This document shows, in pieces, positions 1 to 64,000 of a DNA stretch of 64,000 nt; position 1 is the first letter of the stretch, and each line of letters begins with the position of its first letter. The stretch is from a virus. The stretch covers positions 10,026 to 74,025 of the IMG/VR virus record IMGVR_UViG_3300030380_005342. One strand, written 5' to 3'. Position numbers and translations under genes: made by a program. The notes beneath the pieces were generated by a model. It ran no database searches, was not told where the DNA came from, and saw nothing but the letters and a program-made list of their open reading frames with translations.

Positions 1-375
1 AATCATGTAAGGTTCACGGAAAGTGGTCACGTTCAAGAGTTTGATGACACTCCCGGTGCGGAAAGAATACACACTCAACACAGAAGCGGAACTTTTGAGG
101 AGTTTGGACCTGATGGCGAAAGAGTATTAAAAGTTGTAAATAGAAACTATACAGCGATTCTAGGTGATGACGATGTTCACATCAAGGGTAATGCAAACGT
201 ACAAGTTGATGGTGACACAAGTTTAATTTTAAACGGTAACGTTCGACTAACTGCATCAGATGATTTGTCCATTTCTGTGCTGGGTGATTTTGATTTGAAT
301 GCTTTGGGTAAAATAAATATTACTGGACTAAGCACTTCGATTCGTGGTTTTCCGATCAAGTTGAATAGTGATTAA
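1..375 (+). CDS. gp5: Baseplate hub/spike protein gp5, C-terminal part (5' truncated by window edge)
   Basis: Frame 1 read by hand: NHVRFTESGHVQEFDDTPGAERIHTQHRSGTFEE... followed by beta-helix-type repeats (VHIKGNANVQVDGD), stop TAA 373-375. ESGH..EFDDTPG.ER is the gp5 signature; upstream of gp25/gp6. Confidence 0.9.
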   Translation, partial: NHVRFTESGHVQEFDDTPGAERIHTQHRSGTFEEFGPDGERVLKVVNRNYTAILGDDDVHIKGNANVQVDGDTSLILNGNVRLTASDDLSISVLGDFDLNALGKINITGLSTSIRGFPIKLNSD

Positions 376-386
376 GGAGTTTTTGT

Positions 387-1034
387 ATGCCTACTTTTCA
401 AAATGTGGTTGATCTTACAGCGAACGGTGAACGCTCCATCAAAATAATTTTAGCGAAAGGCTTTGATTTTTTTGAATTCAAAGATGAGCCTGAATATTCT
501 GTTTACACATCCTTTCCAAATAAAACCGCAAGATATCACTTTATCGAAATGATCACACAAGGTGGTCATGGTATCAATAGACCGATGACAAACGCAGAAA
601 TCAACAAAGTTCATCCTGACTTAACAAATGATGAAATAGAAAATCTTCGCTCCTTTTATGAAAGTAACAAAGAAAGAAGACCCTTCAAATTTAATCTTGA
701 GTCCACCAGACCACTAACAGATCAAAGTGTTTTGGACGAAGCAAATAATATCGAAAATGATTTTGTAAAGTATTTCAAAACAACTCGACCAATCATCGAG
801 CCAAGCGGCATTACTTTTGAAAACTCAATCAATTCAGGAACAGCGATAACCACTGATAATATTTTAAGTGGTATCCGTGGGTCAAATCAAACAGACGCAA
901 AATTTGTTGGCAACTTCGTGCCTCCGGTTGCAAACATCGGACAATATTGGTTGAACACTGGCTCGGGAAGATTGTTTGTTTATCTTTCTGACGGAAGCAC
1001 AAGCGGAGTGACATCCGCATGGGTGGAAATCTGA
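387..1034 (+). CDS. Hypothetical protein, probably virion-associated
   Basis: 215 aa ORF with AAGGAG RBS. C-terminal PP.ANIGQYWLNT.SGRLFVY...WVEI resembles a short motif common in phage fibre proteins. Confidence 0.6.
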   Translation: MPTFQNVVDLTANGERSIKIILAKGFDFFEFKDEPEYSVYTSFPNKTARYHFIEMITQGGHGINRPMTNAEINKVHPDLTNDEIENLRSFYESNKERRPFKFNLESTRPLTDQSVLDEANNIENDFVKYFKTTRPIIEPSGITFENSINSGTAITTDNILSGIRGSNQTDAKFVGNFVPPVANIGQYWLNTGSGRLFVYLSDGSTSGVTSAWVEI

Positions 1035-1318
1035 TGGCTTTATTTGCTGCTACGGTTGATACTAATGTAATCGGCAAGGAGGGCATTGGTAAAATATTTA
1101 CTGGTGAACTCTCAGTTTTGATTGAGGGCAAGCCAGCCTCAAGACTTAGTTCAATGGTTTCACCATATCCACCCGAAAAAGTTATTAGTGAAATAATCAC
1201 GGGATCACAATCAGTCTTAGTTGGAGGATTAAATATGACAAGAGGTACAGATATTAATAATTTACTCGATAAGGTGGATAACACCACATGTGCTACTTCG
1301 GTTGTGGTGGGACCATGA
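1034..1318 (+). CDS. PAAR-like spike tip protein (gp5.4-like), degenerate
   Basis: TGATG overlap start; about 94 aa with repeated TG..SVL(I/V).G motifs and KPASR; located between gp5 and gp25. Confidence 0.65.
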   Translation: MALFAATVDTNVIGKEGIGKIFTGELSVLIEGKPASRLSSMVSPYPPEKVISEIITGSQSVLVGGLNMTRGTDINNLLDKVDNTTCATSVVVGP

Positions 1319-2199
1319 GTGCTTTTCCAGAGGGTATCAATATTGCTCCACTCATCAATCAGGATTTTATAGATCTTTCAGGTTGTGATATTCCGGCACT
1401 TCCTATTTCAGACGAGGCTCTTGATATTATCAATAAAGCAATCTCTGGAGAACTTTTTATTAATCCAGTGCAAAATGCTTTAAATGCTGTTGGTGCTGAG
1501 GTTGGAAAAATCATCACAGAAGTTGATAATGCAGTTGGATCAGTTTTTATGACACTGGATGGAACTCAACTCGGAACTCCGATCCCCGGTGTGGATTTAT
1601 CTTTATTTGGTGGTGAGAATCCAACAGCAGCACAATTTATCACAAGTCTATCAGATCGTGTGACTAATACGGCAAACTTCATGCAAGAGCAGAGTGACAT
1701 TCTTAGTGGTGTTTCTTTAACAAAAGATGGGTTTGACCAAAACGGTGGTGTCTCTGATATGCCCGGCATCTCTGCCATCCAATCTTTGGCTGCTGGTTTC
1801 AATAATACTGTAAATTCATTGTCAAACACTGATGAATTGCTTGACAATTATAGTCAATTTTTTGGTAGTGTCTTGGGTCCGGGTACAGATCTTACAAATG
1901 GTATCAACGCTGCACTTGAGGGTGATTTTAGAACCGCACTTAATCTTCTACCCAGAGACTCTAATGGAAATATTAATTTTCTAAACGCCTCGACCCAAAA
2001 TTTGCAAGATCTGGTTGATGCATATGATAATGTCATGGTGGCAAAAACCGCAGTGGAAGAACTGATCAATAATGAAAGAGCATTGGTATTGGCTGCGACA
2101 GAATATCTTGTCAAAGCAACTTTTGGGTTTTCAATTTTAGCGATGCTTGCCGATCCTTGTTTTGGAAAAATAGTCGCTGACAAGGTGTTCAATATCTGA
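1315..2199 (+). CDS. Hypothetical acidic, helical protein in baseplate cluster
   Basis: ATGA overlap with upstream stop gives start MSAFPEG; long ORF in operon; no recognised motif. Confidence 0.6.
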   Translation: MSAFPEGINIAPLINQDFIDLSGCDIPALPISDEALDIINKAISGELFINPVQNALNAVGAEVGKIITEVDNAVGSVFMTLDGTQLGTPIPGVDLSLFGGENPTAAQFITSLSDRVTNTANFMQEQSDILSGVSLTKDGFDQNGGVSDMPGISAIQSLAAGFNNTVNSLSNTDELLDNYSQFFGSVLGPGTDLTNGINAALEGDFRTALNLLPRDSNGNINFLNASTQNLQDLVDAYDNVMVAKTAVEELINNERALVLAATEYLVKATFGFSILAMLADPCFGKIVADKVFNI

Positions 2200-2205
2200 T
2201 ACATA
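2198..2205 (+). promoter_or_regulatory. T4-type late promoter variant GATACATA (gp25)
   Basis: Matches TA(A/C)ATA core; 5 nt before gp25 ATG. Confidence 0.55.
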
Positions 2206-2210
2206 CAAAT

Positions 2211-2591
2211 ATGAGTAGGTTTACAGATTTAGACATGGAGTTTGTTCGCAATCCCATAACGGGGGATGTGTCGGTAAAAACTGACGCACAGGCTGTGATT
2301 AGATCCATCAAAAATATTCTTCTTACCTCATCAGGTGAGAAAAAATTCAATCCAGACTTTGGCGGATCAATTCGTTCTTTACTATTTGACCAAGTTGATC
2401 CGATCACAACTGTAAAAATTACCGACTCGATTCGCAGGTCAATCAATTTGTATGAAAATAGAGCAGTTATTCTTGATCTACTGGTCTATCCTGATGAAGC
2501 AAACAGTCGCTATGGAGTTAAGTTGACATTTAGATTAAAAAATGATCCACGACCAATTACCACCAGTTTCAAATTAGAGAGGCTTAGATAA
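2211..2591 (+). CDS. gp25: Baseplate wedge subunit gp25
   Basis: DLD..F..NP.TGD, SIKNILLT..GEKKFNPDFG, YENRA motifs; directly upstream of gp6. Confidence 0.93.
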   Translation: MSRFTDLDMEFVRNPITGDVSVKTDAQAVIRSIKNILLTSSGEKKFNPDFGGSIRSLLFDQVDPITTVKITDSIRRSINLYENRAVILDLLVYPDEANSRYGVKLTFRLKNDPRPITTSFKLERLR

Positions 2592-4549
2592 TGCCAGCAA
2601 AAAACCTTAGCGTCAACTCAGTAGATTTTGATGTTGTCAGACAAAACATCAAAACATATCTTTCAAATTCAGATACGTTCACAGACTACGATTTTGAAGG
2701 ATCAGCGATGTCAACTCTGATTGACACTTTGGCATACATCACATATTATCAAGGCATCTACAATAACTTTGCAGCAAACGAAATGTTTCTTGACACTGCG
2801 AAAAAAAGAGCGTCCGTGGTTTCTCATGCAAAGGCACTTGGTTACACTCCTAGATCCTACTCAGCACCTACAGCGTCCGTAAATGTGATTCTTGGATCGA
2901 CTGCTGGTTACTCAAGCGTTCTTCCTGTTGGTAATATTTTTTCAACAACTGTAAATGGTAGAAATTACAATTTTGTAAACTTAGAAAGTGCAACTATTTC
3001 TCTCACTGCTGATAGTGGAGGAACCACACCTCACATTTCGAATCTCTCCGTCAAAGAGGGTGCTTTAAAAAGTAAAACTATTGTTGTGCCAAACAATGAA
3101 AATTATCAAAAAGTTGAGATTGATGATAAGTTTGTTGACACCACCACCATCAAAGTGACCGTTCAGGAGTCTGCAACAGATACAAGTGGTATCACAAATT
3201 CTTGGGTGAAGGGTAATGATGCTATCTCTCTGACTGCCGGGAGTCGAGCATATTTTGTCGAGGAGGACTACAACGGAAACTACTCTGTAAACTTTGGTGA
3301 CGGAGTTGTTGGTGTTACTCTTGCAGCAGGGAATGTTGTCACAGTTAGTTATCTTAGCACCAGCGGTCCTCTTGCAAATAACGTTGGCATTTTTGATTCT
3401 GATCTTGGAGTCAACTCTTTCAGATTTGCCAGCGGTAATACGGTGGATGTCGTAAGTCATGCATCAGGTGGTGCTTTACCACAAGGAATTGATAGCATTA
3501 GAAGATTAGCACCAAGGTCTTACTCCATGCAAAATAGGGCTGTGACAAGAGAAGATTTTAAAACTTTGATTGAGTCAAACTTTTCTGGGTTCTCTTCTGT
3601 TTTTGTCTACGGTGGTGAAGATGCCTCTCCCCCTCAGTATGGAAGTGTCATCATCTCTTTCAAGCCAGTGGCAAACACGATTACAACAACTGATTTCAAA
3701 AATAATGTTGTGTCATTCCTCAAAGATAGATGTCCTGTGACGATCAATCCAGTTGTGATTGATCCTGAAATTACATACGCTAGATTTAACACTCGCGTGG
3801 TTTACGATGTAAACAAAACTACACTTACCTCAAATTCTTTGTCTACTTTAGTGCGAAACACTTTATCTGTTTATGTTTTAGATAACACAGATGACTATGA
3901 TACTTTCCTTGCGTCATCTGCAATAGAAAAAGATTTATCAGATAACATTGAATCAATAATCTCAGTAAATACCAACATTGAAATGGAGCGAAGAATAACT
4001 CCTGTTTCTGATGTAGCACTAGACTACTCAATTGATTTTGCAAATCCAATCTTCCATCCCCATGATGGTCATGAAATTGTAGTTAGTAGTGAAGATTTTT
4101 TATATCTTGATGGAAGTGAATTCAAAACTGTTAGAATCAGAGATGATGGTTTTGGTAATATTAATCTTTTTGAAACTTCAGATTCATCTGATAATTTGGT
4201 AACTAATTTTGGAACAGTTGACTACTCAACTGGGGTAATTAGTCTTAACGTTGCACGACTCAACACAGTTGGTGCTTTAGGCACTATCAAAATTAGGGCT
4301 AAGTTTGGCGGAGATGTTTTGACCTCTGTTAGAGATAAAGTTATTGTTTATGATAATACGGATGCATTGGCAAACGCTGTTAGCGTTCAGACACTTTCAC
4401 AGGCTACATCTTACACACCAAGTCAAGTAAGTTCCTCATCGGGAACCAGCACAAGCACATCTTCAACGTCAACCTCATCAGCAAGCACATCATCATCCAC
4501 AACTTCTAGTGGTGGTGGCGGAGGCGGTGGCGGTTATGGAGGTTATTGA
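2591..4549 (+). CDS. gp6: Baseplate wedge subunit gp6
   Basis: FTDYDFEGS, NEMFLDTA..R.SVVSHAK.LGY.P, FGDGV.G, QNRAVT.EDF motifs; 652 aa. Confidence 0.95.
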   Translation: MPAKNLSVNSVDFDVVRQNIKTYLSNSDTFTDYDFEGSAMSTLIDTLAYITYYQGIYNNFAANEMFLDTAKKRASVVSHAKALGYTPRSYSAPTASVNVILGSTAGYSSVLPVGNIFSTTVNGRNYNFVNLESATISLTADSGGTTPHISNLSVKEGALKSKTIVVPNNENYQKVEIDDKFVDTTTIKVTVQESATDTSGITNSWVKGNDAISLTAGSRAYFVEEDYNGNYSVNFGDGVVGVTLAAGNVVTVSYLSTSGPLANNVGIFDSDLGVNSFRFASGNTVDVVSHASGGALPQGIDSIRRLAPRSYSMQNRAVTREDFKTLIESNFSGFSSVFVYGGEDASPPQYGSVIISFKPVANTITTTDFKNNVVSFLKDRCPVTINPVVIDPEITYARFNTRVVYDVNKTTLTSNSLSTLVRNTLSVYVLDNTDDYDTFLASSAIEKDLSDNIESIISVNTNIEMERRITPVSDVALDYSIDFANPIFHPHDGHEIVVSSEDFLYLDGSEFKTVRIRDDGFGNINLFETSDSSDNLVTNFGTVDYSTGVISLNVARLNTVGALGTIKIRAKFGGDVLTSVRDKVIVYDNTDALANAVSVQTLSQATSYTPSQVSSSSGTSTSTSSTSTSSASTSSSTTSSGGGGGGGGYGGY

Positions 4550-6993
4550 TGTCTAGTGGATTGAGTCTTGAAAATGCAGGCATTCTTTTAGGTCTTGTTC
4601 AACCACCACCACTACAAGGTGTGGTTGAGGGTGACGGCATCACTCTCTCAGTGGACGAGAGAGTTTCGGTGTTGATGAATGATGTGTTGCCAAGTTACAT
4701 TAGTGAAGAATATCCGCTTTTTATTGAATTTTTAAAGACTTATTTTGAATGGGCTGAGGAGTTTGGAAATCCAAGAGCCGAGGCTGTTCGGATGGCGACA
4801 TACATCGACATCGATCAAACTCTTTCAAACTTTCTAGACTTTTTCAAAAGCGAGTATCTTTACGGTTTCAATGAAGTAACATCTGGGATGTCCACTGAGA
4901 AGTTGGTGAAAATTGCAAAGGATTTGTATGGAAGAAAAGGTGACAGTGAGTCGATCAACTTTCTTTTCAAACTTGTCTTTGGTGTTGAGGCATCGGTATC
5001 GTATCCAAAAGATTTACTGTTAACACTCTCAGACTCCAATATTGATATTGAGAGAATACTGAAAACAACCAGAGTGAGTTTACCCGCAGACTTTGAAGGA
5101 GTTATTGGTGGTCGAGTAAGTCAAAAAATTACATCAAGATTTTCTGGAGAGATTTGCTCTGCCTTTATTGATGATTTTGATTTAAGTCAAAATAATGGTT
5201 TGAAAACTTGCACTATTAAACTTAAAGATATTAGCGGAACGTTCATTCCTAATAAAGAAATAGAATTCTCAAAAGGCTCCACCACATTTTATGAAACTTG
5301 TTTACCATTAATTTCATCTGTGGATGTTGGACTGTCTGGATCTGGACACGCGATCAATGATACCATCTCGATCACAGATTCATCAGGCAATTTAGTCGCA
5401 ACTACTTTTGTCTCCGCAGTCGGACGAAGCGGTGATATTGAAAGCGTTGCTCCGATTGACTCAAGATCTATTTTTCTGGAAAGAGAAACTTACACTGCGA
5501 CTATTAATACAAATGGCACTGGCTCCTCACTCGATGTGATTGGTAATAAAGCAGTCTCGCAAGATCGAAAGAAATTTTTAAGTGATAAGTCTTTGCTGTC
5601 TTCTGAGTCTAGACTGCCCGACAACAACAAATACCAAACCCACTCTTACATTGTTCGGGCAGAAAAACAGTTGTCTGACTATGCAGATATTCTTAGAAAA
5701 GTTTGTCACCCCGCTGGCACTAAATTTTTCTCAGAGCATCTTATCAAGAGAACCTTCAACGCAACAACCTTTGACTTTAGACCACCAGAAAGTGACGCTG
5801 ATTACGAAATTATTGAAACTCTTGAAGGCACAGGTAATTTTCAACGTGGTGACACCATCAACCTGTTGCTGGCAAATGGTAATGCGTCTGCCACAGCGGA
5901 GGTCGTTCGGTTTACGCCCAGTGGCATCTCTCTTCCAGATCCTTTCACTTTTGGCACAGTTTCTTTGCTTTTTTCGAGTGGTGTCAGTGCAGCAGCAACA
6001 AAGATTAAATCCACAAGAGGATTATTCAACATTAGTGCCACGGCTGGTGCAAAATATAGTTCAATCACAAATGATAATCTTGTAGTAAATGCAAAGATTG
6101 GTAACTACACTCCAGCCACATTTAACATGACCGCTGACTTTCGTGGTGAAACTTATGGTACAACCTTTGCGGACTACTATCCAACCGGATATAACGGACT
6201 TACACTTGCATCTCTTGGAACATTTTCATCAGGTTCCGCTGTAACCCATGATCCAAAAACTGCTGGCTTCACACCCGGAGCGATGGGTAGCATATCCGCT
6301 GGCACTTTGAACCCAGAGGCATATGGTTTCACCTTTGATGGTGTGACAGCAGGCACTACCCTTGTAGGTTACACGGTAGAAAACATTGACCAATTAGTAA
6401 TGATTGGTGGCACTGACTCTACCACGGCAGATCATTGGAATATTTACAGACATCCAAAAAATCTTGTTAACGGTATTACAAGTAGCATTCAAACGCTAAG
6501 AAGAATTAGATTCTTTACAGAAACAACGGTGGGTGTGAGCGGATCTCTTACCGCAGGATTCACAATTGGTAATACTGTCGTTCAACGCGACACAAACATG
6601 ACAACTGCAATCGGAACAATCGTTGGTTCAACAATCGCTCAACTTTCCACAATCTCTAGTTCTAATTTATCCAGCGTTGCGAGTATTGAATCATCTGCAA
6701 CTGGTGGATTTGGACTTGAACTTAGTTCACCATCAGTAAGTGTCTCTGCACAAGACACCAGTGGTGTCACGTTTAGTGAGACAATAGCAATTGACGTTAT
6801 CAGTGGCGAATTTACAAATGAATATAATCAAACTGGTGCAAAAATTAAAATGATTGCACTTGAAAGTGGGGCTGAGAGATTTATCGCGGGGACTGGCGGC
6901 ATTAACTTTATTAGTGATACATCGGTGACCACAGACATTGCTATGCAACACATAAATATTCAAGACTTCACAGATAACATGAGAACCAAATAA
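4549..6993 (+). CDS. gp7: Baseplate wedge initiator gp7-like
   Basis: LP.YI.EEYP.F.EFLK.YFEW, LY..KG..ESI.FLF, YQTHSYIVR, HPAG.KFF motifs; position between gp6 and gp8. Confidence 0.85.
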   Translation: MSSGLSLENAGILLGLVQPPPLQGVVEGDGITLSVDERVSVLMNDVLPSYISEEYPLFIEFLKTYFEWAEEFGNPRAEAVRMATYIDIDQTLSNFLDFFKSEYLYGFNEVTSGMSTEKLVKIAKDLYGRKGDSESINFLFKLVFGVEASVSYPKDLLLTLSDSNIDIERILKTTRVSLPADFEGVIGGRVSQKITSRFSGEICSAFIDDFDLSQNNGLKTCTIKLKDISGTFIPNKEIEFSKGSTTFYETCLPLISSVDVGLSGSGHAINDTISITDSSGNLVATTFVSAVGRSGDIESVAPIDSRSIFLERETYTATINTNGTGSSLDVIGNKAVSQDRKKFLSDKSLLSSESRLPDNNKYQTHSYIVRAEKQLSDYADILRKVCHPAGTKFFSEHLIKRTFNATTFDFRPPESDADYEIIETLEGTGNFQRGDTINLLLANGNASATAEVVRFTPSGISLPDPFTFGTVSLLFSSGVSAAATKIKSTRGLFNISATAGAKYSSITNDNLVVNAKIGNYTPATFNMTADFRGETYGTTFADYYPTGYNGLTLASLGTFSSGSAVTHDPKTAGFTPGAMGSISAGTLNPEAYGFTFDGVTAGTTLVGYTVENIDQLVMIGGTDSTTADHWNIYRHPKNLVNGITSSIQTLRRIRFFTETTVGVSGSLTAGFTIGNTVVQRDTNMTTAIGTIVGSTIAQLSTISSSNLSSVASIESSATGGFGLELSSPSVSVSAQDTSGVTFSETIAIDVISGEFTNEYNQTGAKIKMIALESGAERFIAGTGGINFISDTSVTTDIAMQHINIQDFTDNMRTK
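6951..6958 (+). promoter_or_regulatory. Late promoter CATAAATA (gp8)
   Basis: T4 TATAAATA-like, about 45 nt upstream of gp8. Confidence 0.5.
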
Positions 6994-7002
6994 GGAGAGC
7001 AA

Positions 7003-8931
7003 ATGGCTACCGTTACAATTGACCAACAATTCAAAACTGATCTGGCAAAAAGATATGTAAAATCTTTTGATGCTTTCAGAGATGAAAACTCCTTTATTTT
7101 TATTGGTAGAGTTCTCGGTGATGCTCAGTCTACAAGAACAGAGCAGAATGATGATGCAACAAGAAAGAATATTTTGTTTGCAAAATTGATCACCCCCGAT
7201 GACGTTTCTCTTTTAATTCCTAGAGTCAACTGGACGAGCGGAACTTCATATGATGAATACGACCCGTCCTTAGATATGACTACAAAAAACTATTATGTTT
7301 ACAATGAGGCAAACTCTAGTGTGTACGTTTGTTTCAAGAAGGGAGAGGGATCTTCCGTAAATATTCCTAATACAACTGCACCCGATCCAGAAGTTTTTTC
7401 TGATGGATATGAGTGGAGATATATTTTTACGGTCAGTAGTGCAAATCAAAAATTTATTGACGATGATTACATTCCGATTGAAACATTACCATACTATTCT
7501 GGACTTGTCACAGCGTACGGGGAGTCGGCTAAACAAAGTCAATACTTTTCACAATATGCGGCAATCACTGATGCTTTGAATGGGACGATTAGATCCGTAG
7601 GTATCACTGGAACAAACACTGCTGTTTATGGTAAATCAATTCTTTCAAATCCAGATAGAACTTTACTTTCTGCTGGTAAAACGAGTGCTGTTCTTGGTGG
7701 CGGTATTGCAAATGCGTCTGATGATTATTATAACGGCTACGCTGTGCGATTTGTTGACGGAAACGCTATTGGAATTGTCGCAGAAATCACAGATTACGTT
7801 GGTGCTGATAACCAAATCATTTATGGTTCTATCACAGGTGCTACACCTGATGTTGGTGACAAATATGAAATTTTACCTTTAGTAGATTTTACTGGTGATG
7901 GTAGTGGTGCGACAGCATATGTTGAAGTGAATACAGATTTTACAGCAAGAGAGGTTGTCGTAACAGATGTTGGTTCTAACTACTCCAACGTCACAGCAGT
8001 AATTGGGACGGCAAAAGATTCTGGAACCGCTCCAACACTCGCACCAAGAATTTTCGATGCTTTAGGAAAAGATCCCGTAAGTGAGTTGCTCCCTGTTAAT
8101 GTTAAACTTCGCGTGAAAATTGAGGGTGATGAAAACGCAAATGCAATGATTGGAAATGATTATAATGAAGTTGGTATTTGGGGATCACCCTCGGTTGGTA
8201 TTAGTTACTCAAATACTGGACTGAGTGCAGGTTTTGATAATTTTACTAGCACAGTGGTTGACGTTAAACCTGCATCCGGGCAATTGTCAAAAACTTTTGT
8301 ATCCGATTTTAGTAATGACTTTATTTTCGGTAACACTAACAACTCGTTTGGTCGAGTCATAAGTGTGCGAAGAGATGGCGAGTCATCGGGTACGTTAACA
8401 ATCAAAAATATCAAAGGATGTTCTGGTGGATTTACCACTGACGAAGTAATTCAAAATCTTCAAACAGTTGGATCAACTTTAGCATCGCAGGGTGGTAACT
8501 TGAAACATGTTCGAACAAGAACTTTAGATAGTTCTTTGACAGTGATCAAGTCTGATTGGAGATGCACACACGAAATTGGAATTTCATATAACAATTCCAC
8601 AGGAAATTCACTTCCTCTTATCGATACTTCTATCACTGGTGCTAGTTTATCCACGGGAACAATTTCGGAAGTTCGACTTCACCCATCAGCAGCAAACGGG
8701 GCAACAATGTATGTCACTAATGTTCAAAAAGGATTCGGTTCTGGAACCTTATCTTTCACTCCCTCAGAAATTGTGACTTGTGGGGGCAATGTTGGTGGAG
8801 TCACTGTTCAGAATATTTCTGGACCGGAATTAGATTTAAATTCAGGTAATTTGTTATACATAGATGGTATAACCGCTGTGTCTCGCAACCAAAGTTCAGA
8901 CGATGTTGTTGAGTTAGTAATTGAGTTCTAA
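7003..8931 (+). CDS. gp8: Baseplate wedge subunit gp8-like (extended)
   Basis: IPRVNW.SG..YD.Y, YYVYN...VYVC, DGYEWRYIFT, C-terminal SG.LLYID....SRN...D motifs. Confidence 0.88.
   Translation: MATVTIDQQFKTDLAKRYVKSFDAFRDENSFIFIGRVLGDAQSTRTEQNDDATRKNILFAKLITPDDVSLLIPRVNWTSGTSYDEYDPSLDMTTKNYYVYNEANSSVYVCFKKGEGSSVNIPNTTAPDPEVFSDGYEWRYIFTVSSANQKFIDDDYIPIETLPYYSGLVTAYGESAKQSQYFSQYAAITDALNGTIRSVGITGTNTAVYGKSILSNPDRTLLSAGKTSAVLGGGIANASDDYYNGYAVRFVDGNAIGIVAEITDYVGADNQIIYGSITGATPDVGDKYEILPLVDFTGDGSGATAYVEVNTDFTAREVVVTDVGSNYSNVTAVIGTAKDSGTAPTLAPRIFDALGKDPVSELLPVNVKLRVKIEGDENANAMIGNDYNEVGIWGSPSVGISYSNTGLSAGFDNFTSTVVDVKPASGQLSKTFVSDFSNDFIFGNTNNSFGRVISVRRDGESSGTLTIKNIKGCSGGFTTDEVIQNLQTVGSTLASQGGNLKHVRTRTLDSSLTVIKSDWRCTHEIGISYNNSTGNSLPLIDTSITGASLSTGTISEVRLHPSAANGATMYVTNVQKGFGSGTLSFTPSEIVTCGGNVGGVTVQNISGPELDLNSGNLLYIDGITAVSRNQSSDDVVELVIEF
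8855..8862 (+). promoter_or_regulatory. Late promoter variant TATACATA (VrlC-like gene)
   Basis: Motif match about 80 nt upstream of the ATG at 8941. Confidence 0.45.
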
Positions 8932-8940
8932 GGAGTAAAC

Positions 8941-11900
8941 ATGAGTATTGGCAAAAATTCAGAAACAAGTGCATTTGATCCAGAGATCATGGGAAGATCT
9001 CCCTATTACGATGACTTTGAACCCCAAAAGAAGTTTGCCAAAATTCTTTTCAAGCCCGGACTGCCAGTTCAGTCGCGGGAACTCTCACAAGTTCAATCAA
9101 TTTTACAAAATCAAATTGAAAGATTCGGTAAGCATATTTTTGAAAATGGCTCAGTCATTCTTGGCGGAGAAGTTTCTGTTTCTTCTACCTCGTTCATTAG
9201 ACTTGATAATACTAATCTAATTTCTGCTGAAAACTTATCCTCAATCATTGGTCAAAGAATCACAGACGATACTGAAAGAGATGGTTCAACTACCCTTGCC
9301 ACAATCATTGGTGCTTTTGACCAACCACTAGCAGCCGATGGATTCACGAACGATCCACACCAAGTTTTGTTTATTGAATATAATACAAGTGGTGGATTCA
9401 CCACCTCCCAGCCAGTCTTGTCAACCACCGGAGACAACAATCTTGGCTTGACTTTTGGTATTGCAACTACCACAACCACTGATGCCTCAATCGGAACCGC
9501 GACAAACTTCGTGACGGTCAATGAGGGTTATTACTTCCTTGACGGTCATTTTGTTTTAAATGATGCTCAACAGTTTGCAGCATACTCCTCGACTGGTGGT
9601 TATAGAAACTTTGTTGAGCCAGATGCATCAATTGGATTTGATATTGTAAAGACAACAGTAAACGCTAACCAAGATGCAAGTTTGAATGATCCTGCTTTTG
9701 GTTTTAACAATTACAACGCTCCCGGTGCTGATAGATTTGTAATTACTCCCACTCTTGTTCAGAGGGGTTTGACCGGATCTAATGCTGACGCAGGTGGACT
9801 TGTGATTGATGGCACAACATCAGATTATGTTGAACTCGTCAGAGTCAACGGTGGCACGACAGTCAAAAGAGTCAAGACTGCTGACTATGCTGAGTTGGAA
9901 AAAACTCTTGCTCGAAGAACATTTGATGAGTCTGGTAACTACACAGTTAACCCATTTACTTTCGTTTCTAAAGATTACTCTGATGTTTTCTCCCCGGATG
10001 ACGAAACAAAGTTTGTCGGTGTTTTGTCTCCCGGCAAAGCATATGTCAATGGTTATGAGTTTGAGACAATCGCAAATAGTAATTTAATTTTTGACAAAGC
10101 GAGAGAAACTACAAACATTGACAGACTTGGCATTGACACTCCAGAGGGTTCGTTCTTCGAAATTTTTGATGCCACTAATACTAGATTCCACAAATTTGAC
10201 TCAAACACTGAAACGGTCGCAGATGGTAAACCCTTATCAATTTTCAATTCAGATAATGAATTCATTGGAACATTAAATGTTCGTATGGTTCGTCCCGGCA
10301 CGACCTCTACATCAGTCCGTATTTACTTCTTCAACGTTAGAATGCAGACTAACACTAGCACTGGAGAACTTTTCAAACTTTCTGATGCTAGGTTTATCCA
10401 AGATACATCAATTGATAACTTAGAAAATCCATCGTCTACTCCAGTGGTTGATCACACCGTGTTTGGATTTACAGCGGCAGGTGATGTGTCGATCAAACGG
10501 CTTACGAATAATAGACAAATTTTCTCTTTACCAAAGGGTGGACCGATTGAATCAATCGCTGGTGAAGATCATGATTCTCTTTTCACAGTGGTGAAAACTT
10601 TTGCTGGCACTGCTGATGCGAGTGGAAACTTTGTTGTCACTGGTGGCGGTGATAATGACTTCTTCGAAAGTAACATTCTCGCATTTGCCGCAACTGGTAG
10701 TGATGCAGCAACCAGAGTGTCAATTGATCTCTCATCCCCAACCAATCCAGATAATGATGCAGGTACGCTTACGCTTGCAAACTGTGGTAGTGGTGCGAGA
10801 GTTGTTGCAACTGTGCCTATGAAATATAAAAGCACAGTGACCGATCAAAATATTCGAAAGAAAACTTTAGTTAGAGATTCGGAAATCACAGGTGTCACTC
10901 TTGCAAACGGTGTTGGGGATTTGGGAGTAGTTGATATTTACGAAATCCTTTCCATCACTCAGGGTGGTGTTGATGTCACATCTAAATTTGATTTTGATAA
11001 TGGACAAAAAATTGATCGATATGATTTTGGTAGAGTTATTCTTAAACAAGGTGAGGATGTTGATACGACTGCAAACTCCTTAGTTGTCACCTGCAATAAA
11101 TTTACACATGCATATGGAAGCGGTGGACCGTTTACGAAACAAAGTTATGTTGACTCTGGACTCACAGCAGGACTAGAGTTCTCACCAGATTTCTTAGATC
11201 CTGAGAGCGGTGAAAAAATTAGATTGTTTGATGCTCTCGACTACAGACCTCAAAGATTGAATCGAGCCGGACATTTTTCATATGGTGATTCAACCGTGTC
11301 TGGAACACCAGATATCAAAACATCCACAGTCCCCATGGTGGACGCTGTTGAAAGTCCCTTTGTCTCTTATGAAACATATCTATCCAGAGTTGACAGTGTT
11401 ATCTTAGGGTCGGATAGAAGTCTTCGTGTGGTGAGTGGAGAAAGTTCTTTTGAACCAGCAGCACCGACTGTCGCAGAAGATGATCTTGAACTTTATCGTG
11501 TTGGCATTCCTGCCTTCACTTTGTCTACTGATGATGTAAATGCATCGTATATCAATAATCAAAGATATACGATGTCAGATATTGGTAATATTGAGCAGGC
11601 TACATTTAGTGATAACGAATTCAATTACAGAACAGCACTACAAAATAGAGCGATTGCATCGGCTGTCGGATTGTTCCCCGGATCAGAGGCGTTTGACGAT
11701 GGAGTTTTTGCTGATGATTTGATTGGACACGGCAATAGTGATGTCACTAAGATTCAACATAACGTTTCAATTGATCCGATCACAAATACCATCAGACCAG
11801 CGTTCACCACTAAGCCAATGGGCGTTTCGTATGACGCGACTCAAAGTGCAAACCTTAGTAGATTTGTTAGTCCTTATGGTGAAATCATAACATCCAGACA

Positions 11901-14676
11901 CACCACTGGTAATATTACATTTGTCTCAAACACTGATATTGATCCCATCACACAAGGAATCACAGTTGATGTGAATAGATTCGGGGTCACCGACTACCTC
12001 GGTTCTGTAAAACTTGATCCATTCTGTGATCGCTATTGGAGTGACACGCAAAAGGCAAAGGTTATCGTTAATACAAGTGGCGAAAATAATGCTTGGAAAA
12101 AAGGCATCTCCGCCCCCAGTGGTGTTGAGGGTAAAAAGTTTGGCTTTGGCACTCAGTGGAAAGATTGGGAGAGCATCTGGTTTGGACGAGAGATTGAAGA
12201 AGAAAACATCACTCAACAAAGCGATCCAGACTTTAGAAGTTATGTCGTTGCTCCAAGATCAACATATGTGAGAAGAAACCTTTCACAAAAAATTACTAGA
12301 CAACTCGCAAATAAAATTATTGATCTTTCGATTGTACCTTACATGCGTGCGGTAACTATTGACGGAACTGTTGAGGGCATGCGTCCCAATTCAACAGCGT
12401 ATCTTTACTTTGACGATGAGTTGACCGGGACAACCACGGGATACAGTGTTGGCACGACTGGTGCATTCACATTTAGTTTATCAATTCCAACTGACACTTA
12501 TCTTACAGGTGAAAAAGTTGTTAGAGTGATGGACAACGCTGATAATAACTTAAATCTTGCAACCACCTCTGCTGATGCTATCTTCTATGCCACTGGTGCA
12601 TTGGACACAAATGAGGCTGGAGTCAACACATTCCGTCCTCTGATTAGAAGAAGAGACTCCTCCTCTAGCAACTCAACACTCAACGCAGAGTATACTGATC
12701 TTGTCGGTAGCGAGTCTGCTCCTGTGTTGAATGCACTCACTCCTGTTTCACAAACTTTTACTGTTGATCAAAGCACTTTCCCCGATGGCATGGTTCTGAA
12801 AAACATCAAAGTTTTGTTTTCAGAAAAACCAGATGACAGTGGTGGTGTGATTAAATGTGAGATTAGACCTGTTGATACATTTGGGTATCCAAGGAGAAAT
12901 TACTTGATGCCTTGCTCTGAGGTTTACCTTAGACCAGAGGATGTAAATACCTACAATCCCGGTGATACCTTAAATGATAAACTGACAACTTTCAATTTCT
13001 GTGAAACGGGGACACCCGGAACAGGTTCGCCAATTTATCTTTCGCCCGGAACCTATTCCGTTAGTTTCTCTTCGAATGATATTAATTACAAACTTTGGAC
13101 AGTGAATAAAGTTTTCACTCAAGGAAATGGCGGTGCATTGCAAAGATTGTTCCAACCATCCAACACTGGTCAGGTCACTGAACTGTTTGATTATAGTTTG
13201 AGTCTTGTGATGGAGAGAGCAGCGTTTGAGGAATCAAACTCATTGCTTGACTACAACTTCACTAGCGTCACGGCAGATCTAGTCTTCAATACGAGTTATG
13301 TTGCATCGTCAAAACAATTGATTTCTTCCAATAAACTTGAAGCATCACTTCCCCCCATCGGTGGAGTTGGGTTTGGTCCGGTCAATGCCACAAGACGTTT
13401 TGAAAATCAGTTTGGCACTTCACCAACTAGCGTTCGATTCCGCTGGACTCCAACTGATCGTTCGTCAAATATTATCGACACGGCTCAAGTTATGCCGTTG
13501 TTGATTTCAAATAAAGTTTCTTTTGTAGATGCAAATGAAGTTACATTAAATACTCTTTCAAATGATAACTTGTCATCTTCTATCTCCAGATACTATTCGA
13601 AAATTGTCACTCTGCCAGCCCCCGCTGCCAACTTAAATGTTCGAATCAAGGGTAAGTTCCCATCTGGTGTGGTCACTAAAGTGTTTGGTAAATTTAAAGG
13701 GACTGATTCATCAGGATCTCTTGATCAGCAACCTTACGTTGAACTTGTTAGTCCATCAACTGTGATTTCAACTGTAAACACGAACGGTGATGTTGAAACT
13801 GTTATTAACAACTTTGCTGCACCTATCGCTGATGGTAGTGCCGTTTCGGACACTGGATTGTTTACAGAGTATCAACTCAAACTTGTTTTATCAAATAACA
13901 CAAATAGAAAAGATCTTCCTGAAATTGCTTCCATTGACGCAGTTCCTTTGGGACGTAAATCAGAGGCACAGTTCTTCCAAACAATTGTGCCTAGTGGTTC
14001 TATTTTCCCGTACGCTGGCACTTTCACAGCACCAGAGGGTTTCTTGTTATGTGATGGCACAATTTATAATAAAGATGAATTCTTGAATCTTTACAATGCA
14101 CTTGGTGGAGAAAATAACCCTTACAATACTGACAGCGGTATTGATAGTGCCACACAATTCCAAGTTCCAAACTTACAAGGAAGAATGCCGGTTGGTGAAG
14201 ATAGATCCGTGACACCGAGTGGTGATGCTGGATTTGGTGGTGCTAATAAAGTCTTGGGTAACACTGGTGGTATCACTGGGGTTGCAATGCACCAACACAC
14301 AGGTCTTATCTCTCCAAGGGCTGGTAGGGGAGCGGGTAATGACCCACCCAACCCTGACGGAAGAAGACTTCCCTTCATAGTTACTTGTGACACGCAAAAT
14401 TGTATTCAAGATGAAATTCAAGGACTTGAGGGTAGTGACGCAAGATTTAGACCGGACTCTCTTGAACAAACCATCGATGCATTTGATATTACAGTGCTTC
14501 CAACATCTGCTACTGGTGGCAGGGCAACAACAAACTTCCCCGGTACAAATTCCTTCTTGGAACAAGGTGACTTGGTTACCGGAGCAAAAGGAAACATTGT
14601 AGATAATCAACCCACTGCAATCACTCTCGAACAAATGCCTCCGTATGTGGTAACTCGATACATAATTAAGATCTAA
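8941..14676 (+). CDS. Large VrlC-like (DUF4815-type) virion structural protein with C-terminal tail-collar domain
   Basis: SPYYDDF...K.F.KILFKPG.PVQ.RELSQVQSILQNQIE.FG, APGADR, LARRTFDESGNY, PGKAYV.GYE; C-terminal PSGSIFPYAG..APEGFLLCDG...FQVPNLQGR.PVG and PPY.V.RYIIK collar motifs. Confidence 0.88.
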   Translation: MSIGKNSETSAFDPEIMGRSPYYDDFEPQKKFAKILFKPGLPVQSRELSQVQSILQNQIERFGKHIFENGSVILGGEVSVSSTSFIRLDNTNLISAENLSSIIGQRITDDTERDGSTTLATIIGAFDQPLAADGFTNDPHQVLFIEYNTSGGFTTSQPVLSTTGDNNLGLTFGIATTTTTDASIGTATNFVTVNEGYYFLDGHFVLNDAQQFAAYSSTGGYRNFVEPDASIGFDIVKTTVNANQDASLNDPAFGFNNYNAPGADRFVITPTLVQRGLTGSNADAGGLVIDGTTSDYVELVRVNGGTTVKRVKTADYAELEKTLARRTFDESGNYTVNPFTFVSKDYSDVFSPDDETKFVGVLSPGKAYVNGYEFETIANSNLIFDKARETTNIDRLGIDTPEGSFFEIFDATNTRFHKFDSNTETVADGKPLSIFNSDNEFIGTLNVRMVRPGTTSTSVRIYFFNVRMQTNTSTGELFKLSDARFIQDTSIDNLENPSSTPVVDHTVFGFTAAGDVSIKRLTNNRQIFSLPKGGPIESIAGEDHDSLFTVVKTFAGTADASGNFVVTGGGDNDFFESNILAFAATGSDAATRVSIDLSSPTNPDNDAGTLTLANCGSGARVVATVPMKYKSTVTDQNIRKKTLVRDSEITGVTLANGVGDLGVVDIYEILSITQGGVDVTSKFDFDNGQKIDRYDFGRVILKQGEDVDTTANSLVVTCNKFTHAYGSGGPFTKQSYVDSGLTAGLEFSPDFLDPESGEKIRLFDALDYRPQRLNRAGHFSYGDSTVSGTPDIKTSTVPMVDAVESPFVSYETYLSRVDSVILGSDRSLRVVSGESSFEPAAPTVAEDDLELYRVGIPAFTLSTDDVNASYINNQRYTMSDIGNIEQATFSDNEFNYRTALQNRAIASAVGLFPGSEAFDDGVFADDLIGHGNSDVTKIQHNVSIDPITNTIRPAFTTKPMGVSYDATQSANLSRFVSPYGEIITSRHTTGNITFVSNTDIDPITQGITVDVNRFGVTDYLGSVKLDPFCDRYWSDTQKAKVIVNTSGENNAWKKGISAPSGVEGKKFGFGTQWKDWESIWFGREIEEENITQQSDPDFRSYVVAPRSTYVRRNLSQKITRQLANKIIDLSIVPYMRAVTIDGTVEGMRPNSTAYLYFDDELTGTTTGYSVGTTGAFTFSLSIPTDTYLTGEKVVRVMDNADNNLNLATTSADAIFYATGALDTNEAGVNTFRPLIRRRDSSSSNSTLNAEYTDLVGSESAPVLNALTPVSQTFTVDQSTFPDGMVLKNIKVLFSEKPDDSGGVIKCEIRPVDTFGYPRRNYLMPCSEVYLRPEDVNTYNPGDTLNDKLTTFNFCETGTPGTGSPIYLSPGTYSVSFSSNDINYKLWTVNKVFTQGNGGALQRLFQPSNTGQVTELFDYSLSLVMERAAFEESNSLLDYNFTSVTADLVFNTSYVASSKQLISSNKLEASLPPIGGVGFGPVNATRRFENQFGTSPTSVRFRWTPTDRSSNIIDTAQVMPLLISNKVSFVDANEVTLNTLSNDNLSSSISRYYSKIVTLPAPAANLNVRIKGKFPSGVVTKVFGKFKGTDSSGSLDQQPYVELVSPSTVISTVNTNGDVETVINNFAAPIADGSAVSDTGLFTEYQLKLVLSNNTNRKDLPEIASIDAVPLGRKSEAQFFQTIVPSGSIFPYAGTFTAPEGFLLCDGTIYNKDEFLNLYNALGGENNPYNTDSGIDSATQFQVPNLQGRMPVGEDRSVTPSGDAGFGGANKVLGNTGGITGVAMHQHTGLISPRAGRGAGNDPPNPDGRRLPFIVTCDTQNCIQDEIQGLEGSDARFRPDSLEQTIDAFDITVLPTSATGGRATTNFPGTNSFLEQGDLVTGAKGNIVDNQPTAITLEQMPPYVVTRYIIKI
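14657..14664 (+). promoter_or_regulatory. Late promoter variant GATACATA
   Basis: Motif match about 25 nt upstream of ORF 14689. Confidence 0.5.
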
Positions 14677-14688
14677 CAGGAAACTTAA

Positions 14689-16644
14689 ATGGCTGGAAAC
14701 GCATTTACAAACCTAAGCACACTTTCACTATCTGACAACTTTAGAAGTTGGTTTGATAAAACTAATGAAATTGTTGAAACTTTAAACCCTGTTGAAGTTT
14801 ACGGAGTTACACCCGGAAGTGGTATTACCGTTGCGATTGATGCCTCTGGCATTGCGACAGTGGGTCTATCTTTACCCGCATCGGTTCCCGGTAACGCTGG
14901 ATTTACTGGTAGCATTACATTTAGCAATGAGGTTCGGTTTACAGGAAAAACTGTGGATGTTTCAGGATCTACGGTTTATGGAAATGTTGTTCGAACTGTC
15001 AATGGATCAACCGGAGATGTAACCATTGCTCTTACCGGAGCCAATGATTCAACAAGCACCACTGGTGATATTTTAATCAAAACTGGTGGAACGCTTGCAG
15101 CGTATACCATGTTCCAAGGTTTCACACTTGACGGAAATAGATCTTTCAGATTCTCTGGATCTGGTGGCATGTTAATCGGTGGTTCAGGTGGTATCACCGG
15201 AATGAATCACATCGGAACCAAGTTTAGACTTGGTAGCCTTGCTATCGCAGGTGGACTTTCTGGTGCTGGTGATGCAGGTGTCACCGCTGCCTTCCTTCAA
15301 TTCTTAAACTTAGGATACACTGGATCGGACAATGCAGAGCGTGGTATGCAAGTTTACTACGGAAGAATCAATAACGGCAACACAGATGCTTTAGGGTTAG
15401 TGGTCAAGGGTGGTGGCACAAATGGCGACTTTGATTCTGACGGACCAATGCTTGTTGTTGATTCAACAAATAGAAGATTTGGATTAAATGGAGTCACCTC
15501 TGCACAAGGCGGTCTTCATATTAAAACTATCTCTACAAGCACCACAGCAGGAAATGACATCCTGTTAGAAGATAGTGCAGGAAAAACAATCCCGATCAGA
15601 ACTGTCATCAATGGTTCAACTACAGAGTATAACGGTAAAGAAGGTATTGTCACATCAACTGGTGCTAGATTCCGTGGGTTTGCAAATCAAAGCAGACTGC
15701 GAACAATCACAAACGCAGTCTATACAAATGTTGGTGTTGAACTTAGACACTCAAGCACTCCCTCTAGTTTCAGTGTTCTCGGTCAAGAGTCATCTGGTGC
15801 TTCTTTATCTCCTGCTCTTGTAGTCAAGGGAGATGGCTCAGTCATCATTGGTGGTGTTAGCGGTGGCGAGTCTGGCAGCACATTCGGTGCTTTGAATATT
15901 GTCAGTGGCGAAATCTTACTGGGTGGAACTCATGGTGTTACGCTTACTGAGAATGGTGGTGTTCAAACAATCTTGAGTGGTATGTCCGGTGGTGGTATTT
16001 CAAACGAATATAAAGTTATTCTTGCACCTACACCAGATGGTGGAACATCGACATCTTTAGTCACGAACATTGAGTTTGCTGGTAATATTACAGATGACAT
16101 TGTTTCAGATATTCGAAGAACATCTGCAACAGGGGTAGGTGCAGAGGATGAGTTTGGAGCAAGCATTCCGTTCGTTGAGCAAACCTTCCTTGAATTCTTT
16201 GATTACTCTGGATCTAGCAAACGTCACGCAGTTGGCAACTTTGAAATTGAAGTTACCATGCCTGTTTATGAGTTTGTTTACGAAAAGGGTAACTTTGCTC
16301 TCTCCAGAGATTTCGATGAGCCAGAGCCGATCATCGGGGTCGTTGCTTTTACAGATGATAATAAAACAAATAATATTAGTGGAAACATTTCTAGCGGTGC
16401 ATTCCTAGCAAATCCAAGCAAAGGTGTTGACTATATTATGTTAAAAGATATTCTATCTACAGATCTGCACGGTAATGTTTTGCCAAAAACAGATCAAATC
16501 AAATTTACTGTGTCTGGAAACTGTGCAGAGCGAGTGAAGTTAGGTATTTTTGCTTCAAGCGTTCATGCTCATCGAGGACAAAGATGTGGGGCTATCTACA
16601 AGAGTCCCGGTTCGTATAAAGCAAGATTCTTTAACGTGGAGTAA
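14689..16644 (+). CDS. Tail fibre-like structural protein
   Basis: N-terminal LSDNF.SW..KTNEI motif of T4-like fibre proteins, V.TVNG.TGDVT repeat, Gly/Thr-rich beta content. Confidence 0.7.
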   Translation: MAGNAFTNLSTLSLSDNFRSWFDKTNEIVETLNPVEVYGVTPGSGITVAIDASGIATVGLSLPASVPGNAGFTGSITFSNEVRFTGKTVDVSGSTVYGNVVRTVNGSTGDVTIALTGANDSTSTTGDILIKTGGTLAAYTMFQGFTLDGNRSFRFSGSGGMLIGGSGGITGMNHIGTKFRLGSLAIAGGLSGAGDAGVTAAFLQFLNLGYTGSDNAERGMQVYYGRINNGNTDALGLVVKGGGTNGDFDSDGPMLVVDSTNRRFGLNGVTSAQGGLHIKTISTSTTAGNDILLEDSAGKTIPIRTVINGSTTEYNGKEGIVTSTGARFRGFANQSRLRTITNAVYTNVGVELRHSSTPSSFSVLGQESSGASLSPALVVKGDGSVIIGGVSGGESGSTFGALNIVSGEILLGGTHGVTLTENGGVQTILSGMSGGGISNEYKVILAPTPDGGTSTSLVTNIEFAGNITDDIVSDIRRTSATGVGAEDEFGASIPFVEQTFLEFFDYSGSSKRHAVGNFEIEVTMPVYEFVYEKGNFALSRDFDEPEPIIGVVAFTDDNKTNNISGNISSGAFLANPSKGVDYIMLKDILSTDLHGNVLPKTDQIKFTVSGNCAERVKLGIFASSVHAHRGQRCGAIYKSPGSYKARFFNVE

Positions 16645-16646
16645 AT

Positions 16647-17699
16647 ATGGCAACTTTTGATTCAATCACATATTCAGGTGACCTTTCGGGTGAATTAGTT
16701 CAACTTGTTTTCAACAAGGGAAATTTGATTACAGTGAGAAACACAGGAACTTCCACTGGAGATTATGTCAGTGCTGGTGGTGAAACTTTTGCATCAACTG
16801 ATGGCGTATCACAGTTTATCACTAATGCTGGATTCTTAAATTATGTTAATGATGGCAAAAGAGTCTCAACAATCAAAACAACAGGATCGGGGCTATTCAC
16901 CCAGATGGGTAGTGGCAATTCAGGAAACGGCTCTGGAGATTTCTTGAACATTCCCGATCCAAGAATCACACATAGAATTACTTTTGGAAGCACAAACGGT
17001 ATCGGTGCTTCGGGTTCATCTGGTATCAGTCATGCAGATCAACTTTTGATTACTGACGCTTCTGGCACAACTCTTCATGCGTACTTTGGCAGATTCTTTG
17101 ATGGATTCACCACAGGGACTACGGCAGCCATTGAGATTTACGCAGTTGGCTCCACAGGAAACGCATCTGGTAAAACTGGATTTGTGGGTCTTACTGCGCC
17201 ATTCATTTTCAACTCTGCTCAGGGTTCTACCTCTCAGGTGGCTGCGGACGGCATTTCTACACTTAAAAATGTAGGATCATTTAGAAACTTTATGTTTGAT
17301 CAGATCGGAACATCCTTAGATGGTGCGACTCACACAGCAGTCACTTATGGTATCGCAGACAACAAAAGTATAATTTTTTACAAGGGTGCATACAGCCTTC
17401 AAGAACTCGGAACGATTAGTACAATGCTCAGGGCAAATACTCTAGGATCTGCAACAGAGTTGATTCAGAATTATCACCTGCCGCTAGTTGGGCAAACAAG
17501 TGCCACCAGTGGTTTCATTGGGGTCACCTTTAACGCTGTCACAGGCGGCACAGGAACCACCAATGACTGCTCAGAGTTTGACAATGCAATAGGAAACTAT
17601 TTTAAGAAGAGAAATGACATTAAATTGACTGTTGATACAAAATTTAAGGTTTTTGAGGGCTTAGGCTCGATCAAAGAGATGGTTACAACAACATTCTGA
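16647..17699 (+). CDS. Hypothetical Gly/Thr/Ser-rich structural protein
   Basis: 350 aa ORF with GGAG RBS between fibre gene and gp13; about 14 G-x-T motifs by hand count. Confidence 0.65.
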   Translation: MATFDSITYSGDLSGELVQLVFNKGNLITVRNTGTSTGDYVSAGGETFASTDGVSQFITNAGFLNYVNDGKRVSTIKTTGSGLFTQMGSGNSGNGSGDFLNIPDPRITHRITFGSTNGIGASGSSGISHADQLLITDASGTTLHAYFGRFFDGFTTGTTAAIEIYAVGSTGNASGKTGFVGLTAPFIFNSAQGSTSQVAADGISTLKNVGSFRNFMFDQIGTSLDGATHTAVTYGIADNKSIIFYKGAYSLQELGTISTMLRANTLGSATELIQNYHLPLVGQTSATSGFIGVTFNAVTGGTGTTNDCSEFDNAIGNYFKKRNDIKLTVDTKFKVFEGLGSIKEMVTTTF

Positions 17700-17810
17700 T
17701 GTGTCTTAAATATCAAACAATGTGTCATTTTACGCATAGGTCAAATTGTGGCATCTGATTCTGACAAAAAACCCAAAGGTGACCAGTTGAAGCGTAGGAA
17801 GCCTCGCTCT

Positions 17811-17818
17811 AATACATA
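17811..17818 (+). promoter_or_regulatory. Late promoter variant AATACATA (gp13)
   Basis: Intergenic, upstream of the AAGGAG RBS of gp13. Confidence 0.55.
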
Positions 17819-17841
17819 TAAAAGGCAAAGGAGCGAAATAG

Positions 17842-18639
17842 ATGGCAACACCAACATCACGGGAAGAACTAAAACAGTATGCTCTAAGAAAACTGGGCGC
17901 ACCCGTAATCGAGATTAATGTCGATGACGCACAATTAGAAGATGCTCTTGATGATTCGTTGCAAATTTTTAACGAATATCACTTTGATGGTGTGCAAAAA
18001 GCACTTTTCAAAGTAGAAGTGACCGCTGACGATATCACAAACGGTTATTTAAATACAAATAGTATTGGAAGCACGCAAGGTCCGGGTGACTCTCCTCAAG
18101 TCGAGGGTGGTGATCGGATTGTTTCTGTAAATAAAGTTTTTCAGTTTGCAGAAGGTGGTGCAAGCACGAACATGTTTAGTGTGAATTATCAGTTAGCCCT
18201 AAATGACATTTATGGTATTCGCACTCCCGGCTCCCTGAGTCAATATGCAAATACACAAAGTTACATTCAGATGGTAAGCGACATGCTTGACCCCGAAAAA
18301 CAAATTGAATTTAGTAGAGTCACAAATAGGCTTTACTTAAAAATGGATTGGAGCGAAGTTGTAAGTGCTGGCGACTTCTTAATGATCGAAGCGTATGTTT
18401 CACTCAATCCAGACACATATACAGAAATCTATAATGATATTTTGCTAAAACAATATGTGACTGCCTCCTTCAAGAAGCAGTGGGCTATGAACTTACTAAA
18501 GTATCAAAACATTCGTCTTCCGGGTGGTGTTGAATTCAACGCAGATTCACTTTTGTCCGAGGCAAATTCTGAGATGGATAAAATTGAAGAAACTCTTTAT
18601 GATAAGTACGAACTTCCGCCTGATATTATGATCGGATAA
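17842..18639 (+). CDS. gp13: Neck protein gp13
   Basis: P.SREELK.YALRKLGAPVIEINVD..QLED, EYHFDG, K.QW..NL.KY....LPGGV..N. Confidence 0.95.
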   Translation: MATPTSREELKQYALRKLGAPVIEINVDDAQLEDALDDSLQIFNEYHFDGVQKALFKVEVTADDITNGYLNTNSIGSTQGPGDSPQVEGGDRIVSVNKVFQFAEGGASTNMFSVNYQLALNDIYGIRTPGSLSQYANTQSYIQMVSDMLDPEKQIEFSRVTNRLYLKMDWSEVVSAGDFLMIEAYVSLNPDTYTEIYNDILLKQYVTASFKKQWAMNLLKYQNIRLPGGVEFNADSLLSEANSEMDKIEETLYDKYELPPDIMIG

Positions 18640-18641
18640 TT

Positions 18642-19532
18642 ATGCCAACTAATCCATACTTCAACAAAACAACAGTGAAGTCTGAGCAAACGCTTGTTCA
18701 AGATCTTGTTGATGAGTCTATTAAGATTCATGGCATCGATATGGTGTACCTGCCCAGAACCCTTGTAAATGTTGATGAGATCTTTGGTGAAGACAAATTG
18801 CCAAAGTTTGAAAAGGGTAAGTTTCTTGAGATGTATGTTGAAGACTTTGAAGGCTTCGAGGGCGAAGGCGAAACCATGACTCAGTTTGGTTTAGAGATCA
18901 AAGATAATTTGACGCTCACCGTGTCTAGACGAAGATTCCTAGAGACATTTGCTGCTGAGGACTATCCATATCCGAGAGAGGGTGACCTTGTTTTCTTTCC
19001 ATTAAATAATTCACTTTTTGAGATTGATTTTGTTGAGAGAGAATACAATTTCTTTAGTTTTGGAAAAACATTTGCTTACCAAATCAAGTGTAGTTTGTTC
19101 AAGTATTCTGGTGGAGATTTCGAGTCTGGATTTGATCAGATTGACGGGGTTACATCAGCGGCAGTTGACAAGTTATTTACAGTTAGTCTTACCGGAGGCA
19201 ATGCTGGTGCAGGCACAGGAGAATTCACTGACGGTGAGCGTGCGCACTTGTATACGAACCGAGCAGGCAGCGTGACGAGTGCTACAGTGGACATCATCGA
19301 GTGGGATACCTCAGTGGACATCGCAACCGTGAGGCTCGTAGACGGGACTACAGTGGGTGCTACGGCAATGGTCGGTGCATCGTCTGGTGCGTCCTACGGA
19401 ATCAACACCATTGGATTGACGGCAGAATATTTTGTTAAAGATGCCTTTGAAGACAATACAGAACTTGACAGGGAAGCCAAAGGGTTTCTTGACTTTACAA
19501 ATACCGACCCATTCTCCGAGGGAGATTTCTAA
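18642..19532 (+). CDS. gp14: Neck protein gp14
   Basis: NPYF...SEQ.LVQDLVDESIKIHG.D..YLPR, FGLEI.D, P.EGDL.FFP, DF..TDPF.E. Confidence 0.95.
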   Translation: MPTNPYFNKTTVKSEQTLVQDLVDESIKIHGIDMVYLPRTLVNVDEIFGEDKLPKFEKGKFLEMYVEDFEGFEGEGETMTQFGLEIKDNLTLTVSRRRFLETFAAEDYPYPREGDLVFFPLNNSLFEIDFVEREYNFFSFGKTFAYQIKCSLFKYSGGDFESGFDQIDGVTSAAVDKLFTVSLTGGNAGAGTGEFTDGERAHLYTNRAGSVTSATVDIIEWDTSVDIATVRLVDGTTVGATAMVGASSGASYGINTIGLTAEYFVKDAFEDNTELDREAKGFLDFTNTDPFSEGDF

Positions 19533-20379
19533 TGTTTACTACATTTTACAATGAAACAATTCGTAGAACAGTCGTAGGCTTTGGTAGTCTTTTTGATGAT
19601 ATTTTTGTTCAAAGAAAAAACTCCGCTGGAACTTTACAGAAAAAAATACTCGTTCCAATTACTTACTCTGCGAAAGAAAAATTCTTTAGAATGCTCAGAG
19701 AGTATCCGATCCTTAAGGGTGAGGATAGTGATATTCACATTGGTCAGGTCTTGCCTCGCATGGGATTTTCTGTCACGACAATCGACTACGATGGGTCTAG
19801 AAAAAGAAATACATTATCTCAAAGATTTTTAGATGGCGATGTCGATTCTGCGTCAGGTAAATTACTCACAAACAAAACACAGTTTGCTGAGGTTCCGTAC
19901 AATATTGGATTCAATCTAGCGATTGCTACGCGAACAAATGACGATGCTCTTCAAATCATTGAGCAAATTTTGCCATTCTTCACACCAGAGTTTACGATTA
20001 CAATTAACTACACATCTGAAATGAATACAAAAATTGATGTGCCTATTATTTTAACTGGCGTGACTCCAGAGGTAGAGTTTGAGGGTGATACGTCAGAGCA
20101 GAGATCAGTAATTTATAATTTATCATTCACCGCACAAACTTATCTTTTCTCGCCCATCAAAACAAACAAGATCATTCGGGAAACTCAAGTCACCGGATTC
20201 TTCTCAAACTTCGATTCCTCTGGTGGCATCAGTGGACCTACAGGTGCAGCCTTCAAGGCTGTGTCGAGTATCACCGGACCATCTGGTGCAAGCACCAACC
20301 CACCTGATGCGACAGTGACAACTGATGTATTTGAATTTGGTGGTAGTGGTGGTTTAAGTATCACTGGAGGTACATTAGC

Positions 20380-20383
<4 letters not shown>
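19532..20383 (+). CDS. gp15: Tail sheath stabilizer/completion protein gp15
   Basis: FYNE.IRR.VV.FG.LF.DI, VPI.Y..KEKF, LPRMGF, VPYNI.F.L, QI.EQILP.F.P. Confidence 0.95.
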
Positions 20384-22459
<2,076 letters not shown>

Positions 22460-22469
22460 TCTAAGAAAG

Positions 22470-22477
22470 AATAAATA
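22470..22477 (+). promoter_or_regulatory. Late promoter AATAAATA (gp18)
   Basis: Intergenic, upstream of AAGGAG RBS. Confidence 0.65.
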
Positions 22478-22502
22478 ATAGGCATACTAAGGAGAATCGT
22501 CT

Positions 22503-24935
22503 ATGGCATTTCAAGTCAGCCCCGGTGTTCAAGTTAAAGAAATCGATCTTACCTCCATTATCCCTGCTGTTGCCACAACGCGGGCTGGTTTTGCTGGAGA
22601 ATTTGATTGGGGTCCAGCGGAAGTTATTACCACTGTTACTGGTGTCAACTCCCTGAGAGAGAACTTCTCTGACCCATCCGATACAAACTACGTCAGTTGG
22701 TTCACAGCAGCCAACTTCCTTGCTTATACAAACAACCTTCAAGTTGTTCGTGTTCTTGGATCTGGTGCTAAAAACGCTGCTTCAATCGGCACAGGTGTTT
22801 TGATTAAGAATAGAGATGACTATGATAGCAAAAGTGCCTCTGATTTAGGTGATAACGTCTGGATCGCAAAATTTGCTGGTGGTGCTTCTGGTGCAAATGA
22901 TGGTACTCTTGGTAACTCGATTCAAGTTTCTGCATTCAACAGAACCACAACAAACATTGAGTTGTTTGACTTTAACACCTTTGGTGCTATCACTGGTATT
23001 GCAACTGCTGGTAGTTCAACTGAATCGGGTAACTACTCCCCACCTGCCGCTGACAAAACATTCTACTTTGCTTCGAATACTTTAGTTGCTGATGGCTTTA
23101 CCAAAGGCACAGTTATTGATGTTGCAAATGCTGGAACCACTGGAACAAATGCTGCTGATAATTTATTGATTGAAGGATTGAACAGCAGACTCGTCACGGG
23201 AACCACCGCAGCAGTCGCATTTAGCATGACCGCTGGTCATACGGGAACAGGCTTTACAATCGGTGGAGCATCAACCGGAATCACAGGTCTTCGTGTTGTT
23301 GGAACCACGACACCGAGTTCAAATATCGCTGGTGGTGCGACTGGTACTCAAGTCAGAATTCATACCGCAGGACATAACGGTGCAGCAGTTGAAATTCTTG
23401 GCATGATTCGAGGCATCACGGCTGAAGCATCAGCCATGACTTTAGATATTGCGTTTGGTGCAGCGATTGGTGCAACATTCTTTGCCGCTGCCGGAGCGAC
23501 CATTGACATCTTAGGTACGATTGAAGTTGGGTCAACCGCTGCGAATCAAGCAGGCAAAACTGCTGCACAAATCACACCAAGATTTGCAAGTAACTTTACC
23601 ACCAATCTTCCTGCAACGAGTCAATTTACTTTGCAAAAAGGTGCAACAAACGACTTGCTCAATGTGGCAGTCATTGACCACGCTGGTGACTGGACAGGTA
23701 ACACTGGTGAAGTTCTTGAGGTCTTCGATGGTGTCTCGGTGAACCCGAACGCTAAAGATTTTGCTGGAAACTCAATCTTCTACAAAAATGTTATTAATGA
23801 TCAATCCGAATACATCTACTTTGGTGCGAAGCATGTTGATGCAGGATCTACTGCCGGTATGCAACCCGGAGGCACAGATAACCTTGGCAACGCAGGTGCA
23901 TCTTTCGGTGTAGCCGCTGGTAGTGGAACAAACTATCATCTTCTGCCCAAAGCAGCAACCGTACAACTTGGTGGTGGCACTTCTGGTGCAGCCGTCACGG
24001 ACTTCATCACCAACGGATTCGATAAGTTCTCAGATACAGAAACAGTTGATGTCAACATTCTCGTTGGCGGTGGTGTGACAGGTAACAATGCGAAGAGCGT
24101 TGCAGAAATCGCACTGAATAGAAAAGATGCGATTGCATTCTTCTCACCACCTCAAGATGCTGTTCTTGACTCCACCGGATCTTCACCCCTTTCACAGATT
24201 CAAGCAACTGCAAACGCTGTTGCATATCGTAAGGGTCTGAATGGCAATGTCAGTGGTGGTAGCAAAGATTACACTTCTGGTAACCTTAATATTAATAACT
24301 CTTACGCTGTTCTTGATAGTGGTTGGAAATACTGCTTTGACAGATTCAACGATGTTTTCAGATATATTCCACTCAATGCTGATACCGCTGGTGTGACCGT
24401 TCGAACCGATATTCTCGGTGAGCCTTGGTTCTCTCCTGCTGGATTCAACAGAGGACAGTTGAACGGAGTTGTCAAACTCGCTTACAGCCCTGTGAAGAGC
24501 CAACGGGATGATCTCTACTCAAGTCAGGTCAACCCTGTTGTATCCTTCCCCGGTCAAGGCACTGTGTTGTTTGGTGATAAAACAATGCAATCTTCACCGT
24601 CTGCTTTTGATAGAATCAATGTTCGAAGATTGTTCATCATTCTTGAGAAAGCAATTTCAACAGCAGCCAAGTTCCAACTCTTTGAAATCAACGATGCATT
24701 CACACGATCACAATTTAGAGGTTTGGTTGAGCCATTCTTGCGAGATGTTCAAGCAAGAAGAGGTATCACGGACTTCAAGGTTGTGTGTGACGAAAGTAAC
24801 AACACTTCAAGTGTCATCGATAGAAACGAATTTGTTGCAAGTATTTTTGTCAAGCCAACACGCTCGATCAACTTCATCACCCTTAACTTTATTGCCTCTG
24901 CGACTGGTGTAAACTTTGACGAGATCGGTGGATAA
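22503..24935 (+). CDS. gp18: Tail sheath protein gp18 with large Gly/Thr/Ala-rich insertion
   Basis: SPGV.VKEIDLT, PWFSPAG.NRG, LFGDKT, SAFDRINVRRLF, VCDE.NNT..VIDRNEF; 810 aa. Confidence 0.97.
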   Translation: MAFQVSPGVQVKEIDLTSIIPAVATTRAGFAGEFDWGPAEVITTVTGVNSLRENFSDPSDTNYVSWFTAANFLAYTNNLQVVRVLGSGAKNAASIGTGVLIKNRDDYDSKSASDLGDNVWIAKFAGGASGANDGTLGNSIQVSAFNRTTTNIELFDFNTFGAITGIATAGSSTESGNYSPPAADKTFYFASNTLVADGFTKGTVIDVANAGTTGTNAADNLLIEGLNSRLVTGTTAAVAFSMTAGHTGTGFTIGGASTGITGLRVVGTTTPSSNIAGGATGTQVRIHTAGHNGAAVEILGMIRGITAEASAMTLDIAFGAAIGATFFAAAGATIDILGTIEVGSTAANQAGKTAAQITPRFASNFTTNLPATSQFTLQKGATNDLLNVAVIDHAGDWTGNTGEVLEVFDGVSVNPNAKDFAGNSIFYKNVINDQSEYIYFGAKHVDAGSTAGMQPGGTDNLGNAGASFGVAAGSGTNYHLLPKAATVQLGGGTSGAAVTDFITNGFDKFSDTETVDVNILVGGGVTGNNAKSVAEIALNRKDAIAFFSPPQDAVLDSTGSSPLSQIQATANAVAYRKGLNGNVSGGSKDYTSGNLNINNSYAVLDSGWKYCFDRFNDVFRYIPLNADTAGVTVRTDILGEPWFSPAGFNRGQLNGVVKLAYSPVKSQRDDLYSSQVNPVVSFPGQGTVLFGDKTMQSSPSAFDRINVRRLFIILEKAISTAAKFQLFEINDAFTRSQFRGLVEPFLRDVQARRGITDFKVVCDESNNTSSVIDRNEFVASIFVKPTRSINFITLNFIASATGVNFDEIGG

Positions 24936-24937
24936 CG

Positions 24938-24945
24938 TATACATA
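24938..24945 (+). promoter_or_regulatory. Late promoter variant TATACATA (gp19)
   Basis: Intergenic, upstream of GAGGAG RBS. Confidence 0.6.
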
Positions 24946-24962
24946 ACTCAGAGGAGAAATAA

Positions 24963-25523
24963 ATGAACATTGATAAGTTCAAAAACGCAATCGGTGGTGG
25001 AGTTAGACCTTCGCTTTTTAGAGTAAGAGGTAATATCGGCTCGTCCACCAGCCCTGATTCTCTTAGTTTTTTATGCACAGCATCTTCGCTTCCCGCTTCA
25101 AGTCTTGGAACAATCGAAGCACCCTACAGAGGAAGAACTCTTAAACTTCCCGGTTCACGAACCTTTGAAGATTGGTCAATTACAATCTTAAATGATGAGG
25201 GAATGAACCTTAGAACTTTGTTTGAGAAGTGGCTTGATGATTTGAATGGAGCAGTATCAAACGTTGCTGCAAGAGATATTAATCTTAGCAATAACATCGA
25301 CTTCCCAACGTGGGCGGTTGATCAACTTGATAGAAATGGCAGTCCCATTAAATCTTATGAATTACATTATTGTTTCCCAACCTCAGTCTCCGCAGTTGAA
25401 CTGTCGGCTGAAGGCGAAGGACTTTCTGACTTTGAAGTGTCCCTTGCATACACCTATCACCTCACTAGCGGTGTGAATGGTATTCAAGTCGGCACTGCGC
25501 CCGCAAGAGGCGACAACTCGTAA
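24963..25523 (+). CDS. gp19: Tail tube protein gp19
   Basis: GG.RP.LF.V, LPAS.LG.IE.PYRGR.LK.PG.RTFEDW.ITI.ND, QLDR.G. Confidence 0.95.
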   Translation: MNIDKFKNAIGGGVRPSLFRVRGNIGSSTSPDSLSFLCTASSLPASSLGTIEAPYRGRTLKLPGSRTFEDWSITILNDEGMNLRTLFEKWLDDLNGAVSNVAARDINLSNNIDFPTWAVDQLDRNGSPIKSYELHYCFPTSVSAVELSAEGEGLSDFEVSLAYTYHLTSGVNGIQVGTAPARGDNS

Positions 25524-25532
25524 GGATAGATT

Positions 25533-27059
25533 ATGCCTATTGAACTTTTTGGATTTTCTCTTGGACGTAGCGACAGGAGAAAAAATGTATCTACACCTGC
25601 CACTACCTTTCAGAGTGAAGTAAAAAATTCTAAGTCTTTCGTACCACCCGAAATTGATGATGCATACACCGTTGATGCCGGTGGTGTTTTCGGAACTTAT
25701 GTTGATCTTGATGGTCAACTTCGTAACGAAAATGAATACATTAAAAAATACAGAGAGATGGCTTCCCAACCAGAACTTGAGCAGGCGATTGAGGACATTT
25801 GCAATGAGGCGATTGTTTACGATGAACAAAGATATCCAATTAATTTGAAACTTGATTTTATCGATCAACCGGAAAGTGTAAAAAACTCAATCCGAAAAGA
25901 GTTTCAAAAAATCTTAAGACTTCTTGACTTCCAAAACAGAGGCTATGAAATCTTTAGACGTTGGTACATTGATGGCAAGGGCTACTATCACATGGTTGTA
26001 GATCCTAAAAATACCAAAAAGGGTATCATAGAAATGCGTCCAATTGACGCTTCCAAAATTAAAAAGATTGCTAAGGTAGATAAAAAAACTGATCCTAAGA
26101 CGGGGGCTAAAACAGTTGAATCTATCAAAGAAGTTTATGTCTTTAGAGAAAAACCTGATGATGCAAATGGTTTAGAGATTGCTCCCGAAGCAGTTGATTA
26201 CTTTCCTTCAGGACTTTTTGACGCATCAAGAACGAGAGCGATCTCATATATTCACAAAGCAATCAAGCCGTTAAATCAACTTCGAATGGTTGAGGATGCG
26301 ACTGTGATTTACAGACTTGCCCGCGCACCTGAACGAAGAATCTTTTATGTTGATGTTGGTTCTTTGCCTAAAACAAAAGCGGAGCAATACGTCCGTGAAC
26401 TCATGAATCGTTATCGCAACAAGTTAGTTTATGATTCGTCAACAGGCGATATCAGAGATGACAAAAAATACATGTCAATGATGGAGGACTTCTGGTTCCC
26501 CCGAAGAGAGGGTGGAAAAGGTACGCAGGTTGACACACTTCAAGGTGGTCAAAACTTGGGCGAGATGGATGATGTTTTGTATTTTGAAAAGAAACTTTAT
26601 AGAGCCTTGAATGTGCCTTTGTCTAGAATTGAAACCGATACCGGGTTCAATATGGGTAGGGCATCTGAAATCAGTAGAGATGAACTTAATTTTCAAAAAT
26701 TTATTGATCGTCTTCGAAACAAATTCAATGTGATGTTCTTGAATGCTCTTCGTGTTCAACTTGTTCTTACGGGTGTTATCACCGAGAAGGAGTGGTACTC
26801 GATGGTACAGGACATTCGTTTTGAGTATGTTTCCGATTCATACTTCACTGAAAGTAAAGATTACGAGATACTTCAAGAAAGACTAAATATTCTTAGTTCT
26901 ATCAATGATTCTATTGGTGAGTATTACTCACGCGAGTGGGTGAGAAAAAATATTCTTCGGCAGAATGAAAAAGAGATTAAAGAAGAAGATAGAAAAATTG
27001 CTAAAGAACGAGAAGATGGAGTTCTGCCTCCGAAGTCAGCAGAAGGAATGGGGTTCTAA
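25533..27059 (+). CDS. gp20: Portal vertex protein gp20
   Basis: FRRWYIDG, KP.NQLRM.EDA.VIYR.ARAPERRIFYVDVG.LP, EDFW.PRREGGKGT. Confidence 0.97.
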   Translation: MPIELFGFSLGRSDRRKNVSTPATTFQSEVKNSKSFVPPEIDDAYTVDAGGVFGTYVDLDGQLRNENEYIKKYREMASQPELEQAIEDICNEAIVYDEQRYPINLKLDFIDQPESVKNSIRKEFQKILRLLDFQNRGYEIFRRWYIDGKGYYHMVVDPKNTKKGIIEMRPIDASKIKKIAKVDKKTDPKTGAKTVESIKEVYVFREKPDDANGLEIAPEAVDYFPSGLFDASRTRAISYIHKAIKPLNQLRMVEDATVIYRLARAPERRIFYVDVGSLPKTKAEQYVRELMNRYRNKLVYDSSTGDIRDDKKYMSMMEDFWFPRREGGKGTQVDTLQGGQNLGEMDDVLYFEKKLYRALNVPLSRIETDTGFNMGRASEISRDELNFQKFIDRLRNKFNVMFLNALRVQLVLTGVITEKEWYSMVQDIRFEYVSDSYFTESKDYEILQERLNILSSINDSIGEYYSREWVRKNILRQNEKEIKEEDRKIAKEREDGVLPPKSAEGMGF

Positions 27060-27757
27060 TGTCAGAGTATTCTACTGATTCTGAGTTCAAAAAACTTTTA
27101 AATAAAAAGTTAAGCGAGCGTGCCTTGCAACTGCTGTCTGTGTATGAAGAGGCTGTTGCAAAGGGTGAAACAGAAGAAAAAGAGACTGAAGAAAAAGAAG
27201 CCGCTGAAACTGAAAAGATTAAGAGTGAGAAAGAAGAGAACAAGGCTGATATCAAAAAGAAAGAAGCAGAGATCAAGAAGGATGCAGACGATGTTGCACT
27301 TGATCCAGAGTTTCAGAAAGAATTCTTTCTTGATACCTTTAACTACAAGGGCAAAGTGATCACACTCAAAAAGGTTGGCATGGGAGCATCTGCCCCTGTT
27401 TCTGCGTATGTGGATGGTAAACGAGCCGATATTTTCCTGACACAAAAACAAGCCCTCGCAGGCATCAAAAAGATTATTGATTTAAAGGCAGTCAAAGAAC
27501 AAACAAATTTAGATTCAATTCATCCAGTCAGTATCAAAAATATTCAAGAGATCGGAACCAAAGGATCTAATCTCAAACACAGTGATGGAAATATTACATT
27601 TTTTAGTTTTGATGATGCATCTAATATTTTGGAAATGTATGAGAATCTAAATAATAGGAACAAAAAACTTTTCCAAAAAGAACTTGGTGGATCACAAAAG
27701 GCAGCCGTTGGCATGATTCACCACTTTCAAGAAATGCTTAAAAGGGATCTAGTATGA
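27059..27757 (+). CDS. Hypothetical Lys/Glu-rich protein in head module (possible prohead core component)
   Basis: TAATG overlap with gp20 stop; charged composition; located between gp20 and gp21. Confidence 0.55.
   Translation: MSEYSTDSEFKKLLNKKLSERALQLLSVYEEAVAKGETEEKETEEKEAAETEKIKSEKEENKADIKKKEAEIKKDADDVALDPEFQKEFFLDTFNYKGKVITLKKVGMGASAPVSAYVDGKRADIFLTQKQALAGIKKIIDLKAVKEQTNLDSIHPVSIKNIQEIGTKGSNLKHSDGNITFFSFDDASNILEMYENLNNRNKKLFQKELGGSQKAAVGMIHHFQEMLKRDLV
27646..27653 (+). promoter_or_regulatory. Possible late promoter TCTAAATA
   Basis: Motif match about 100 nt upstream of ORF 27754, inside the upstream CDS. Confidence 0.35.
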
Positions 27758-29268
27758 GTAACATGAAAGAAATCATCCAAGCCGTAGCAAAACAGCAGTT
27801 CAACGCTGCAAATGAAATGATTACACAAAAACTTTCAGAAAAAATTTCTGATGCTCTGATTACTAGAAAAGAGACTGTTGGTCGTGAGTTTGCTGCTAGT
27901 GTTAATGAAGAAAAACGAGACTATAAAACATTCTTCAATGCTGCCATGAAGAAGTTTAATATCTCTTCCCCCGCTGATCTTAAATCAGATCAAGAAAAGA
28001 AAGAGTTTTTTGAATACATTGATAAAAACTTTAAAGGTGTTGAAGAGGAAGAGCCTGAACCCGGAGATCCCGGTTATGTTCCCCCATATGTTCCTCAGTT
28101 GATTAGAGATCCTAGAAGACCAATCGCACCATATGAACCAACAAATCCTGTGAGTCCGAAACCCTTACCCATCGACCCAGATAATCCTGATGTAATTCCT
28201 TACATGCCTATCCCCGGTTTCATCGAAGATCCTTTCACTGATCCAAACAATCCTGATCGAGATCCAACTAGACCTCTAAGCACTCCTCCAGTTGAAGGTG
28301 AGGCATACGGTTCGGAAGAAGAATTGATGGGAGCCTTACAAAAGTTGATGGGCGGTTCAAAAAAAAAAGAGGAACTAAGAAAGTTCCAAACCCCCGGACA
28401 ACAGGATATTGAACAAGGTAAGATGTCCTCTCCTTTTCAATTGAAAGGTTTTAAAGGAAAAGGTCAAGCAATTTTCACTGACCCCGCTGGTCCCGTAGCC
28501 CAAAATCCTGTCGAGCAACCGGGAGATGCTAATCCCTATAAGAGTGGGTCTGCTGAAGTCAGAGATCCCGCACCTAAAGGTAATCCCCAGACAGTAGGTG
28601 ATATTGATGTTGAGTCAGATCGCAAGCGAGGTGAATTTGGTTTAGGCACAGGAGCGATTCCAGCACAAAGAAAGATCGCAGGAAGCATGACCACCACTGA
28701 TCTTGATCGCTCTAAGAAAGATTATGATTTAGAGGATGAAGAAGAAATGTTTGGAAGAAGACCTGTGACACCACCTGAAACACCACGCCCTATGAACCCC
28801 GGAGATATTCCTAACAGACCCATCCTCCCCGGACCCGGAAGACCTGATCTAGATCCCCCCCGTAAACCACAACCAAATCCCGGTGGTCCCAATCGACCCT
28901 TCCTTCCCGGTCCCGGTAGACCGGATATTCTTCCAGCACCAGATGATGTAAATCCTTTGCCTTCGCCAGATTTCTTTGATCCGATGGGTGATCATGATGG
29001 CGATGGAAGACCTAACTATATGGACCCGGATCACCCTTACTACAATCCGGGTGCGCCTCAAGTTTATGGTACTGAAGGGGAGGCGTATGATGATGAGGAG
29101 GAAGAGTTGGGTGCAGACGCTATCGGCTCACCAGAAGCAAGGGCAAAAAGACCAGTCGAAGATGATCCAGTATTTAAAGTTGCAAAAACTTTAGACGCGG
29201 ATGATGGTCTTGAAACAGATGATCCATTTAGAACCACCATGAAACTTAAGAAAAGAAGGAGAGCGTAA
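27754..29268 (+). CDS. Prohead core gp67-like N-terminus fused to long Pro/Asp-rich low-complexity region
   Basis: N-terminal helix (IIQAV.....A.......LSEKI.DAL..RK) like gp67; DYK.FF..AMKKF..SSPADL...EKKEFF.YIDK module; PGPGRPD repeats. Confidence 0.6.
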   Translation: MSNMKEIIQAVAKQQFNAANEMITQKLSEKISDALITRKETVGREFAASVNEEKRDYKTFFNAAMKKFNISSPADLKSDQEKKEFFEYIDKNFKGVEEEEPEPGDPGYVPPYVPQLIRDPRRPIAPYEPTNPVSPKPLPIDPDNPDVIPYMPIPGFIEDPFTDPNNPDRDPTRPLSTPPVEGEAYGSEEELMGALQKLMGGSKKKEELRKFQTPGQQDIEQGKMSSPFQLKGFKGKGQAIFTDPAGPVAQNPVEQPGDANPYKSGSAEVRDPAPKGNPQTVGDIDVESDRKRGEFGLGTGAIPAQRKIAGSMTTTDLDRSKKDYDLEDEEEMFGRRPVTPPETPRPMNPGDIPNRPILPGPGRPDLDPPRKPQPNPGGPNRPFLPGPGRPDILPAPDDVNPLPSPDFFDPMGDHDGDGRPNYMDPDHPYYNPGAPQVYGTEGEAYDDEEEELGADAIGSPEARAKRPVEDDPVFKVAKTLDADDGLETDDPFRTTMKLKKRRRA

Positions 29269-29924
29269 TGTTACTCATCACTGAACACACCGAAGATGTT
29301 AATCTAATCACCGAAGAGGTTGATGGCGAAAAACAATATCATATTGATGGTGTTTTTATGCAAGCCGAACAAAAGAATCGTAATGGTCGTGTGTATCCAA
29401 ACAAGACATTGATGAATGAAGTGGCTCGATACAATAGGGAATATGTAACACCAAGTCGTGCGATGGGTGAACTCGGACACCCCGATGGTCCCCAACTTAA
29501 TCTTGAAAGAGTGTCTCACTTAATTAAAGAACTTCGTATCGATGGAAATGATGTCTATGGAAAGGCAAAAATTCTTGATACTCCATATGGTAAAATTGTA
29601 AAAGATCTTATCAAAGAAGGAGTTAAGATCGGTGTCTCATCTAGAGGTATGGGTTCACTTAAACAAAACAAAAAAGGTATCAATGAAGTACAAGATGATT
29701 TTAGTCTTGCCGCTGTTGATATTGTTGCAGATCCATCTGCTCCTGATGCCTATGTTCAGGGCATCATGGAAGGCAAAGAATGGGTGTGGGAAAACGGTAT
29801 TCTCACATCCCGTGAAATTGAATCTCACAAAGAAGTGATTTCCAAAACTCCAAAAAGGAACTTAGACGAGGCTAAATTGTATTGTTTCGCTGATTTCCTC
29901 TCAAAATTACGCAAACATAAATAA
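29268..29924 (+). CDS. gp21: Prohead protease gp21
   Basis: MLLITE, I.GVFMQAE.KNRNGRVYP, GELGHP, GVSSRGMGS, DIVADPSAPDA.V.GIME. Confidence 0.97.
   Translation: MLLITEHTEDVNLITEEVDGEKQYHIDGVFMQAEQKNRNGRVYPNKTLMNEVARYNREYVTPSRAMGELGHPDGPQLNLERVSHLIKELRIDGNDVYGKAKILDTPYGKIVKDLIKEGVKIGVSSRGMGSLKQNKKGINEVQDDFSLAAVDIVADPSAPDAYVQGIMEGKEWVWENGILTSREIESHKEVISKTPKRNLDEAKLYCFADFLSKLRKHK
29916..29923 (+). promoter_or_regulatory. Late promoter CATAAATA (gp22-gp23)
   Basis: Overlaps gp21 stop; upstream of AAGGAG RBS. Confidence 0.65.
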
Positions 29925-29948
29925 AGAGGAACACTTAAGGAGAGTCCA

Positions 29949-31220
29949 ATGAGTCTTGATAACGCCCTTGAAACCGCAAGAAAAATTCTTGAAGAAGAAA
30001 GTTTTACCGATCCAACTAAACTCACTGCAATGCGGGCTGCCCGAAAAGCAACCGAAAAGTCTGAAAAGATGAAAAAGCATTCCAGTGGTGGGGAAGGTGA
30101 AGAAGTATCTGACGTTCCCGGCATGAAGGGATCTGAGATTAGTGCTGATGGCACAACTCCTAAAGTACCAGAACCAGTCACAGGTGGCACAGAGCCAGTT
30201 GATGATCTTTCCGACATGGAGCCAGAAGAAGAAATGTACGGCTCAGAGGAGGACATGGGAATGGGCATGATGAAAGCCATGATGAAAAAGAAAATGATGG
30301 GTGATGAAGAGGAAATGATGGATGATGATGAAGAAGAAATGATGGATGATGATGAAGAAGAAATGATGAACATGGATGACGATAAGAAAAAGAAAATGAT
30401 GATGATGCTCAAGAAAATGATGAGCGGTGGAGGAATGGGTGCAGGAATGAAAGGTATGTCCGAGGGATCTGATTATCTTGGCAAACTTTTCTCTGGCGAA
30501 GAACTCTCAGAAGAATTCAAAGATAAAGCATCTACCATTTTCGAGGCTGCCGTTGAAATGAGAGTTGACGATATTCGTGCTGAACTTCACGAAGAGTTTG
30601 CACAAAAAGTTGAACTTCAAGTCGAGTCGATGGCAGAAAAAATGGACGATTATTTGTCTTATGTCGTTGAGAACTGGATGAAAGAAAATCAAGTTGCCAT
30701 CGATACAGGTGTTCGTTCTGATGTCACTGAGTCCTTCATGATTGGATTGAAGAAACTCTTTGAAACTCACTACGTCACAATGCCAGAAGAGTCTTATGAT
30801 TTGGTCGAGGGTTTAAATAATAAAGTCTTTGACCTAAACTCTCAACTGGACGAACAAATTAAGAAAAATATTTCAGTTATGAAGCAAATGACACAGGCAC
30901 AAGCCGAGGCTGTGTATGAATCTCACACCAAGGGCATGACCGAAACTCAAGAGGCTCGAATGCGACAACTCGCAGAGAAGATTGATTTCGATGATGCTCA
31001 AGAATTTGCTGAAAAACTTGATATGTTAAAAGAAAACTTCTTCGGTGTTCATGAAGAAGAAGAAGTTTCAAACAGAACCCCTCTCGTTGAGGAATTTGCC
31101 ATCACTGAAGAAGAGGCAGTCGAAGAAGAAAGACCAACTCTCGCTCCAACGATGGAAGCGTATACCAACGCACTCTCTCGCTCTGCGAAGATCGAAAGAA
31201 ATAATACCTACTCTAAGTAA
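29949..31220 (+). CDS. gp22: Prohead core scaffolding protein gp22
   Basis: LF.GEELSEEFK.KA.TIFEAAV, D.YL.YVVE.WM.EN..AI..G, ESF..GLK.LF..HY, M.AY..AL. Confidence 0.95.
   Translation: MSLDNALETARKILEEESFTDPTKLTAMRAARKATEKSEKMKKHSSGGEGEEVSDVPGMKGSEISADGTTPKVPEPVTGGTEPVDDLSDMEPEEEMYGSEEDMGMGMMKAMMKKKMMGDEEEMMDDDEEEMMDDDEEEMMNMDDDKKKKMMMMLKKMMSGGGMGAGMKGMSEGSDYLGKLFSGEELSEEFKDKASTIFEAAVEMRVDDIRAELHEEFAQKVELQVESMAEKMDDYLSYVVENWMKENQVAIDTGVRSDVTESFMIGLKKLFETHYVTMPEESYDLVEGLNNKVFDLNSQLDEQIKKNISVMKQMTQAQAEAVYESHTKGMTETQEARMRQLAEKIDFDDAQEFAEKLDMLKENFFGVHEEEEVSNRTPLVEEFAITEEEAVEEERPTLAPTMEAYTNALSRSAKIERNNTYSK
30303..30368 (+). repeat. 24-nt tandem repeat (about 2.75 copies) encoding DEEEMMDD in gp22
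   Basis: gatgaagaggaaatgatggatgat / gatgaagaagaaatgatggatgat / gatgaagaagaaatgatg. Confidence 0.85.
31208..31218. repeat. Left arm of 11-bp inverted repeat flanking gp23 (CTACTCTAAGT)
   Basis: Exact reverse complement of ACTTAGAGTAG at 32688-32698. Confidence 0.8.
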
Positions 31221-31243
31221 GACTACCGAAAGGAAATTCAATA

Positions 31244-32686
31244 ATGTCTACTGAAACTCCATTAGTCGAAGGTCTGCGTCAGAAGTGGCAACCCGTCATC
31301 GAACATGCTGATCTTCCAGATATCCAAGACAGTTATCGCAAGAATGTTACTGCGATTCTGCTTGAAAACCAAGAAAAGGCTCTCCGCGAAGAAGCAAACG
31401 TTTCTGGCGTTGATGCCGTTTTCTCCGATACATCCGGTAACTTTAATAGTGTTTCCGGCTTCAACCCTGTTCTGATCTCACTCGTTCGTAGATCTATGCC
31501 TAACTTGATCGCCTATGATGTCTGTGGTGTCCAGCCTATGTCTGGTCCTACAGGTCTGATCTTTGCGATGAAGGCTAAGTTCACCGCCCAAGGCTCTGCT
31601 GAAGCACTCTTCAATGAAGCCCCAACTGGATTCGGTGCTACCGTTGGTGGAGCCGCTGGTGCTACACAATCTGGTGCTGGATTCCCATCTTTCGGTGGAA
31701 CTGGTGACCCTCTCGGTAACGTGTCTAGATCTGGTTCTACCACAGGTTACTCTGCTGGTCTTGGTTCTACGTCAGCCACCATTGACGTTGATCCCGGTGC
31801 GCCCACTTCATTCTTTGAAGGTAGCAATACCTTCGGTGAAATGGCTTTCTCAATCGACCGTCAATCGGTTGTTGCGAAAACTCGTGCATTGAAAGCAGAA
31901 TACACCTCTGAGTTGGCTCAGGATCTTAAGGCTGTTCATGGTCTGGATGCTGAAACAGAATTGGCTAACATTCTCTCGGCTGAAATCCTTGCTGAAATCA
32001 ACCGTGAAGTTATCCGCTCCATCTATCGTGGTGCAAAACTCGGCTGTCAGCAACGCGACCTTACTTTCAAGAGTAGTGGTGCAACAGTTCCTATCGCTGG
32101 CGATGCTGTCAATGGCGGTGGTGTCTATGATGTCCAACTCGACTCCGATGGTCGTTGGAGTGCTGAGAAGTTCCGTGGTCTGATGTTCCAAATCGACCGC
32201 GAAGCCAACGTGATTGCTAAAGAAACTCGTAGAGGAAAAGGTAACTTTATTATCTGCACCTCTGACGTTGCTTCGGCTCTCGCCATGTCTGGTTTCTTGA
32301 ACTTGACCCCAACACCTAATGTCGATCTTGAAGTCGATGATACTGGCAACACCTTCGCAGGTACGTTGAACGGTAAGATTAAGGTCTACATTGACCCATA
32401 CTCCGTGTCTGGTGCTGATTACATCACCGTTGGATATAGAGGCACAAGCCCCTATGACGCTGGTATGTTCTACTGCCCATACGTTCCTCTGCAAATGGTC
32501 AGAGCAGTCAACGAAACCAACTTCCAACCGAAGATTGGCTTCAAGACCCGTTACGGTATGGTAAACAACCCATACGTTTCGGATGGCTCTAACTTGTCAG
32601 ATCCGTTGGCTGCTGCTGCGGCTCGACAGAACCAATACTACCGTATCTTCCGTGTTCTTAACCTTCACGGTAATGGTACTCCCTAA
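31244..32686 (+). CDS. gp23: Major capsid protein gp23
   Basis: VTAILLENQ, P.LISLVRRSMPNLIAYD.CGVQPM.GPTGLIFAM, RALKAEY..ELAQDLKAVHGLDAE.EL, FYCPYVPLQM, FQPKIGFKTRYG. Confidence 0.98.
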   Translation: MSTETPLVEGLRQKWQPVIEHADLPDIQDSYRKNVTAILLENQEKALREEANVSGVDAVFSDTSGNFNSVSGFNPVLISLVRRSMPNLIAYDVCGVQPMSGPTGLIFAMKAKFTAQGSAEALFNEAPTGFGATVGGAAGATQSGAGFPSFGGTGDPLGNVSRSGSTTGYSAGLGSTSATIDVDPGAPTSFFEGSNTFGEMAFSIDRQSVVAKTRALKAEYTSELAQDLKAVHGLDAETELANILSAEILAEINREVIRSIYRGAKLGCQQRDLTFKSSGATVPIAGDAVNGGGVYDVQLDSDGRWSAEKFRGLMFQIDREANVIAKETRRGKGNFIICTSDVASALAMSGFLNLTPTPNVDLEVDDTGNTFAGTLNGKIKVYIDPYSVSGADYITVGYRGTSPYDAGMFYCPYVPLQMVRAVNETNFQPKIGFKTRYGMVNNPYVSDGSNLSDPLAAAAARQNQYYRIFRVLNLHGNGTP

Positions 32687-32687
32687 G

Positions 32688-32698
32688 ACTTAGAGTAG
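32688..32698. repeat. Right arm of 11-bp inverted repeat flanking gp23 (ACTTAGAGTAG)
   Basis: Exact reverse complement of 31208-31218. Confidence 0.8.
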
Positions 32699-32707
32699 TT
32701 TATGACG

Positions 32708-32737
32708 GGACAAGGGGGGCGAAAGCCCCCCTTGTTC
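32708..32737 (+). terminator. GC-rich hairpin after gp23 (terminator/stability hairpin)
   Basis: ggACAAGGGGGGC-GAAA-GCCCCCCTTGTtc: 11-bp perfect stem with GNRA tetraloop; U-tract is weak. Confidence 0.8.
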
Positions 32738-32741
32738 ATTA

Positions 32742-32749
32742 CCTACATA
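32742..32749 (+). promoter_or_regulatory. Late promoter variant CCTACATA (gp3)
   Basis: Directly after the gp23 hairpin, 5 nt before the gp3 ATG. Confidence 0.55.
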
Positions 32750-32754
32750 ATTGT

Positions 32755-33411
32755 ATGAGCGAATTTGATCAAAATCCTTTTTTAGATTTTAAGCAACAGT
32801 TTGATTTTTCTGGGGTTACATCAGAGTCCATCTTCACGAAAGGCTTTAACCTTCCGGGTGTGACCTTTGGTGCAGAGACATCAAATCCAAACAGCAATCC
32901 TAGAAAACAACCAACAAATGTAAACTATCTTTATCAAACTTTTTTCAGATTTAGCATTCAAGGTTTTGATAAATTTAATTACTTTTGTCAGGCGGTGACA
33001 CTTCCCGGCTTTGGTCCCGGTGATGCAGTAACACAAGCCACACGATTCTCAAATTTAAAAATACCTACCACAAAAGTAACCTTTGATAATCTCGATGTTA
33101 CCTTTTTGGTTGATGAAGATATGGCGAATTGGAGAGAGATACAAAACTGGATGAAAACAATTTACTTGATTGAAGACCACAAAGGTCTTGAAAAGGAGTT
33201 TTCAAATCAGATTCGTGATGGTGAGTTGATTATTTTAAATAGTGCAATGAAAGCAAACCTTCATATTAAATTTAAAAATATCTTTCCTGTTTCTTTGTCT
33301 GGTCTTGAGTTTGATTCGAGTGTGAGTGATCTGACACCATTTACCGCCACTGCTTCCTTCGCGTTTGACACCTATGACTTCGTAGATCCTGAATCTGGAT
33401 TTTCTCTGTGA
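32755..33411 (+). CDS. gp3: Tail tube terminator/completion protein gp3
   Basis: NYL...F.F.I, YFCQ.V.LPG, F..L.VTFLVDEDM.NW.EI.NWM, F.NIFP.SLSGL.FD. Confidence 0.88.
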   Translation: MSEFDQNPFLDFKQQFDFSGVTSESIFTKGFNLPGVTFGAETSNPNSNPRKQPTNVNYLYQTFFRFSIQGFDKFNYFCQAVTLPGFGPGDAVTQATRFSNLKIPTTKVTFDNLDVTFLVDEDMANWREIQNWMKTIYLIEDHKGLEKEFSNQIRDGELIILNSAMKANLHIKFKNIFPVSLSGLEFDSSVSDLTPFTATASFAFDTYDFVDPESGFSL

Positions 33412-33418
33412 TTCCCTA

Positions 33419-33446
33419 TTGACACGACCTCTTTGCCCATTATAAT
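33419..33446 (+). promoter_or_regulatory. Sigma70-type early/middle promoter (uvsY)
   Basis: TTGACA (33419-33424) N16 TATAAT (33441-33446). Confidence 0.8.
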
Positions 33447-33481
33447 CCGAGTGTCAACGAGAAAAAGGGTAATAAGATTAC

Positions 33482-33919
33482 ATGATGGATCTAAAAGAAC
33501 TTAGAGAACAGGTAGAGCGGGATGCTCGTATTAATGACACAGAACTCGATACCGAGAGCCTGCGACTACCTCAACTTCACAACAAATATCTCAATTTATA
33601 TCACGATGCAAAGTTGTGGTATGAGAAAGCCGCAAATGAATACAATCGACTCTACAAGTTGAAGTGGGAATACTACACTGGAAAGATCGATGCGGAAACC
33701 TTAAAACAAAAAGGATGGGAACCTTTTGACCACAAAATTCTACGCAACGATGTGAGTGTCTACATGAATGGGGATGATGATCTCTGCAATCGAAAAGAAA
33801 GAATGGCATACATCCAGTCTATTGTAAACTATCTTGATGAGGTCGTGAAAGAGATCACCTTCCGACATACCAAGATCAAGAATGCAATCGAGTGGCGTAG
33901 ATTCTTATCTGGAGGATAA
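33482..33919 (+). CDS. uvsY: Recombination mediator UvsY
   Basis: D..I....LD.ESL..P.LH.KY, KWEYY.GK, PF..K.L..D, IKNAIEW.RF..G. Confidence 0.93.
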   Translation: MMDLKELREQVERDARINDTELDTESLRLPQLHNKYLNLYHDAKLWYEKAANEYNRLYKLKWEYYTGKIDAETLKQKGWEPFDHKILRNDVSVYMNGDDDLCNRKERMAYIQSIVNYLDEVVKEITFRHTKIKNAIEWRRFLSGG

Positions 33920-33922
33920 ATA
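33915..33922 (+). promoter_or_regulatory. Late promoter GATAAATA (uvsW)
   Basis: Overlaps uvsY stop; uvsW is a late gene in T4. Confidence 0.55.
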
Positions 33923-33929
33923 CTAATGT

Positions 33930-35444
33930 ATGCCAGATTATGTGATCGAGGAGTTAGACTCCTGTAATATCAAAGTGAAGTGTGAGAGACATCATGCAAA
34001 AGAGTTGTCTGATTTCTTCACGTTCAAGGTTCCCGGTCACAAGTTTATGCCCTCCTATCGTGCGAAGAAGTGGGACGGGCAAATCAAACTATACAACATG
34101 TATTCACAAAAAATCTATGCAGGGCTTGAATCCTATATCATCAAGTTCTGCAAAGATCGTGGCTACACGATTGAGACACCAAATCGCACAAAAAAGAAAT
34201 GGTCAGCAGACCACCTAGAATCGCTTCTGAGCGGTTTGGACATTCAGTTGGGTGGGAAGCCTGTAAAACCACACGATCACCAGAAAGAAGCCATCCTACA
34301 TGGCATGAACACAGAGCGTTGTCTGCTGCTGTCACCCACAGGATCGGGTAAATCTTTGATCATTTATACACTTATGAGACATTTCATGAACCTTACTCCC
34401 GAGGACAAAAAGGTTCTGGTCATCGTACCCACCGTGGGTCTGGTTTCACAAATGTTTCACGACTTTATCGAGTATGGCGGGGAAGGCTGGAACGCCCGAA
34501 CGCATTGTCACATGCTCTACTCAGGAAAGGAGAAAGCAACTCGCAGTCGAGTTGTGATATCAACATGGCAATCATTAGTAAACATGCCCGAAGAATTCTT
34601 TCAACAATTTGGGACTGTCTTTGGAGACGAAGCACACCTGTTCAAATCGAAATCATTGAAACAAATCCTCTCCCGCTTGACCATGTGTCCATATCGTATT
34701 GCAACGACCGGGACACTTGACGGACTACTAACACACAAGTTAGTCATCGAAGGTTTGTTTGGTCCGACCAAGAAAGTCGTGACCACCAAGAAGTTGATGG
34801 AACGCAAACTTCTTTCTGACTTGACTATCGATTGTCTGTTGCTATCATATGGAGGAACTGATCGACAGTTCATGCGTAGAACACAGTATGCAGATGAGAT
34901 GGAATGGATTGTAACAGACAATCGCAGAAACAAATTTATTTGTGATCTAGCGAAAAATACAAAAGGCAACACTCTCATACTGTTTCAATTTGTCGAAAAG
35001 CACGGAAAGGTTTTGCACGAAATGCTCAAGGATTGTGATCGACCAGTTCATTTTATCTACGGTGGAACAGACGTAGAACAGCGAGAACAGGCTCGTAAAC
35101 TGGTCGAACAGACAGATGATTCAATTATCATTGCATCCTACGGAACTTTTTCAACTGGTGTGAACATCAAACGCCTAAATAATATTGTGTTCGCGTCACC
35201 TTCGAAGAGCCGTGTACGGGTGCTACAGAGTATTGGAAGACAACTTAGAAAGTCTGTTCACAAAAGCACCGCACGCCTCTACGACATAGTTGATGATTTG
35301 TCATGGAAAAAATATGACAATCATACACTTCGCCATTTCCATGAGCGAAAGAAAATATATGATACAGAAGGTTTCGATTATAAGGTCGTAAAGATCCCAC
35401 TAACAGGAGAGCGAAATGAGCAAAATCCCTTTCAAGGTTCTTAA
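33930..35444 (+). CDS. uvsW: DNA helicase UvsW
   Basis: F.F.VPG..FMP.YR...WDG.I.L, SPTGSGKS, DEAH, TGT, ASYGTFSTG.NI, LQSIGR.LR. Confidence 0.96.
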   Translation: MPDYVIEELDSCNIKVKCERHHAKELSDFFTFKVPGHKFMPSYRAKKWDGQIKLYNMYSQKIYAGLESYIIKFCKDRGYTIETPNRTKKKWSADHLESLLSGLDIQLGGKPVKPHDHQKEAILHGMNTERCLLLSPTGSGKSLIIYTLMRHFMNLTPEDKKVLVIVPTVGLVSQMFHDFIEYGGEGWNARTHCHMLYSGKEKATRSRVVISTWQSLVNMPEEFFQQFGTVFGDEAHLFKSKSLKQILSRLTMCPYRIATTGTLDGLLTHKLVIEGLFGPTKKVVTTKKLMERKLLSDLTIDCLLLSYGGTDRQFMRRTQYADEMEWIVTDNRRNKFICDLAKNTKGNTLILFQFVEKHGKVLHEMLKDCDRPVHFIYGGTDVEQREQARKLVEQTDDSIIIASYGTFSTGVNIKRLNNIVFASPSKSRVRVLQSIGRQLRKSVHKSTARLYDIVDDLSWKKYDNHTLRHFHERKKIYDTEGFDYKVVKIPLTGERNEQNPFQGS

Positions 35445-35988
35445 ACTAAAAAGCGGTGATGATGTTATTGCAAAATTAGTCAAAAATACGAAAGACAAGA
35501 TTCAACTAGAACGTCCGATGGTTATGAAAATCATGCACTATGTTGAGCCGATGAGCGGGGCAAAAAAAGAAACAGTAATCCTGTACGACTGGTTGAAAAC
35601 AACCATTGAAAATAAAATCATGATTGAAAAGGATTTTGTGGTTGGAATTTTCCATCCAGATCCAGATATTCTCAAAGCATATGAGATTCAAAAAAATATG
35701 GATGATCAAGCACAAAAAGGTTTCATTGTTGATAAACTTCCTAAAACAAAAACCAACCCATCACCCGAGAGCGGCATGGAAAATATTCTTAGGATGGTAA
35801 AGGATAAAATTGATCAGGAGAGAAAAAATATCGAGGAATATTTTGAGGATGGTAACTCCTTTCTTGAAGATATTGTTGATGATTCGGATGAGGAAGTCAC
35901 TCTCGTAAATGATGATATTGAAAGAAGAGAAGATTATGGTAACTCATATACAGACTGGTCACCAAATCCAGAAGACTACTTGACATAA
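35416..35988 (+). CDS. Conserved hypothetical protein (KL.SG.D.IA, Sm-like N-terminus) upstream of gp55
   Basis: AGGAG RBS; N-terminal KVLKLKSGDDVIA motif typical of the uvsW-gp55 neighbour in T4-like phages. Confidence 0.65.
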   Translation: MSKIPFKVLKLKSGDDVIAKLVKNTKDKIQLERPMVMKIMHYVEPMSGAKKETVILYDWLKTTIENKIMIEKDFVVGIFHPDPDILKAYEIQKNMDDQAQKGFIVDKLPKTKTNPSPESGMENILRMVKDKIDQERKNIEEYFEDGNSFLEDIVDDSDEEVTLVNDDIERREDYGNSYTDWSPNPEDYLT

Positions 35989-36007
35989 TCATAAAATGCA
36001 GTAAGGT
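35980..36007 (+). promoter_or_regulatory. Sigma70-type promoter (gp55), likely leaderless
   Basis: TTGACA (35980-35985) N16 TAAGGT (36002-36007) N6 ATG. Confidence 0.6.
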
Positions 36008-36013
36008 GTGTGA

Positions 36014-36538
36014 ATGACTAATCACTATGTGGACAACAAAAAGTTTTTTCAGGAAATGACTGACTGGAAAAAAAGAGTGCGAGATGCAGAGGAGTCTGAT
36101 GATCCCATTCCACAAGTGACCGAGTATATCGGTGAATGCTTTTTATTAATCGCAGAGAGATTAGCAACACGACCAAATTTTGTAAATTACCCGTACAAAG
36201 AAGAGATGATTGGTGACGCAATCGAAAACTGTTTGGTTGCAGCAAACAACTTTGATCCTGATAAGTCAAGCAATCCATTCGCATATTTTACGCAGATCAC
36301 ATACTTTGCTTTTTTGCGTAGAATTCAAAGAGAAAAAAAGCAAGACACAATCAAATACAAAATGATGGAGGCTGCTGATGCGAAAGGTGAACTTGCTTCG
36401 ATCTTAGATCCAGATGGGAACTCTACAGATCCTTATGCAGACTATCTGAAATTGAATCCTAGTGATGTCGTAAAAACAGAAACTACAAAGAAGAAAAAAA
36501 CAAGAAAGAAAAAAAATAATACTGAGGAATTGTTTTGA
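36014..36538 (+). CDS. gp55: Late transcription sigma factor gp55
   Basis: HYVDNK.F, YIGECF..IA..L..RPNF.NY.YKEEMI.DAIENC, NFDP.KS.NPFAYFTQI.YFAFLRRI..EKKQ. Confidence 0.97.
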   Translation: MTNHYVDNKKFFQEMTDWKKRVRDAEESDDPIPQVTEYIGECFLLIAERLATRPNFVNYPYKEEMIGDAIENCLVAANNFDPDKSSNPFAYFTQITYFAFLRRIQREKKQDTIKYKMMEAADAKGELASILDPDGNSTDPYADYLKLNPSDVVKTETTKKKKTRKKKNNTEELF

Positions 36539-37584
36539 AAATTGCAATCATCTGTGATACACATTTTGGTGCAAGAAATGACGGACAAATTTTCCTAGAT
36601 TACTACTTCAAGTTTTTTGATGACGTATTTTTTCCTGCCTGCAAAGAACGTGGTGTAAAACATATTTTGCACTTAGGCGATCTCATGGATCGCAGAAAGT
36701 TCGTCAACTTCAATACGCTTGCACAGGTTCGTGAGCGTTTCATGGATCGACTTCAAGGTATGGAAGTCCACTGTATTGTTGGCAACCACGACACCTACTT
36801 TAAAAACACCAACGAAGTCAACTCACCAAAAGAGTTGTTTGGTTCTCGGTATCCAGACTTTCATATCTATGACACCCCAGTGGAACTGACCTTCGACAAT
36901 ACAAAGATTGCGATGATTCCGTGGATCAACAAAGGCAACGAACAAAAGTCGATTGACTTTATCAATCAAACAGACGCAACCATTCTTGCAGGACATTTTG
37001 AACTTGAGGGTTATCAAGTCATGCGTGGAGTGAAGTATACGGATGGTATGAAGTCTGATATGCTACAACGGTTTGATAGAGTTTGGTCGGGTCACTTTCA
37101 CCAAAAGCACGAAGAGAACAATGTGTGTTACTTTGGCACTGCGTATCAAATGACATTTGCAGACCTTTTTGAAAAGAAAGGTTTTCACATTTACGATACG
37201 GAGACAGATGAAATTGAGTTTGTGCCAAATCCCGACAAACTTTTTCATGCTATCCCATACAACGATGATATTGATATTGCATTGATTGATTTCCGACAGT
37301 ATCAAAAGCGATACGTCAAAGTCTTCGTACACGATAAGAAAGATGCAAAGAAGTTTGATCGACTTATTGAAAAACTATATGAAAATCATGCCGAGAGTGT
37401 GACCATTCTTGAAAATGAAACACCGACCAGCGAAAAGGTAGAGGTTGACAAAGACGCACTTTCAACCGATACTATGACATTGATTAGTTCATATGTTGAT
37501 GATGTATTCTCTGATGATCCAGAGGAATGTAAAAGACTAAAAGATGTGTTCAAGGAGTTGTTCCTTGAGTCATTTGATGTGTAG
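36535..37584 (+). CDS. gp47: Recombination endonuclease subunit gp47 (Mre11/SbcD-like)
   Basis: TTG start overlapping gp55 stop; DTHFGARND, HLGD.MD.RK, GNHD, GHFEL.G, SGHFH. Confidence 0.95.
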   Translation: MKIAIICDTHFGARNDGQIFLDYYFKFFDDVFFPACKERGVKHILHLGDLMDRRKFVNFNTLAQVRERFMDRLQGMEVHCIVGNHDTYFKNTNEVNSPKELFGSRYPDFHIYDTPVELTFDNTKIAMIPWINKGNEQKSIDFINQTDATILAGHFELEGYQVMRGVKYTDGMKSDMLQRFDRVWSGHFHQKHEENNVCYFGTAYQMTFADLFEKKGFHIYDTETDEIEFVPNPDKLFHAIPYNDDIDIALIDFRQYQKRYVKVFVHDKKDAKKFDRLIEKLYENHAESVTILENETPTSEKVEVDKDALSTDTMTLISSYVDDVFSDDPEECKRLKDVFKELFLESFDV

Positions 37585-37592
37585 GAGTTATT

Positions 37593-39266
37593 ATGAAAAA
37601 CGTATTAGGAATTCATGGAAGCCATGACGCTTCCTTTACCTTCATTGACAAGAATGATAAACTTCGTGTCATTGAAGTGGAGCGGTTGGTCAAAAAAAGA
37701 TACGCTGCATTTTCAGTTGAACACGATATTACAAAACGAAGTTTTTCTATTGATGATGATGAAAGAGGTTATGTTTTAGAATACGTTTCCTCACTTATGA
37801 GTGACCCAAATGAAATTGACACAATCGTATATGGTGATCTAAATGCATTAGATCAAGAACGCATCAGTGAGTTTTTTCCGAATGCGAAGTTTGAGCATTT
37901 TCCACACCACGAAGCACATGCGTATTGCGCACACTACCAATCTGGTTTCGATAAATCTATTATCCTTTCTGTTGATGGTGGCGGAACAAGACAATGGCTG
38001 AAACCAGAATTGCAATCAGAAAATTGTATGAGACAGGTTACATTCACACAAAAATTTCTTGGTGATGAAAAACACATTACAGAATTAGGAAATTACAACA
38101 TTGATTTTGGAACCATTTACAGTAAGATTGGATGGGTTTGCTCTGATCTCAAAAAAAGAGAAGATGATGATCTCACATGGGCAGGAAAAATCATGGGTCT
38201 ATGTGGGTATGGTAATGTAAGAGAAGAGTGGATTTCTGCCATGAACGATACTTACCTGAATTCATCAAAGATAACACTTGACCCAAAAAATCCTGAGACT
38301 ATTCGCTTACACCATCTATCGGCACTAAATGAGGTCGTTAGACCAGATGAAAAGTTTAATCTAGACTGTTTATCAGGACAAGACGCATGGGATTTGGCAG
38401 CGACCAGTCAGTTTGTTTTTTCTAGCATGTTGTTCAGTTGGATATATTCAGAAGTAAAAAGATATCCAGATAGAGATGTAGTGATGACAGGTGGCTGTGC
38501 ATTGAATGTTCTTTTCAACCAAGCCCTTTCAGAGTTTTTACATGCTCGTGGCAAAAAACTGTATGTGCCACCCAATCCAAATGATTGTGGTTTGTCTTTA
38601 GGATATTTCTTATCAAAAACAGATGGGAAGTATCGAGGTGATGATTTTGTGTACGATGGCGTTGAACTCTTAGACAAAGATAAACTTGATGAGTATGTAA
38701 AAGAAAGAAACGCAAAGAAGGTTGAGATTTCAGAGGTTGTTGATCTTTTAAAAGAGGGCATGATCATCGGTGTCATAAACGGTGACTCAGAAATCGGTCC
38801 TAGAGCGTTGGGCAATCGTAGTATCATTTGCGATCCATCTTATAAAAACATGAAAGATACACTAAACGCGAAAGTTAAATTTAGAGAGTGGTATCGACCA
38901 TTTGCTCCAGTTTGTTTGTTGGAAGATTCATTTAAGTTTTTTCATGATGTATATGAATCAAAGTACATGAGTCTTGCACCAATGGTCAGAGAGGAATTTA
39001 GGGATTCTTTGAGTGCCATCACTCATGTTGATGGAACTTCTAGATTACAAACTGTTTGCGAGGAAACAGGTCATGAATTTTTCAGAGAGGTTCTTCTTGA
39101 GTTGAGACAGAGAGGGGAGATTCCTGTAATCTTAAATACGTCCTTTAACATTAGGGGCAAGCCAATTCTCACGACAATTGAGGACGCTCTTTATGTTTTA
39201 GACAATACCGAACTTGATTATGTTTTAGTCGAAGGATATCTTTTTAAGAATGATAAAATTTCATAA
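37593..39266 (+). CDS. Carbamoyltransferase (NodU/CmcH/TobZ family)
   Basis: HDAS, HH.AHA, DGGG, GK.MGL..YG, GG.ALN, P.D.G.SLG, E.GPRALGNRSI, RE.YRPFAP, HVDGTSR.QTV, LNTSFN. Confidence 0.93.
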   Translation: MKNVLGIHGSHDASFTFIDKNDKLRVIEVERLVKKRYAAFSVEHDITKRSFSIDDDERGYVLEYVSSLMSDPNEIDTIVYGDLNALDQERISEFFPNAKFEHFPHHEAHAYCAHYQSGFDKSIILSVDGGGTRQWLKPELQSENCMRQVTFTQKFLGDEKHITELGNYNIDFGTIYSKIGWVCSDLKKREDDDLTWAGKIMGLCGYGNVREEWISAMNDTYLNSSKITLDPKNPETIRLHHLSALNEVVRPDEKFNLDCLSGQDAWDLAATSQFVFSSMLFSWIYSEVKRYPDRDVVMTGGCALNVLFNQALSEFLHARGKKLYVPPNPNDCGLSLGYFLSKTDGKYRGDDFVYDGVELLDKDKLDEYVKERNAKKVEISEVVDLLKEGMIIGVINGDSEIGPRALGNRSIICDPSYKNMKDTLNAKVKFREWYRPFAPVCLLEDSFKFFHDVYESKYMSLAPMVREEFRDSLSAITHVDGTSRLQTVCEETGHEFFREVLLELRQRGEIPVILNTSFNIRGKPILTTIEDALYVLDNTELDYVLVEGYLFKNDKIS

Positions 39267-40968
39267 AGTACGTTTCAAAAACTTTGGGTCTTTCGGCAAC
39301 AACTTCACCGAGGTTGAACTTGATCGTCACCAAACAAGTCTGATCACTGGTCTGAATGGACACGGCAAGTCTTTTGCCTTGCTTGATTCAATCACCTTCG
39401 CACTGTTCGGTAAACCGTTTCGTAAGATTAACATTCCACAGTTGGTAAACTCACTCAACGAAAAAGAGTGTCTTGTTGAGGTTGAGTTTTCAGCAGGAGA
39501 AGATTCTTATCTGATTCGAAGAGGACTCAAGCCAAAGGTGTTTGAGGTTTTCAAGAACAATGACTTGGTTGACATCGCGGCAAAGTCAAAAGACTACCAA
39601 CGTATGTTGGAGGAGCAAGTCCTTCGCATGAACTACAAGTCTTTCACACAGGTTGTGATTCTCGGCTCGTCTTCGTTCGTGCCTTTCATGCAGTTGTCGG
39701 CAGCGGATCGAAGAACAGTTATTGAAGATATTCTTGACATTCAAGTATTCTCAAACATGAACAGTGTTCTTCGTGATAAAACTGCAATGGTAAAAAATGA
39801 AATCACCGATATCAACAAAGCACTTCAAATTAACAAAGAACGTGCGACTGGCGTGGTTACGTTGATTGAGTCCTTGAAGAAAAAAAATAATCAACAAATA
39901 GAAACACTTGAAGACGAGATCAACATCAACAAAGCCGAGCAACAGCAGCATGATGATGAACTTGATGTGCTGGACAAACAGATTCAAACCCATCTGGAAA
40001 GTATCACGGATGAAAGAGATGTGGAATCAAGGATCAAAAAGTATGACAAGGCAAGGGGAAAGATGGAAAGAGAGATGAACAATCTCAAAAAGAATCTTTC
40101 TTTTTACACTGACAATGAAACCTGTCCAGTGTGTCACTCTGAAATATCAAAAGACAAAAAAGAAAAAGAAATACAGAAAACATCTAATACGTTAGATGAG
40201 TTACAAAAGGCTACGAAAGAACTTGAGAGATATGAACAAAAACAGATTGATCGATCAAATGAAATCGCAGCGACACAAGATAATATTCGTCAACTCTCTG
40301 ATGACAGGATTCGTGTTAACACCTCTAGAAAAAATACCATAAAGTCTGGTCAAAAACTTGAGGCTAAACTTGAAGAGGCAAAGAAAGCAGACACCACAGA
40401 TCTCGATGATGCAAAACAAAAACTAGAAATCGCAAAGGCGGATCGTGAGAAAAGCATGGATCGCAAAGACGATCTGCTCGTCAAGAAAAACACTTACGGC
40501 AATGCTGCCGACATGCTCAAGGATACTGGTATCAAGGCAAAGGTAATTAAGTATTATCTTCCTGTGATCAACAGCCTCATCAACAAGTATCTCAAAGACA
40601 TGGAGTTTTTTGTTTCGTTCGAACTTGATGAAAACTTCAATGAAACAATCAAAAGTCGGCATCGTGATACCTTCTCATATATGTCCTTTTCTGAGGGCGA
40701 GAAGATGCGTATAGACCTTGCGATTCTTTTGGCATGGAGAGAGGTTTCCAGACTCAAGAACTCGGCAAACACCAATCTACTCATTCTAGATGAGGTATTC
40801 GATGCGTCCTTAGATGCCATGGGATCAGATGATTTCTTGAAACTTTTGAACAAATTGTCTGAAAAAAATCATATCTTCGTGATTTCACACAAATCAGACC
40901 AACTGGTTGATAAATTTCAGAACCAAATCACCTTCCAGAAGGCAGGCAACTTCTCTAGACTAATCTAA
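39250..40968 (+). CDS. gp46: Recombination ATPase subunit gp46 (Rad50/SbcC-like)
   Basis: KNF.SFGN, G.NG.GKS, zinc hook CPVC, FSEGEK.RIDLA, LILDEVFD.SLD, ISH. Confidence 0.96.
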   Translation: MIKFHKVRFKNFGSFGNNFTEVELDRHQTSLITGLNGHGKSFALLDSITFALFGKPFRKINIPQLVNSLNEKECLVEVEFSAGEDSYLIRRGLKPKVFEVFKNNDLVDIAAKSKDYQRMLEEQVLRMNYKSFTQVVILGSSSFVPFMQLSAADRRTVIEDILDIQVFSNMNSVLRDKTAMVKNEITDINKALQINKERATGVVTLIESLKKKNNQQIETLEDEININKAEQQQHDDELDVLDKQIQTHLESITDERDVESRIKKYDKARGKMEREMNNLKKNLSFYTDNETCPVCHSEISKDKKEKEIQKTSNTLDELQKATKELERYEQKQIDRSNEIAATQDNIRQLSDDRIRVNTSRKNTIKSGQKLEAKLEEAKKADTTDLDDAKQKLEIAKADREKSMDRKDDLLVKKNTYGNAADMLKDTGIKAKVIKYYLPVINSLINKYLKDMEFFVSFELDENFNETIKSRHRDTFSYMSFSEGEKMRIDLAILLAWREVSRLKNSANTNLLILDEVFDASLDAMGSDDFLKLLNKLSEKNHIFVISHKSDQLVDKFQNQITFQKAGNFSRLI

Positions 40969-40971
40969 AAC

Positions 40972-40979
40972 CCTAAATA
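40972..40979 (+). promoter_or_regulatory. Late promoter CCTAAATA
   Basis: Intergenic, upstream of the AGGAG RBS of ORF 40998. Confidence 0.6.
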
Positions 40980-40997
40980 TCGTAGCAGGAGATTGCT

Positions 40998-42227
40998 ATG
41001 GCAGAATATCAGGGTAAACAAGTCAAACTGGATGATCCTTTTCGTCTTCCAAAAGGATCTAAAAAGAAGTTTGGCGTATATGTAAAAAATGACAAGGGCA
41101 ATGTGATCATGGTCAAGTACGGTGATCCTAATTTGTCCATTAAAAGGGATGACCCTGAACGCCTGAAAAACTTTCGTGCAAGACACAACTGTGACCAAAA
41201 GAAGGATAAAACCACTCCGGGTTACTGGTCTTGCAAATTCTGGGAAAAGGGAAAGCCAGTGTCGAAACTATTGAAGCAAGGTAAAGTCTCTGAAACGTAC
41301 ATCGAATCAGAAGCGATGTATATGAACTTGACTTCACAACAAAAAGGAAGAAAACAAGCCAAAGTTTCTAGCGAGGGTGTTTTTGGTTACAAGACTGCCG
41401 TAGAAGAGGCTAAAAGAATCAAGAAACTATATCCAAAATCTAATGTCTCAATTATGCAGCACGCCAGAAAAGGTAATTTTAAGTTTGCTACAGACAGTAT
41501 CGGTATCCGCAGACTTGAAAAACAAGGATACGAAGTTGTTGAGGTTATTCGTGAGGGGATTGTTTCAGAGGCGGAATGGTCACAAAAGTATAAAGATTCT
41601 ATTGACTGTGACAACCCAAAGGGATTTTCACAAAAGGCTCACTGCGAAGGCAAGAAAAAGAAAGCCGAAGAAGAGCAAGAGTGCAACTGTGGGTGTGATG
41701 ATTGCATGAACGAAGATGTGAACGAAGTATACAAAGACTCTGGGCTTGGCGACTGGTTCGGCAAAGGCGGAGGCGGAGGAAAAGAAAGTGGTGGATGGGA
41801 TAGGTTCAACTCAGCCGGTGAGCGTATCGGTAAGTGTGGTGACGCAAAAAAAGGTGCAGCCTATTCAGCCTGTCTCTCAGCAGAGAAAGCCAAACAACTT
41901 GGCAAGAAAGGCATCGCAGACTTCGTTCAGAGAAAGCGTGCCGCACAAAAGAAAGCCGGAGACAAAGCCAAAGGTGGCGAATCTAAAAAAGGACAAAAAC
42001 CAGTAATGGTAAAAACAGGAGCAAAAGGTTTGGACAAGAAAAACGAATCGTTAATGTCATTTGGAAAGTTTTTACGAGAGGGCGAAAATAAACCAAACAA
42101 TCCTGCTCTCTGGAAGAAAGCCATCGCAAAAGCAAAAGCAAAGTTTGATGTTTATCCATCAGCCTATGCCAACGCTTGGGCATCAAAGTGGTACAAGGGT
42201 AAAGGCGGAACTTGGAGTAAGAAGTAA
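40998..42227 (+). CDS. Multi-module basic protein, probable capsid-internal (poly)protein
   Basis: Several short Lys-rich modules (KKFGVYV...FRARH.C...GYWSC..W; WS.KYK.SIDC.NPKGFSQKAHC; GL.DWF...GGW; N.ALW...AK.KF.VYPSAYA..W...Y...GG.W) separated by acidic xxE linkers. Confidence 0.65.
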   Translation: MAEYQGKQVKLDDPFRLPKGSKKKFGVYVKNDKGNVIMVKYGDPNLSIKRDDPERLKNFRARHNCDQKKDKTTPGYWSCKFWEKGKPVSKLLKQGKVSETYIESEAMYMNLTSQQKGRKQAKVSSEGVFGYKTAVEEAKRIKKLYPKSNVSIMQHARKGNFKFATDSIGIRRLEKQGYEVVEVIREGIVSEAEWSQKYKDSIDCDNPKGFSQKAHCEGKKKKAEEEQECNCGCDDCMNEDVNEVYKDSGLGDWFGKGGGGGKESGGWDRFNSAGERIGKCGDAKKGAAYSACLSAEKAKQLGKKGIADFVQRKRAAQKKAGDKAKGGESKKGQKPVMVKTGAKGLDKKNESLMSFGKFLREGENKPNNPALWKKAIAKAKAKFDVYPSAYANAWASKWYKGKGGTWSKK

Positions 42228-42235
42228 GGTTACCC

Positions 42236-43555
42236 ATGTTAAAGTTTAGAAAGTTTTACCTATCTGAAATGGCGACAAGGGAAATCAGTGTCTCTGAGTT
42301 TCCTAATCCCCTTCGTGGAAGAATCAAAAATATCTTTCAAAAGAAAGGTGAAATGGATGGGGCGGACGCTGACGATAAAGTAAAAACAAAGTTTAGAGGG
42401 TGGGGTGCAAACCAACTGAAACCCTCACAATCTGCAATCTATCTCGGCAAATCACTCGGCATGGCTGTGGGTGGTGTCAAGGGTGGCAACTTAGGATCTA
42501 TGGTTTCTGGTGACAATCATATTCTTGACGGACACCATCGTTGGGCTGCTACTCTGCTGGCTGAACCAAAGGCAAAGATTTTTGGAACCGAGGTTCAACT
42601 CGGTATTGGTGATCTAGTCCCTGTGCTTCGCTCCTTGGGTGATGCCTTTGGAAACAAACGTAGAGGTGAACCGGCTGGCGGTGATGTCAACATTTACAAG
42701 GCAACAATCAAAGATGCTTTGGATGCCATCTATCAAGGCAAAAATATGAATCCAAAGTTTTATGATAAAAACAAAGCAGTGGCTTGGTTAGAAAGTATTG
42801 GCGGGGAGCCAGAACTTGAGCGAAGACTGAAATTCATTCAATCTAAAAAACCACCAAGTGGCGCACCTCCTCGTAATCAAATGCCTGTCATTGATGCAGA
42901 CTCAGGAGAGGATAAATTAGCGGCAACTTTATTGCAACGTGGTAGCCTTGATGTTCGTCCCCCATACGCAAAAGTTGAAGAAGAAATTCAACTGGCAAAA
43001 AGAAAATTTATTAAAGTTCCTACAAACCTGCTTGGACGAAATAACGATATTACAAAAGAAATTTTTGGAATCATTGATAAAACATATAAAAATATTGGCG
43101 GATACCCAGACTTTAAAAAACCGACCGACCTTCCAGATAATCACACAGACTGGTATGCAGCAGACATGGACAAAGACCCGGACGCTGACATCACTACCTT
43201 TGGAAAGTTTAAGGCAGGTAATTTTAAGTTAACTGGTGCTGCGTCTGATGGTTCAGAACCATCCAAAGTGTTTCTTGTGAATAAACTTGGTAAGTTGATG
43301 AACACATCTGGCAACTATGCAGAAGCCAGTGACGCTCTCGCCCATGTTTTAATCACAAGAAAAAAAGTCCCTTTCGTTGGTGATGAAGAAAGTATTCAAA
43401 AACTTCTTCCGGGCAAATCATTTAGATTTGTTGGAGAACACCCAAACGGAAAATACCCCGGCTACAACGGTTGGTATGAACGTGATATTGCAGGGAAAAA
43501 ACACCTTAAGATTATTTTAGGTAATCCTAAAGGAGTTAAGGTACAAAGGGCTTGA
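42236..43555 (+). CDS. ParB/Srx-like domain protein with capsid-targeting-like N-terminus
   Basis: LKPSQ...D.HILDGHHRWAA is the ParB/Srx core; N-terminus MLKFRKFYLSE. Confidence 0.65.
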   Translation: MLKFRKFYLSEMATREISVSEFPNPLRGRIKNIFQKKGEMDGADADDKVKTKFRGWGANQLKPSQSAIYLGKSLGMAVGGVKGGNLGSMVSGDNHILDGHHRWAATLLAEPKAKIFGTEVQLGIGDLVPVLRSLGDAFGNKRRGEPAGGDVNIYKATIKDALDAIYQGKNMNPKFYDKNKAVAWLESIGGEPELERRLKFIQSKKPPSGAPPRNQMPVIDADSGEDKLAATLLQRGSLDVRPPYAKVEEEIQLAKRKFIKVPTNLLGRNNDITKEIFGIIDKTYKNIGGYPDFKKPTDLPDNHTDWYAADMDKDPDADITTFGKFKAGNFKLTGAASDGSEPSKVFLVNKLGKLMNTSGNYAEASDALAHVLITRKKVPFVGDEESIQKLLPGKSFRFVGEHPNGKYPGYNGWYERDIAGKKHLKIILGNPKGVKVQRA

Positions 43556-43579
43556 CAAGAGGAAATCGAATGGTAGAGT
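43552..43579 (+). promoter_or_regulatory. Sigma70-type promoter (denV-like gene), likely leaderless
   Basis: TTGACA (43552-43557) N16 with extended TG, TAGAGT (43574-43579) N6 ATG; no SD. Confidence 0.7.
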
Positions 43580-43585
43580 GTTCCT

Positions 43586-44119
43586 ATGAACATCTTTGCA
43601 GTAGACGAACATCCCATTCGTGCCGCTCATCAAATGGTGGACAAGCACGTTGTCAAAATGATTCTAGAAGCAGGTCAAATGCTGTCCACCTCTCATCGTG
43701 TTCTTGACGGTGATGAGTATTACGACCGAACAAAAAACAATAGACGTATCAAGCGTTGGCGACTGAGCGATGAGCGTGAAGATAAACTTTGGAAAGCATC
43801 CTTTGTCGGTCATCCCTGCACGCAGTGGACGATGGAAAGTCGTATGAACTATCGGTGGCACGCGACTCACGCTCTGGCTCTCTGCCGTGAGTATACACAC
43901 CGATACGAAAAGGTTCACAACTCACAAGGTTTGATTGAATATCTTTTTAATCGTGAACCTCAAAATATCAAAGAGGGTAAACTTACAAAGTTTGCCGTTG
44001 CAATGCCTGATCAGTATAAGGTAGAATGCTCTGTAGAATCTTACAGAAACTATTACAGAGGAGAAAAGGCTTACTTTGCAAAATGGAAAAAACGTGAAGT
44101 ACCCGAATGGTGGCAATGA
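43586..44119 (+). CDS. Pyrimidine dimer DNA glycosylase/endonuclease V-like family protein
   Basis: MNIF..D..P..AA....DKHVVKM.LE..Q.LST, HPC..W......NY.W, EY..RY.K.H, AMPD.YK, YR.YY...K..FA.W..R..P.W. Confidence 0.8.
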   Translation: MNIFAVDEHPIRAAHQMVDKHVVKMILEAGQMLSTSHRVLDGDEYYDRTKNNRRIKRWRLSDEREDKLWKASFVGHPCTQWTMESRMNYRWHATHALALCREYTHRYEKVHNSQGLIEYLFNREPQNIKEGKLTKFAVAMPDQYKVECSVESYRNYYRGEKAYFAKWKKREVPEWWQ

Positions 44120-45090
44120 GTAAAAAATTAAATGTATTGATTACAGGTGGAGCGGGCTACATTGGTAGTCACGTTTCACTCGCGTTCTTAGATGCCGGTC
44201 ATAGAGTTACAGTGTTTGATCGAAATGAAAAAAACTGTAAGAGCCTCAAAAAAAGTCTAGGCAGACGAAAGAACATCAGAATCTATAACTGTGATTTAGG
44301 TGACAGCGTTTACCTTGACGGTGTTCTTTCCGAAGGTATCGACACTGTGATTCATTGTGCTGGTCCCAATCAAGTAAGAGAATCCATAGACTCACCCCTT
44401 TCTGTGTATCACGATGTGGTTGGAAAGACACTGACATTGTTGGATGCGATGAGAAAGCATGGCGTGATGTCATTTGTTTATACCTCAAGTGCAGCAGTAT
44501 ATGGTCGTGTTAAAAATGGTGCGGCACTTGAAACAGCCCACTGTAAACCAATCACACCATACGGAGAATCAAAGTTGATGATCGAAACGATCATGAACAA
44601 ATACAGAAGATCTAATCCTAGTTTTTCTTTTGCATCACTTAGAGTTTTCAATGCCGCAGGGAATAATCTATCTGCTAAGGTAACTCCAAAACAAAATTCA
44701 ATCATTAGCAAATTAATTAACTCCGCTATGAGTAAAAAAGTTTGTAACATTTATGGGCATGAGCATCAAACATCAGACGGTTATGCTTGTAGAGATTTTG
44801 TTCACATTGATGATGTTGCAAAAGCACATGTTCTTGCCGCTGAAAAAAATGCCTGTGGTATTTTTAATGTAGGTAATGGTGTCGAAACAAGTCTGTGGGA
44901 TTTGATTGCAGATGTTGTTTCAGTTACACAGAAAGAAATTGACATCTCTAAGAATAAACCACATAATGGTGACGTTGCCTCAATTGTATCTGATTGTAGT
45001 AAAATCAAAGAGATAATGAGTTGGGAACCAACATTTACACTTAGAGAGATGATTGAAACATCTCTCAAATCTTATAAAAAAGGAGAATAA
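44116..45090 (+). CDS. galE: UDP-glucose 4-epimerase-like extended SDR
   Basis: GGAGYIGSH, SSAAVYG, YGESK (YxxxK), LR.FNAAG, DG...RDFVH..D.A.AH; ATGA overlap start. Confidence 0.8.
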   Translation: MSKKLNVLITGGAGYIGSHVSLAFLDAGHRVTVFDRNEKNCKSLKKSLGRRKNIRIYNCDLGDSVYLDGVLSEGIDTVIHCAGPNQVRESIDSPLSVYHDVVGKTLTLLDAMRKHGVMSFVYTSSAAVYGRVKNGAALETAHCKPITPYGESKLMIETIMNKYRRSNPSFSFASLRVFNAAGNNLSAKVTPKQNSIISKLINSAMSKKVCNIYGHEHQTSDGYACRDFVHIDDVAKAHVLAAEKNACGIFNVGNGVETSLWDLIADVVSVTQKEIDISKNKPHNGDVASIVSDCSKIKEIMSWEPTFTLREMIETSLKSYKKGE

Positions 45091-45092
45091 AA

Positions 45093-45713
45093 ATGCCAAC
45101 AACAACATCCAATCTTTACGGGGATATTCCTGATCCAAATGAAAAACCAAATACCCCCGACAAAATCGAGGACGAAAAGTTCATTATGAATCCAGAAGAC
45201 AAAGATCCCACGGCAGCAACGGGTCTTCCAAGCGTAGATGAAGCGTACGAAATGCGAAGACGAATCCTGAACCAAAGGAATTCACCAACACCTGCCCAAG
45301 AAGTTATTGAGGAGAGTGTAAGCAGAGATGAATTGAATAGTCTTGTTAATAATCTTTCCACCGCTGTTCAAAAACAATTTCTCAGGGTCATGATGGGACA
45401 AAAAATTGAAACAGAATCTATTAGTCAAATTATGAAAGAATCAAATGCTTCGAATGAAGATTTACTAAACTTATTGGTTGCCTTTGAAAAACCACTTGAA
45501 CAATTAGTTACGGTTATCAACAACCCCGAGTCAGAGATTGCTAAGAAGTATTCTTTTATGAAAAAAGAGCAGATCGTTGAGATGGAATCCGTATTGAAAT
45601 CTCTTGCAAATGATATCAAAGAGAAGTATGATGATGACACGGTGAAAGAAATCGAAGATAAAATTACTGGATGGTTTACAAAAAGTGATGAAGGAGAAAC
45701 CACGGAATCTTAA
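45093..45713 (+). CDS. Hypothetical acidic protein
   Basis: 206 aa ORF with AAGGAG RBS; no recognised motif. Confidence 0.6.
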   Translation: MPTTTSNLYGDIPDPNEKPNTPDKIEDEKFIMNPEDKDPTAATGLPSVDEAYEMRRRILNQRNSPTPAQEVIEESVSRDELNSLVNNLSTAVQKQFLRVMMGQKIETESISQIMKESNASNEDLLNLLVAFEKPLEQLVTVINNPESEIAKKYSFMKKEQIVEMESVLKSLANDIKEKYDDDTVKEIEDKITGWFTKSDEGETTES

Positions 45714-45714
45714 A

Positions 45715-45897
45715 ATGAAAAAGAAAAAGCACAATAAAAGAAACAATGATCGCAAGAACTTTGGCGGTCGTGATCGTGGCGAAAAGTTTAGCAATAAACG
45801 ATCCATGCGAAACAATGATCAACAAATTATTCGAAACATGGAGAGAGGAAAAATTAACGTGGAAGATTTAGAGGACTACTACGATGACCACAGTTAA
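45715..45897 (+). CDS. Small hypothetical protein, basic N-terminus and acidic C-terminus
   Basis: MKKKKHNKR...EDLEDYYDDHS fills the gap before gp45. Confidence 0.45.
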   Translation: MKKKKHNKRNNDRKNFGGRDRGEKFSNKRSMRNNDQQIIRNMERGKINVEDLEDYYDDHS

Positions 45898-45910
45898 AGG
45901 AACTAATACA

Positions 45911-46600
45911 ATGAAACTGTCGAAACAAACCTTTGCCATTCTAAAAAGTATGGCAGGCATCAACTCAAATATTCATGTGCTTCCGGGCAATGAACTTGTC
46001 TGTGTCAACGCAGGCAAGAGCATTATGTTCAATGCAAAAGTTGAAGAAAACTTTGCAACTGAGTTTGCCATCTGGGATTTGAGTCAGTTTCTCGGAACCT
46101 ACTCATTGTTCAACGACCCAACGGTGGACTTTGGCAGCACATCACTTCGCATCGAGTCCGGTCGCCAGTCTTGTGAATACAATTATGCAGACCCACGACT
46201 TGTCGAGGGATGCCGACCACCGAGCAAGTTAAATCTTCCAGAGATTAAAGTGACCTTTGACTTGTCGCAGCAAGAGATCAACGACATTTTGCGTGCGTCT
46301 GCCGTGATGCAACTTGCCGATATCATGTTCACGAACGAAGAGAACAAGGTGAAGGTGGTTGTGTTCGATAAGGAAAAAGCAAACTCAACCAACAAGTATG
46401 AGATTGAAGTCACTCCGACCGATATGGAATCAAGTGCATCTTTCAAGATTTACATGAAGTCAGATTTGTTAAAGGTGCTTCCGGGTGACTATGAATTCAA
46501 TCTGTGTGAGAAGTTGGCGATCTTGTTGAAGCACAAGGACATTGATGCTAACTATACTCTTGCTGTGACCAATGACTCTGTTTACAATGGGATGTTTTGA
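45911..46600 (+). CDS. gp45: Sliding clamp gp45
   Basis: MKLSK.T..ILK....INS, A.V.E.F..EFAI.DL.QFL, Y.YADP, LK.LPGDY. Confidence 0.93.
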   Translation: MKLSKQTFAILKSMAGINSNIHVLPGNELVCVNAGKSIMFNAKVEENFATEFAIWDLSQFLGTYSLFNDPTVDFGSTSLRIESGRQSCEYNYADPRLVEGCRPPSKLNLPEIKVTFDLSQQEINDILRASAVMQLADIMFTNEENKVKVVVFDKEKANSTNKYEIEVTPTDMESSASFKIYMKSDLLKVLPGDYEFNLCEKLAILLKHKDIDANYTLAVTNDSVYNGMF

Positions 46601-47544
46601 TGCTAACAACTGAACAACACTTATGGGTCGAGAAGTTTCGACCACAATCAATCAAGGATTGTATCCTCCCCGGTGGCTTGAAAGAAACACTTCAAGCCAT
46701 TGTGGATTCTGGTGAGATGCACAATCTTTTGTTTTCTGGTGGACCGGGGTGTGGCAAGACCACGGCTGCGATTGCCATGTGCAAAGAGATGGGTGCAGAG
46801 TATATCAAAATTAACTGCTCCGAAGATGGCAACATTGACACGCTGCGAACACGAATTCGTGACTTTGCTACATCTCAGTCTTTGACTGGTGATAAGAAAG
46901 TCGTGATCCTTGATGAGTTTGACTATGCAAATGCAAATAGTTTTCAACCTGCGTTGCGTGGTTTCATCGAAGAGTTCTCGATCAACTGTCGCTTCGTCTT
47001 GACCTGTAACTTCAAGAATCGAATCATCGAGCCGCTGCATTCCCGATGCACATGTGTTGACTTCCGCTTCACGAAGGAGGAGCAGATGAAGATGGGGTCG
47101 CAGTTCTTGAAGCGACTGGAAGGCATCCTGCAAGGCGAGAGCGTCCACTATGACGGTCGTGTGATCGCCAAGTTGATCATGCGTCATGCTCCTGACTGGA
47201 GGCGTATCCTGAACGAGTGTCAACGTTACTCTGCCTCCGGTGAGATCGATGTCGGCATCTTGACGGAGATCGGTGATGTTGGTATTCACTCGCTCATGGA
47301 TATCTTGAAGAACAAAGACTTCTCCAAGTTGCGTGGTTGGGTGGTTGACAACGGCAGCAACGAGCAAGCACAAATCTATCGCAAGATTTATGATTCGTTG
47401 GGTGAGAATCTGAAACCACAATCCGTGCCAGCGGTGATTCTGATTCTGGCAAATTATCAATACAAGGCTGCGTTTGCCGCTGATTCGGAGATCAACATGA
47501 TGGCGTGCCTTACTGAAATCATGATGGAGGCAGAGTTCAAGTGA
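46600..47544 (+). CDS. gp44: Clamp loader large subunit gp44
   Basis: LWVEK.RP..I.DCILP, G.PG.GKTT, LDEFD, Q.ALR.FIEEFS..CRF..TCN, PLHSRC. Confidence 0.96.
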   Translation: MLTTEQHLWVEKFRPQSIKDCILPGGLKETLQAIVDSGEMHNLLFSGGPGCGKTTAAIAMCKEMGAEYIKINCSEDGNIDTLRTRIRDFATSQSLTGDKKVVILDEFDYANANSFQPALRGFIEEFSINCRFVLTCNFKNRIIEPLHSRCTCVDFRFTKEEQMKMGSQFLKRLEGILQGESVHYDGRVIAKLIMRHAPDWRRILNECQRYSASGEIDVGILTEIGDVGIHSLMDILKNKDFSKLRGWVVDNGSNEQAQIYRKIYDSLGENLKPQSVPAVILILANYQYKAAFAADSEINMMACLTEIMMEAEFK

Positions 47545-48398
47545 GTGACATTGGAATTATTGGAAATGGTTTTGTTGGTGGAGCAGTGGCATATGGTTTC
47601 CGTGATCAAAAACCTCTAGTCTACGATATTAATCCAGACGCATCCACTCACAGTTTTGATGATGTTGCAAACTGCAAGTACCTTTTCATCTGCTTGCCCA
47701 CACCGATGGTAAGTGAAACTGGAGGCGAGGCAAACACCAGCATCGTTGAGGAATGCTTGGAGAAACTATATCAAAACAGAGAGCAAGTAATCATGCTCAA
47801 GTCTACCGTTCCGGTTGGCACGACTAAACTGTTGTCTCAGAAGCATCGCCTAAGAAACTTGGTTCATTGTCCTGAGTTCTTGACCGCTGCAAACGCAAAG
47901 TATGACTTTGTAAATGCTGATAGGACTGTGATCGGATCTCCATATCTCAGAGATGGTATTGAAGAAAAATATTCCGAAATGGCAAAGGAACTATTCTTAA
48001 AAGTTTTTCCCGACATCCCCGTTTACACCATGTCATCATGTGAGTCAGAGATGGTAAAGTATACGGCTAACTGTTTCCTTGCAACCAAGGTTGGTTTCTT
48101 CAATATGATTTTTATGCTTGGCGAAAAGATGGGCTTGGACTACAATCGTGTCCTTGAAGGAGTCTTGGCTGATCCTAGAATTGGCAGATCACACACGGCA
48201 GTACCCGGTCCCGATGGAGACTATGGATTCGGTGGCACATGTTTTCCCAAAGATGTAAATGCGATGATTACAACTTTGCAAAATAATCACATCTCGTCTT
48301 ACATTTTAGAGTCTGTTTGGAGAGACAATATGAAATACAGAAAAAACTGGGACTGGGCAAATAACACATCAGCAGTGAGAGCAAATGAAACTCGGTGA
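47541..48398 (+). CDS. UDP-glucose/GDP-mannose dehydrogenase family protein (short form)
   Basis: GNGFVG Rossmann, CLPTP, KSTVPVGTT, PEFL, E.VKY..N.FLA.K, catalytic GFGG.CFPKD. Confidence 0.88.
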   Translation: MSDIGIIGNGFVGGAVAYGFRDQKPLVYDINPDASTHSFDDVANCKYLFICLPTPMVSETGGEANTSIVEECLEKLYQNREQVIMLKSTVPVGTTKLLSQKHRLRNLVHCPEFLTAANAKYDFVNADRTVIGSPYLRDGIEEKYSEMAKELFLKVFPDIPVYTMSSCESEMVKYTANCFLATKVGFFNMIFMLGEKMGLDYNRVLEGVLADPRIGRSHTAVPGPDGDYGFGGTCFPKDVNAMITTLQNNHISSYILESVWRDNMKYRKNWDWANNTSAVRANETR

Positions 48399-48762
48399 TT
48401 ACCTAAACGCAATCAACTACTCCAAGGATGATCTCTTTGCGGACGAGGAAGCCGCGAAAGGGTATGTTCCATTTATTGTGAACCGGAGCCTATCTTACTT
48501 TCCTGACACGATCCTACAAGCAAATGACATGAATATTCATGCAGATTTAGGTAAGCAAGAACAGTTTGATTATCTACGCCACTCGATCAGAAAGCGTAGA
48601 CGGTTCAGCAAATGGCTTAAAAAGACAGAGGACAAACGAATCGAGTCCGTAAAAATTTTCTACAATCTGGGTACAAAAAAAGCCCTTGAGTCCATGAGAG
48701 TTTTGTCGGACAGACAGATTGACGAAATCCACGATTATGTTCTAAAAATGCAAGGCTCCTAA
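48385..48762 (+). CDS. gp62: Clamp loader small subunit gp62
   Basis: L.DYLN.IN.SK, Y.PFIVNR.LSYF.DT...AN.MN, Q.DY....IRKR.RFSKW.K. Confidence 0.93.
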   Translation: MKLGDYLNAINYSKDDLFADEEAAKGYVPFIVNRSLSYFPDTILQANDMNIHADLGKQEQFDYLRHSIRKRRRFSKWLKKTEDKRIESVKIFYNLGTKKALESMRVLSDRQIDEIHDYVLKMQGS

Positions 48763-48788
48763 ATACAATTGTGGGTTGACCACATTGT
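48758..48788 (+). promoter_or_regulatory. Late promoter CCTAAATA followed by hairpin upstream of regA
   Basis: CCTAAATA 48758-48765; stem ACAATTGTGG / CCACATTGT with GTTGA loop, 48765-48788. Confidence 0.5.
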
Positions 48789-48797
48789 TATGGAGTT

Positions 48798-49223
48798 ATG
48801 ATGGAAAAATTAGAATCTATTGTAGAGTCTCTGGTAGAAGTCACGCTCAAAGATCCAGAAGACTTTTTGAAAGTAAGAGAAACGTTGACCCGTATTGGTG
48901 TCTCTTCTCGCGTGGGTAACAAGTTATATCAATCTTGTCATATTCTTCACAAGCGTGGAAAGTATTACATTACGCACTTCAAAGAACTTTTTGCACTTGA
49001 TGGGCTTCCATCTAAAATGACAGAGGAAGATTTCGGCAGAAGAAATACCATTGTTGGTCTATTGACTGAATGGGGACTCATTGATATTGTGGATGGAAAT
49101 AAATGCCAAGAACCTTTAACATCCATGAGAAAAATTAAAATTATTTCTCACAAAAACAGACACGAGTGGGAGTTGATACCTAAGTATCACATTGGGAAAA
49201 AACCATCTAAAGACGAAGAATAA
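48798..49223 (+). CDS. regA: Translational repressor RegA
   Basis: EV.L..P.DFLKVRETLTRIGV.S....KLYQSCHILHK.GKYYI.HFKELFALDG, W.L..KY.IG. Confidence 0.97.
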   Translation: MMEKLESIVESLVEVTLKDPEDFLKVRETLTRIGVSSRVGNKLYQSCHILHKRGKYYITHFKELFALDGLPSKMTEEDFGRRNTIVGLLTEWGLIDIVDGNKCQEPLTSMRKIKIISHKNRHEWELIPKYHIGKKPSKDEE

Positions 49224-49240
49224 AATAAAAGGATTATATT

Positions 49241-50146
49241 ATGAAATACCTAGTGACTGGCGGGGCTGGATTTATTGGATCTAATATTGTTTCTACTTTG
49301 CTTGAGGGTGGACATCAGGTCATAGTGATTGATAACGAATCATCTGATGCACATCACACCTTTTACTGGCAAGACCTAGCAGAAAATCATAAGTTAGATA
49401 TTTGTGATTACGAAAAGATTCTACCTCTTTTTGATGGTGTAGATACAGTGTTTCATTGTGCAGCGGAGGCAAGGATTCAACCTGCCATAATTAACCCACT
49501 ACTCGCAGTCAAAACAAATTCGTATGGCACATGCTCAGTGTTACAAGCAGCCAGAGAAATGGGCGTTCGTAGAGTTGTTTACTCATCAACCTCTTCGGCT
49601 TATGGTTTAGAAAACGTTCCACCAAATGTTGAAACCCAACGAGAGGACTGCCTAAATCCATACTCGGTATCAAAAGTTTCTGGCGAAAAACTTTGCAAAA
49701 TGTATTACGATTTGTTTGGTTTAGAAACCATCGTGTTTAGATACTTCAATGTTTATGGTGAGCGTCAGCCTCTCAAGGGTCAGTATGCTCCTGTCGTTGG
49801 ATTATTTTTAGAGCAGTGGAAGAAAGGCGAACCCCTTACCATTGTCCCTGACGGAGAACAACGAAGAGACTACACTCATGTTTCAGATGTCGTGTTTGCA
49901 AACATACTTGCATCAACGGTTCGTAAAAATGCTTGTGGTGAAGTTTACAATGTGGGAACCGGAACAAATTTTTCTGTAAATGAACTTGCAAAAATGATTT
50001 CTGATAATACAATCATGATTGAACCACGACTAGGAGAGGCAAGAGTGACTTTGGCAAACAATAATAAGTTGCGTAGAGTGATGCGATGGGAGCCAACAGT
50101 CAAACTCGAAGAGTGGGTAAAAAATGAAAAGGAGAGAATCAAATGA
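49241..50146 (+). CDS. NAD-dependent nucleotide-sugar epimerase/dehydratase
   Basis: TGGAGFIGS, YSS.SS.YG, YSVSK (YxxxK), RYFNVYG, DG.Q.RD..HV.DV..AN. Confidence 0.92.
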   Translation: MKYLVTGGAGFIGSNIVSTLLEGGHQVIVIDNESSDAHHTFYWQDLAENHKLDICDYEKILPLFDGVDTVFHCAAEARIQPAIINPLLAVKTNSYGTCSVLQAAREMGVRRVVYSSTSSAYGLENVPPNVETQREDCLNPYSVSKVSGEKLCKMYYDLFGLETIVFRYFNVYGERQPLKGQYAPVVGLFLEQWKKGEPLTIVPDGEQRRDYTHVSDVVFANILASTVRKNACGEVYNVGTGTNFSVNELAKMISDNTIMIEPRLGEARVTLANNNKLRRVMRWEPTVKLEEWVKNEKERIK

Positions 50147-50838
50147 TCGGTGGCGAAAACGTTGATGAAACAAGAGTGAATCTACTAGAAACCAGAACTC
50201 GATGGATAAACGTATCAAAAGATACTGAAAAGGCATCACAAATGGTTGAACTCCTTGGTGATAAAAATTTTACAAACCATGAGAGATTTAATGCACTAAC
50301 AGAAGATGCAGAGTTTGGGTGGACAAAGGAAAAAAGCCCAGAGTGGTTTGTGACTCACATGTGTGGACTTTCACATCGTAAACTTTTGATGGAAACCATT
50401 ATCAAGGATGACAAACCCGTTCTTATTTTAGAGGATGATGTTGAGATTGAACATCCAACATGGATGGATGAAATCCCAGTTCCCCGAGATGCAGACGCAG
50501 TATATCTTGGCACTTCTCACAGCGACATGAGATACAGGGCAGAGGATCACGGCAATGGTTGGAATAAAATTACGGGAGTGTTTGGAACACACGCCATCTT
50601 ACACTTGAATAAAAAGTATGCCTCAGAGATGTGTATCATGATTGAAAGATGCGTTAAAAATAATCATCCATTTGATGTTTCATTGGCAAAGGATCTACAA
50701 GGGAGATTTAATGTATACGCACCATACTCTCCATTCTTTTATCAAGCAGACTCAAAAAATACCACAAATAAGTATGAGGCTATTACAAGACCGCCACTTA
50801 CTCAACAAAAAAAGTTTACGCTTGGAACATTTAAATAA
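50143..50838 (+). CDS. Glycosyltransferase, GT25-like
   Basis: WIN, ERF.A, C.LSH, LILEDD, YLG, THA...D motifs. Confidence 0.75.
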   Translation: MIGGENVDETRVNLLETRTRWINVSKDTEKASQMVELLGDKNFTNHERFNALTEDAEFGWTKEKSPEWFVTHMCGLSHRKLLMETIIKDDKPVLILEDDVEIEHPTWMDEIPVPRDADAVYLGTSHSDMRYRAEDHGNGWNKITGVFGTHAILHLNKKYASEMCIMIERCVKNNHPFDVSLAKDLQGRFNVYAPYSPFFYQADSKNTTNKYEAITRPPLTQQKKFTLGTFK

Positions 50839-50840
50839 TC

Positions 50841-51602
50841 ATGCCAGTATCTTTTAATAATCCAACTTGGAGACTTGGCAACCAAATGTTCCAGTATGCT
50901 GCGACACTTGGTGTTGTTGAAAAAATCAATACACATGGTAATTTTGCGATTGATAACACATATCTCTCCGAGTGTTTTGAACTAGGCTCCTTGAAAAATG
51001 CGAGAGTGTTTGCAAACAATCTTTATCAAGAACCTCGTTTTGATTTCTGTGATGATATTTTTAGAATTGATCCCAACTTACATACAGATCTACAAGGTTA
51101 CTTTCAGACTGAAAAATACTTTGACCACTGTAGCGGAAGAGTAAAGGCTGATTTTACTTTTAAAGAAAATATTAGACATAAAGTTTCTGAGGATTTACCA
51201 GTCGGTGTTCTTTGTTCTCTCCATGTGAGAAGGACAGACTATCTACAACTCGCACATGTCCACACAAATTTGCAAGTGGATTGGTATGAGAAAGCCTTCG
51301 AAAATCAAAAGGAATACTTTGGTGATGAACTTATCCCCGTGATATTTTCTGATGACATTGAGTGGTGTAAAGAAAATTTATCACATCTTTCTGACGATAC
51401 TTTCTTTTCAAATGGTGACACATACTATGATCTTTGCATGATGTCTTTTTGCAACGCTCACATAATTGCAAATAGTAGTTTTAGTTGGTGGGGTGCTTAC
51501 CTTGGTGGGGGCAGAACAGTTGCACCAAAAGAATGGTTTGGAGAAAGTAATCCTCACGGGGATTGGAAAGATATTTACTGCGATGGATGGGTGATCATTT
51601 GA
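50841..51602 (+). CDS. GT11 alpha-1,2-fucosyl/colitosyl-transferase
   Basis: RLGNQMFQYA, GYFQ.EKYF, HVRR.DY, FSDD..WC, IIANSSFSWWGAYL, AP..WF. Confidence 0.92.
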   Translation: MPVSFNNPTWRLGNQMFQYAATLGVVEKINTHGNFAIDNTYLSECFELGSLKNARVFANNLYQEPRFDFCDDIFRIDPNLHTDLQGYFQTEKYFDHCSGRVKADFTFKENIRHKVSEDLPVGVLCSLHVRRTDYLQLAHVHTNLQVDWYEKAFENQKEYFGDELIPVIFSDDIEWCKENLSHLSDDTFFSNGDTYYDLCMMSFCNAHIIANSSFSWWGAYLGGGRTVAPKEWFGESNPHGDWKDIYCDGWVII

Positions 51603-52417
51603 AAATCGTACAAGCATTTGGATCACCATTTACTCACGATAAAAGTTCGTGCATGGGAAGTGTTCCTACTAATCACATTTGGCACTACGGAGCATGCGAG
51701 GACTCAGACATCGAAGTTTACTTGGATTATGATGTAGTGGGAGGATTTAAATCTCCATGTGAAAATAAGTTTCTTTGGCTGAGTGAATCTAAATCTATTG
51801 TTCCTCATCAATATGCTTTTGTAAGAATGTGGTATGAAAAGTTTTGCGACTGTTATAAAGCAATATTTACGGCAGATCGAGAGTTAGTTAATCTTCATGA
51901 TAAGTTTATAGAAGCACCCGGAGGATCAAACTATACATGGGTGACTCCAGATAAACGGGGTGTTCATAAAAAGTCCAAACTTGTTTCTATGATTAGTTCT
52001 GGAAAAGTTATGTGTGAAGATCATATTAATCGAAATGCAATCGCAGACAAAATGATTGAGCAAGGTGTTGACATGTTTGGCAGACTATACACACCTGTTG
52101 AAACCAAAGATATGGCACTAAATGATTATATGTTTTCTGTGACCATAGAAAATGTAATCTTATCAAATTATCAAACAGAAAAAGTCATCGATTGTTTCGC
52201 AACGGGAACTGTTCCAATTTACTTGGGGAATCCATCCATCGGTGAAACCTTTAATCCAGATGGAATTATTTTTTACGATGACAACTTTGATCTAAATATG
52301 TTGTCGGAAGATTTGTATCAAAAAATGCTTCCGGCTGTGAAAGAAAATTATGAGATATTCTGTAACATGAAAATCTCTGATGATGTGATTTTTGACAAGA
52401 TCACAAAACTACTCTAA
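51599..52417 (+). CDS. GT10-like (alpha-1,3/4-fucosyltransferase-type) glycosyltransferase
   Basis: K.K.VS.I.S, Y.FS..IEN....NY.TEK..DCF..GTVPIY.G; probable TTG start overlapping upstream stop (track ATG at 51563). Confidence 0.78.
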   Translation: MKIVQAFGSPFTHDKSSCMGSVPTNHIWHYGACEDSDIEVYLDYDVVGGFKSPCENKFLWLSESKSIVPHQYAFVRMWYEKFCDCYKAIFTADRELVNLHDKFIEAPGGSNYTWVTPDKRGVHKKSKLVSMISSGKVMCEDHINRNAIADKMIEQGVDMFGRLYTPVETKDMALNDYMFSVTIENVILSNYQTEKVIDCFATGTVPIYLGNPSIGETFNPDGIIFYDDNFDLNMLSEDLYQKMLPAVKENYEIFCNMKISDDVIFDKITKLL

Positions 52418-52420
52418 ATA
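52413..52420 (+). promoter_or_regulatory. Late promoter TCTAAATA (GT2-TPR/collagen operon)
   Basis: Overlaps upstream stop; followed by AGGAG RBS. Confidence 0.6.
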
Positions 52421-52437
52421 GAAGACAGGAGATTATT

Positions 52438-54541
<2,104 letters not shown>

Positions 54542-54542
<1 letters not shown>

Positions 54543-55705
54543 TGGCACTCACTAATGTTTTCTATTCACCATCGGGAGCAGGTTCACAAGACGGATCATC
54601 TGCTGCGAACGCAAAGGCAGCACTCACGGGAACTTCGTGGACAACTGACATCGAAGGGGAAGCACGACAAAACACTCGCTGGATTTTTCTTGCTGGAACT
54701 TATACTTGTACTGAAGAGTTAATCCCAACATCTACCAACCCGGACGCAGACAATCCACACTTTTGGGTGGGTGCAGATGCAGACGGTAATCTTCTTGATC
54801 CAAAGTGGTCTGATGATTCACAGGCACACCTAGACACCACTGACTATCCAAAGATTATCCGAACAAACAATGGTGGACTTTATCAAAGTGCAGGAACATC
54901 CACAATTTATAGATGTTTGCATTTTGAAAACACAAGTTCCAGTTTCAATCAGGGTGGTGTCCTCAACTCCACCTTTGGTGAATCAATTCGACAACTATAT
55001 GTTGGTGTTTTTATGCGTGCGCCTGAAAATTCACTTGCGAGCAATAACAACTCAAGGGTTCACAACAACTTTGGTGCAAAAAGTATTATGTGTGAGTTTG
55101 TTCATCTCGGCACAAGATTAGATTGTATTGTTCAAAATGGTGGCACTAACCAAGGCTCTTTGTATAACTGTCGAATATATGGTGCAAGCACGGGTGGAAG
55201 AGGAAACGGAAACGGTGTCAAATGCGATACGAACACACCACAGATTATCAATTGTGTGATTGACAATGTTAAAGGTGACGGAATCTCTGACCAAGGAACA
55301 TCAGAAAACAAAAATGGAAACTTTACTAACAATACGATAACACGATGCGGGGCGAATGGTATTGACTCCGCTGGTGCTGCACAAACTCAAGGTGGTGTTC
55401 AAATTGAAAATAATATTATTTTTGATGTTGGTGGACACGCAGTGGTCGCAAATGCAAATGATGACGATAGACTTCTTGGCTCACAGATTGCGATTGGCGA
55501 TGCAACGTCTGGGAACTTTAGTAATCTTGATGAATATGAAAATCTTTTTACAGTCACCGCAGTGGCAACGACAGATTTTGTAGATTATGCAAACCAAGAC
55601 TATCGGATTCGCAGAGACTCTGCACTTTACAAGAAGACCGAAGCAGGTAACTTGAATCTTGGTGCAATTCAAAACGAAGATTTTGAGTTTGTTTCAGTTT
55701 CCTAA
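54542..55705 (+). CDS. Right-handed parallel beta-helix (pectin-lyase-like) protein
   Basis: YSP.GAG..DGSS.ANA start; NC.I, NNTI..CG.NGI, ENNII repeats; C-terminal FVD..N.DYR....S...NLGA.Q. Confidence 0.72.
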
Positions 55706-55708
55706 ATA
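55701..55708 (+). promoter_or_regulatory. Late promoter CCTAAATA
   Basis: Overlaps upstream stop; followed by AGGAG RBS. Confidence 0.6.
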
Positions 55709-55723
55709 GGATAGGAGAATAAC

Positions 55724-56188
55724 ATGGCTGCTGAATACGACATTACACACGATAAAGGTACAACCTTCAAACTTTTTGCTTTGTATAAAGATTCTGCCGG
55801 AAGTGTCATTGACTTGGCTAATTTTACTGCAAGAATGCAAGTAAGAAAAAGTCCAGATGACTCAGATGTTTTACTCTTTATGACAGGAACGACCATGAGC
55901 GGCACTGCGGGTATTGTTCATAGTGGTAGTGTTACTGGTGGCGGCTCTACAGGGGAGTTTACCGTTGGTGCTTCAACAGCACAGACAGGTACGGGCGATA
56001 TCAGATTGAACGCTGGAAGCACTGGGTTTACTGGTGAAACTGGAGGAGTGTATTTAGAATTTGATGCAGTCACATCGGCAAACTTACCCACGGGCAGACA
56101 CTTCTATGATCTTGAGTTGATCGAAGGCACGGAAGTAACGAGATTGGTTCAAGGTAGATTTAAGACTAACGAAGAAATCACAAGATGA
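55724..56188 (+). CDS. Small virion structural protein (BppU-N-like beta-sandwich)
   Basis: YDI...G.TF......D..G..IDL..FTARMQVR, YDLEL.....V.RL..G.F.....ITR pattern of phage fibre adaptors. Confidence 0.65.
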   Translation: MAAEYDITHDKGTTFKLFALYKDSAGSVIDLANFTARMQVRKSPDDSDVLLFMTGTTMSGTAGIVHSGSVTGGGSTGEFTVGASTAQTGTGDIRLNAGSTGFTGETGGVYLEFDAVTSANLPTGRHFYDLELIEGTEVTRLVQGRFKTNEEITR

Positions 56189-56409
56189 ATAAGTTAGAAA
56201 TTGAGGAAATCCGTGAGTCTAAAATATCTGGACTCAACGCTAAAAATAAATTAGAGATTGAGGATACAAGAGAGAGTAAAGTCAGTGGTGAACAAACAAA
56301 TCTTACCATAAAAAAACAGTCTGATTTTACGATTTCCCTTTACAATACTGAGCCACAGAGTATAGTAATACAAAGACGTTCGGACACGACTATAACCGTT
56401 TTTGTATAA
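56185..56409 (+). CDS. Small hypothetical protein with internal duplication
   Basis: ATGA overlap; NKLEIEEIRESKISG / NKLEIEDTRESKVSG. Confidence 0.55.
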   Translation: MNKLEIEEIRESKISGLNAKNKLEIEDTRESKVSGEQTNLTIKKQSDFTISLYNTEPQSIVIQRRSDTTITVFV

Positions 56410-56424
56410 GGATATTTTTTTATT

Positions 56425-56889
56425 ATGATTATGAAAAATGATGTGACAAAAGTTCTTGGCTTCTACGCCTTACATCCACAGGCAAAACTTCCAATGAAAC
56501 AAACACAGGGTGCAGCATGTTTTGATATACATGCATGTTGTGATGACTTGATCACTCTCAACCCCGGTGAAAGAGCATTGATTCCAACAGGTTTGATTTT
56601 TGATATTCCCGAAGACCATTCGGTAAGGATTCACACACGATCTTCGTGGGCGGCTATCAAAGGCATTGGTCTGTCCGTATCACAGGGGATTATTGATTCC
56701 GATTATGTTGAAGAGGTCTTTGTGCCAATGGTAAACAATACGGACAAACTGTTTCACATTCGCAGCGGTGAACGCATTGCACAGATTGAACTTGTGAAAA
56801 CTATTCCAACAATCAACACATGGGTTGATGATCGTCCCACGAAGCGTGGCAATCGTGACGGTGGATTCGGGAGTACGGATGATGATTGA
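56425..56889 (+). CDS. dut: Trimeric dUTPase
   Basis: AACFD, IPTGL, RSS, GIIDSDY, GERIAQ, R.GGFGST. Confidence 0.93.
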   Translation: MIMKNDVTKVLGFYALHPQAKLPMKQTQGAACFDIHACCDDLITLNPGERALIPTGLIFDIPEDHSVRIHTRSSWAAIKGIGLSVSQGIIDSDYVEEVFVPMVNNTDKLFHIRSGERIAQIELVKTIPTINTWVDDRPTKRGNRDGGFGSTDDD

Positions 56890-57796
56890 TTACGACAAGG
56901 TTTTTATCACCGGAGGAAACGGTCTTGTCGGATCTTGCGTTACTGGAAAGCATCGTCCTTCTTCAAAGGAAGTGAATCTTCTTAATTATGAGGAAACACT
57001 CTCTTACATGCAAGAGAACAAAATTGAATATGTTGTTCACTGTGCTGCTCGCGTTGGCGGTGTAAAAGAAAACATGGAAAAGTTAGGTGAGTTCTTTTAC
57101 GAGAACATGCTGATGACCTTGAATATCATTGAGGCATCACGGGTGTGTGGTGTGAAGAAAATGGTTTGTCTACAATCAACCTGTATCTTCCCAGACAATG
57201 CTACTTACCCACTGACAACCGATCAAATTTACAAAGGTGAGCCACACCCATCAAACTATGGATACGGTTATGCCAAGCGAATGACTGAGATCAATGCGAG
57301 AGCATACCGTGATCAGTACGGCATGAATATTGTGAATGTAATCCCATGCAATGTTTACGGGATCGGGGACAACTTTAATCTTGAGAGTTCGCATGTGATT
57401 CCCGGCTTGATCCACAAGTGTCATTTGGCAAAACAGAATAACACTAAATTTGATGTTTGGGGTGATGGTCTTGCACAACGAGAGTTTTTGTATAATAAAG
57501 ACTTGGGTAAGATTATTGACTGGATGCTTTTAGAATATGACAGTCCTGAATCTCTGATTGTCTCACCAGATATGGAACACGCAATAGTAGAAGCAGTCGT
57601 ATTAATTACGAAAGCATTTGACTTTTCCGGCTCCGTCAATTATGATTCATCGAAACCAAAAGGTCAGCACAGAAAACCGTCAGATAACTCTAAGTTCAAA
57701 GAACTTCGCCCCGACTTTGAGTTTACATCATTAAATACTGGTATCAACGAAACAGTCGATTGGTTCACGAAAAACTATGGAGATGTTAGAAAATGA
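56882..57796 (+). CDS. GDP-L-fucose synthase (Fcl)/GDP-colitose synthase (ColC)-like epimerase-reductase
   Basis: TGG.GLVG, H.AA.VGG, STCI.P, P.P.N.GY.YAKR, P.N.YG..DNF.L..SHVIP.LI.K, WG.G...REFL. Confidence 0.9.
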   Translation: MIDYDKVFITGGNGLVGSCVTGKHRPSSKEVNLLNYEETLSYMQENKIEYVVHCAARVGGVKENMEKLGEFFYENMLMTLNIIEASRVCGVKKMVCLQSTCIFPDNATYPLTTDQIYKGEPHPSNYGYGYAKRMTEINARAYRDQYGMNIVNVIPCNVYGIGDNFNLESSHVIPGLIHKCHLAKQNNTKFDVWGDGLAQREFLYNKDLGKIIDWMLLEYDSPESLIVSPDMEHAIVEAVVLITKAFDFSGSVNYDSSKPKGQHRKPSDNSKFKELRPDFEFTSLNTGINETVDWFTKNYGDVRK

Positions 57797-58971
57797 AGTC
57801 TTGGAAACTAATGAACAATGCCATTACACCAAAACAAAAACTGCGAATGTCAAAGTTTTTACTGACATCAGATCGTTTGTCTCAGGGAAAAGAAGTTAAA
57901 AAGTTTGAAGAGCAGTGGAGTGAGTGGCAGGGCTGTAAGTATTCCGTATTTTGTAATTCTGGTTCGTCCGCGAACTTTCTGATCGTGCAGGCGATGAAAG
58001 AATTGCATAGTAATACAAATCATCTTTGGATTGCACCTGCGACAACTTGGGCAACCACGGTATCTCCCATCATGATGGCAGGACAGGAACTTCAATTATG
58101 TGATGTGACTATTCCCAATATGAATTTGTGTCTGGATACTCTTAAAGAAATTTTGCATCAACATAAGAAATCATTTGGGGCTAGACCAAAGTATCTTTTC
58201 CTTGCTCATCTCCTTGGCTTCAACTCTATGAGTGACGAACTTCTTAACATCTGTGAGGAGAATGATATCACACTTCTAGAAGATTGTTGTGAGTCTCATG
58301 GTGCAACTTTTAAATCTGAAAAGATTGGTAACTTTGGTAAGGCTTCATCTTTTTCTTTCTACTACGGACATCACATGACCACGATTGAAGGTGGTATGGT
58401 ATGCACAGACGATGATGAGGTGTACGAAAAACTCCTTTTAATCCGTTCACACGGGTTACTCAGAGAATTGCCAAAATATATGCAAAAGAAATACAGGGAT
58501 CGAAAGGTTGACGAAAACTTTACCTTTGTGGTTCCGGGGTACAACGTGAGATCAACAGATTTAAATGCTGTGCTTGGTCAAATGCAACTTAAAGATTTAG
58601 ATAATCACAACAATATCCGTAGAAATAACTTTGATGTGTTTGCGAGTGGTCTGAATAGAGATAAGTTTCACACAGACTTCAAACTTGAAGGCAACAGTAG
58701 TTTCTGTTTTCCTGTTATCACAAAGTCAACCCGAGAAGATACACTCGCACTAAGAAAGTATCTTGAGTCGCAAGGAGTCGAGACACGACCGATCATCGCA
58801 GGTAATCTTTATGAGCATCCGTTCATGGATCGTGTCAACCAATATCGACATGACAAAAATGCAAAGGTGGTTCATCAAAATGGATTCTATGTCGGAAATA
58901 ATCACGCAGTAAATGTGGGTGATGTGACTTGGTTGGTTGAAAGACTAAACGCATGGGAACGAGGTGAATAG
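57793..58971 (+). CDS. PLP-dependent DegT/DnrJ family enzyme, ColD-like GDP-4-keto-6-deoxymannose 3-dehydratase
   Basis: NSGSSAN, TW.TT..P, LED.CESHGA, SFSFYYGHHMTTIEGG (His at the usual Schiff-base Lys position), RSHG..R, F.F..PGYNVR, ETRPI.AGN. Confidence 0.82.
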   Translation: MKSWKLMNNAITPKQKLRMSKFLLTSDRLSQGKEVKKFEEQWSEWQGCKYSVFCNSGSSANFLIVQAMKELHSNTNHLWIAPATTWATTVSPIMMAGQELQLCDVTIPNMNLCLDTLKEILHQHKKSFGARPKYLFLAHLLGFNSMSDELLNICEENDITLLEDCCESHGATFKSEKIGNFGKASSFSFYYGHHMTTIEGGMVCTDDDEVYEKLLLIRSHGLLRELPKYMQKKYRDRKVDENFTFVVPGYNVRSTDLNAVLGQMQLKDLDNHNNIRRNNFDVFASGLNRDKFHTDFKLEGNSSFCFPVITKSTREDTLALRKYLESQGVETRPIIAGNLYEHPFMDRVNQYRHDKNAKVVHQNGFYVGNNHAVNVGDVTWLVERLNAWERGE

Positions 58972-59276
58972 TGAAATTAAATCTTTACTATGTTTGTGAC
59001 AAAGAAGGTTATCTAAAAGAAAAAATTACTGCTCATACATTACTTAATGAAATTCAACCGGATGGAAGCCACGGATGGACCCTAAAGTATCTTGATGGGA
59101 AACTTAATCACAGGTTGGAGTTAGATAAAGAAATGTTCTGTCATGAGGATTGCTGGGTAGATCCCGATGACAAATTTTCAGACAAGATCCGCGAAGGACG
59201 AGAAGAAGAGTTTGAATTCTTTTTAAAACACGGTTATCATATGCCAATGAATACTGAAAGGGACGCACGAAAATGA
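58971..59276 (+). CDS. Hypothetical protein
   Basis: GTG start overlapping upstream stop; GAGGTG RBS. Confidence 0.5.
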   Translation: MKLNLYYVCDKEGYLKEKITAHTLLNEIQPDGSHGWTLKYLDGKLNHRLELDKEMFCHEDCWVDPDDKFSDKIREGREEEFEFFLKHGYHMPMNTERDARK

Positions 59277-59593
59277 CCAGAGATGAATTACTAAAAAATC
59301 ACGAAACTATTTGTCAAGAAGCCCGTAATCTTATGGAATTAAAAAATAAAGATTACGCAGGCAACGGAGGTCTTGAGCCTTTTGCAAACTTTACTCGTTG
59401 TGAGGCAATGGGTGTCTGCACCACGGAGCAAGGATTCCTTGTTCGGATTGTTGATAAATTATCACGAATGAGTTCTTTTATTGAATCTGGAACCATGCAT
59501 GTTGAAAATGAATCTTTTCACGACTCCTGCGTTGATATTATTAATTATATGGTGCTTCTTTCATCTTATGTCGGGGACAAAGAATCTGATTGA
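59273..59593 (+). CDS. DUF1599/Nmad1-like (nucleotide-modification-associated, all-alpha) protein
   Basis: KN.DYA....PFANF, G.LVR..DK.SR, ES..D...D..NY..L. Confidence 0.72.
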   Translation: MTRDELLKNHETICQEARNLMELKNKDYAGNGGLEPFANFTRCEAMGVCTTEQGFLVRIVDKLSRMSSFIESGTMHVENESFHDSCVDIINYMVLLSSYVGDKESD

Positions 59594-59617
59594 CACAGAC
59601 TCAGATGGAGGTAGAAT
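59590..59617 (+). promoter_or_regulatory. Sigma70-type promoter (gp43), likely leaderless
   Basis: TTGACA (59590-59595) N16 TAGAAT (59612-59617) N6 ATG. Confidence 0.72.
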
Positions 59618-59623
59618 ACTCAT

Positions 59624-62122
59624 ATGAGTCGGTTCTACACAAGTGTGACAACTCGCGGAGACAACATTCTCTACAGGGGATATGAGAATGGGAAAAGGGT
59701 CGAGGGCAAGATTGACTATCGCCCCACCCTTTTTGTCTCCACCAATAAATCATCAAAGTATCACACGATGGATGGTCGATCTGTTGAGTCATTCCAACCG
59801 GGGTCGATGTCAGATTGTCGAGACTTTATTCTTCGGCACGAAAGCGTGACTGGTTTTGAGATTTACGGAAACACCGATTACATCTATCAATTTATTGGTG
59901 ATAAGTTTCCCAATGAAGTCGAGTATGACAAAAAGCAAATCAAGGTCGCCTATCTTGATATCGAAACTACGGCAGAAAATGGTTTCCCGCAAGTTAGAAA
60001 TCCCACAGAAAGAGTAAACGTCATCACCTTAATCGTTGATGATCGTGAGTATGTTTTTGCACTCGGTGACTGCACGATGCCGGATAGCATTAATACTTAC
60101 ACCTTCACAAATGAAAAGGATTTGCTTGAGAGATTCATTGACATTTGGGAGGGTGAAGATCCTGACATTGTGACTGGCTGGAACGTCAAGTTTTTTGATA
60201 TGCCATATCTGTACGCTCGAATGGATCGCATCATAGAAAAGCGAGCAAGGAAACTTTCACCATGGGGCATTGTACGCCAGAGAGATGTGCAAACTCAAAG
60301 TGGTGATCGCATTGCATTTGAATTCATGGGTGTGACAATCTTAGATTACTATGATCTATATCAAAAGTTCACTTATGTGAATCAAGAGTCATACAAGTTG
60401 GATCACATTGCATCGGTTGAACTTGGAGAGAAAAAGTTAGAGTATGAGTATGACCACTTCAAAGATTTCTATACAAAAGACTTCCAAAAGTTTGTGGAAT
60501 ACAATTATCAAGATGTCAAACTTGTGCAGAAGATGGAGCAGAAACTCGGGCTGATGGAACTTGCTCTCGCACTTGCGTACACGGCAAAAGTAAATCTTGG
60601 TGATGTGTTTTCTCAGGTTCGAACTTGGGATCAGATCATCTATCATCATCTGCGTGCAAAGAACATAGTGATCCCACGAAAAAAAGGTGGGGGTAAAAAA
60701 GATGGTCAAATCATCGGTGCGTATGTAAAAGAACCGATCACTGGTCGGCACGATTGGGTTGTGTCTTTTGACCTCAATAGTCTGTATCCGCACCTTATCA
60801 TGCAATACAATATTTCACCGGACACTAAAATGCGTCCAGATGGATTCCCCAAGAATCCTTGTATAAGTGTTGACGGTGTTCTTAATGGCACAGATTTATG
60901 TGAGAAAAATCTTGTAAAACTAAAAGAGCAAAACTTTTCTGTCGCTGCTAACGGTGTGTGTTTTAGAAAAGATAAACTAGGGTTCATGCCGGAACTCATG
61001 AAAAAGTTTTACGCAGAACGCAAGCACTACAAGAAGTTGATGATCGAAGCCCAGAAGAAAAAGCAACAGAATCCAGATGATGAGAGTTTAGATTTTGAGA
61101 TTGCCAAGTATCATAACTTCCAACTGGTGCGAAAGATTCAACTGAACTCAGCCTATGGTGCGATGGGCAATCAATACTTTCGATATTTTGACATCGACAT
61201 TGCAGAAGCGATTACCACATCGGGTCAACTATCGATTCAGTATATCGCAAACGAACTAAACGCATTTTTAAATAAAACACTAAACACTGGAGATTATGAC
61301 TATGTTGTTGCTTCTGATACTGACTCTGTTTATCTTCGCCTCGGGAACCTTGTTCGGTCATTGGCTGGCGAGAAGACCAAGGGCGAGATCGTACGATTTC
61401 TTGACAAGTCCTGCAAGGGTGTCATCGAACCATTCATCAACAAGTGCTACGAAACACTTGCCCAAAAAATGAATGCATACTCTAACAAGATGGTGATGGA
61501 GCGAGAAGTCATTGCCGATGTTGGAGTCTGGACAGCCAAGAAGCGATACATGCTCAACGTGCATAACTCGGAGGGTGTGCAATACGATGAACCTAAGATG
61601 AAGATCATGGGCATCGAAACTACACGATCATCGACACCACAAGTCGTTCGGCAAAAGTTGAAGGACGCGATTAAGTTGGTGCTGACCGGAACCGAGGAGC
61701 AGGTCATCGACTTTGTTGCAAACTTCAAAGAGGAGTTTAAAGGATACTCGCCTGACGAGATCGCATTCCCCCGTGGTTGTAATAATATTAATAACTACAT
61801 CGATGAATCCGTCATCTATCGCAAGTCCACACCGATTGCTGTGAAAGGTGCATTAATTTATAACCACTATCTCAAAAAGTTAAAACTTGATGGCAAGTAT
61901 CACAGGGTAAACGAGGGAGATAAAGTAAAATTTTTGTATCTTGCTGTTCCAAATCCGTACAAAGATAAAGTTATTTCTTTCCCCGGAACCGCACCGAAGG
62001 AGTTTGAGTTGGACGAGTTTGCTGACTACGACAAACAATTCTCGGTTTCTTTCCTAGAGCCATTGAAAAATATTCTAGAGAAGGTAGGATGGAACTATGA
62101 ACACAGGGCGACTTTGTTTTGA
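59624..62122 (+). CDS. gp43: Family B DNA polymerase gp43
   Basis: ExoI DIE, TGWN...FD, SFDLNSLYPH.I.QYNISP, KI.LNSAYGA.GN, DTDS, KKRY; unsplit, no intein. Confidence 0.98.
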   Translation: MSRFYTSVTTRGDNILYRGYENGKRVEGKIDYRPTLFVSTNKSSKYHTMDGRSVESFQPGSMSDCRDFILRHESVTGFEIYGNTDYIYQFIGDKFPNEVEYDKKQIKVAYLDIETTAENGFPQVRNPTERVNVITLIVDDREYVFALGDCTMPDSINTYTFTNEKDLLERFIDIWEGEDPDIVTGWNVKFFDMPYLYARMDRIIEKRARKLSPWGIVRQRDVQTQSGDRIAFEFMGVTILDYYDLYQKFTYVNQESYKLDHIASVELGEKKLEYEYDHFKDFYTKDFQKFVEYNYQDVKLVQKMEQKLGLMELALALAYTAKVNLGDVFSQVRTWDQIIYHHLRAKNIVIPRKKGGGKKDGQIIGAYVKEPITGRHDWVVSFDLNSLYPHLIMQYNISPDTKMRPDGFPKNPCISVDGVLNGTDLCEKNLVKLKEQNFSVAANGVCFRKDKLGFMPELMKKFYAERKHYKKLMIEAQKKKQQNPDDESLDFEIAKYHNFQLVRKIQLNSAYGAMGNQYFRYFDIDIAEAITTSGQLSIQYIANELNAFLNKTLNTGDYDYVVASDTDSVYLRLGNLVRSLAGEKTKGEIVRFLDKSCKGVIEPFINKCYETLAQKMNAYSNKMVMEREVIADVGVWTAKKRYMLNVHNSEGVQYDEPKMKIMGIETTRSSTPQVVRQKLKDAIKLVLTGTEEQVIDFVANFKEEFKGYSPDEIAFPRGCNNINNYIDESVIYRKSTPIAVKGALIYNHYLKKLKLDGKYHRVNEGDKVKFLYLAVPNPYKDKVISFPGTAPKEFELDEFADYDKQFSVSFLEPLKNILEKVGWNYEHRATLF

Positions 62123-62619
62123 TTGAGTTTGACTACACACTAGATTTTGATAACATAGATTATCGCAAGACCCCGAAGTTGTATATCATCGGTCGAGGAG
62201 AACAAGGAGTATTGCTCTGTGAACCATACAAATCAGAAATCTGCAAACACTGGAGATTCCGAACACCGGAAATTGCATATCAATCAGCGAATACTATTAC
62301 TGCTATGTTCAATGGGTATTTGGATGTGGATAATTTTGTTGGGGCTGATATGTGTCGCAAGTTTCTTATGATGGGATGGACGAGAGCAAGGCGATACGCT
62401 AATCATCGTAGCGGAAAAAAGTATGATGACAACGGAAGAATTAAACCACAAGAGCCAGACCACTGGACTTGTGAGAAGGCGGAGTCGGCACGCATCTTCA
62501 AGCGTGCGTATGATGCCGCAAGAACAAATAAGAAATATCGAACGATGGTTCGTGAGTGGCGGGGAAAGGAGGAAGACAGATGGAACCCAAAGAAAGAGAC
62601 ATTATTCTCGAAGCCCTAA
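62119..62619 (+). CDS. DUF4385-like conserved hypothetical protein
   Basis: Y.IGRGEQGVL..EPYKSEI..HWRF.TP..A, DFVG.DM.RKFL.MG.TRARRYANH..G.KY; TTG start. Confidence 0.8.
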   Translation: MIEFDYTLDFDNIDYRKTPKLYIIGRGEQGVLLCEPYKSEICKHWRFRTPEIAYQSANTITAMFNGYLDVDNFVGADMCRKFLMMGWTRARRYANHRSGKKYDDNGRIKPQEPDHWTCEKAESARIFKRAYDAARTNKKYRTMVREWRGKEEDRWNPKKETLFSKP

Positions 62620-62756
62620 AATGTCTTCGTTATGACACTGAGCGTGTTGAAAAATTAGTTCGCAAAACTAAATCATCAAGCACACATGATCACGAAGAGG
62701 TCATAGATAAACTTCAATTTATAGATGATCTTCTTAAAAAGTGGAGACTTATGTGA
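62580..62756 (+). CDS. Small hypothetical helical protein
   Basis: MEPKERDIILEALK...; AGGAGG upstream. Confidence 0.45.
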   Translation: MEPKERDIILEALKCLRYDTERVEKLVRKTKSSSTHDHEEVIDKLQFIDDLLKKWRLM

Positions 62757-63193
62757 CACACAAATTGTTTGATGATAACGCTGGGCAAGAGGGGCTTAGG
62801 GTTTGTAAAAAATGTAAACAAGCAAAACCACTAAGTGAATATTATACAGATCGCTCAAGCATGACAAATGGTGTTTGGAAAGACCGCTATAGGGGTGAGT
62901 GTAAAACTTGCGGTAATAAAATTCAAAAGGATTTTGGAAAGGCTAAAAAACTTGCTGGAAATCCAAAGCGTCCACCTTTAGGCACACCTTGTGATTGTTG
63001 CGGAAAAACATCCGAAAGACTTTTATTTGATCACGATCATGAAACTCTTGATCACCGAGGCTGGCTGTGCGACTCTTGTAATACCGGCATAGGAAAATTA
63101 GGTGATGACTTGACAGGCATCAGAAACGCATTACAATACTTGGAAGAATATAACAATAAGGAGCAAAAGAACGATGAACAACTTTTTGAATAA
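62741..63193 (+). CDS. Endonuclease VII-type (HNH-fold) nuclease with N-terminal zinc finger
   Basis: CKKC..CKTC zinc finger; CDCC...L.FDHDH.T...RGWLC..CN.GIG.LGD. Confidence 0.82.
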
Positions 63194-64000
63194 TTTGGTT
63201 GAGGTATCTGGTAATGAAGACGCTACTTCTGTTGACAGCGGTTTGGTTTCTGATATCAAGGGATTCATCAGCACGGGATCATACACACTAAATGCACTGC
63301 TGTCTGGATCTTTGTACGGTGGGATTCCGAACAACAAGATTACGGCACTGGCTGGCGAACAGGCGACTGGTAAAACTTTCTTTTGTTTCAACATTCTGAA
63401 AACTTTTCTTGATGACAATCCAGAAGGTGTCGTGCTTTACTTTGATTCAGAGCAAGCAATCACTTCACAAATGTTTGAAGAGCGTGGTATCGATGCTGCC
63501 CGCGTTGCCGTGTTCCCTGTCTCAACCATCGAAGAGTTTAGACATCAGATGATTCAGGTAGCGGATACTTATCGTGCAGAAAAAAACAAGAAGCCTATTC
63601 TTGTGATTCTTGATTCGCTTGGCAACTTGTCTACGCTGAAAGAAATGGAAGACACTGCGAGCGGCAAGAACGTGCGGGATATGACAAAAGCCCAAGCGTT
63701 GAAGGCAACTTTCCGAACGCTCACCGTCAAGTGTGGATCGGCTGGCATTCCGCTGCTGATCACAAACCACACTTACGATGTTGTCGGATCTTATGTGCCG
63801 ATGAAAGAAATGTCCGGTGGCTCCGGTCTGAAATACAACGCAGGCACAATCGTGTTCCTGTCCAAGAAGAAAGTCAAGGACGGAACGGATGTGGTTGGTA
63901 ACATCATCAAGTGTAAACTGCAAAAGTCACGGGTTACAAAAGAAAACTCTATTGCAGAAACTTTGTTGAACTATGAGTCTGGTCTTTCACCTTACTATGG
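63174..64000 (+). CDS. uvsX: RecA-like recombinase UvsX (3' truncated by window edge)
   Basis: Read by hand from ATG 63174: ...[38 protein letters not shown]...YFDSE...LDSLGNL...RDMTK...TNHTY...MSGGSGLKY. Confidence 0.95.

Follow-up and report, generated by a model that had tools for sequence, protein, structure and literature searches.

A candidate SgtA-type glycosyltransferase, its Gly-x-Thr collagen and a probable sugar coat on the virion of an uncultured marine T4-like phage

Introduction

In C. difficile, the gene for SgtA, an enzyme consisting of a GT-A domain and four TPR repeats, is located immediately 5' of bclA3 (PMC7157674). SgtA acts in the cytoplasm on linear peptides; its substrate is the exosporium protein BclA3, and in vitro it adds beta-O-GlcNAc to Thr residues of GPT collagen peptides and of some non-collagen peptides (PMC7157674). 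GmaR of Listeria monocytogenes, likewise comprising GT2 and TPR parts, is also cytoplasmic and transfers GlcNAc to flagellin (PMC9638930), modifying Ser/Thr residues in the exposed part of a folded structural protein of an extracellular filament. In pelagimyophages and large cyanomyoviruses, clusters of glycan genes have been read as modifying host LPS or DNA (PMC7029224; PMC12801897).

The DNA analysed here is a stretch of 64,000 nucleotides (the window; all features given with coordinates lie on its plus strand) from IMG/VR record IMGVR_UViG_3300030380_005342, an uncultured marine T4-like phage. An initial annotation had proposed that the tripeptide Gly-x-Thr (G-x-T), dense in exterior virion proteins, is the acceptor sequon of a phage glycosyltransferase. 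Mycobacteriophage-encoded glycosyltransferases reportedly put O-linked glycans on the phages' own capsid and tail proteins. These siphoviruses differ from the window in their actinobacterial hosts, other enzyme families and absence of a collagen partner, and we know of no dispersed sequon-like word described for them. In the literature on T4-like phages, nothing comparable has been reported.

Results

The enzyme at the centre of the locus (GT2-TPR, 52438..53709) is a putative protein glycosyltransferase of 423 aa, with Pfam Glycos_transf_2 and TPR matches and a basic C-terminal tail that appears to set it apart from SgtA. The profile of its family matches the entire GT domain of GmaR (E 2.8e-23), the best match of solved structure, and also SunS (1.9e-12) and, at profile positions 202-310, TPR repeats. 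The motifs DADD, DTGSTD and HEY are invariant across 19 homologues. Together these features support its assignment to protein O-glycosyltransferases of the GmaR/SgtA type, with intact catalytic motifs. GT2-TPR groups with protein and peptide glycosyltransferases (GmaR and SunS, and SgtA by architecture) and not with the lipid-linked polysaccharide enzymes. The linker, anti-repressor domains and flagellin substrate of GmaR have no counterpart in the phage enzyme, which is paired with a collagen instead.

This partner is a collagen-like fibre protein of 277 aa (53709..54542; Pfam Collagen, NCBIfam Scl/Lcl collagen adhesins), comprising about 40 triplets, almost all of them G-x-T with A, T, P or N as x, and ending in a domain of roughly 120 aa. 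Its G-x-T number 41, where 14.7 are expected (z 8.8); the initial annotation had described a collagen of 40 such triplets. A TAATG stop/start overlap joins the two genes and supports their translational coupling. Judged by published architecture, the arrangement resembles SgtA-BclA3: a GT-A domain followed by TPRs, encoded immediately 5' of a G-x-T collagen-like gene. It differs in its carrier, a T4-like phage, in a fibre without membrane anchor, where Ala, Thr or Asn mostly stands in place of Pro at the middle of the triplet, in the additional GT10, GT11, GT25-like and sugar-nucleotide genes, and in the over-representation of the acceptor word on non-collagen virion proteins as well.

Both phages and bacteria carry conserved copies of the pair. 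A G-x-T collagen accompanies GT2-TPR in 11 of 13 close relatives and in 8 of 22 distant full-length viral homologues, versus none of 44 matches to the N-domain only, and the jumbo phage Tunturi_5 carries both genes. In bacteria (Clostridia, Paenibacillus, Streptomyces and others), a G-x-T collagen was found at most 3 kb from a GT2-TPR homologue in 24 of 80 loci, versus 0 of 80 gp18 loci. G-x-T collagens also occur without GT2-TPR, for example in phage ACG-2014f.

Two further genes follow. The first (54542..55705) encodes a 387-aa protein without an assigned family, having zero matches in Pfam, NCBIfam and PHROG; it is conserved 3' of the collagen gene in close relatives, with copies 77-83% identical at the same position in L082, L083, L084, L092 and L339, and is not enriched in the motif (1 G-x-T against 3.7 expected). 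The second, ORF 55724 (55724..56188), encodes a predicted Ig-like beta-sandwich protein of 154 aa, accompanying GT2-TPR in 13 of 13 close relatives. Its alignment shows conserved G-x-T-G loops (GVTGGGxTGEF and GxTGxTGG), and the best PDB matches of its AF2 model (pLDDT 81.5) are tail-tip chains of about 140 aa from T5/DT57C, with TM about 0.5. The heptamer CTAAATA is present 17 nt 5' of the GT2-TPR start and 15 nt 5' of ORF 55724.

Upstream, genes for GT25-like, GT11 and GT10 proteins occupy 50143..52417, the cassette following regA in all close relatives. GT11 (Pfam, 85 bits) and GT10 (37 bits) are fucosyltransferase families. The initial count of four glycosyltransferases accompanied by sugar-nucleotide enzymes thus stands for GT11, GT10 and GT2-TPR, while GT25 was rejected as a firm assignment (Pfam 21 bits, under the cut-off of 24). 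The sugar-nucleotide enzymes were recovered: UDP-glucose 4-epimerase GalE (44107..45090; TIGR01179, 268 bits, cut-off 262); a short NDP-sugar dehydrogenase of 285 aa (47541..48398; Pfam, NCBIfam), covering positions 67-298 of a 413-position model, with copies of similar length in relatives; an NDP-sugar epimerase/dehydratase (49241..50146; Pfam Epimerase, GDP_Man_Dehyd), for which no NCBIfam model scored above its cut-off; and a GDP-L-fucose-synthase-like reductase with a DegT/RfbH-type PLP enzyme (56825..58971; Pfam Epimerase, DegT_DnrJ_EryC1), whose NCBIfam matches GDPFucSynFcl (217 bits) and RfbH (180 bits) are both under equivalog cut-offs.

Across 13 proteins of the window that belong to tail, baseplate, neck, sheath and capsid, G-x-T was observed 128 times, where 73 are expected (z 7.4), and pooled across the window structural proteins 139 times against 78 (z 7.5), ranking first of about 290 gapped residue pairs, with z 3.7 for the runner-up. 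The non-structural window proteins contain 37 against 44 expected. The extended form G-x-T-[G/A] is a sharper signal, with 37 against 13 expected (2.9x) in structural proteins; in non-structural ones it is absent, although 6 are expected. The excess is specific to Thr, G-x-S being flat in structural proteins, and to spacing, with none for G-T, G-xx-T or T-x-G. It persists in whole-protein shuffles (z 3.3-4.6 for gp18, ORF 16647, ORF 14689 and the gp7-like protein) and in local shuffles of blocks of 10-60 residues (z 2.9-3.9). Correction for Gly and Thr composition therefore leaves an excess, in the exterior and structural set and not in the non-structural one. The word GGNNNNAC occurs 139 times in frame, versus out-of-frame counts of 4 and 12, and G-x-T sites show ordinary codon usage, indicating that the signal is at the protein level. 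BLAST found no domain shared among the enriched proteins, and the dispersed motif, (S/T)-G-x-T-(G/A), looks like a single collagen triplet together with the Gly that follows it.

Outer tail, neck and baseplate proteins contain the word about two to three times as often as expected. The density attributed to exterior proteins is thus borne out for the pool and not for each member: a 1911-aa VrlC-like baseplate protein (19 against 16.4 expected) and gp6 (7 against 5.1) are not enriched, and the tail tube is flat. The motif is indeed scarce in gp43, portal, gp21 and gp46, as first annotated, but this matches their low Gly/Thr content and is no depletion. Small excesses also occur in interior or non-virion proteins, namely scaffold gp22 (in relatives) and UvsW.

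The tail sheath protein gp18 (22503..24935, 810 aa) has 21 G-x-T where 8.9 are expected (z 4.6), and 11 of these have the extended form G-x-T-[G/A]; the total and that of ORF 16647 below reproduce exactly those made by hand. Residues 5-95 and 490-810 align with T4 gp18 residues 4-95 and 342-656, so that residues 96-489, where 17 of the 21 sites are located, replace T4 residues 96-341, which we take to be the surface domains I and II of T4 gp18. The sites thus lie mostly in a part differing from T4, as had been proposed. In the AF2 model, 17 of 21 motif Thr are in coil and about 10 lie in loops modelled at a pLDDT below 50; several sites are predicted at turn-to-strand transitions, in a region modelled weakly (pLDDT 37-65).

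In the gp7-like baseplate wedge protein (4546..6993; 17 against 7.8 expected), 15 of 17 sites fall within residues 435-740, beyond the conserved N-terminal wedge domain. Its orthologues in the enzyme-bearing relatives G001, G003 and G005 have 15-17 sites (z 2.3-3.3), with just 3 of the 17 window positions in common, and the 32% identical orthologue of G014, a phage without the enzyme, has 3 against 3.7 expected. Two fibre/baseplate-region proteins (14689..17699) for which Pfam and PHROG searches matched no family, ORF 14689 (651 aa) and ORF 16647 (350 aa), contain 20 against 9.5 and 14 against 6.7, and their orthologues are enriched in G001, G002, G003 and G005 (z 2.3-4.5). The excess is mild in neck protein gp14 (6 against 2.7) and sheath terminator gp15 (4 against 3.0), encoded at 18642..20383, and greater in G001, G002 and G005 (gp14, z 2.8-3.4; gp15, z 3.2-5.1). 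Major capsid protein gp23 (31244..32686) has 8 against 3.5 (z 2.6), five of them in residues 131-176, a stretch aligning poorly with the matching part of T4 gp23; among the relatives, only G003 shares this excess.

The G-x-T excess is present in each of the five related T4-like phages that carry the enzyme, namely the window and four sequenced relatives; in the latter (G001, G002, G003, G005) the word again ranks first of about 290 pairs (1.5-2.0x, z 4.4-6.2). No excess was found in five enzyme-free T4-like phages (T4 0.99, Melnitz 0.90, S-RIM12 1.05, G014 0.89, ACG-2014f 1.05): searches found no GT2-TPR in the first four, and none of the cyanophage records, including ACG-2014f, matched it. 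In Gly/Thr-rich ORFs, G-x-T-[G/A] reaches 2.2-3.5x in G000, G001 and G003 versus 0.5-0.9x in five comparison T4-like genomes. At 26-50% identity the sites change position and yet remain as dense, the gp7-like protein sharing 3 of 17 sites and gp18 9 of 21. Motif depletion in non-structural proteins is seen in this genome only, and not in G001 or G003.

The expected co-occurrence of motif enrichment and GT2-TPR therefore holds among T4-like phages (five of five with, none of five without) and fails in two independent jumbo phages that carry a distant GT2-TPR beside G-x-T collagens (Tunturi_5 1.00, G019 1.09), which confines the enzyme-motif link to one clade. No clade member without the enzyme was found; since every visible close relative has the glycosyltransferase cassette, the co-occurrence amounts to one phylogenetic contrast.

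Discussion

With moderate confidence at best, we regard the window as encoding a phage copy of a bacterial SgtA-BclA3 type system, including a decorated tail, neck and baseplate. A soluble GT-A (GT2) and TPR enzyme would be made together with the collagen-like fibre, the small Ig-like protein and the 387-aa partner, and would put the first sugar on the Thr of the motif; the analogy to SgtA and GmaR suggests a HexNAc from a UDP-sugar. That the collagen fibre is its glycosylated substrate is quite likely. At least six unrelated virion proteins would have come under selection for the word (S/T)-G-x-T-(G/A), in loops of outward-facing parts that are specific to the lineage: sheath, gp7-like wedge, the two fibre-region proteins, gp14 and gp15, with gp23 in some members. 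More tentatively, GT2-TPR would use these dispersed sites as acceptors too. As an SgtA-type enzyme adjoins its own G-x-T collagen and outer proteins carry the motif in excess, the particle is probably sugar-coated. For the sequon proposed initially, enzyme type, collagen pairing and the Thr-specific excess in the enzyme-bearing clade speak in favour, and the two jumbo phages against.

The jumbo phages fit better with a rather unlikely alternative, in which GT2-TPR modifies just the adjacent collagen, perhaps with the Ig-like protein, and the dispersed excess is a building habit of the clade, for example a favoured turn-to-strand motif in loop- and beta-rich insertions, inherited and kept for folding. 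The gene pair extends far beyond the clade to which the entire signal maps, only some proteins are enriched, and several gp18 sites, just ahead of or at the start of predicted strands, would also fit a purely structural habit. Such a habit would, however, have produced as top word the exact collagen triplet, equally Thr-specific and equally followed by Gly, in at least six proteins lacking a detectable common domain, and kept its density through the turnover of positions; in Gly/Thr-rich fibre proteins of the five other T4-like phages, G-x-T-[G/A] is at 0.5-0.9x.

It is very unlikely that the glycosyltransferase and sugar-nucleotide genes alter host lipopolysaccharide or surface glycans instead (superinfection exclusion, grazer evasion), leaving the virion untouched, although similar GT10, GT11, GT25 and epimerase clusters have been interpreted so (PMC7029224; PMC12801897). 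Pelagimyophages and large cyanomyoviruses are, like the window, marine and T4-like, with GT10, GT11, GT25, GT2 and NDP-sugar epimerase genes; a GT11 homologue occurs in 103 phage records, mostly of cyanophages, and the cluster of the window lies among replication genes, outside the structural operon. The cultured examples nevertheless lack GT2-TPR, and ACG-2014f, the only such phage tested, has the cluster without the motif excess. Host-surface modification would leave that excess unexplained, and accords poorly with an enzyme of the protein-glycosylating type whose gene overlaps a collagen gene, in a window containing no flippase, polymerase, ligase or initiating phosphoglycosyl transferase. 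Least probable is a selected surface word read otherwise (docking of the collagen fibre or Ig-like protein, another Thr modification, evasion of a virion-recognising host defence): selection on the word itself is supported, but GT2-TPR is the sole candidate reader conserved with it, and no enzyme family other than the one encoded here is known to act on G-x-T.

Under the SgtA-type reading, and judging by gene adjacency, the products of the GT25-like, GT11 and GT10 genes nearby probably lengthen the glycan from phage-made nucleotide sugars, e.g., galactose, 6-deoxyhexose or fucose-type, amino and carbamoylated ones. For the last of these, a NodU-like carbamoyltransferase (37593..39266; Pfam Carbam_trans_N/C; NCBIfam NodU, E 5e-49, under cut-off) is a possible sugar O-carbamoylase.

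Affiliation of the Phage and Gene Organization

The window spans 64 kb of a 74-kb viral contig, and all its genes lie on the + strand. Annotation by PHROG, Pfam and NCBIfam searches yielded a T4-type map comprising gp25, gp6, gp7, gp8, gp13–gp23, uvsW, gp46/47, gp45/44/62, regA and gp43. The synteny of this core, as seen in the PHROG and Pfam annotation, assigns the phage to the T4-like myophages (Kyanoviridae-like marine group). No close cultured relative was found, the sheath protein gp18 being just 46% identical to that of Methylophilales phage Melnitz and about 40% identical to those of cyanophages.

The baseplate genes gp25 (2211), gp6 (2591), gp7-like wedge protein (4546) and gp8 (7003) are followed by a gene for a VrlC-like DUF4815 protein of 1911 aa (8941) and by ORF 14689 and ORF 16647, encoding fibre/baseplate-region proteins of 651 and 350 aa without an assigned family; for the latter no usable match was found in the ESM Atlas. 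Then come gp13, gp14, gp15, gp16, gp17, sheath gp18 (22503), tube gp19, portal gp20, protease gp21, scaffold and capsid gp23 (31244). The following genes encode, in order, UvsW, a gp55-like protein, gp47, a NodU-like carbamoyltransferase, gp46 and GalE, and then gp45, gp44, a short NDP-sugar dehydrogenase, gp62 and RegA. A glycosyltransferase cassette located downstream of regA comprises an epimerase, a weakly matching GT25-like protein, GT11, GT10, a predicted glycosyltransferase with a TPR domain (GT2-TPR, 52438–53709) and a collagen (53709–54542). Two family-less proteins, dUTPase, a GDP-fucose-synthase-like enzyme, a DegT-type enzyme and gp43 are encoded after the collagen gene.

Over-representation of the G-x-T Motif in Structural Proteins

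The initial annotation described the Gly-any-Thr motif (G-x-T) as dense in the exterior virion proteins and proposed a comparison with composition-shuffled controls. Its hand counts were exact on recount, and the observation proved to be strong. In whole-protein shuffles, the excess was seen in gp18 (21 sites against 8.9 expected, z 4.6), ORF 14689 (20 against 9.5, z 3.9), the gp7-like protein (17 against 7.7, z 3.7) and ORF 16647 (14 against 6.7, z 3.3). Local shuffles in blocks of 10–60 residues, which keep the local composition, left it nearly unchanged (z 2.9–3.9). In a spacing scan G-x-T alone stood out, and not G-T, G-xx-T or, in general, T-x-G. In the pooled structural proteins G-x-T occurs 139 times against 78 expected (z 7.5) and ranks first among 290 gapped pairs, the runner-up having a z of 3.7; the pooled non-structural proteins of the window contain 37 against 44 expected. 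As the signal persisted in both kinds of shuffle, in the spacing scan and when all pairs were ranked, a composition artefact is ruled out.

The excess is specific for Thr, since G-x-S is not enriched. The longer forms G-x-T-[G/A] (37 against 13 expected in structural proteins, z 6.5; 0 against 6 in non-structural ones) and [S/T]-G-x-T (30 against 14 in structural proteins) are also in excess, so that the word resembles one collagen triplet plus its neighbours. The apparent avoidance of G-x-T-[G/A] in non-virion proteins (0–2 against 6–7) was seen in the genome of the window phage and not in two of its relatives (G001 and G003), and is therefore unused as evidence. The VrlC-like protein, gp6 and the tube protein are not enriched, and small G-x-T excesses occur in UvsW and, in relatives, in scaffold gp22.

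Several other origins of the word were considered. GGNNNNAC occurs 139 times in frame against 4 and 12 times out of frame, and this frame specificity, together with the ordinary codon usage at the sites, rules out a DNA-level motif. Short tandem collagen fragments are unsupported: the sites are clustered, yet no excess of 3-residue spacing is seen. All-against-all BLASTP (E 0.01) found no inserted domain shared among the enriched proteins. As to a generic property of sheath and fibre proteins, 76 gp18 homologues had a mean z of 0.86 with the window gp18 as the maximum, and the T4-like phages T4, Melnitz, S-RIM12, ACG-2014f and G014 are flat, so this origin was rejected for the strong signal.

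Some other features of word usage were noted. An ORF upstream of the window on the same contig (G000:C1:6189-7991, 601 aa) contains 11 G-x-T against 4.7 expected (z 3.5). The most over-represented adjacent pair in the structural proteins of the window is S-G (110 against 73, z 5.0). [S/T]-G-S is over-represented 2.3x in the relative G003 and just 1.4x in the window.

Location of the Sites

Residues 5–95 and 490–810 of gp18 align to residues 4–95 and 342–656 of T4 gp18. Since these flanks align, residues 96–489 replace T4 residues 96–341, the protruding domains I and II of the T4 sheath protein. This replaced region harbours 17 of the 21 G-x-T sites. The structural setting of the sites was judged from the secondary structure and pLDDT of an AF2 model of moderate quality (pLDDT 66), in which 17 of the 21 motif Thr are in coil and about ten in loops with pLDDT below 50, while several sites directly precede strands. 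In the gp7-like protein, 15 of the 17 sites are C-terminal to the conserved wedge domain, and in gp23 five of eight fall within residues 131–176, a stretch poorly aligned with T4 gp23.

GT2-TPR and the Adjacent Collagen

The best solved relative of GT2-TPR (423 aa) is the glycosyltransferase domain of Listeria GmaR (E 1e-12 with the single sequence), and the family profile aligns over this whole domain with E 2.8e-23; next are the peptide glycosyltransferases SunS and ThuS. The Pfam Glycos_transf_2 match and the GmaR profile alignment indicate a GT-A fold with the DxD metal/nucleotide-sugar motif, and DADD, DTGSTD and HEY are invariant across 19 homologues. A TPR domain is located C-terminal to the catalytic domain; single-sequence Pfam TPR matches are weak, and by the family profile positions 202–310 match consensus TPR proteins with E down to 7e-20.

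GmaR adds GlcNAc to flagellin (PMC9638930). Clostridioides difficile SgtA consists of a GT-A domain and four TPRs, is encoded immediately upstream of bclA3, transfers beta-O-GlcNAc in vitro onto the Thr residues of GPT collagen peptides, and acts on some non-collagen Ser/Thr peptides too (PMC7157674). The architecture of GT2-TPR agrees with the published description of SgtA. The gene arrangement agrees as well, GT2-TPR being adjacent to the gene of a G-x-T collagen, the kind of protein substrate used by SgtA; its stop codon overlaps the collagen start (TAATG). The collagen matches Pfam Collagen and NCBIfam Scl/Lcl models and consists of about 40 uninterrupted triplets, almost all of them G-x-T (41 G-x-T in the protein), thus carrying the BclA-type Thr at the third position, and of a non-collagen C-terminal domain of about 120 aa. 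A full-length GT2-TPR homologue (24% identity, residues 6–358) and a G-x-T collagen (63/64) are also found together at a Paeniclostridium hominis locus. In architecture and gene arrangement, GT2-TPR and its collagen represent the SgtA–BclA3 kind in a phage.

The pairing recurs among homologues. In close relatives, a G-x-T-rich collagen is found beside the enzyme in 11 of 13 loci. Eight of 22 distant full-length viral homologues (23–34% identity) are near very large G-x-T collagens, the largest of 2814 aa with 387 G-x-T, against none of the 44 viral loci matching the N-domain only. The cultured jumbo phage Tunturi_5 encodes its homologue at a distance of 3.7 kb from the gene of a 1469-aa "tail fiber protein", which contains G-x-T collagen tracts. 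A G-x-T-rich collagen ORF is present within 3 kb at 24 of 80 bacterial homologue loci (Streptomyces, Clostridia, Paenibacillus, Chloroflexia and others) and at 0 of 80 background gp18 loci.

All 13 loci of close relatives also carry a homologue of ORF 55724 (154 aa). The model of this protein is an Ig-like sandwich (pLDDT 81.5) with conserved G-x-T-G loops, closest to chains of about 140 aa from the T5/DT57C tail tip (TM about 0.5). As a lead only, it could serve as an anchor or as another substrate.

Relatives have collagen-like genes that are additional or considerably larger. At L085–L091, collagens of 470–907 aa are located after the ORF 55724 homologue in the order GT2-TPR, Ig-like, collagen, unlike the window order, and G001 contains an extra 1030-aa collagen-like gene upstream of the baseplate genes (G001:C1:20466-23555, L229/L230). 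The cultured cyanophage ACG-2014f encodes a 929-aa collagen-like protein with 72 G-x-T (W05 13861-16647) and no GT2-TPR, so Thr-rich phage collagens exist without this enzyme.

Full-length GT2-TPR homologues were also identified in IMG/VR GVMAG giant-virus bins (L098, L099, L101 and L102; 29–32% identity), with no collagen gene within 10 kb of the homologue. The Bacillus cereus group, home of the glycosylated collagen BclA, contains full-length homologues with 32–34% identity (L257–L259 and L272, from B. tropicus, B. fungorum, B. gaemokensis and Bacillus sp. 491mf), and a collagen ORF is found within 10 kb in one of the four. The C terminus of GT2-TPR (53620–53709; also in L083–L093) is a strongly basic Lys/Arg tail whose character, but not sequence, is kept across the clade and which is absent from distant homologues. 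This tail might bind DNA, membrane or prohead.

Co-occurrence of the Motif and the Enzyme

The structural modules of four relatives with the enzyme on the same contigs (25–50% identity in the enriched proteins) were compared. G-x-T ranks first of about 290 pairs in each (G001 1.50x, G002 1.99x, G003 1.53x, G005 1.52x; z 4.4–6.2). Enriched are the gp7-like protein, the orthologues of ORF 14689 and ORF 16647, gp14 and gp15, and variably gp18 and gp23. Only 3 of 17 window sites in the gp7-like protein and 9 of 21 in gp18 are common to any orthologue. What is conserved is therefore the density rather than the position, an argument for selection acting on the word as such. Phages lacking the enzyme have no excess (T4 0.99, Melnitz 0.90, S-RIM12 1.05), even in the Gly/Thr-richer fibre proteins.

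Whole-genome scans of ORFs with at least 4 expected sites gave ratios of 1.81 for the genome of the window phage, 1.47 for G001 and 1.61 for G003, all with the enzyme. Among those without it, the ratio was 0.89 in G014 (96% complete; its gp7-like orthologue, 32% identical, has 3 sites against 3.7 expected), 0.89 in Melnitz and 1.05 in ACG-2014f, which has a GT11/epimerase cluster and the G-x-T collagen. In Gly/Thr-rich ORFs, G-x-T-[G/A] is over-represented 2.2–3.5x with the enzyme against 0.5–0.9x in the comparison genomes.

Among T4-like phages, the trait and the enzyme both map to one clade. All close relatives extending far enough past regA carry the glycosyltransferase cassette, while more distant T4-likes run from regA to gp43 without it. 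Intermediate relatives (L080, L026, L079 and L075) have the excess, and their contigs end short of the position of the enzyme. No clade member lacking GT2-TPR was found, contigs either carrying the cassette or ending too soon. The co-occurrence looked for by the initial annotation is accordingly a contrast between this clade and five T4-likes without the enzyme, and it does not extend to the jumbo phages Tunturi_5 (1.00) and G019 (1.09), in which distant GT2-TPR homologues are located beside G-x-T collagens and no dispersed excess is seen.

Possible Role in Virion Glycosylation

The initial annotation interpreted the word as the acceptor of a phage O-glycosylation system, and this interpretation finds partial support, to a different degree for its different parts. 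Glycosylation of the collagen by GT2-TPR is likely. The use of the dispersed G-x-T words as acceptor sites is plausible, though short of probable, and relies on a single clade-level association. In the full scheme, the lineage would have written the collagen-type word (S/T)-G-x-T-(G/A) into exposed loops of many unrelated tail, neck, baseplate and sometimes capsid proteins, and a single SgtA-like cytoplasmic enzyme would prime a fucose-type glycan coat over the whole particle; we propose this more tentatively still.

The main alternative is that glycosylation is confined to the collagen, the dispersed word reflecting a structural habit peculiar to the clade. The pairs of enzyme and G-x-T collagen in Tunturi_5 and G019, which come without a dispersed excess, speak for it. 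In its favour the dispersed-acceptor reading has the coincidence that an enzyme family known to use the Thr of G-x-T as acceptor occurs together with the top over-represented short word on the outer proteins of the clade, which makes for a concrete and directly testable site prediction. Alternatively, GT10, GT11 and GT25 may modify host LPS or DNA, as the glycan islands of pelagimyophages and large cyanomyoviruses are read in the literature (PMC7029224; PMC12801897). This function fits poorly with an enzyme of the GmaR/SunS group that has SgtA architecture and whose gene overlaps that of a collagen; nor does it account for the motif excess.

No virion glycosylation or sequon-like word was described for T4-like phages in the literature searched. 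To our knowledge, phage virion glycosylation is experimentally documented for mycobacteriophages only, and the work on these is the known precedent; phage-encoded glycosyltransferases reportedly go together there with glycans on capsid and tail proteins, and glycosyltransferase genes are present in the uncultured window phage as well. Bacterial cytoplasmic O-glycosylation is, as far as we know, generally thought to proceed without a simple sequon. If dispersed G-x-T words do serve as acceptors, they would constitute a sequon system, encoded in the genome, by which a virion is O-glycosylated in the cytoplasm, and the present view of marine myophage glycan islands as auxiliary genes acting on the host surface would have to be revised. 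This could affect how virions adsorb, how readily they stick to marine gels, how well they withstand proteases and grazing, and how host defences recognize them, and a short portable tag with one enzyme would become available for protein glycosylation in the bacterial cytoplasm. If they do not, the motif nevertheless remains a surface feature that is selected and specific to the clade, and it calls for explanation.

Other Genomic Features

The sequence CTAAATA is present in eight copies on the + strand of the window, roughly the chance number. Copies at 40973, 48759, 52414 and 55702 are located 15–32 nt 5' of the starts of ORF 40998, regA, GT2-TPR and ORF 55724. Because four of the eight fall in the rare intergenic gaps before these starts, the element is considered promoter-like, and the label "late promoter" was not adopted.

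The NDP-sugar dehydrogenase encoded between gp44 and gp62 (47541–48398; 285 aa, GTG start) is missing the first ~65 and the last ~115 positions of the family model and has a similar length in relatives, perhaps as a truncated remnant or as a split enzyme. The ORF between the portal and protease genes (27754–29268) encodes 504 aa in the window, as compared with 101–171 aa for its homologues in G001, G002 and G005, suggesting that a probable prohead core protein has undergone a large expansion specific to this lineage.
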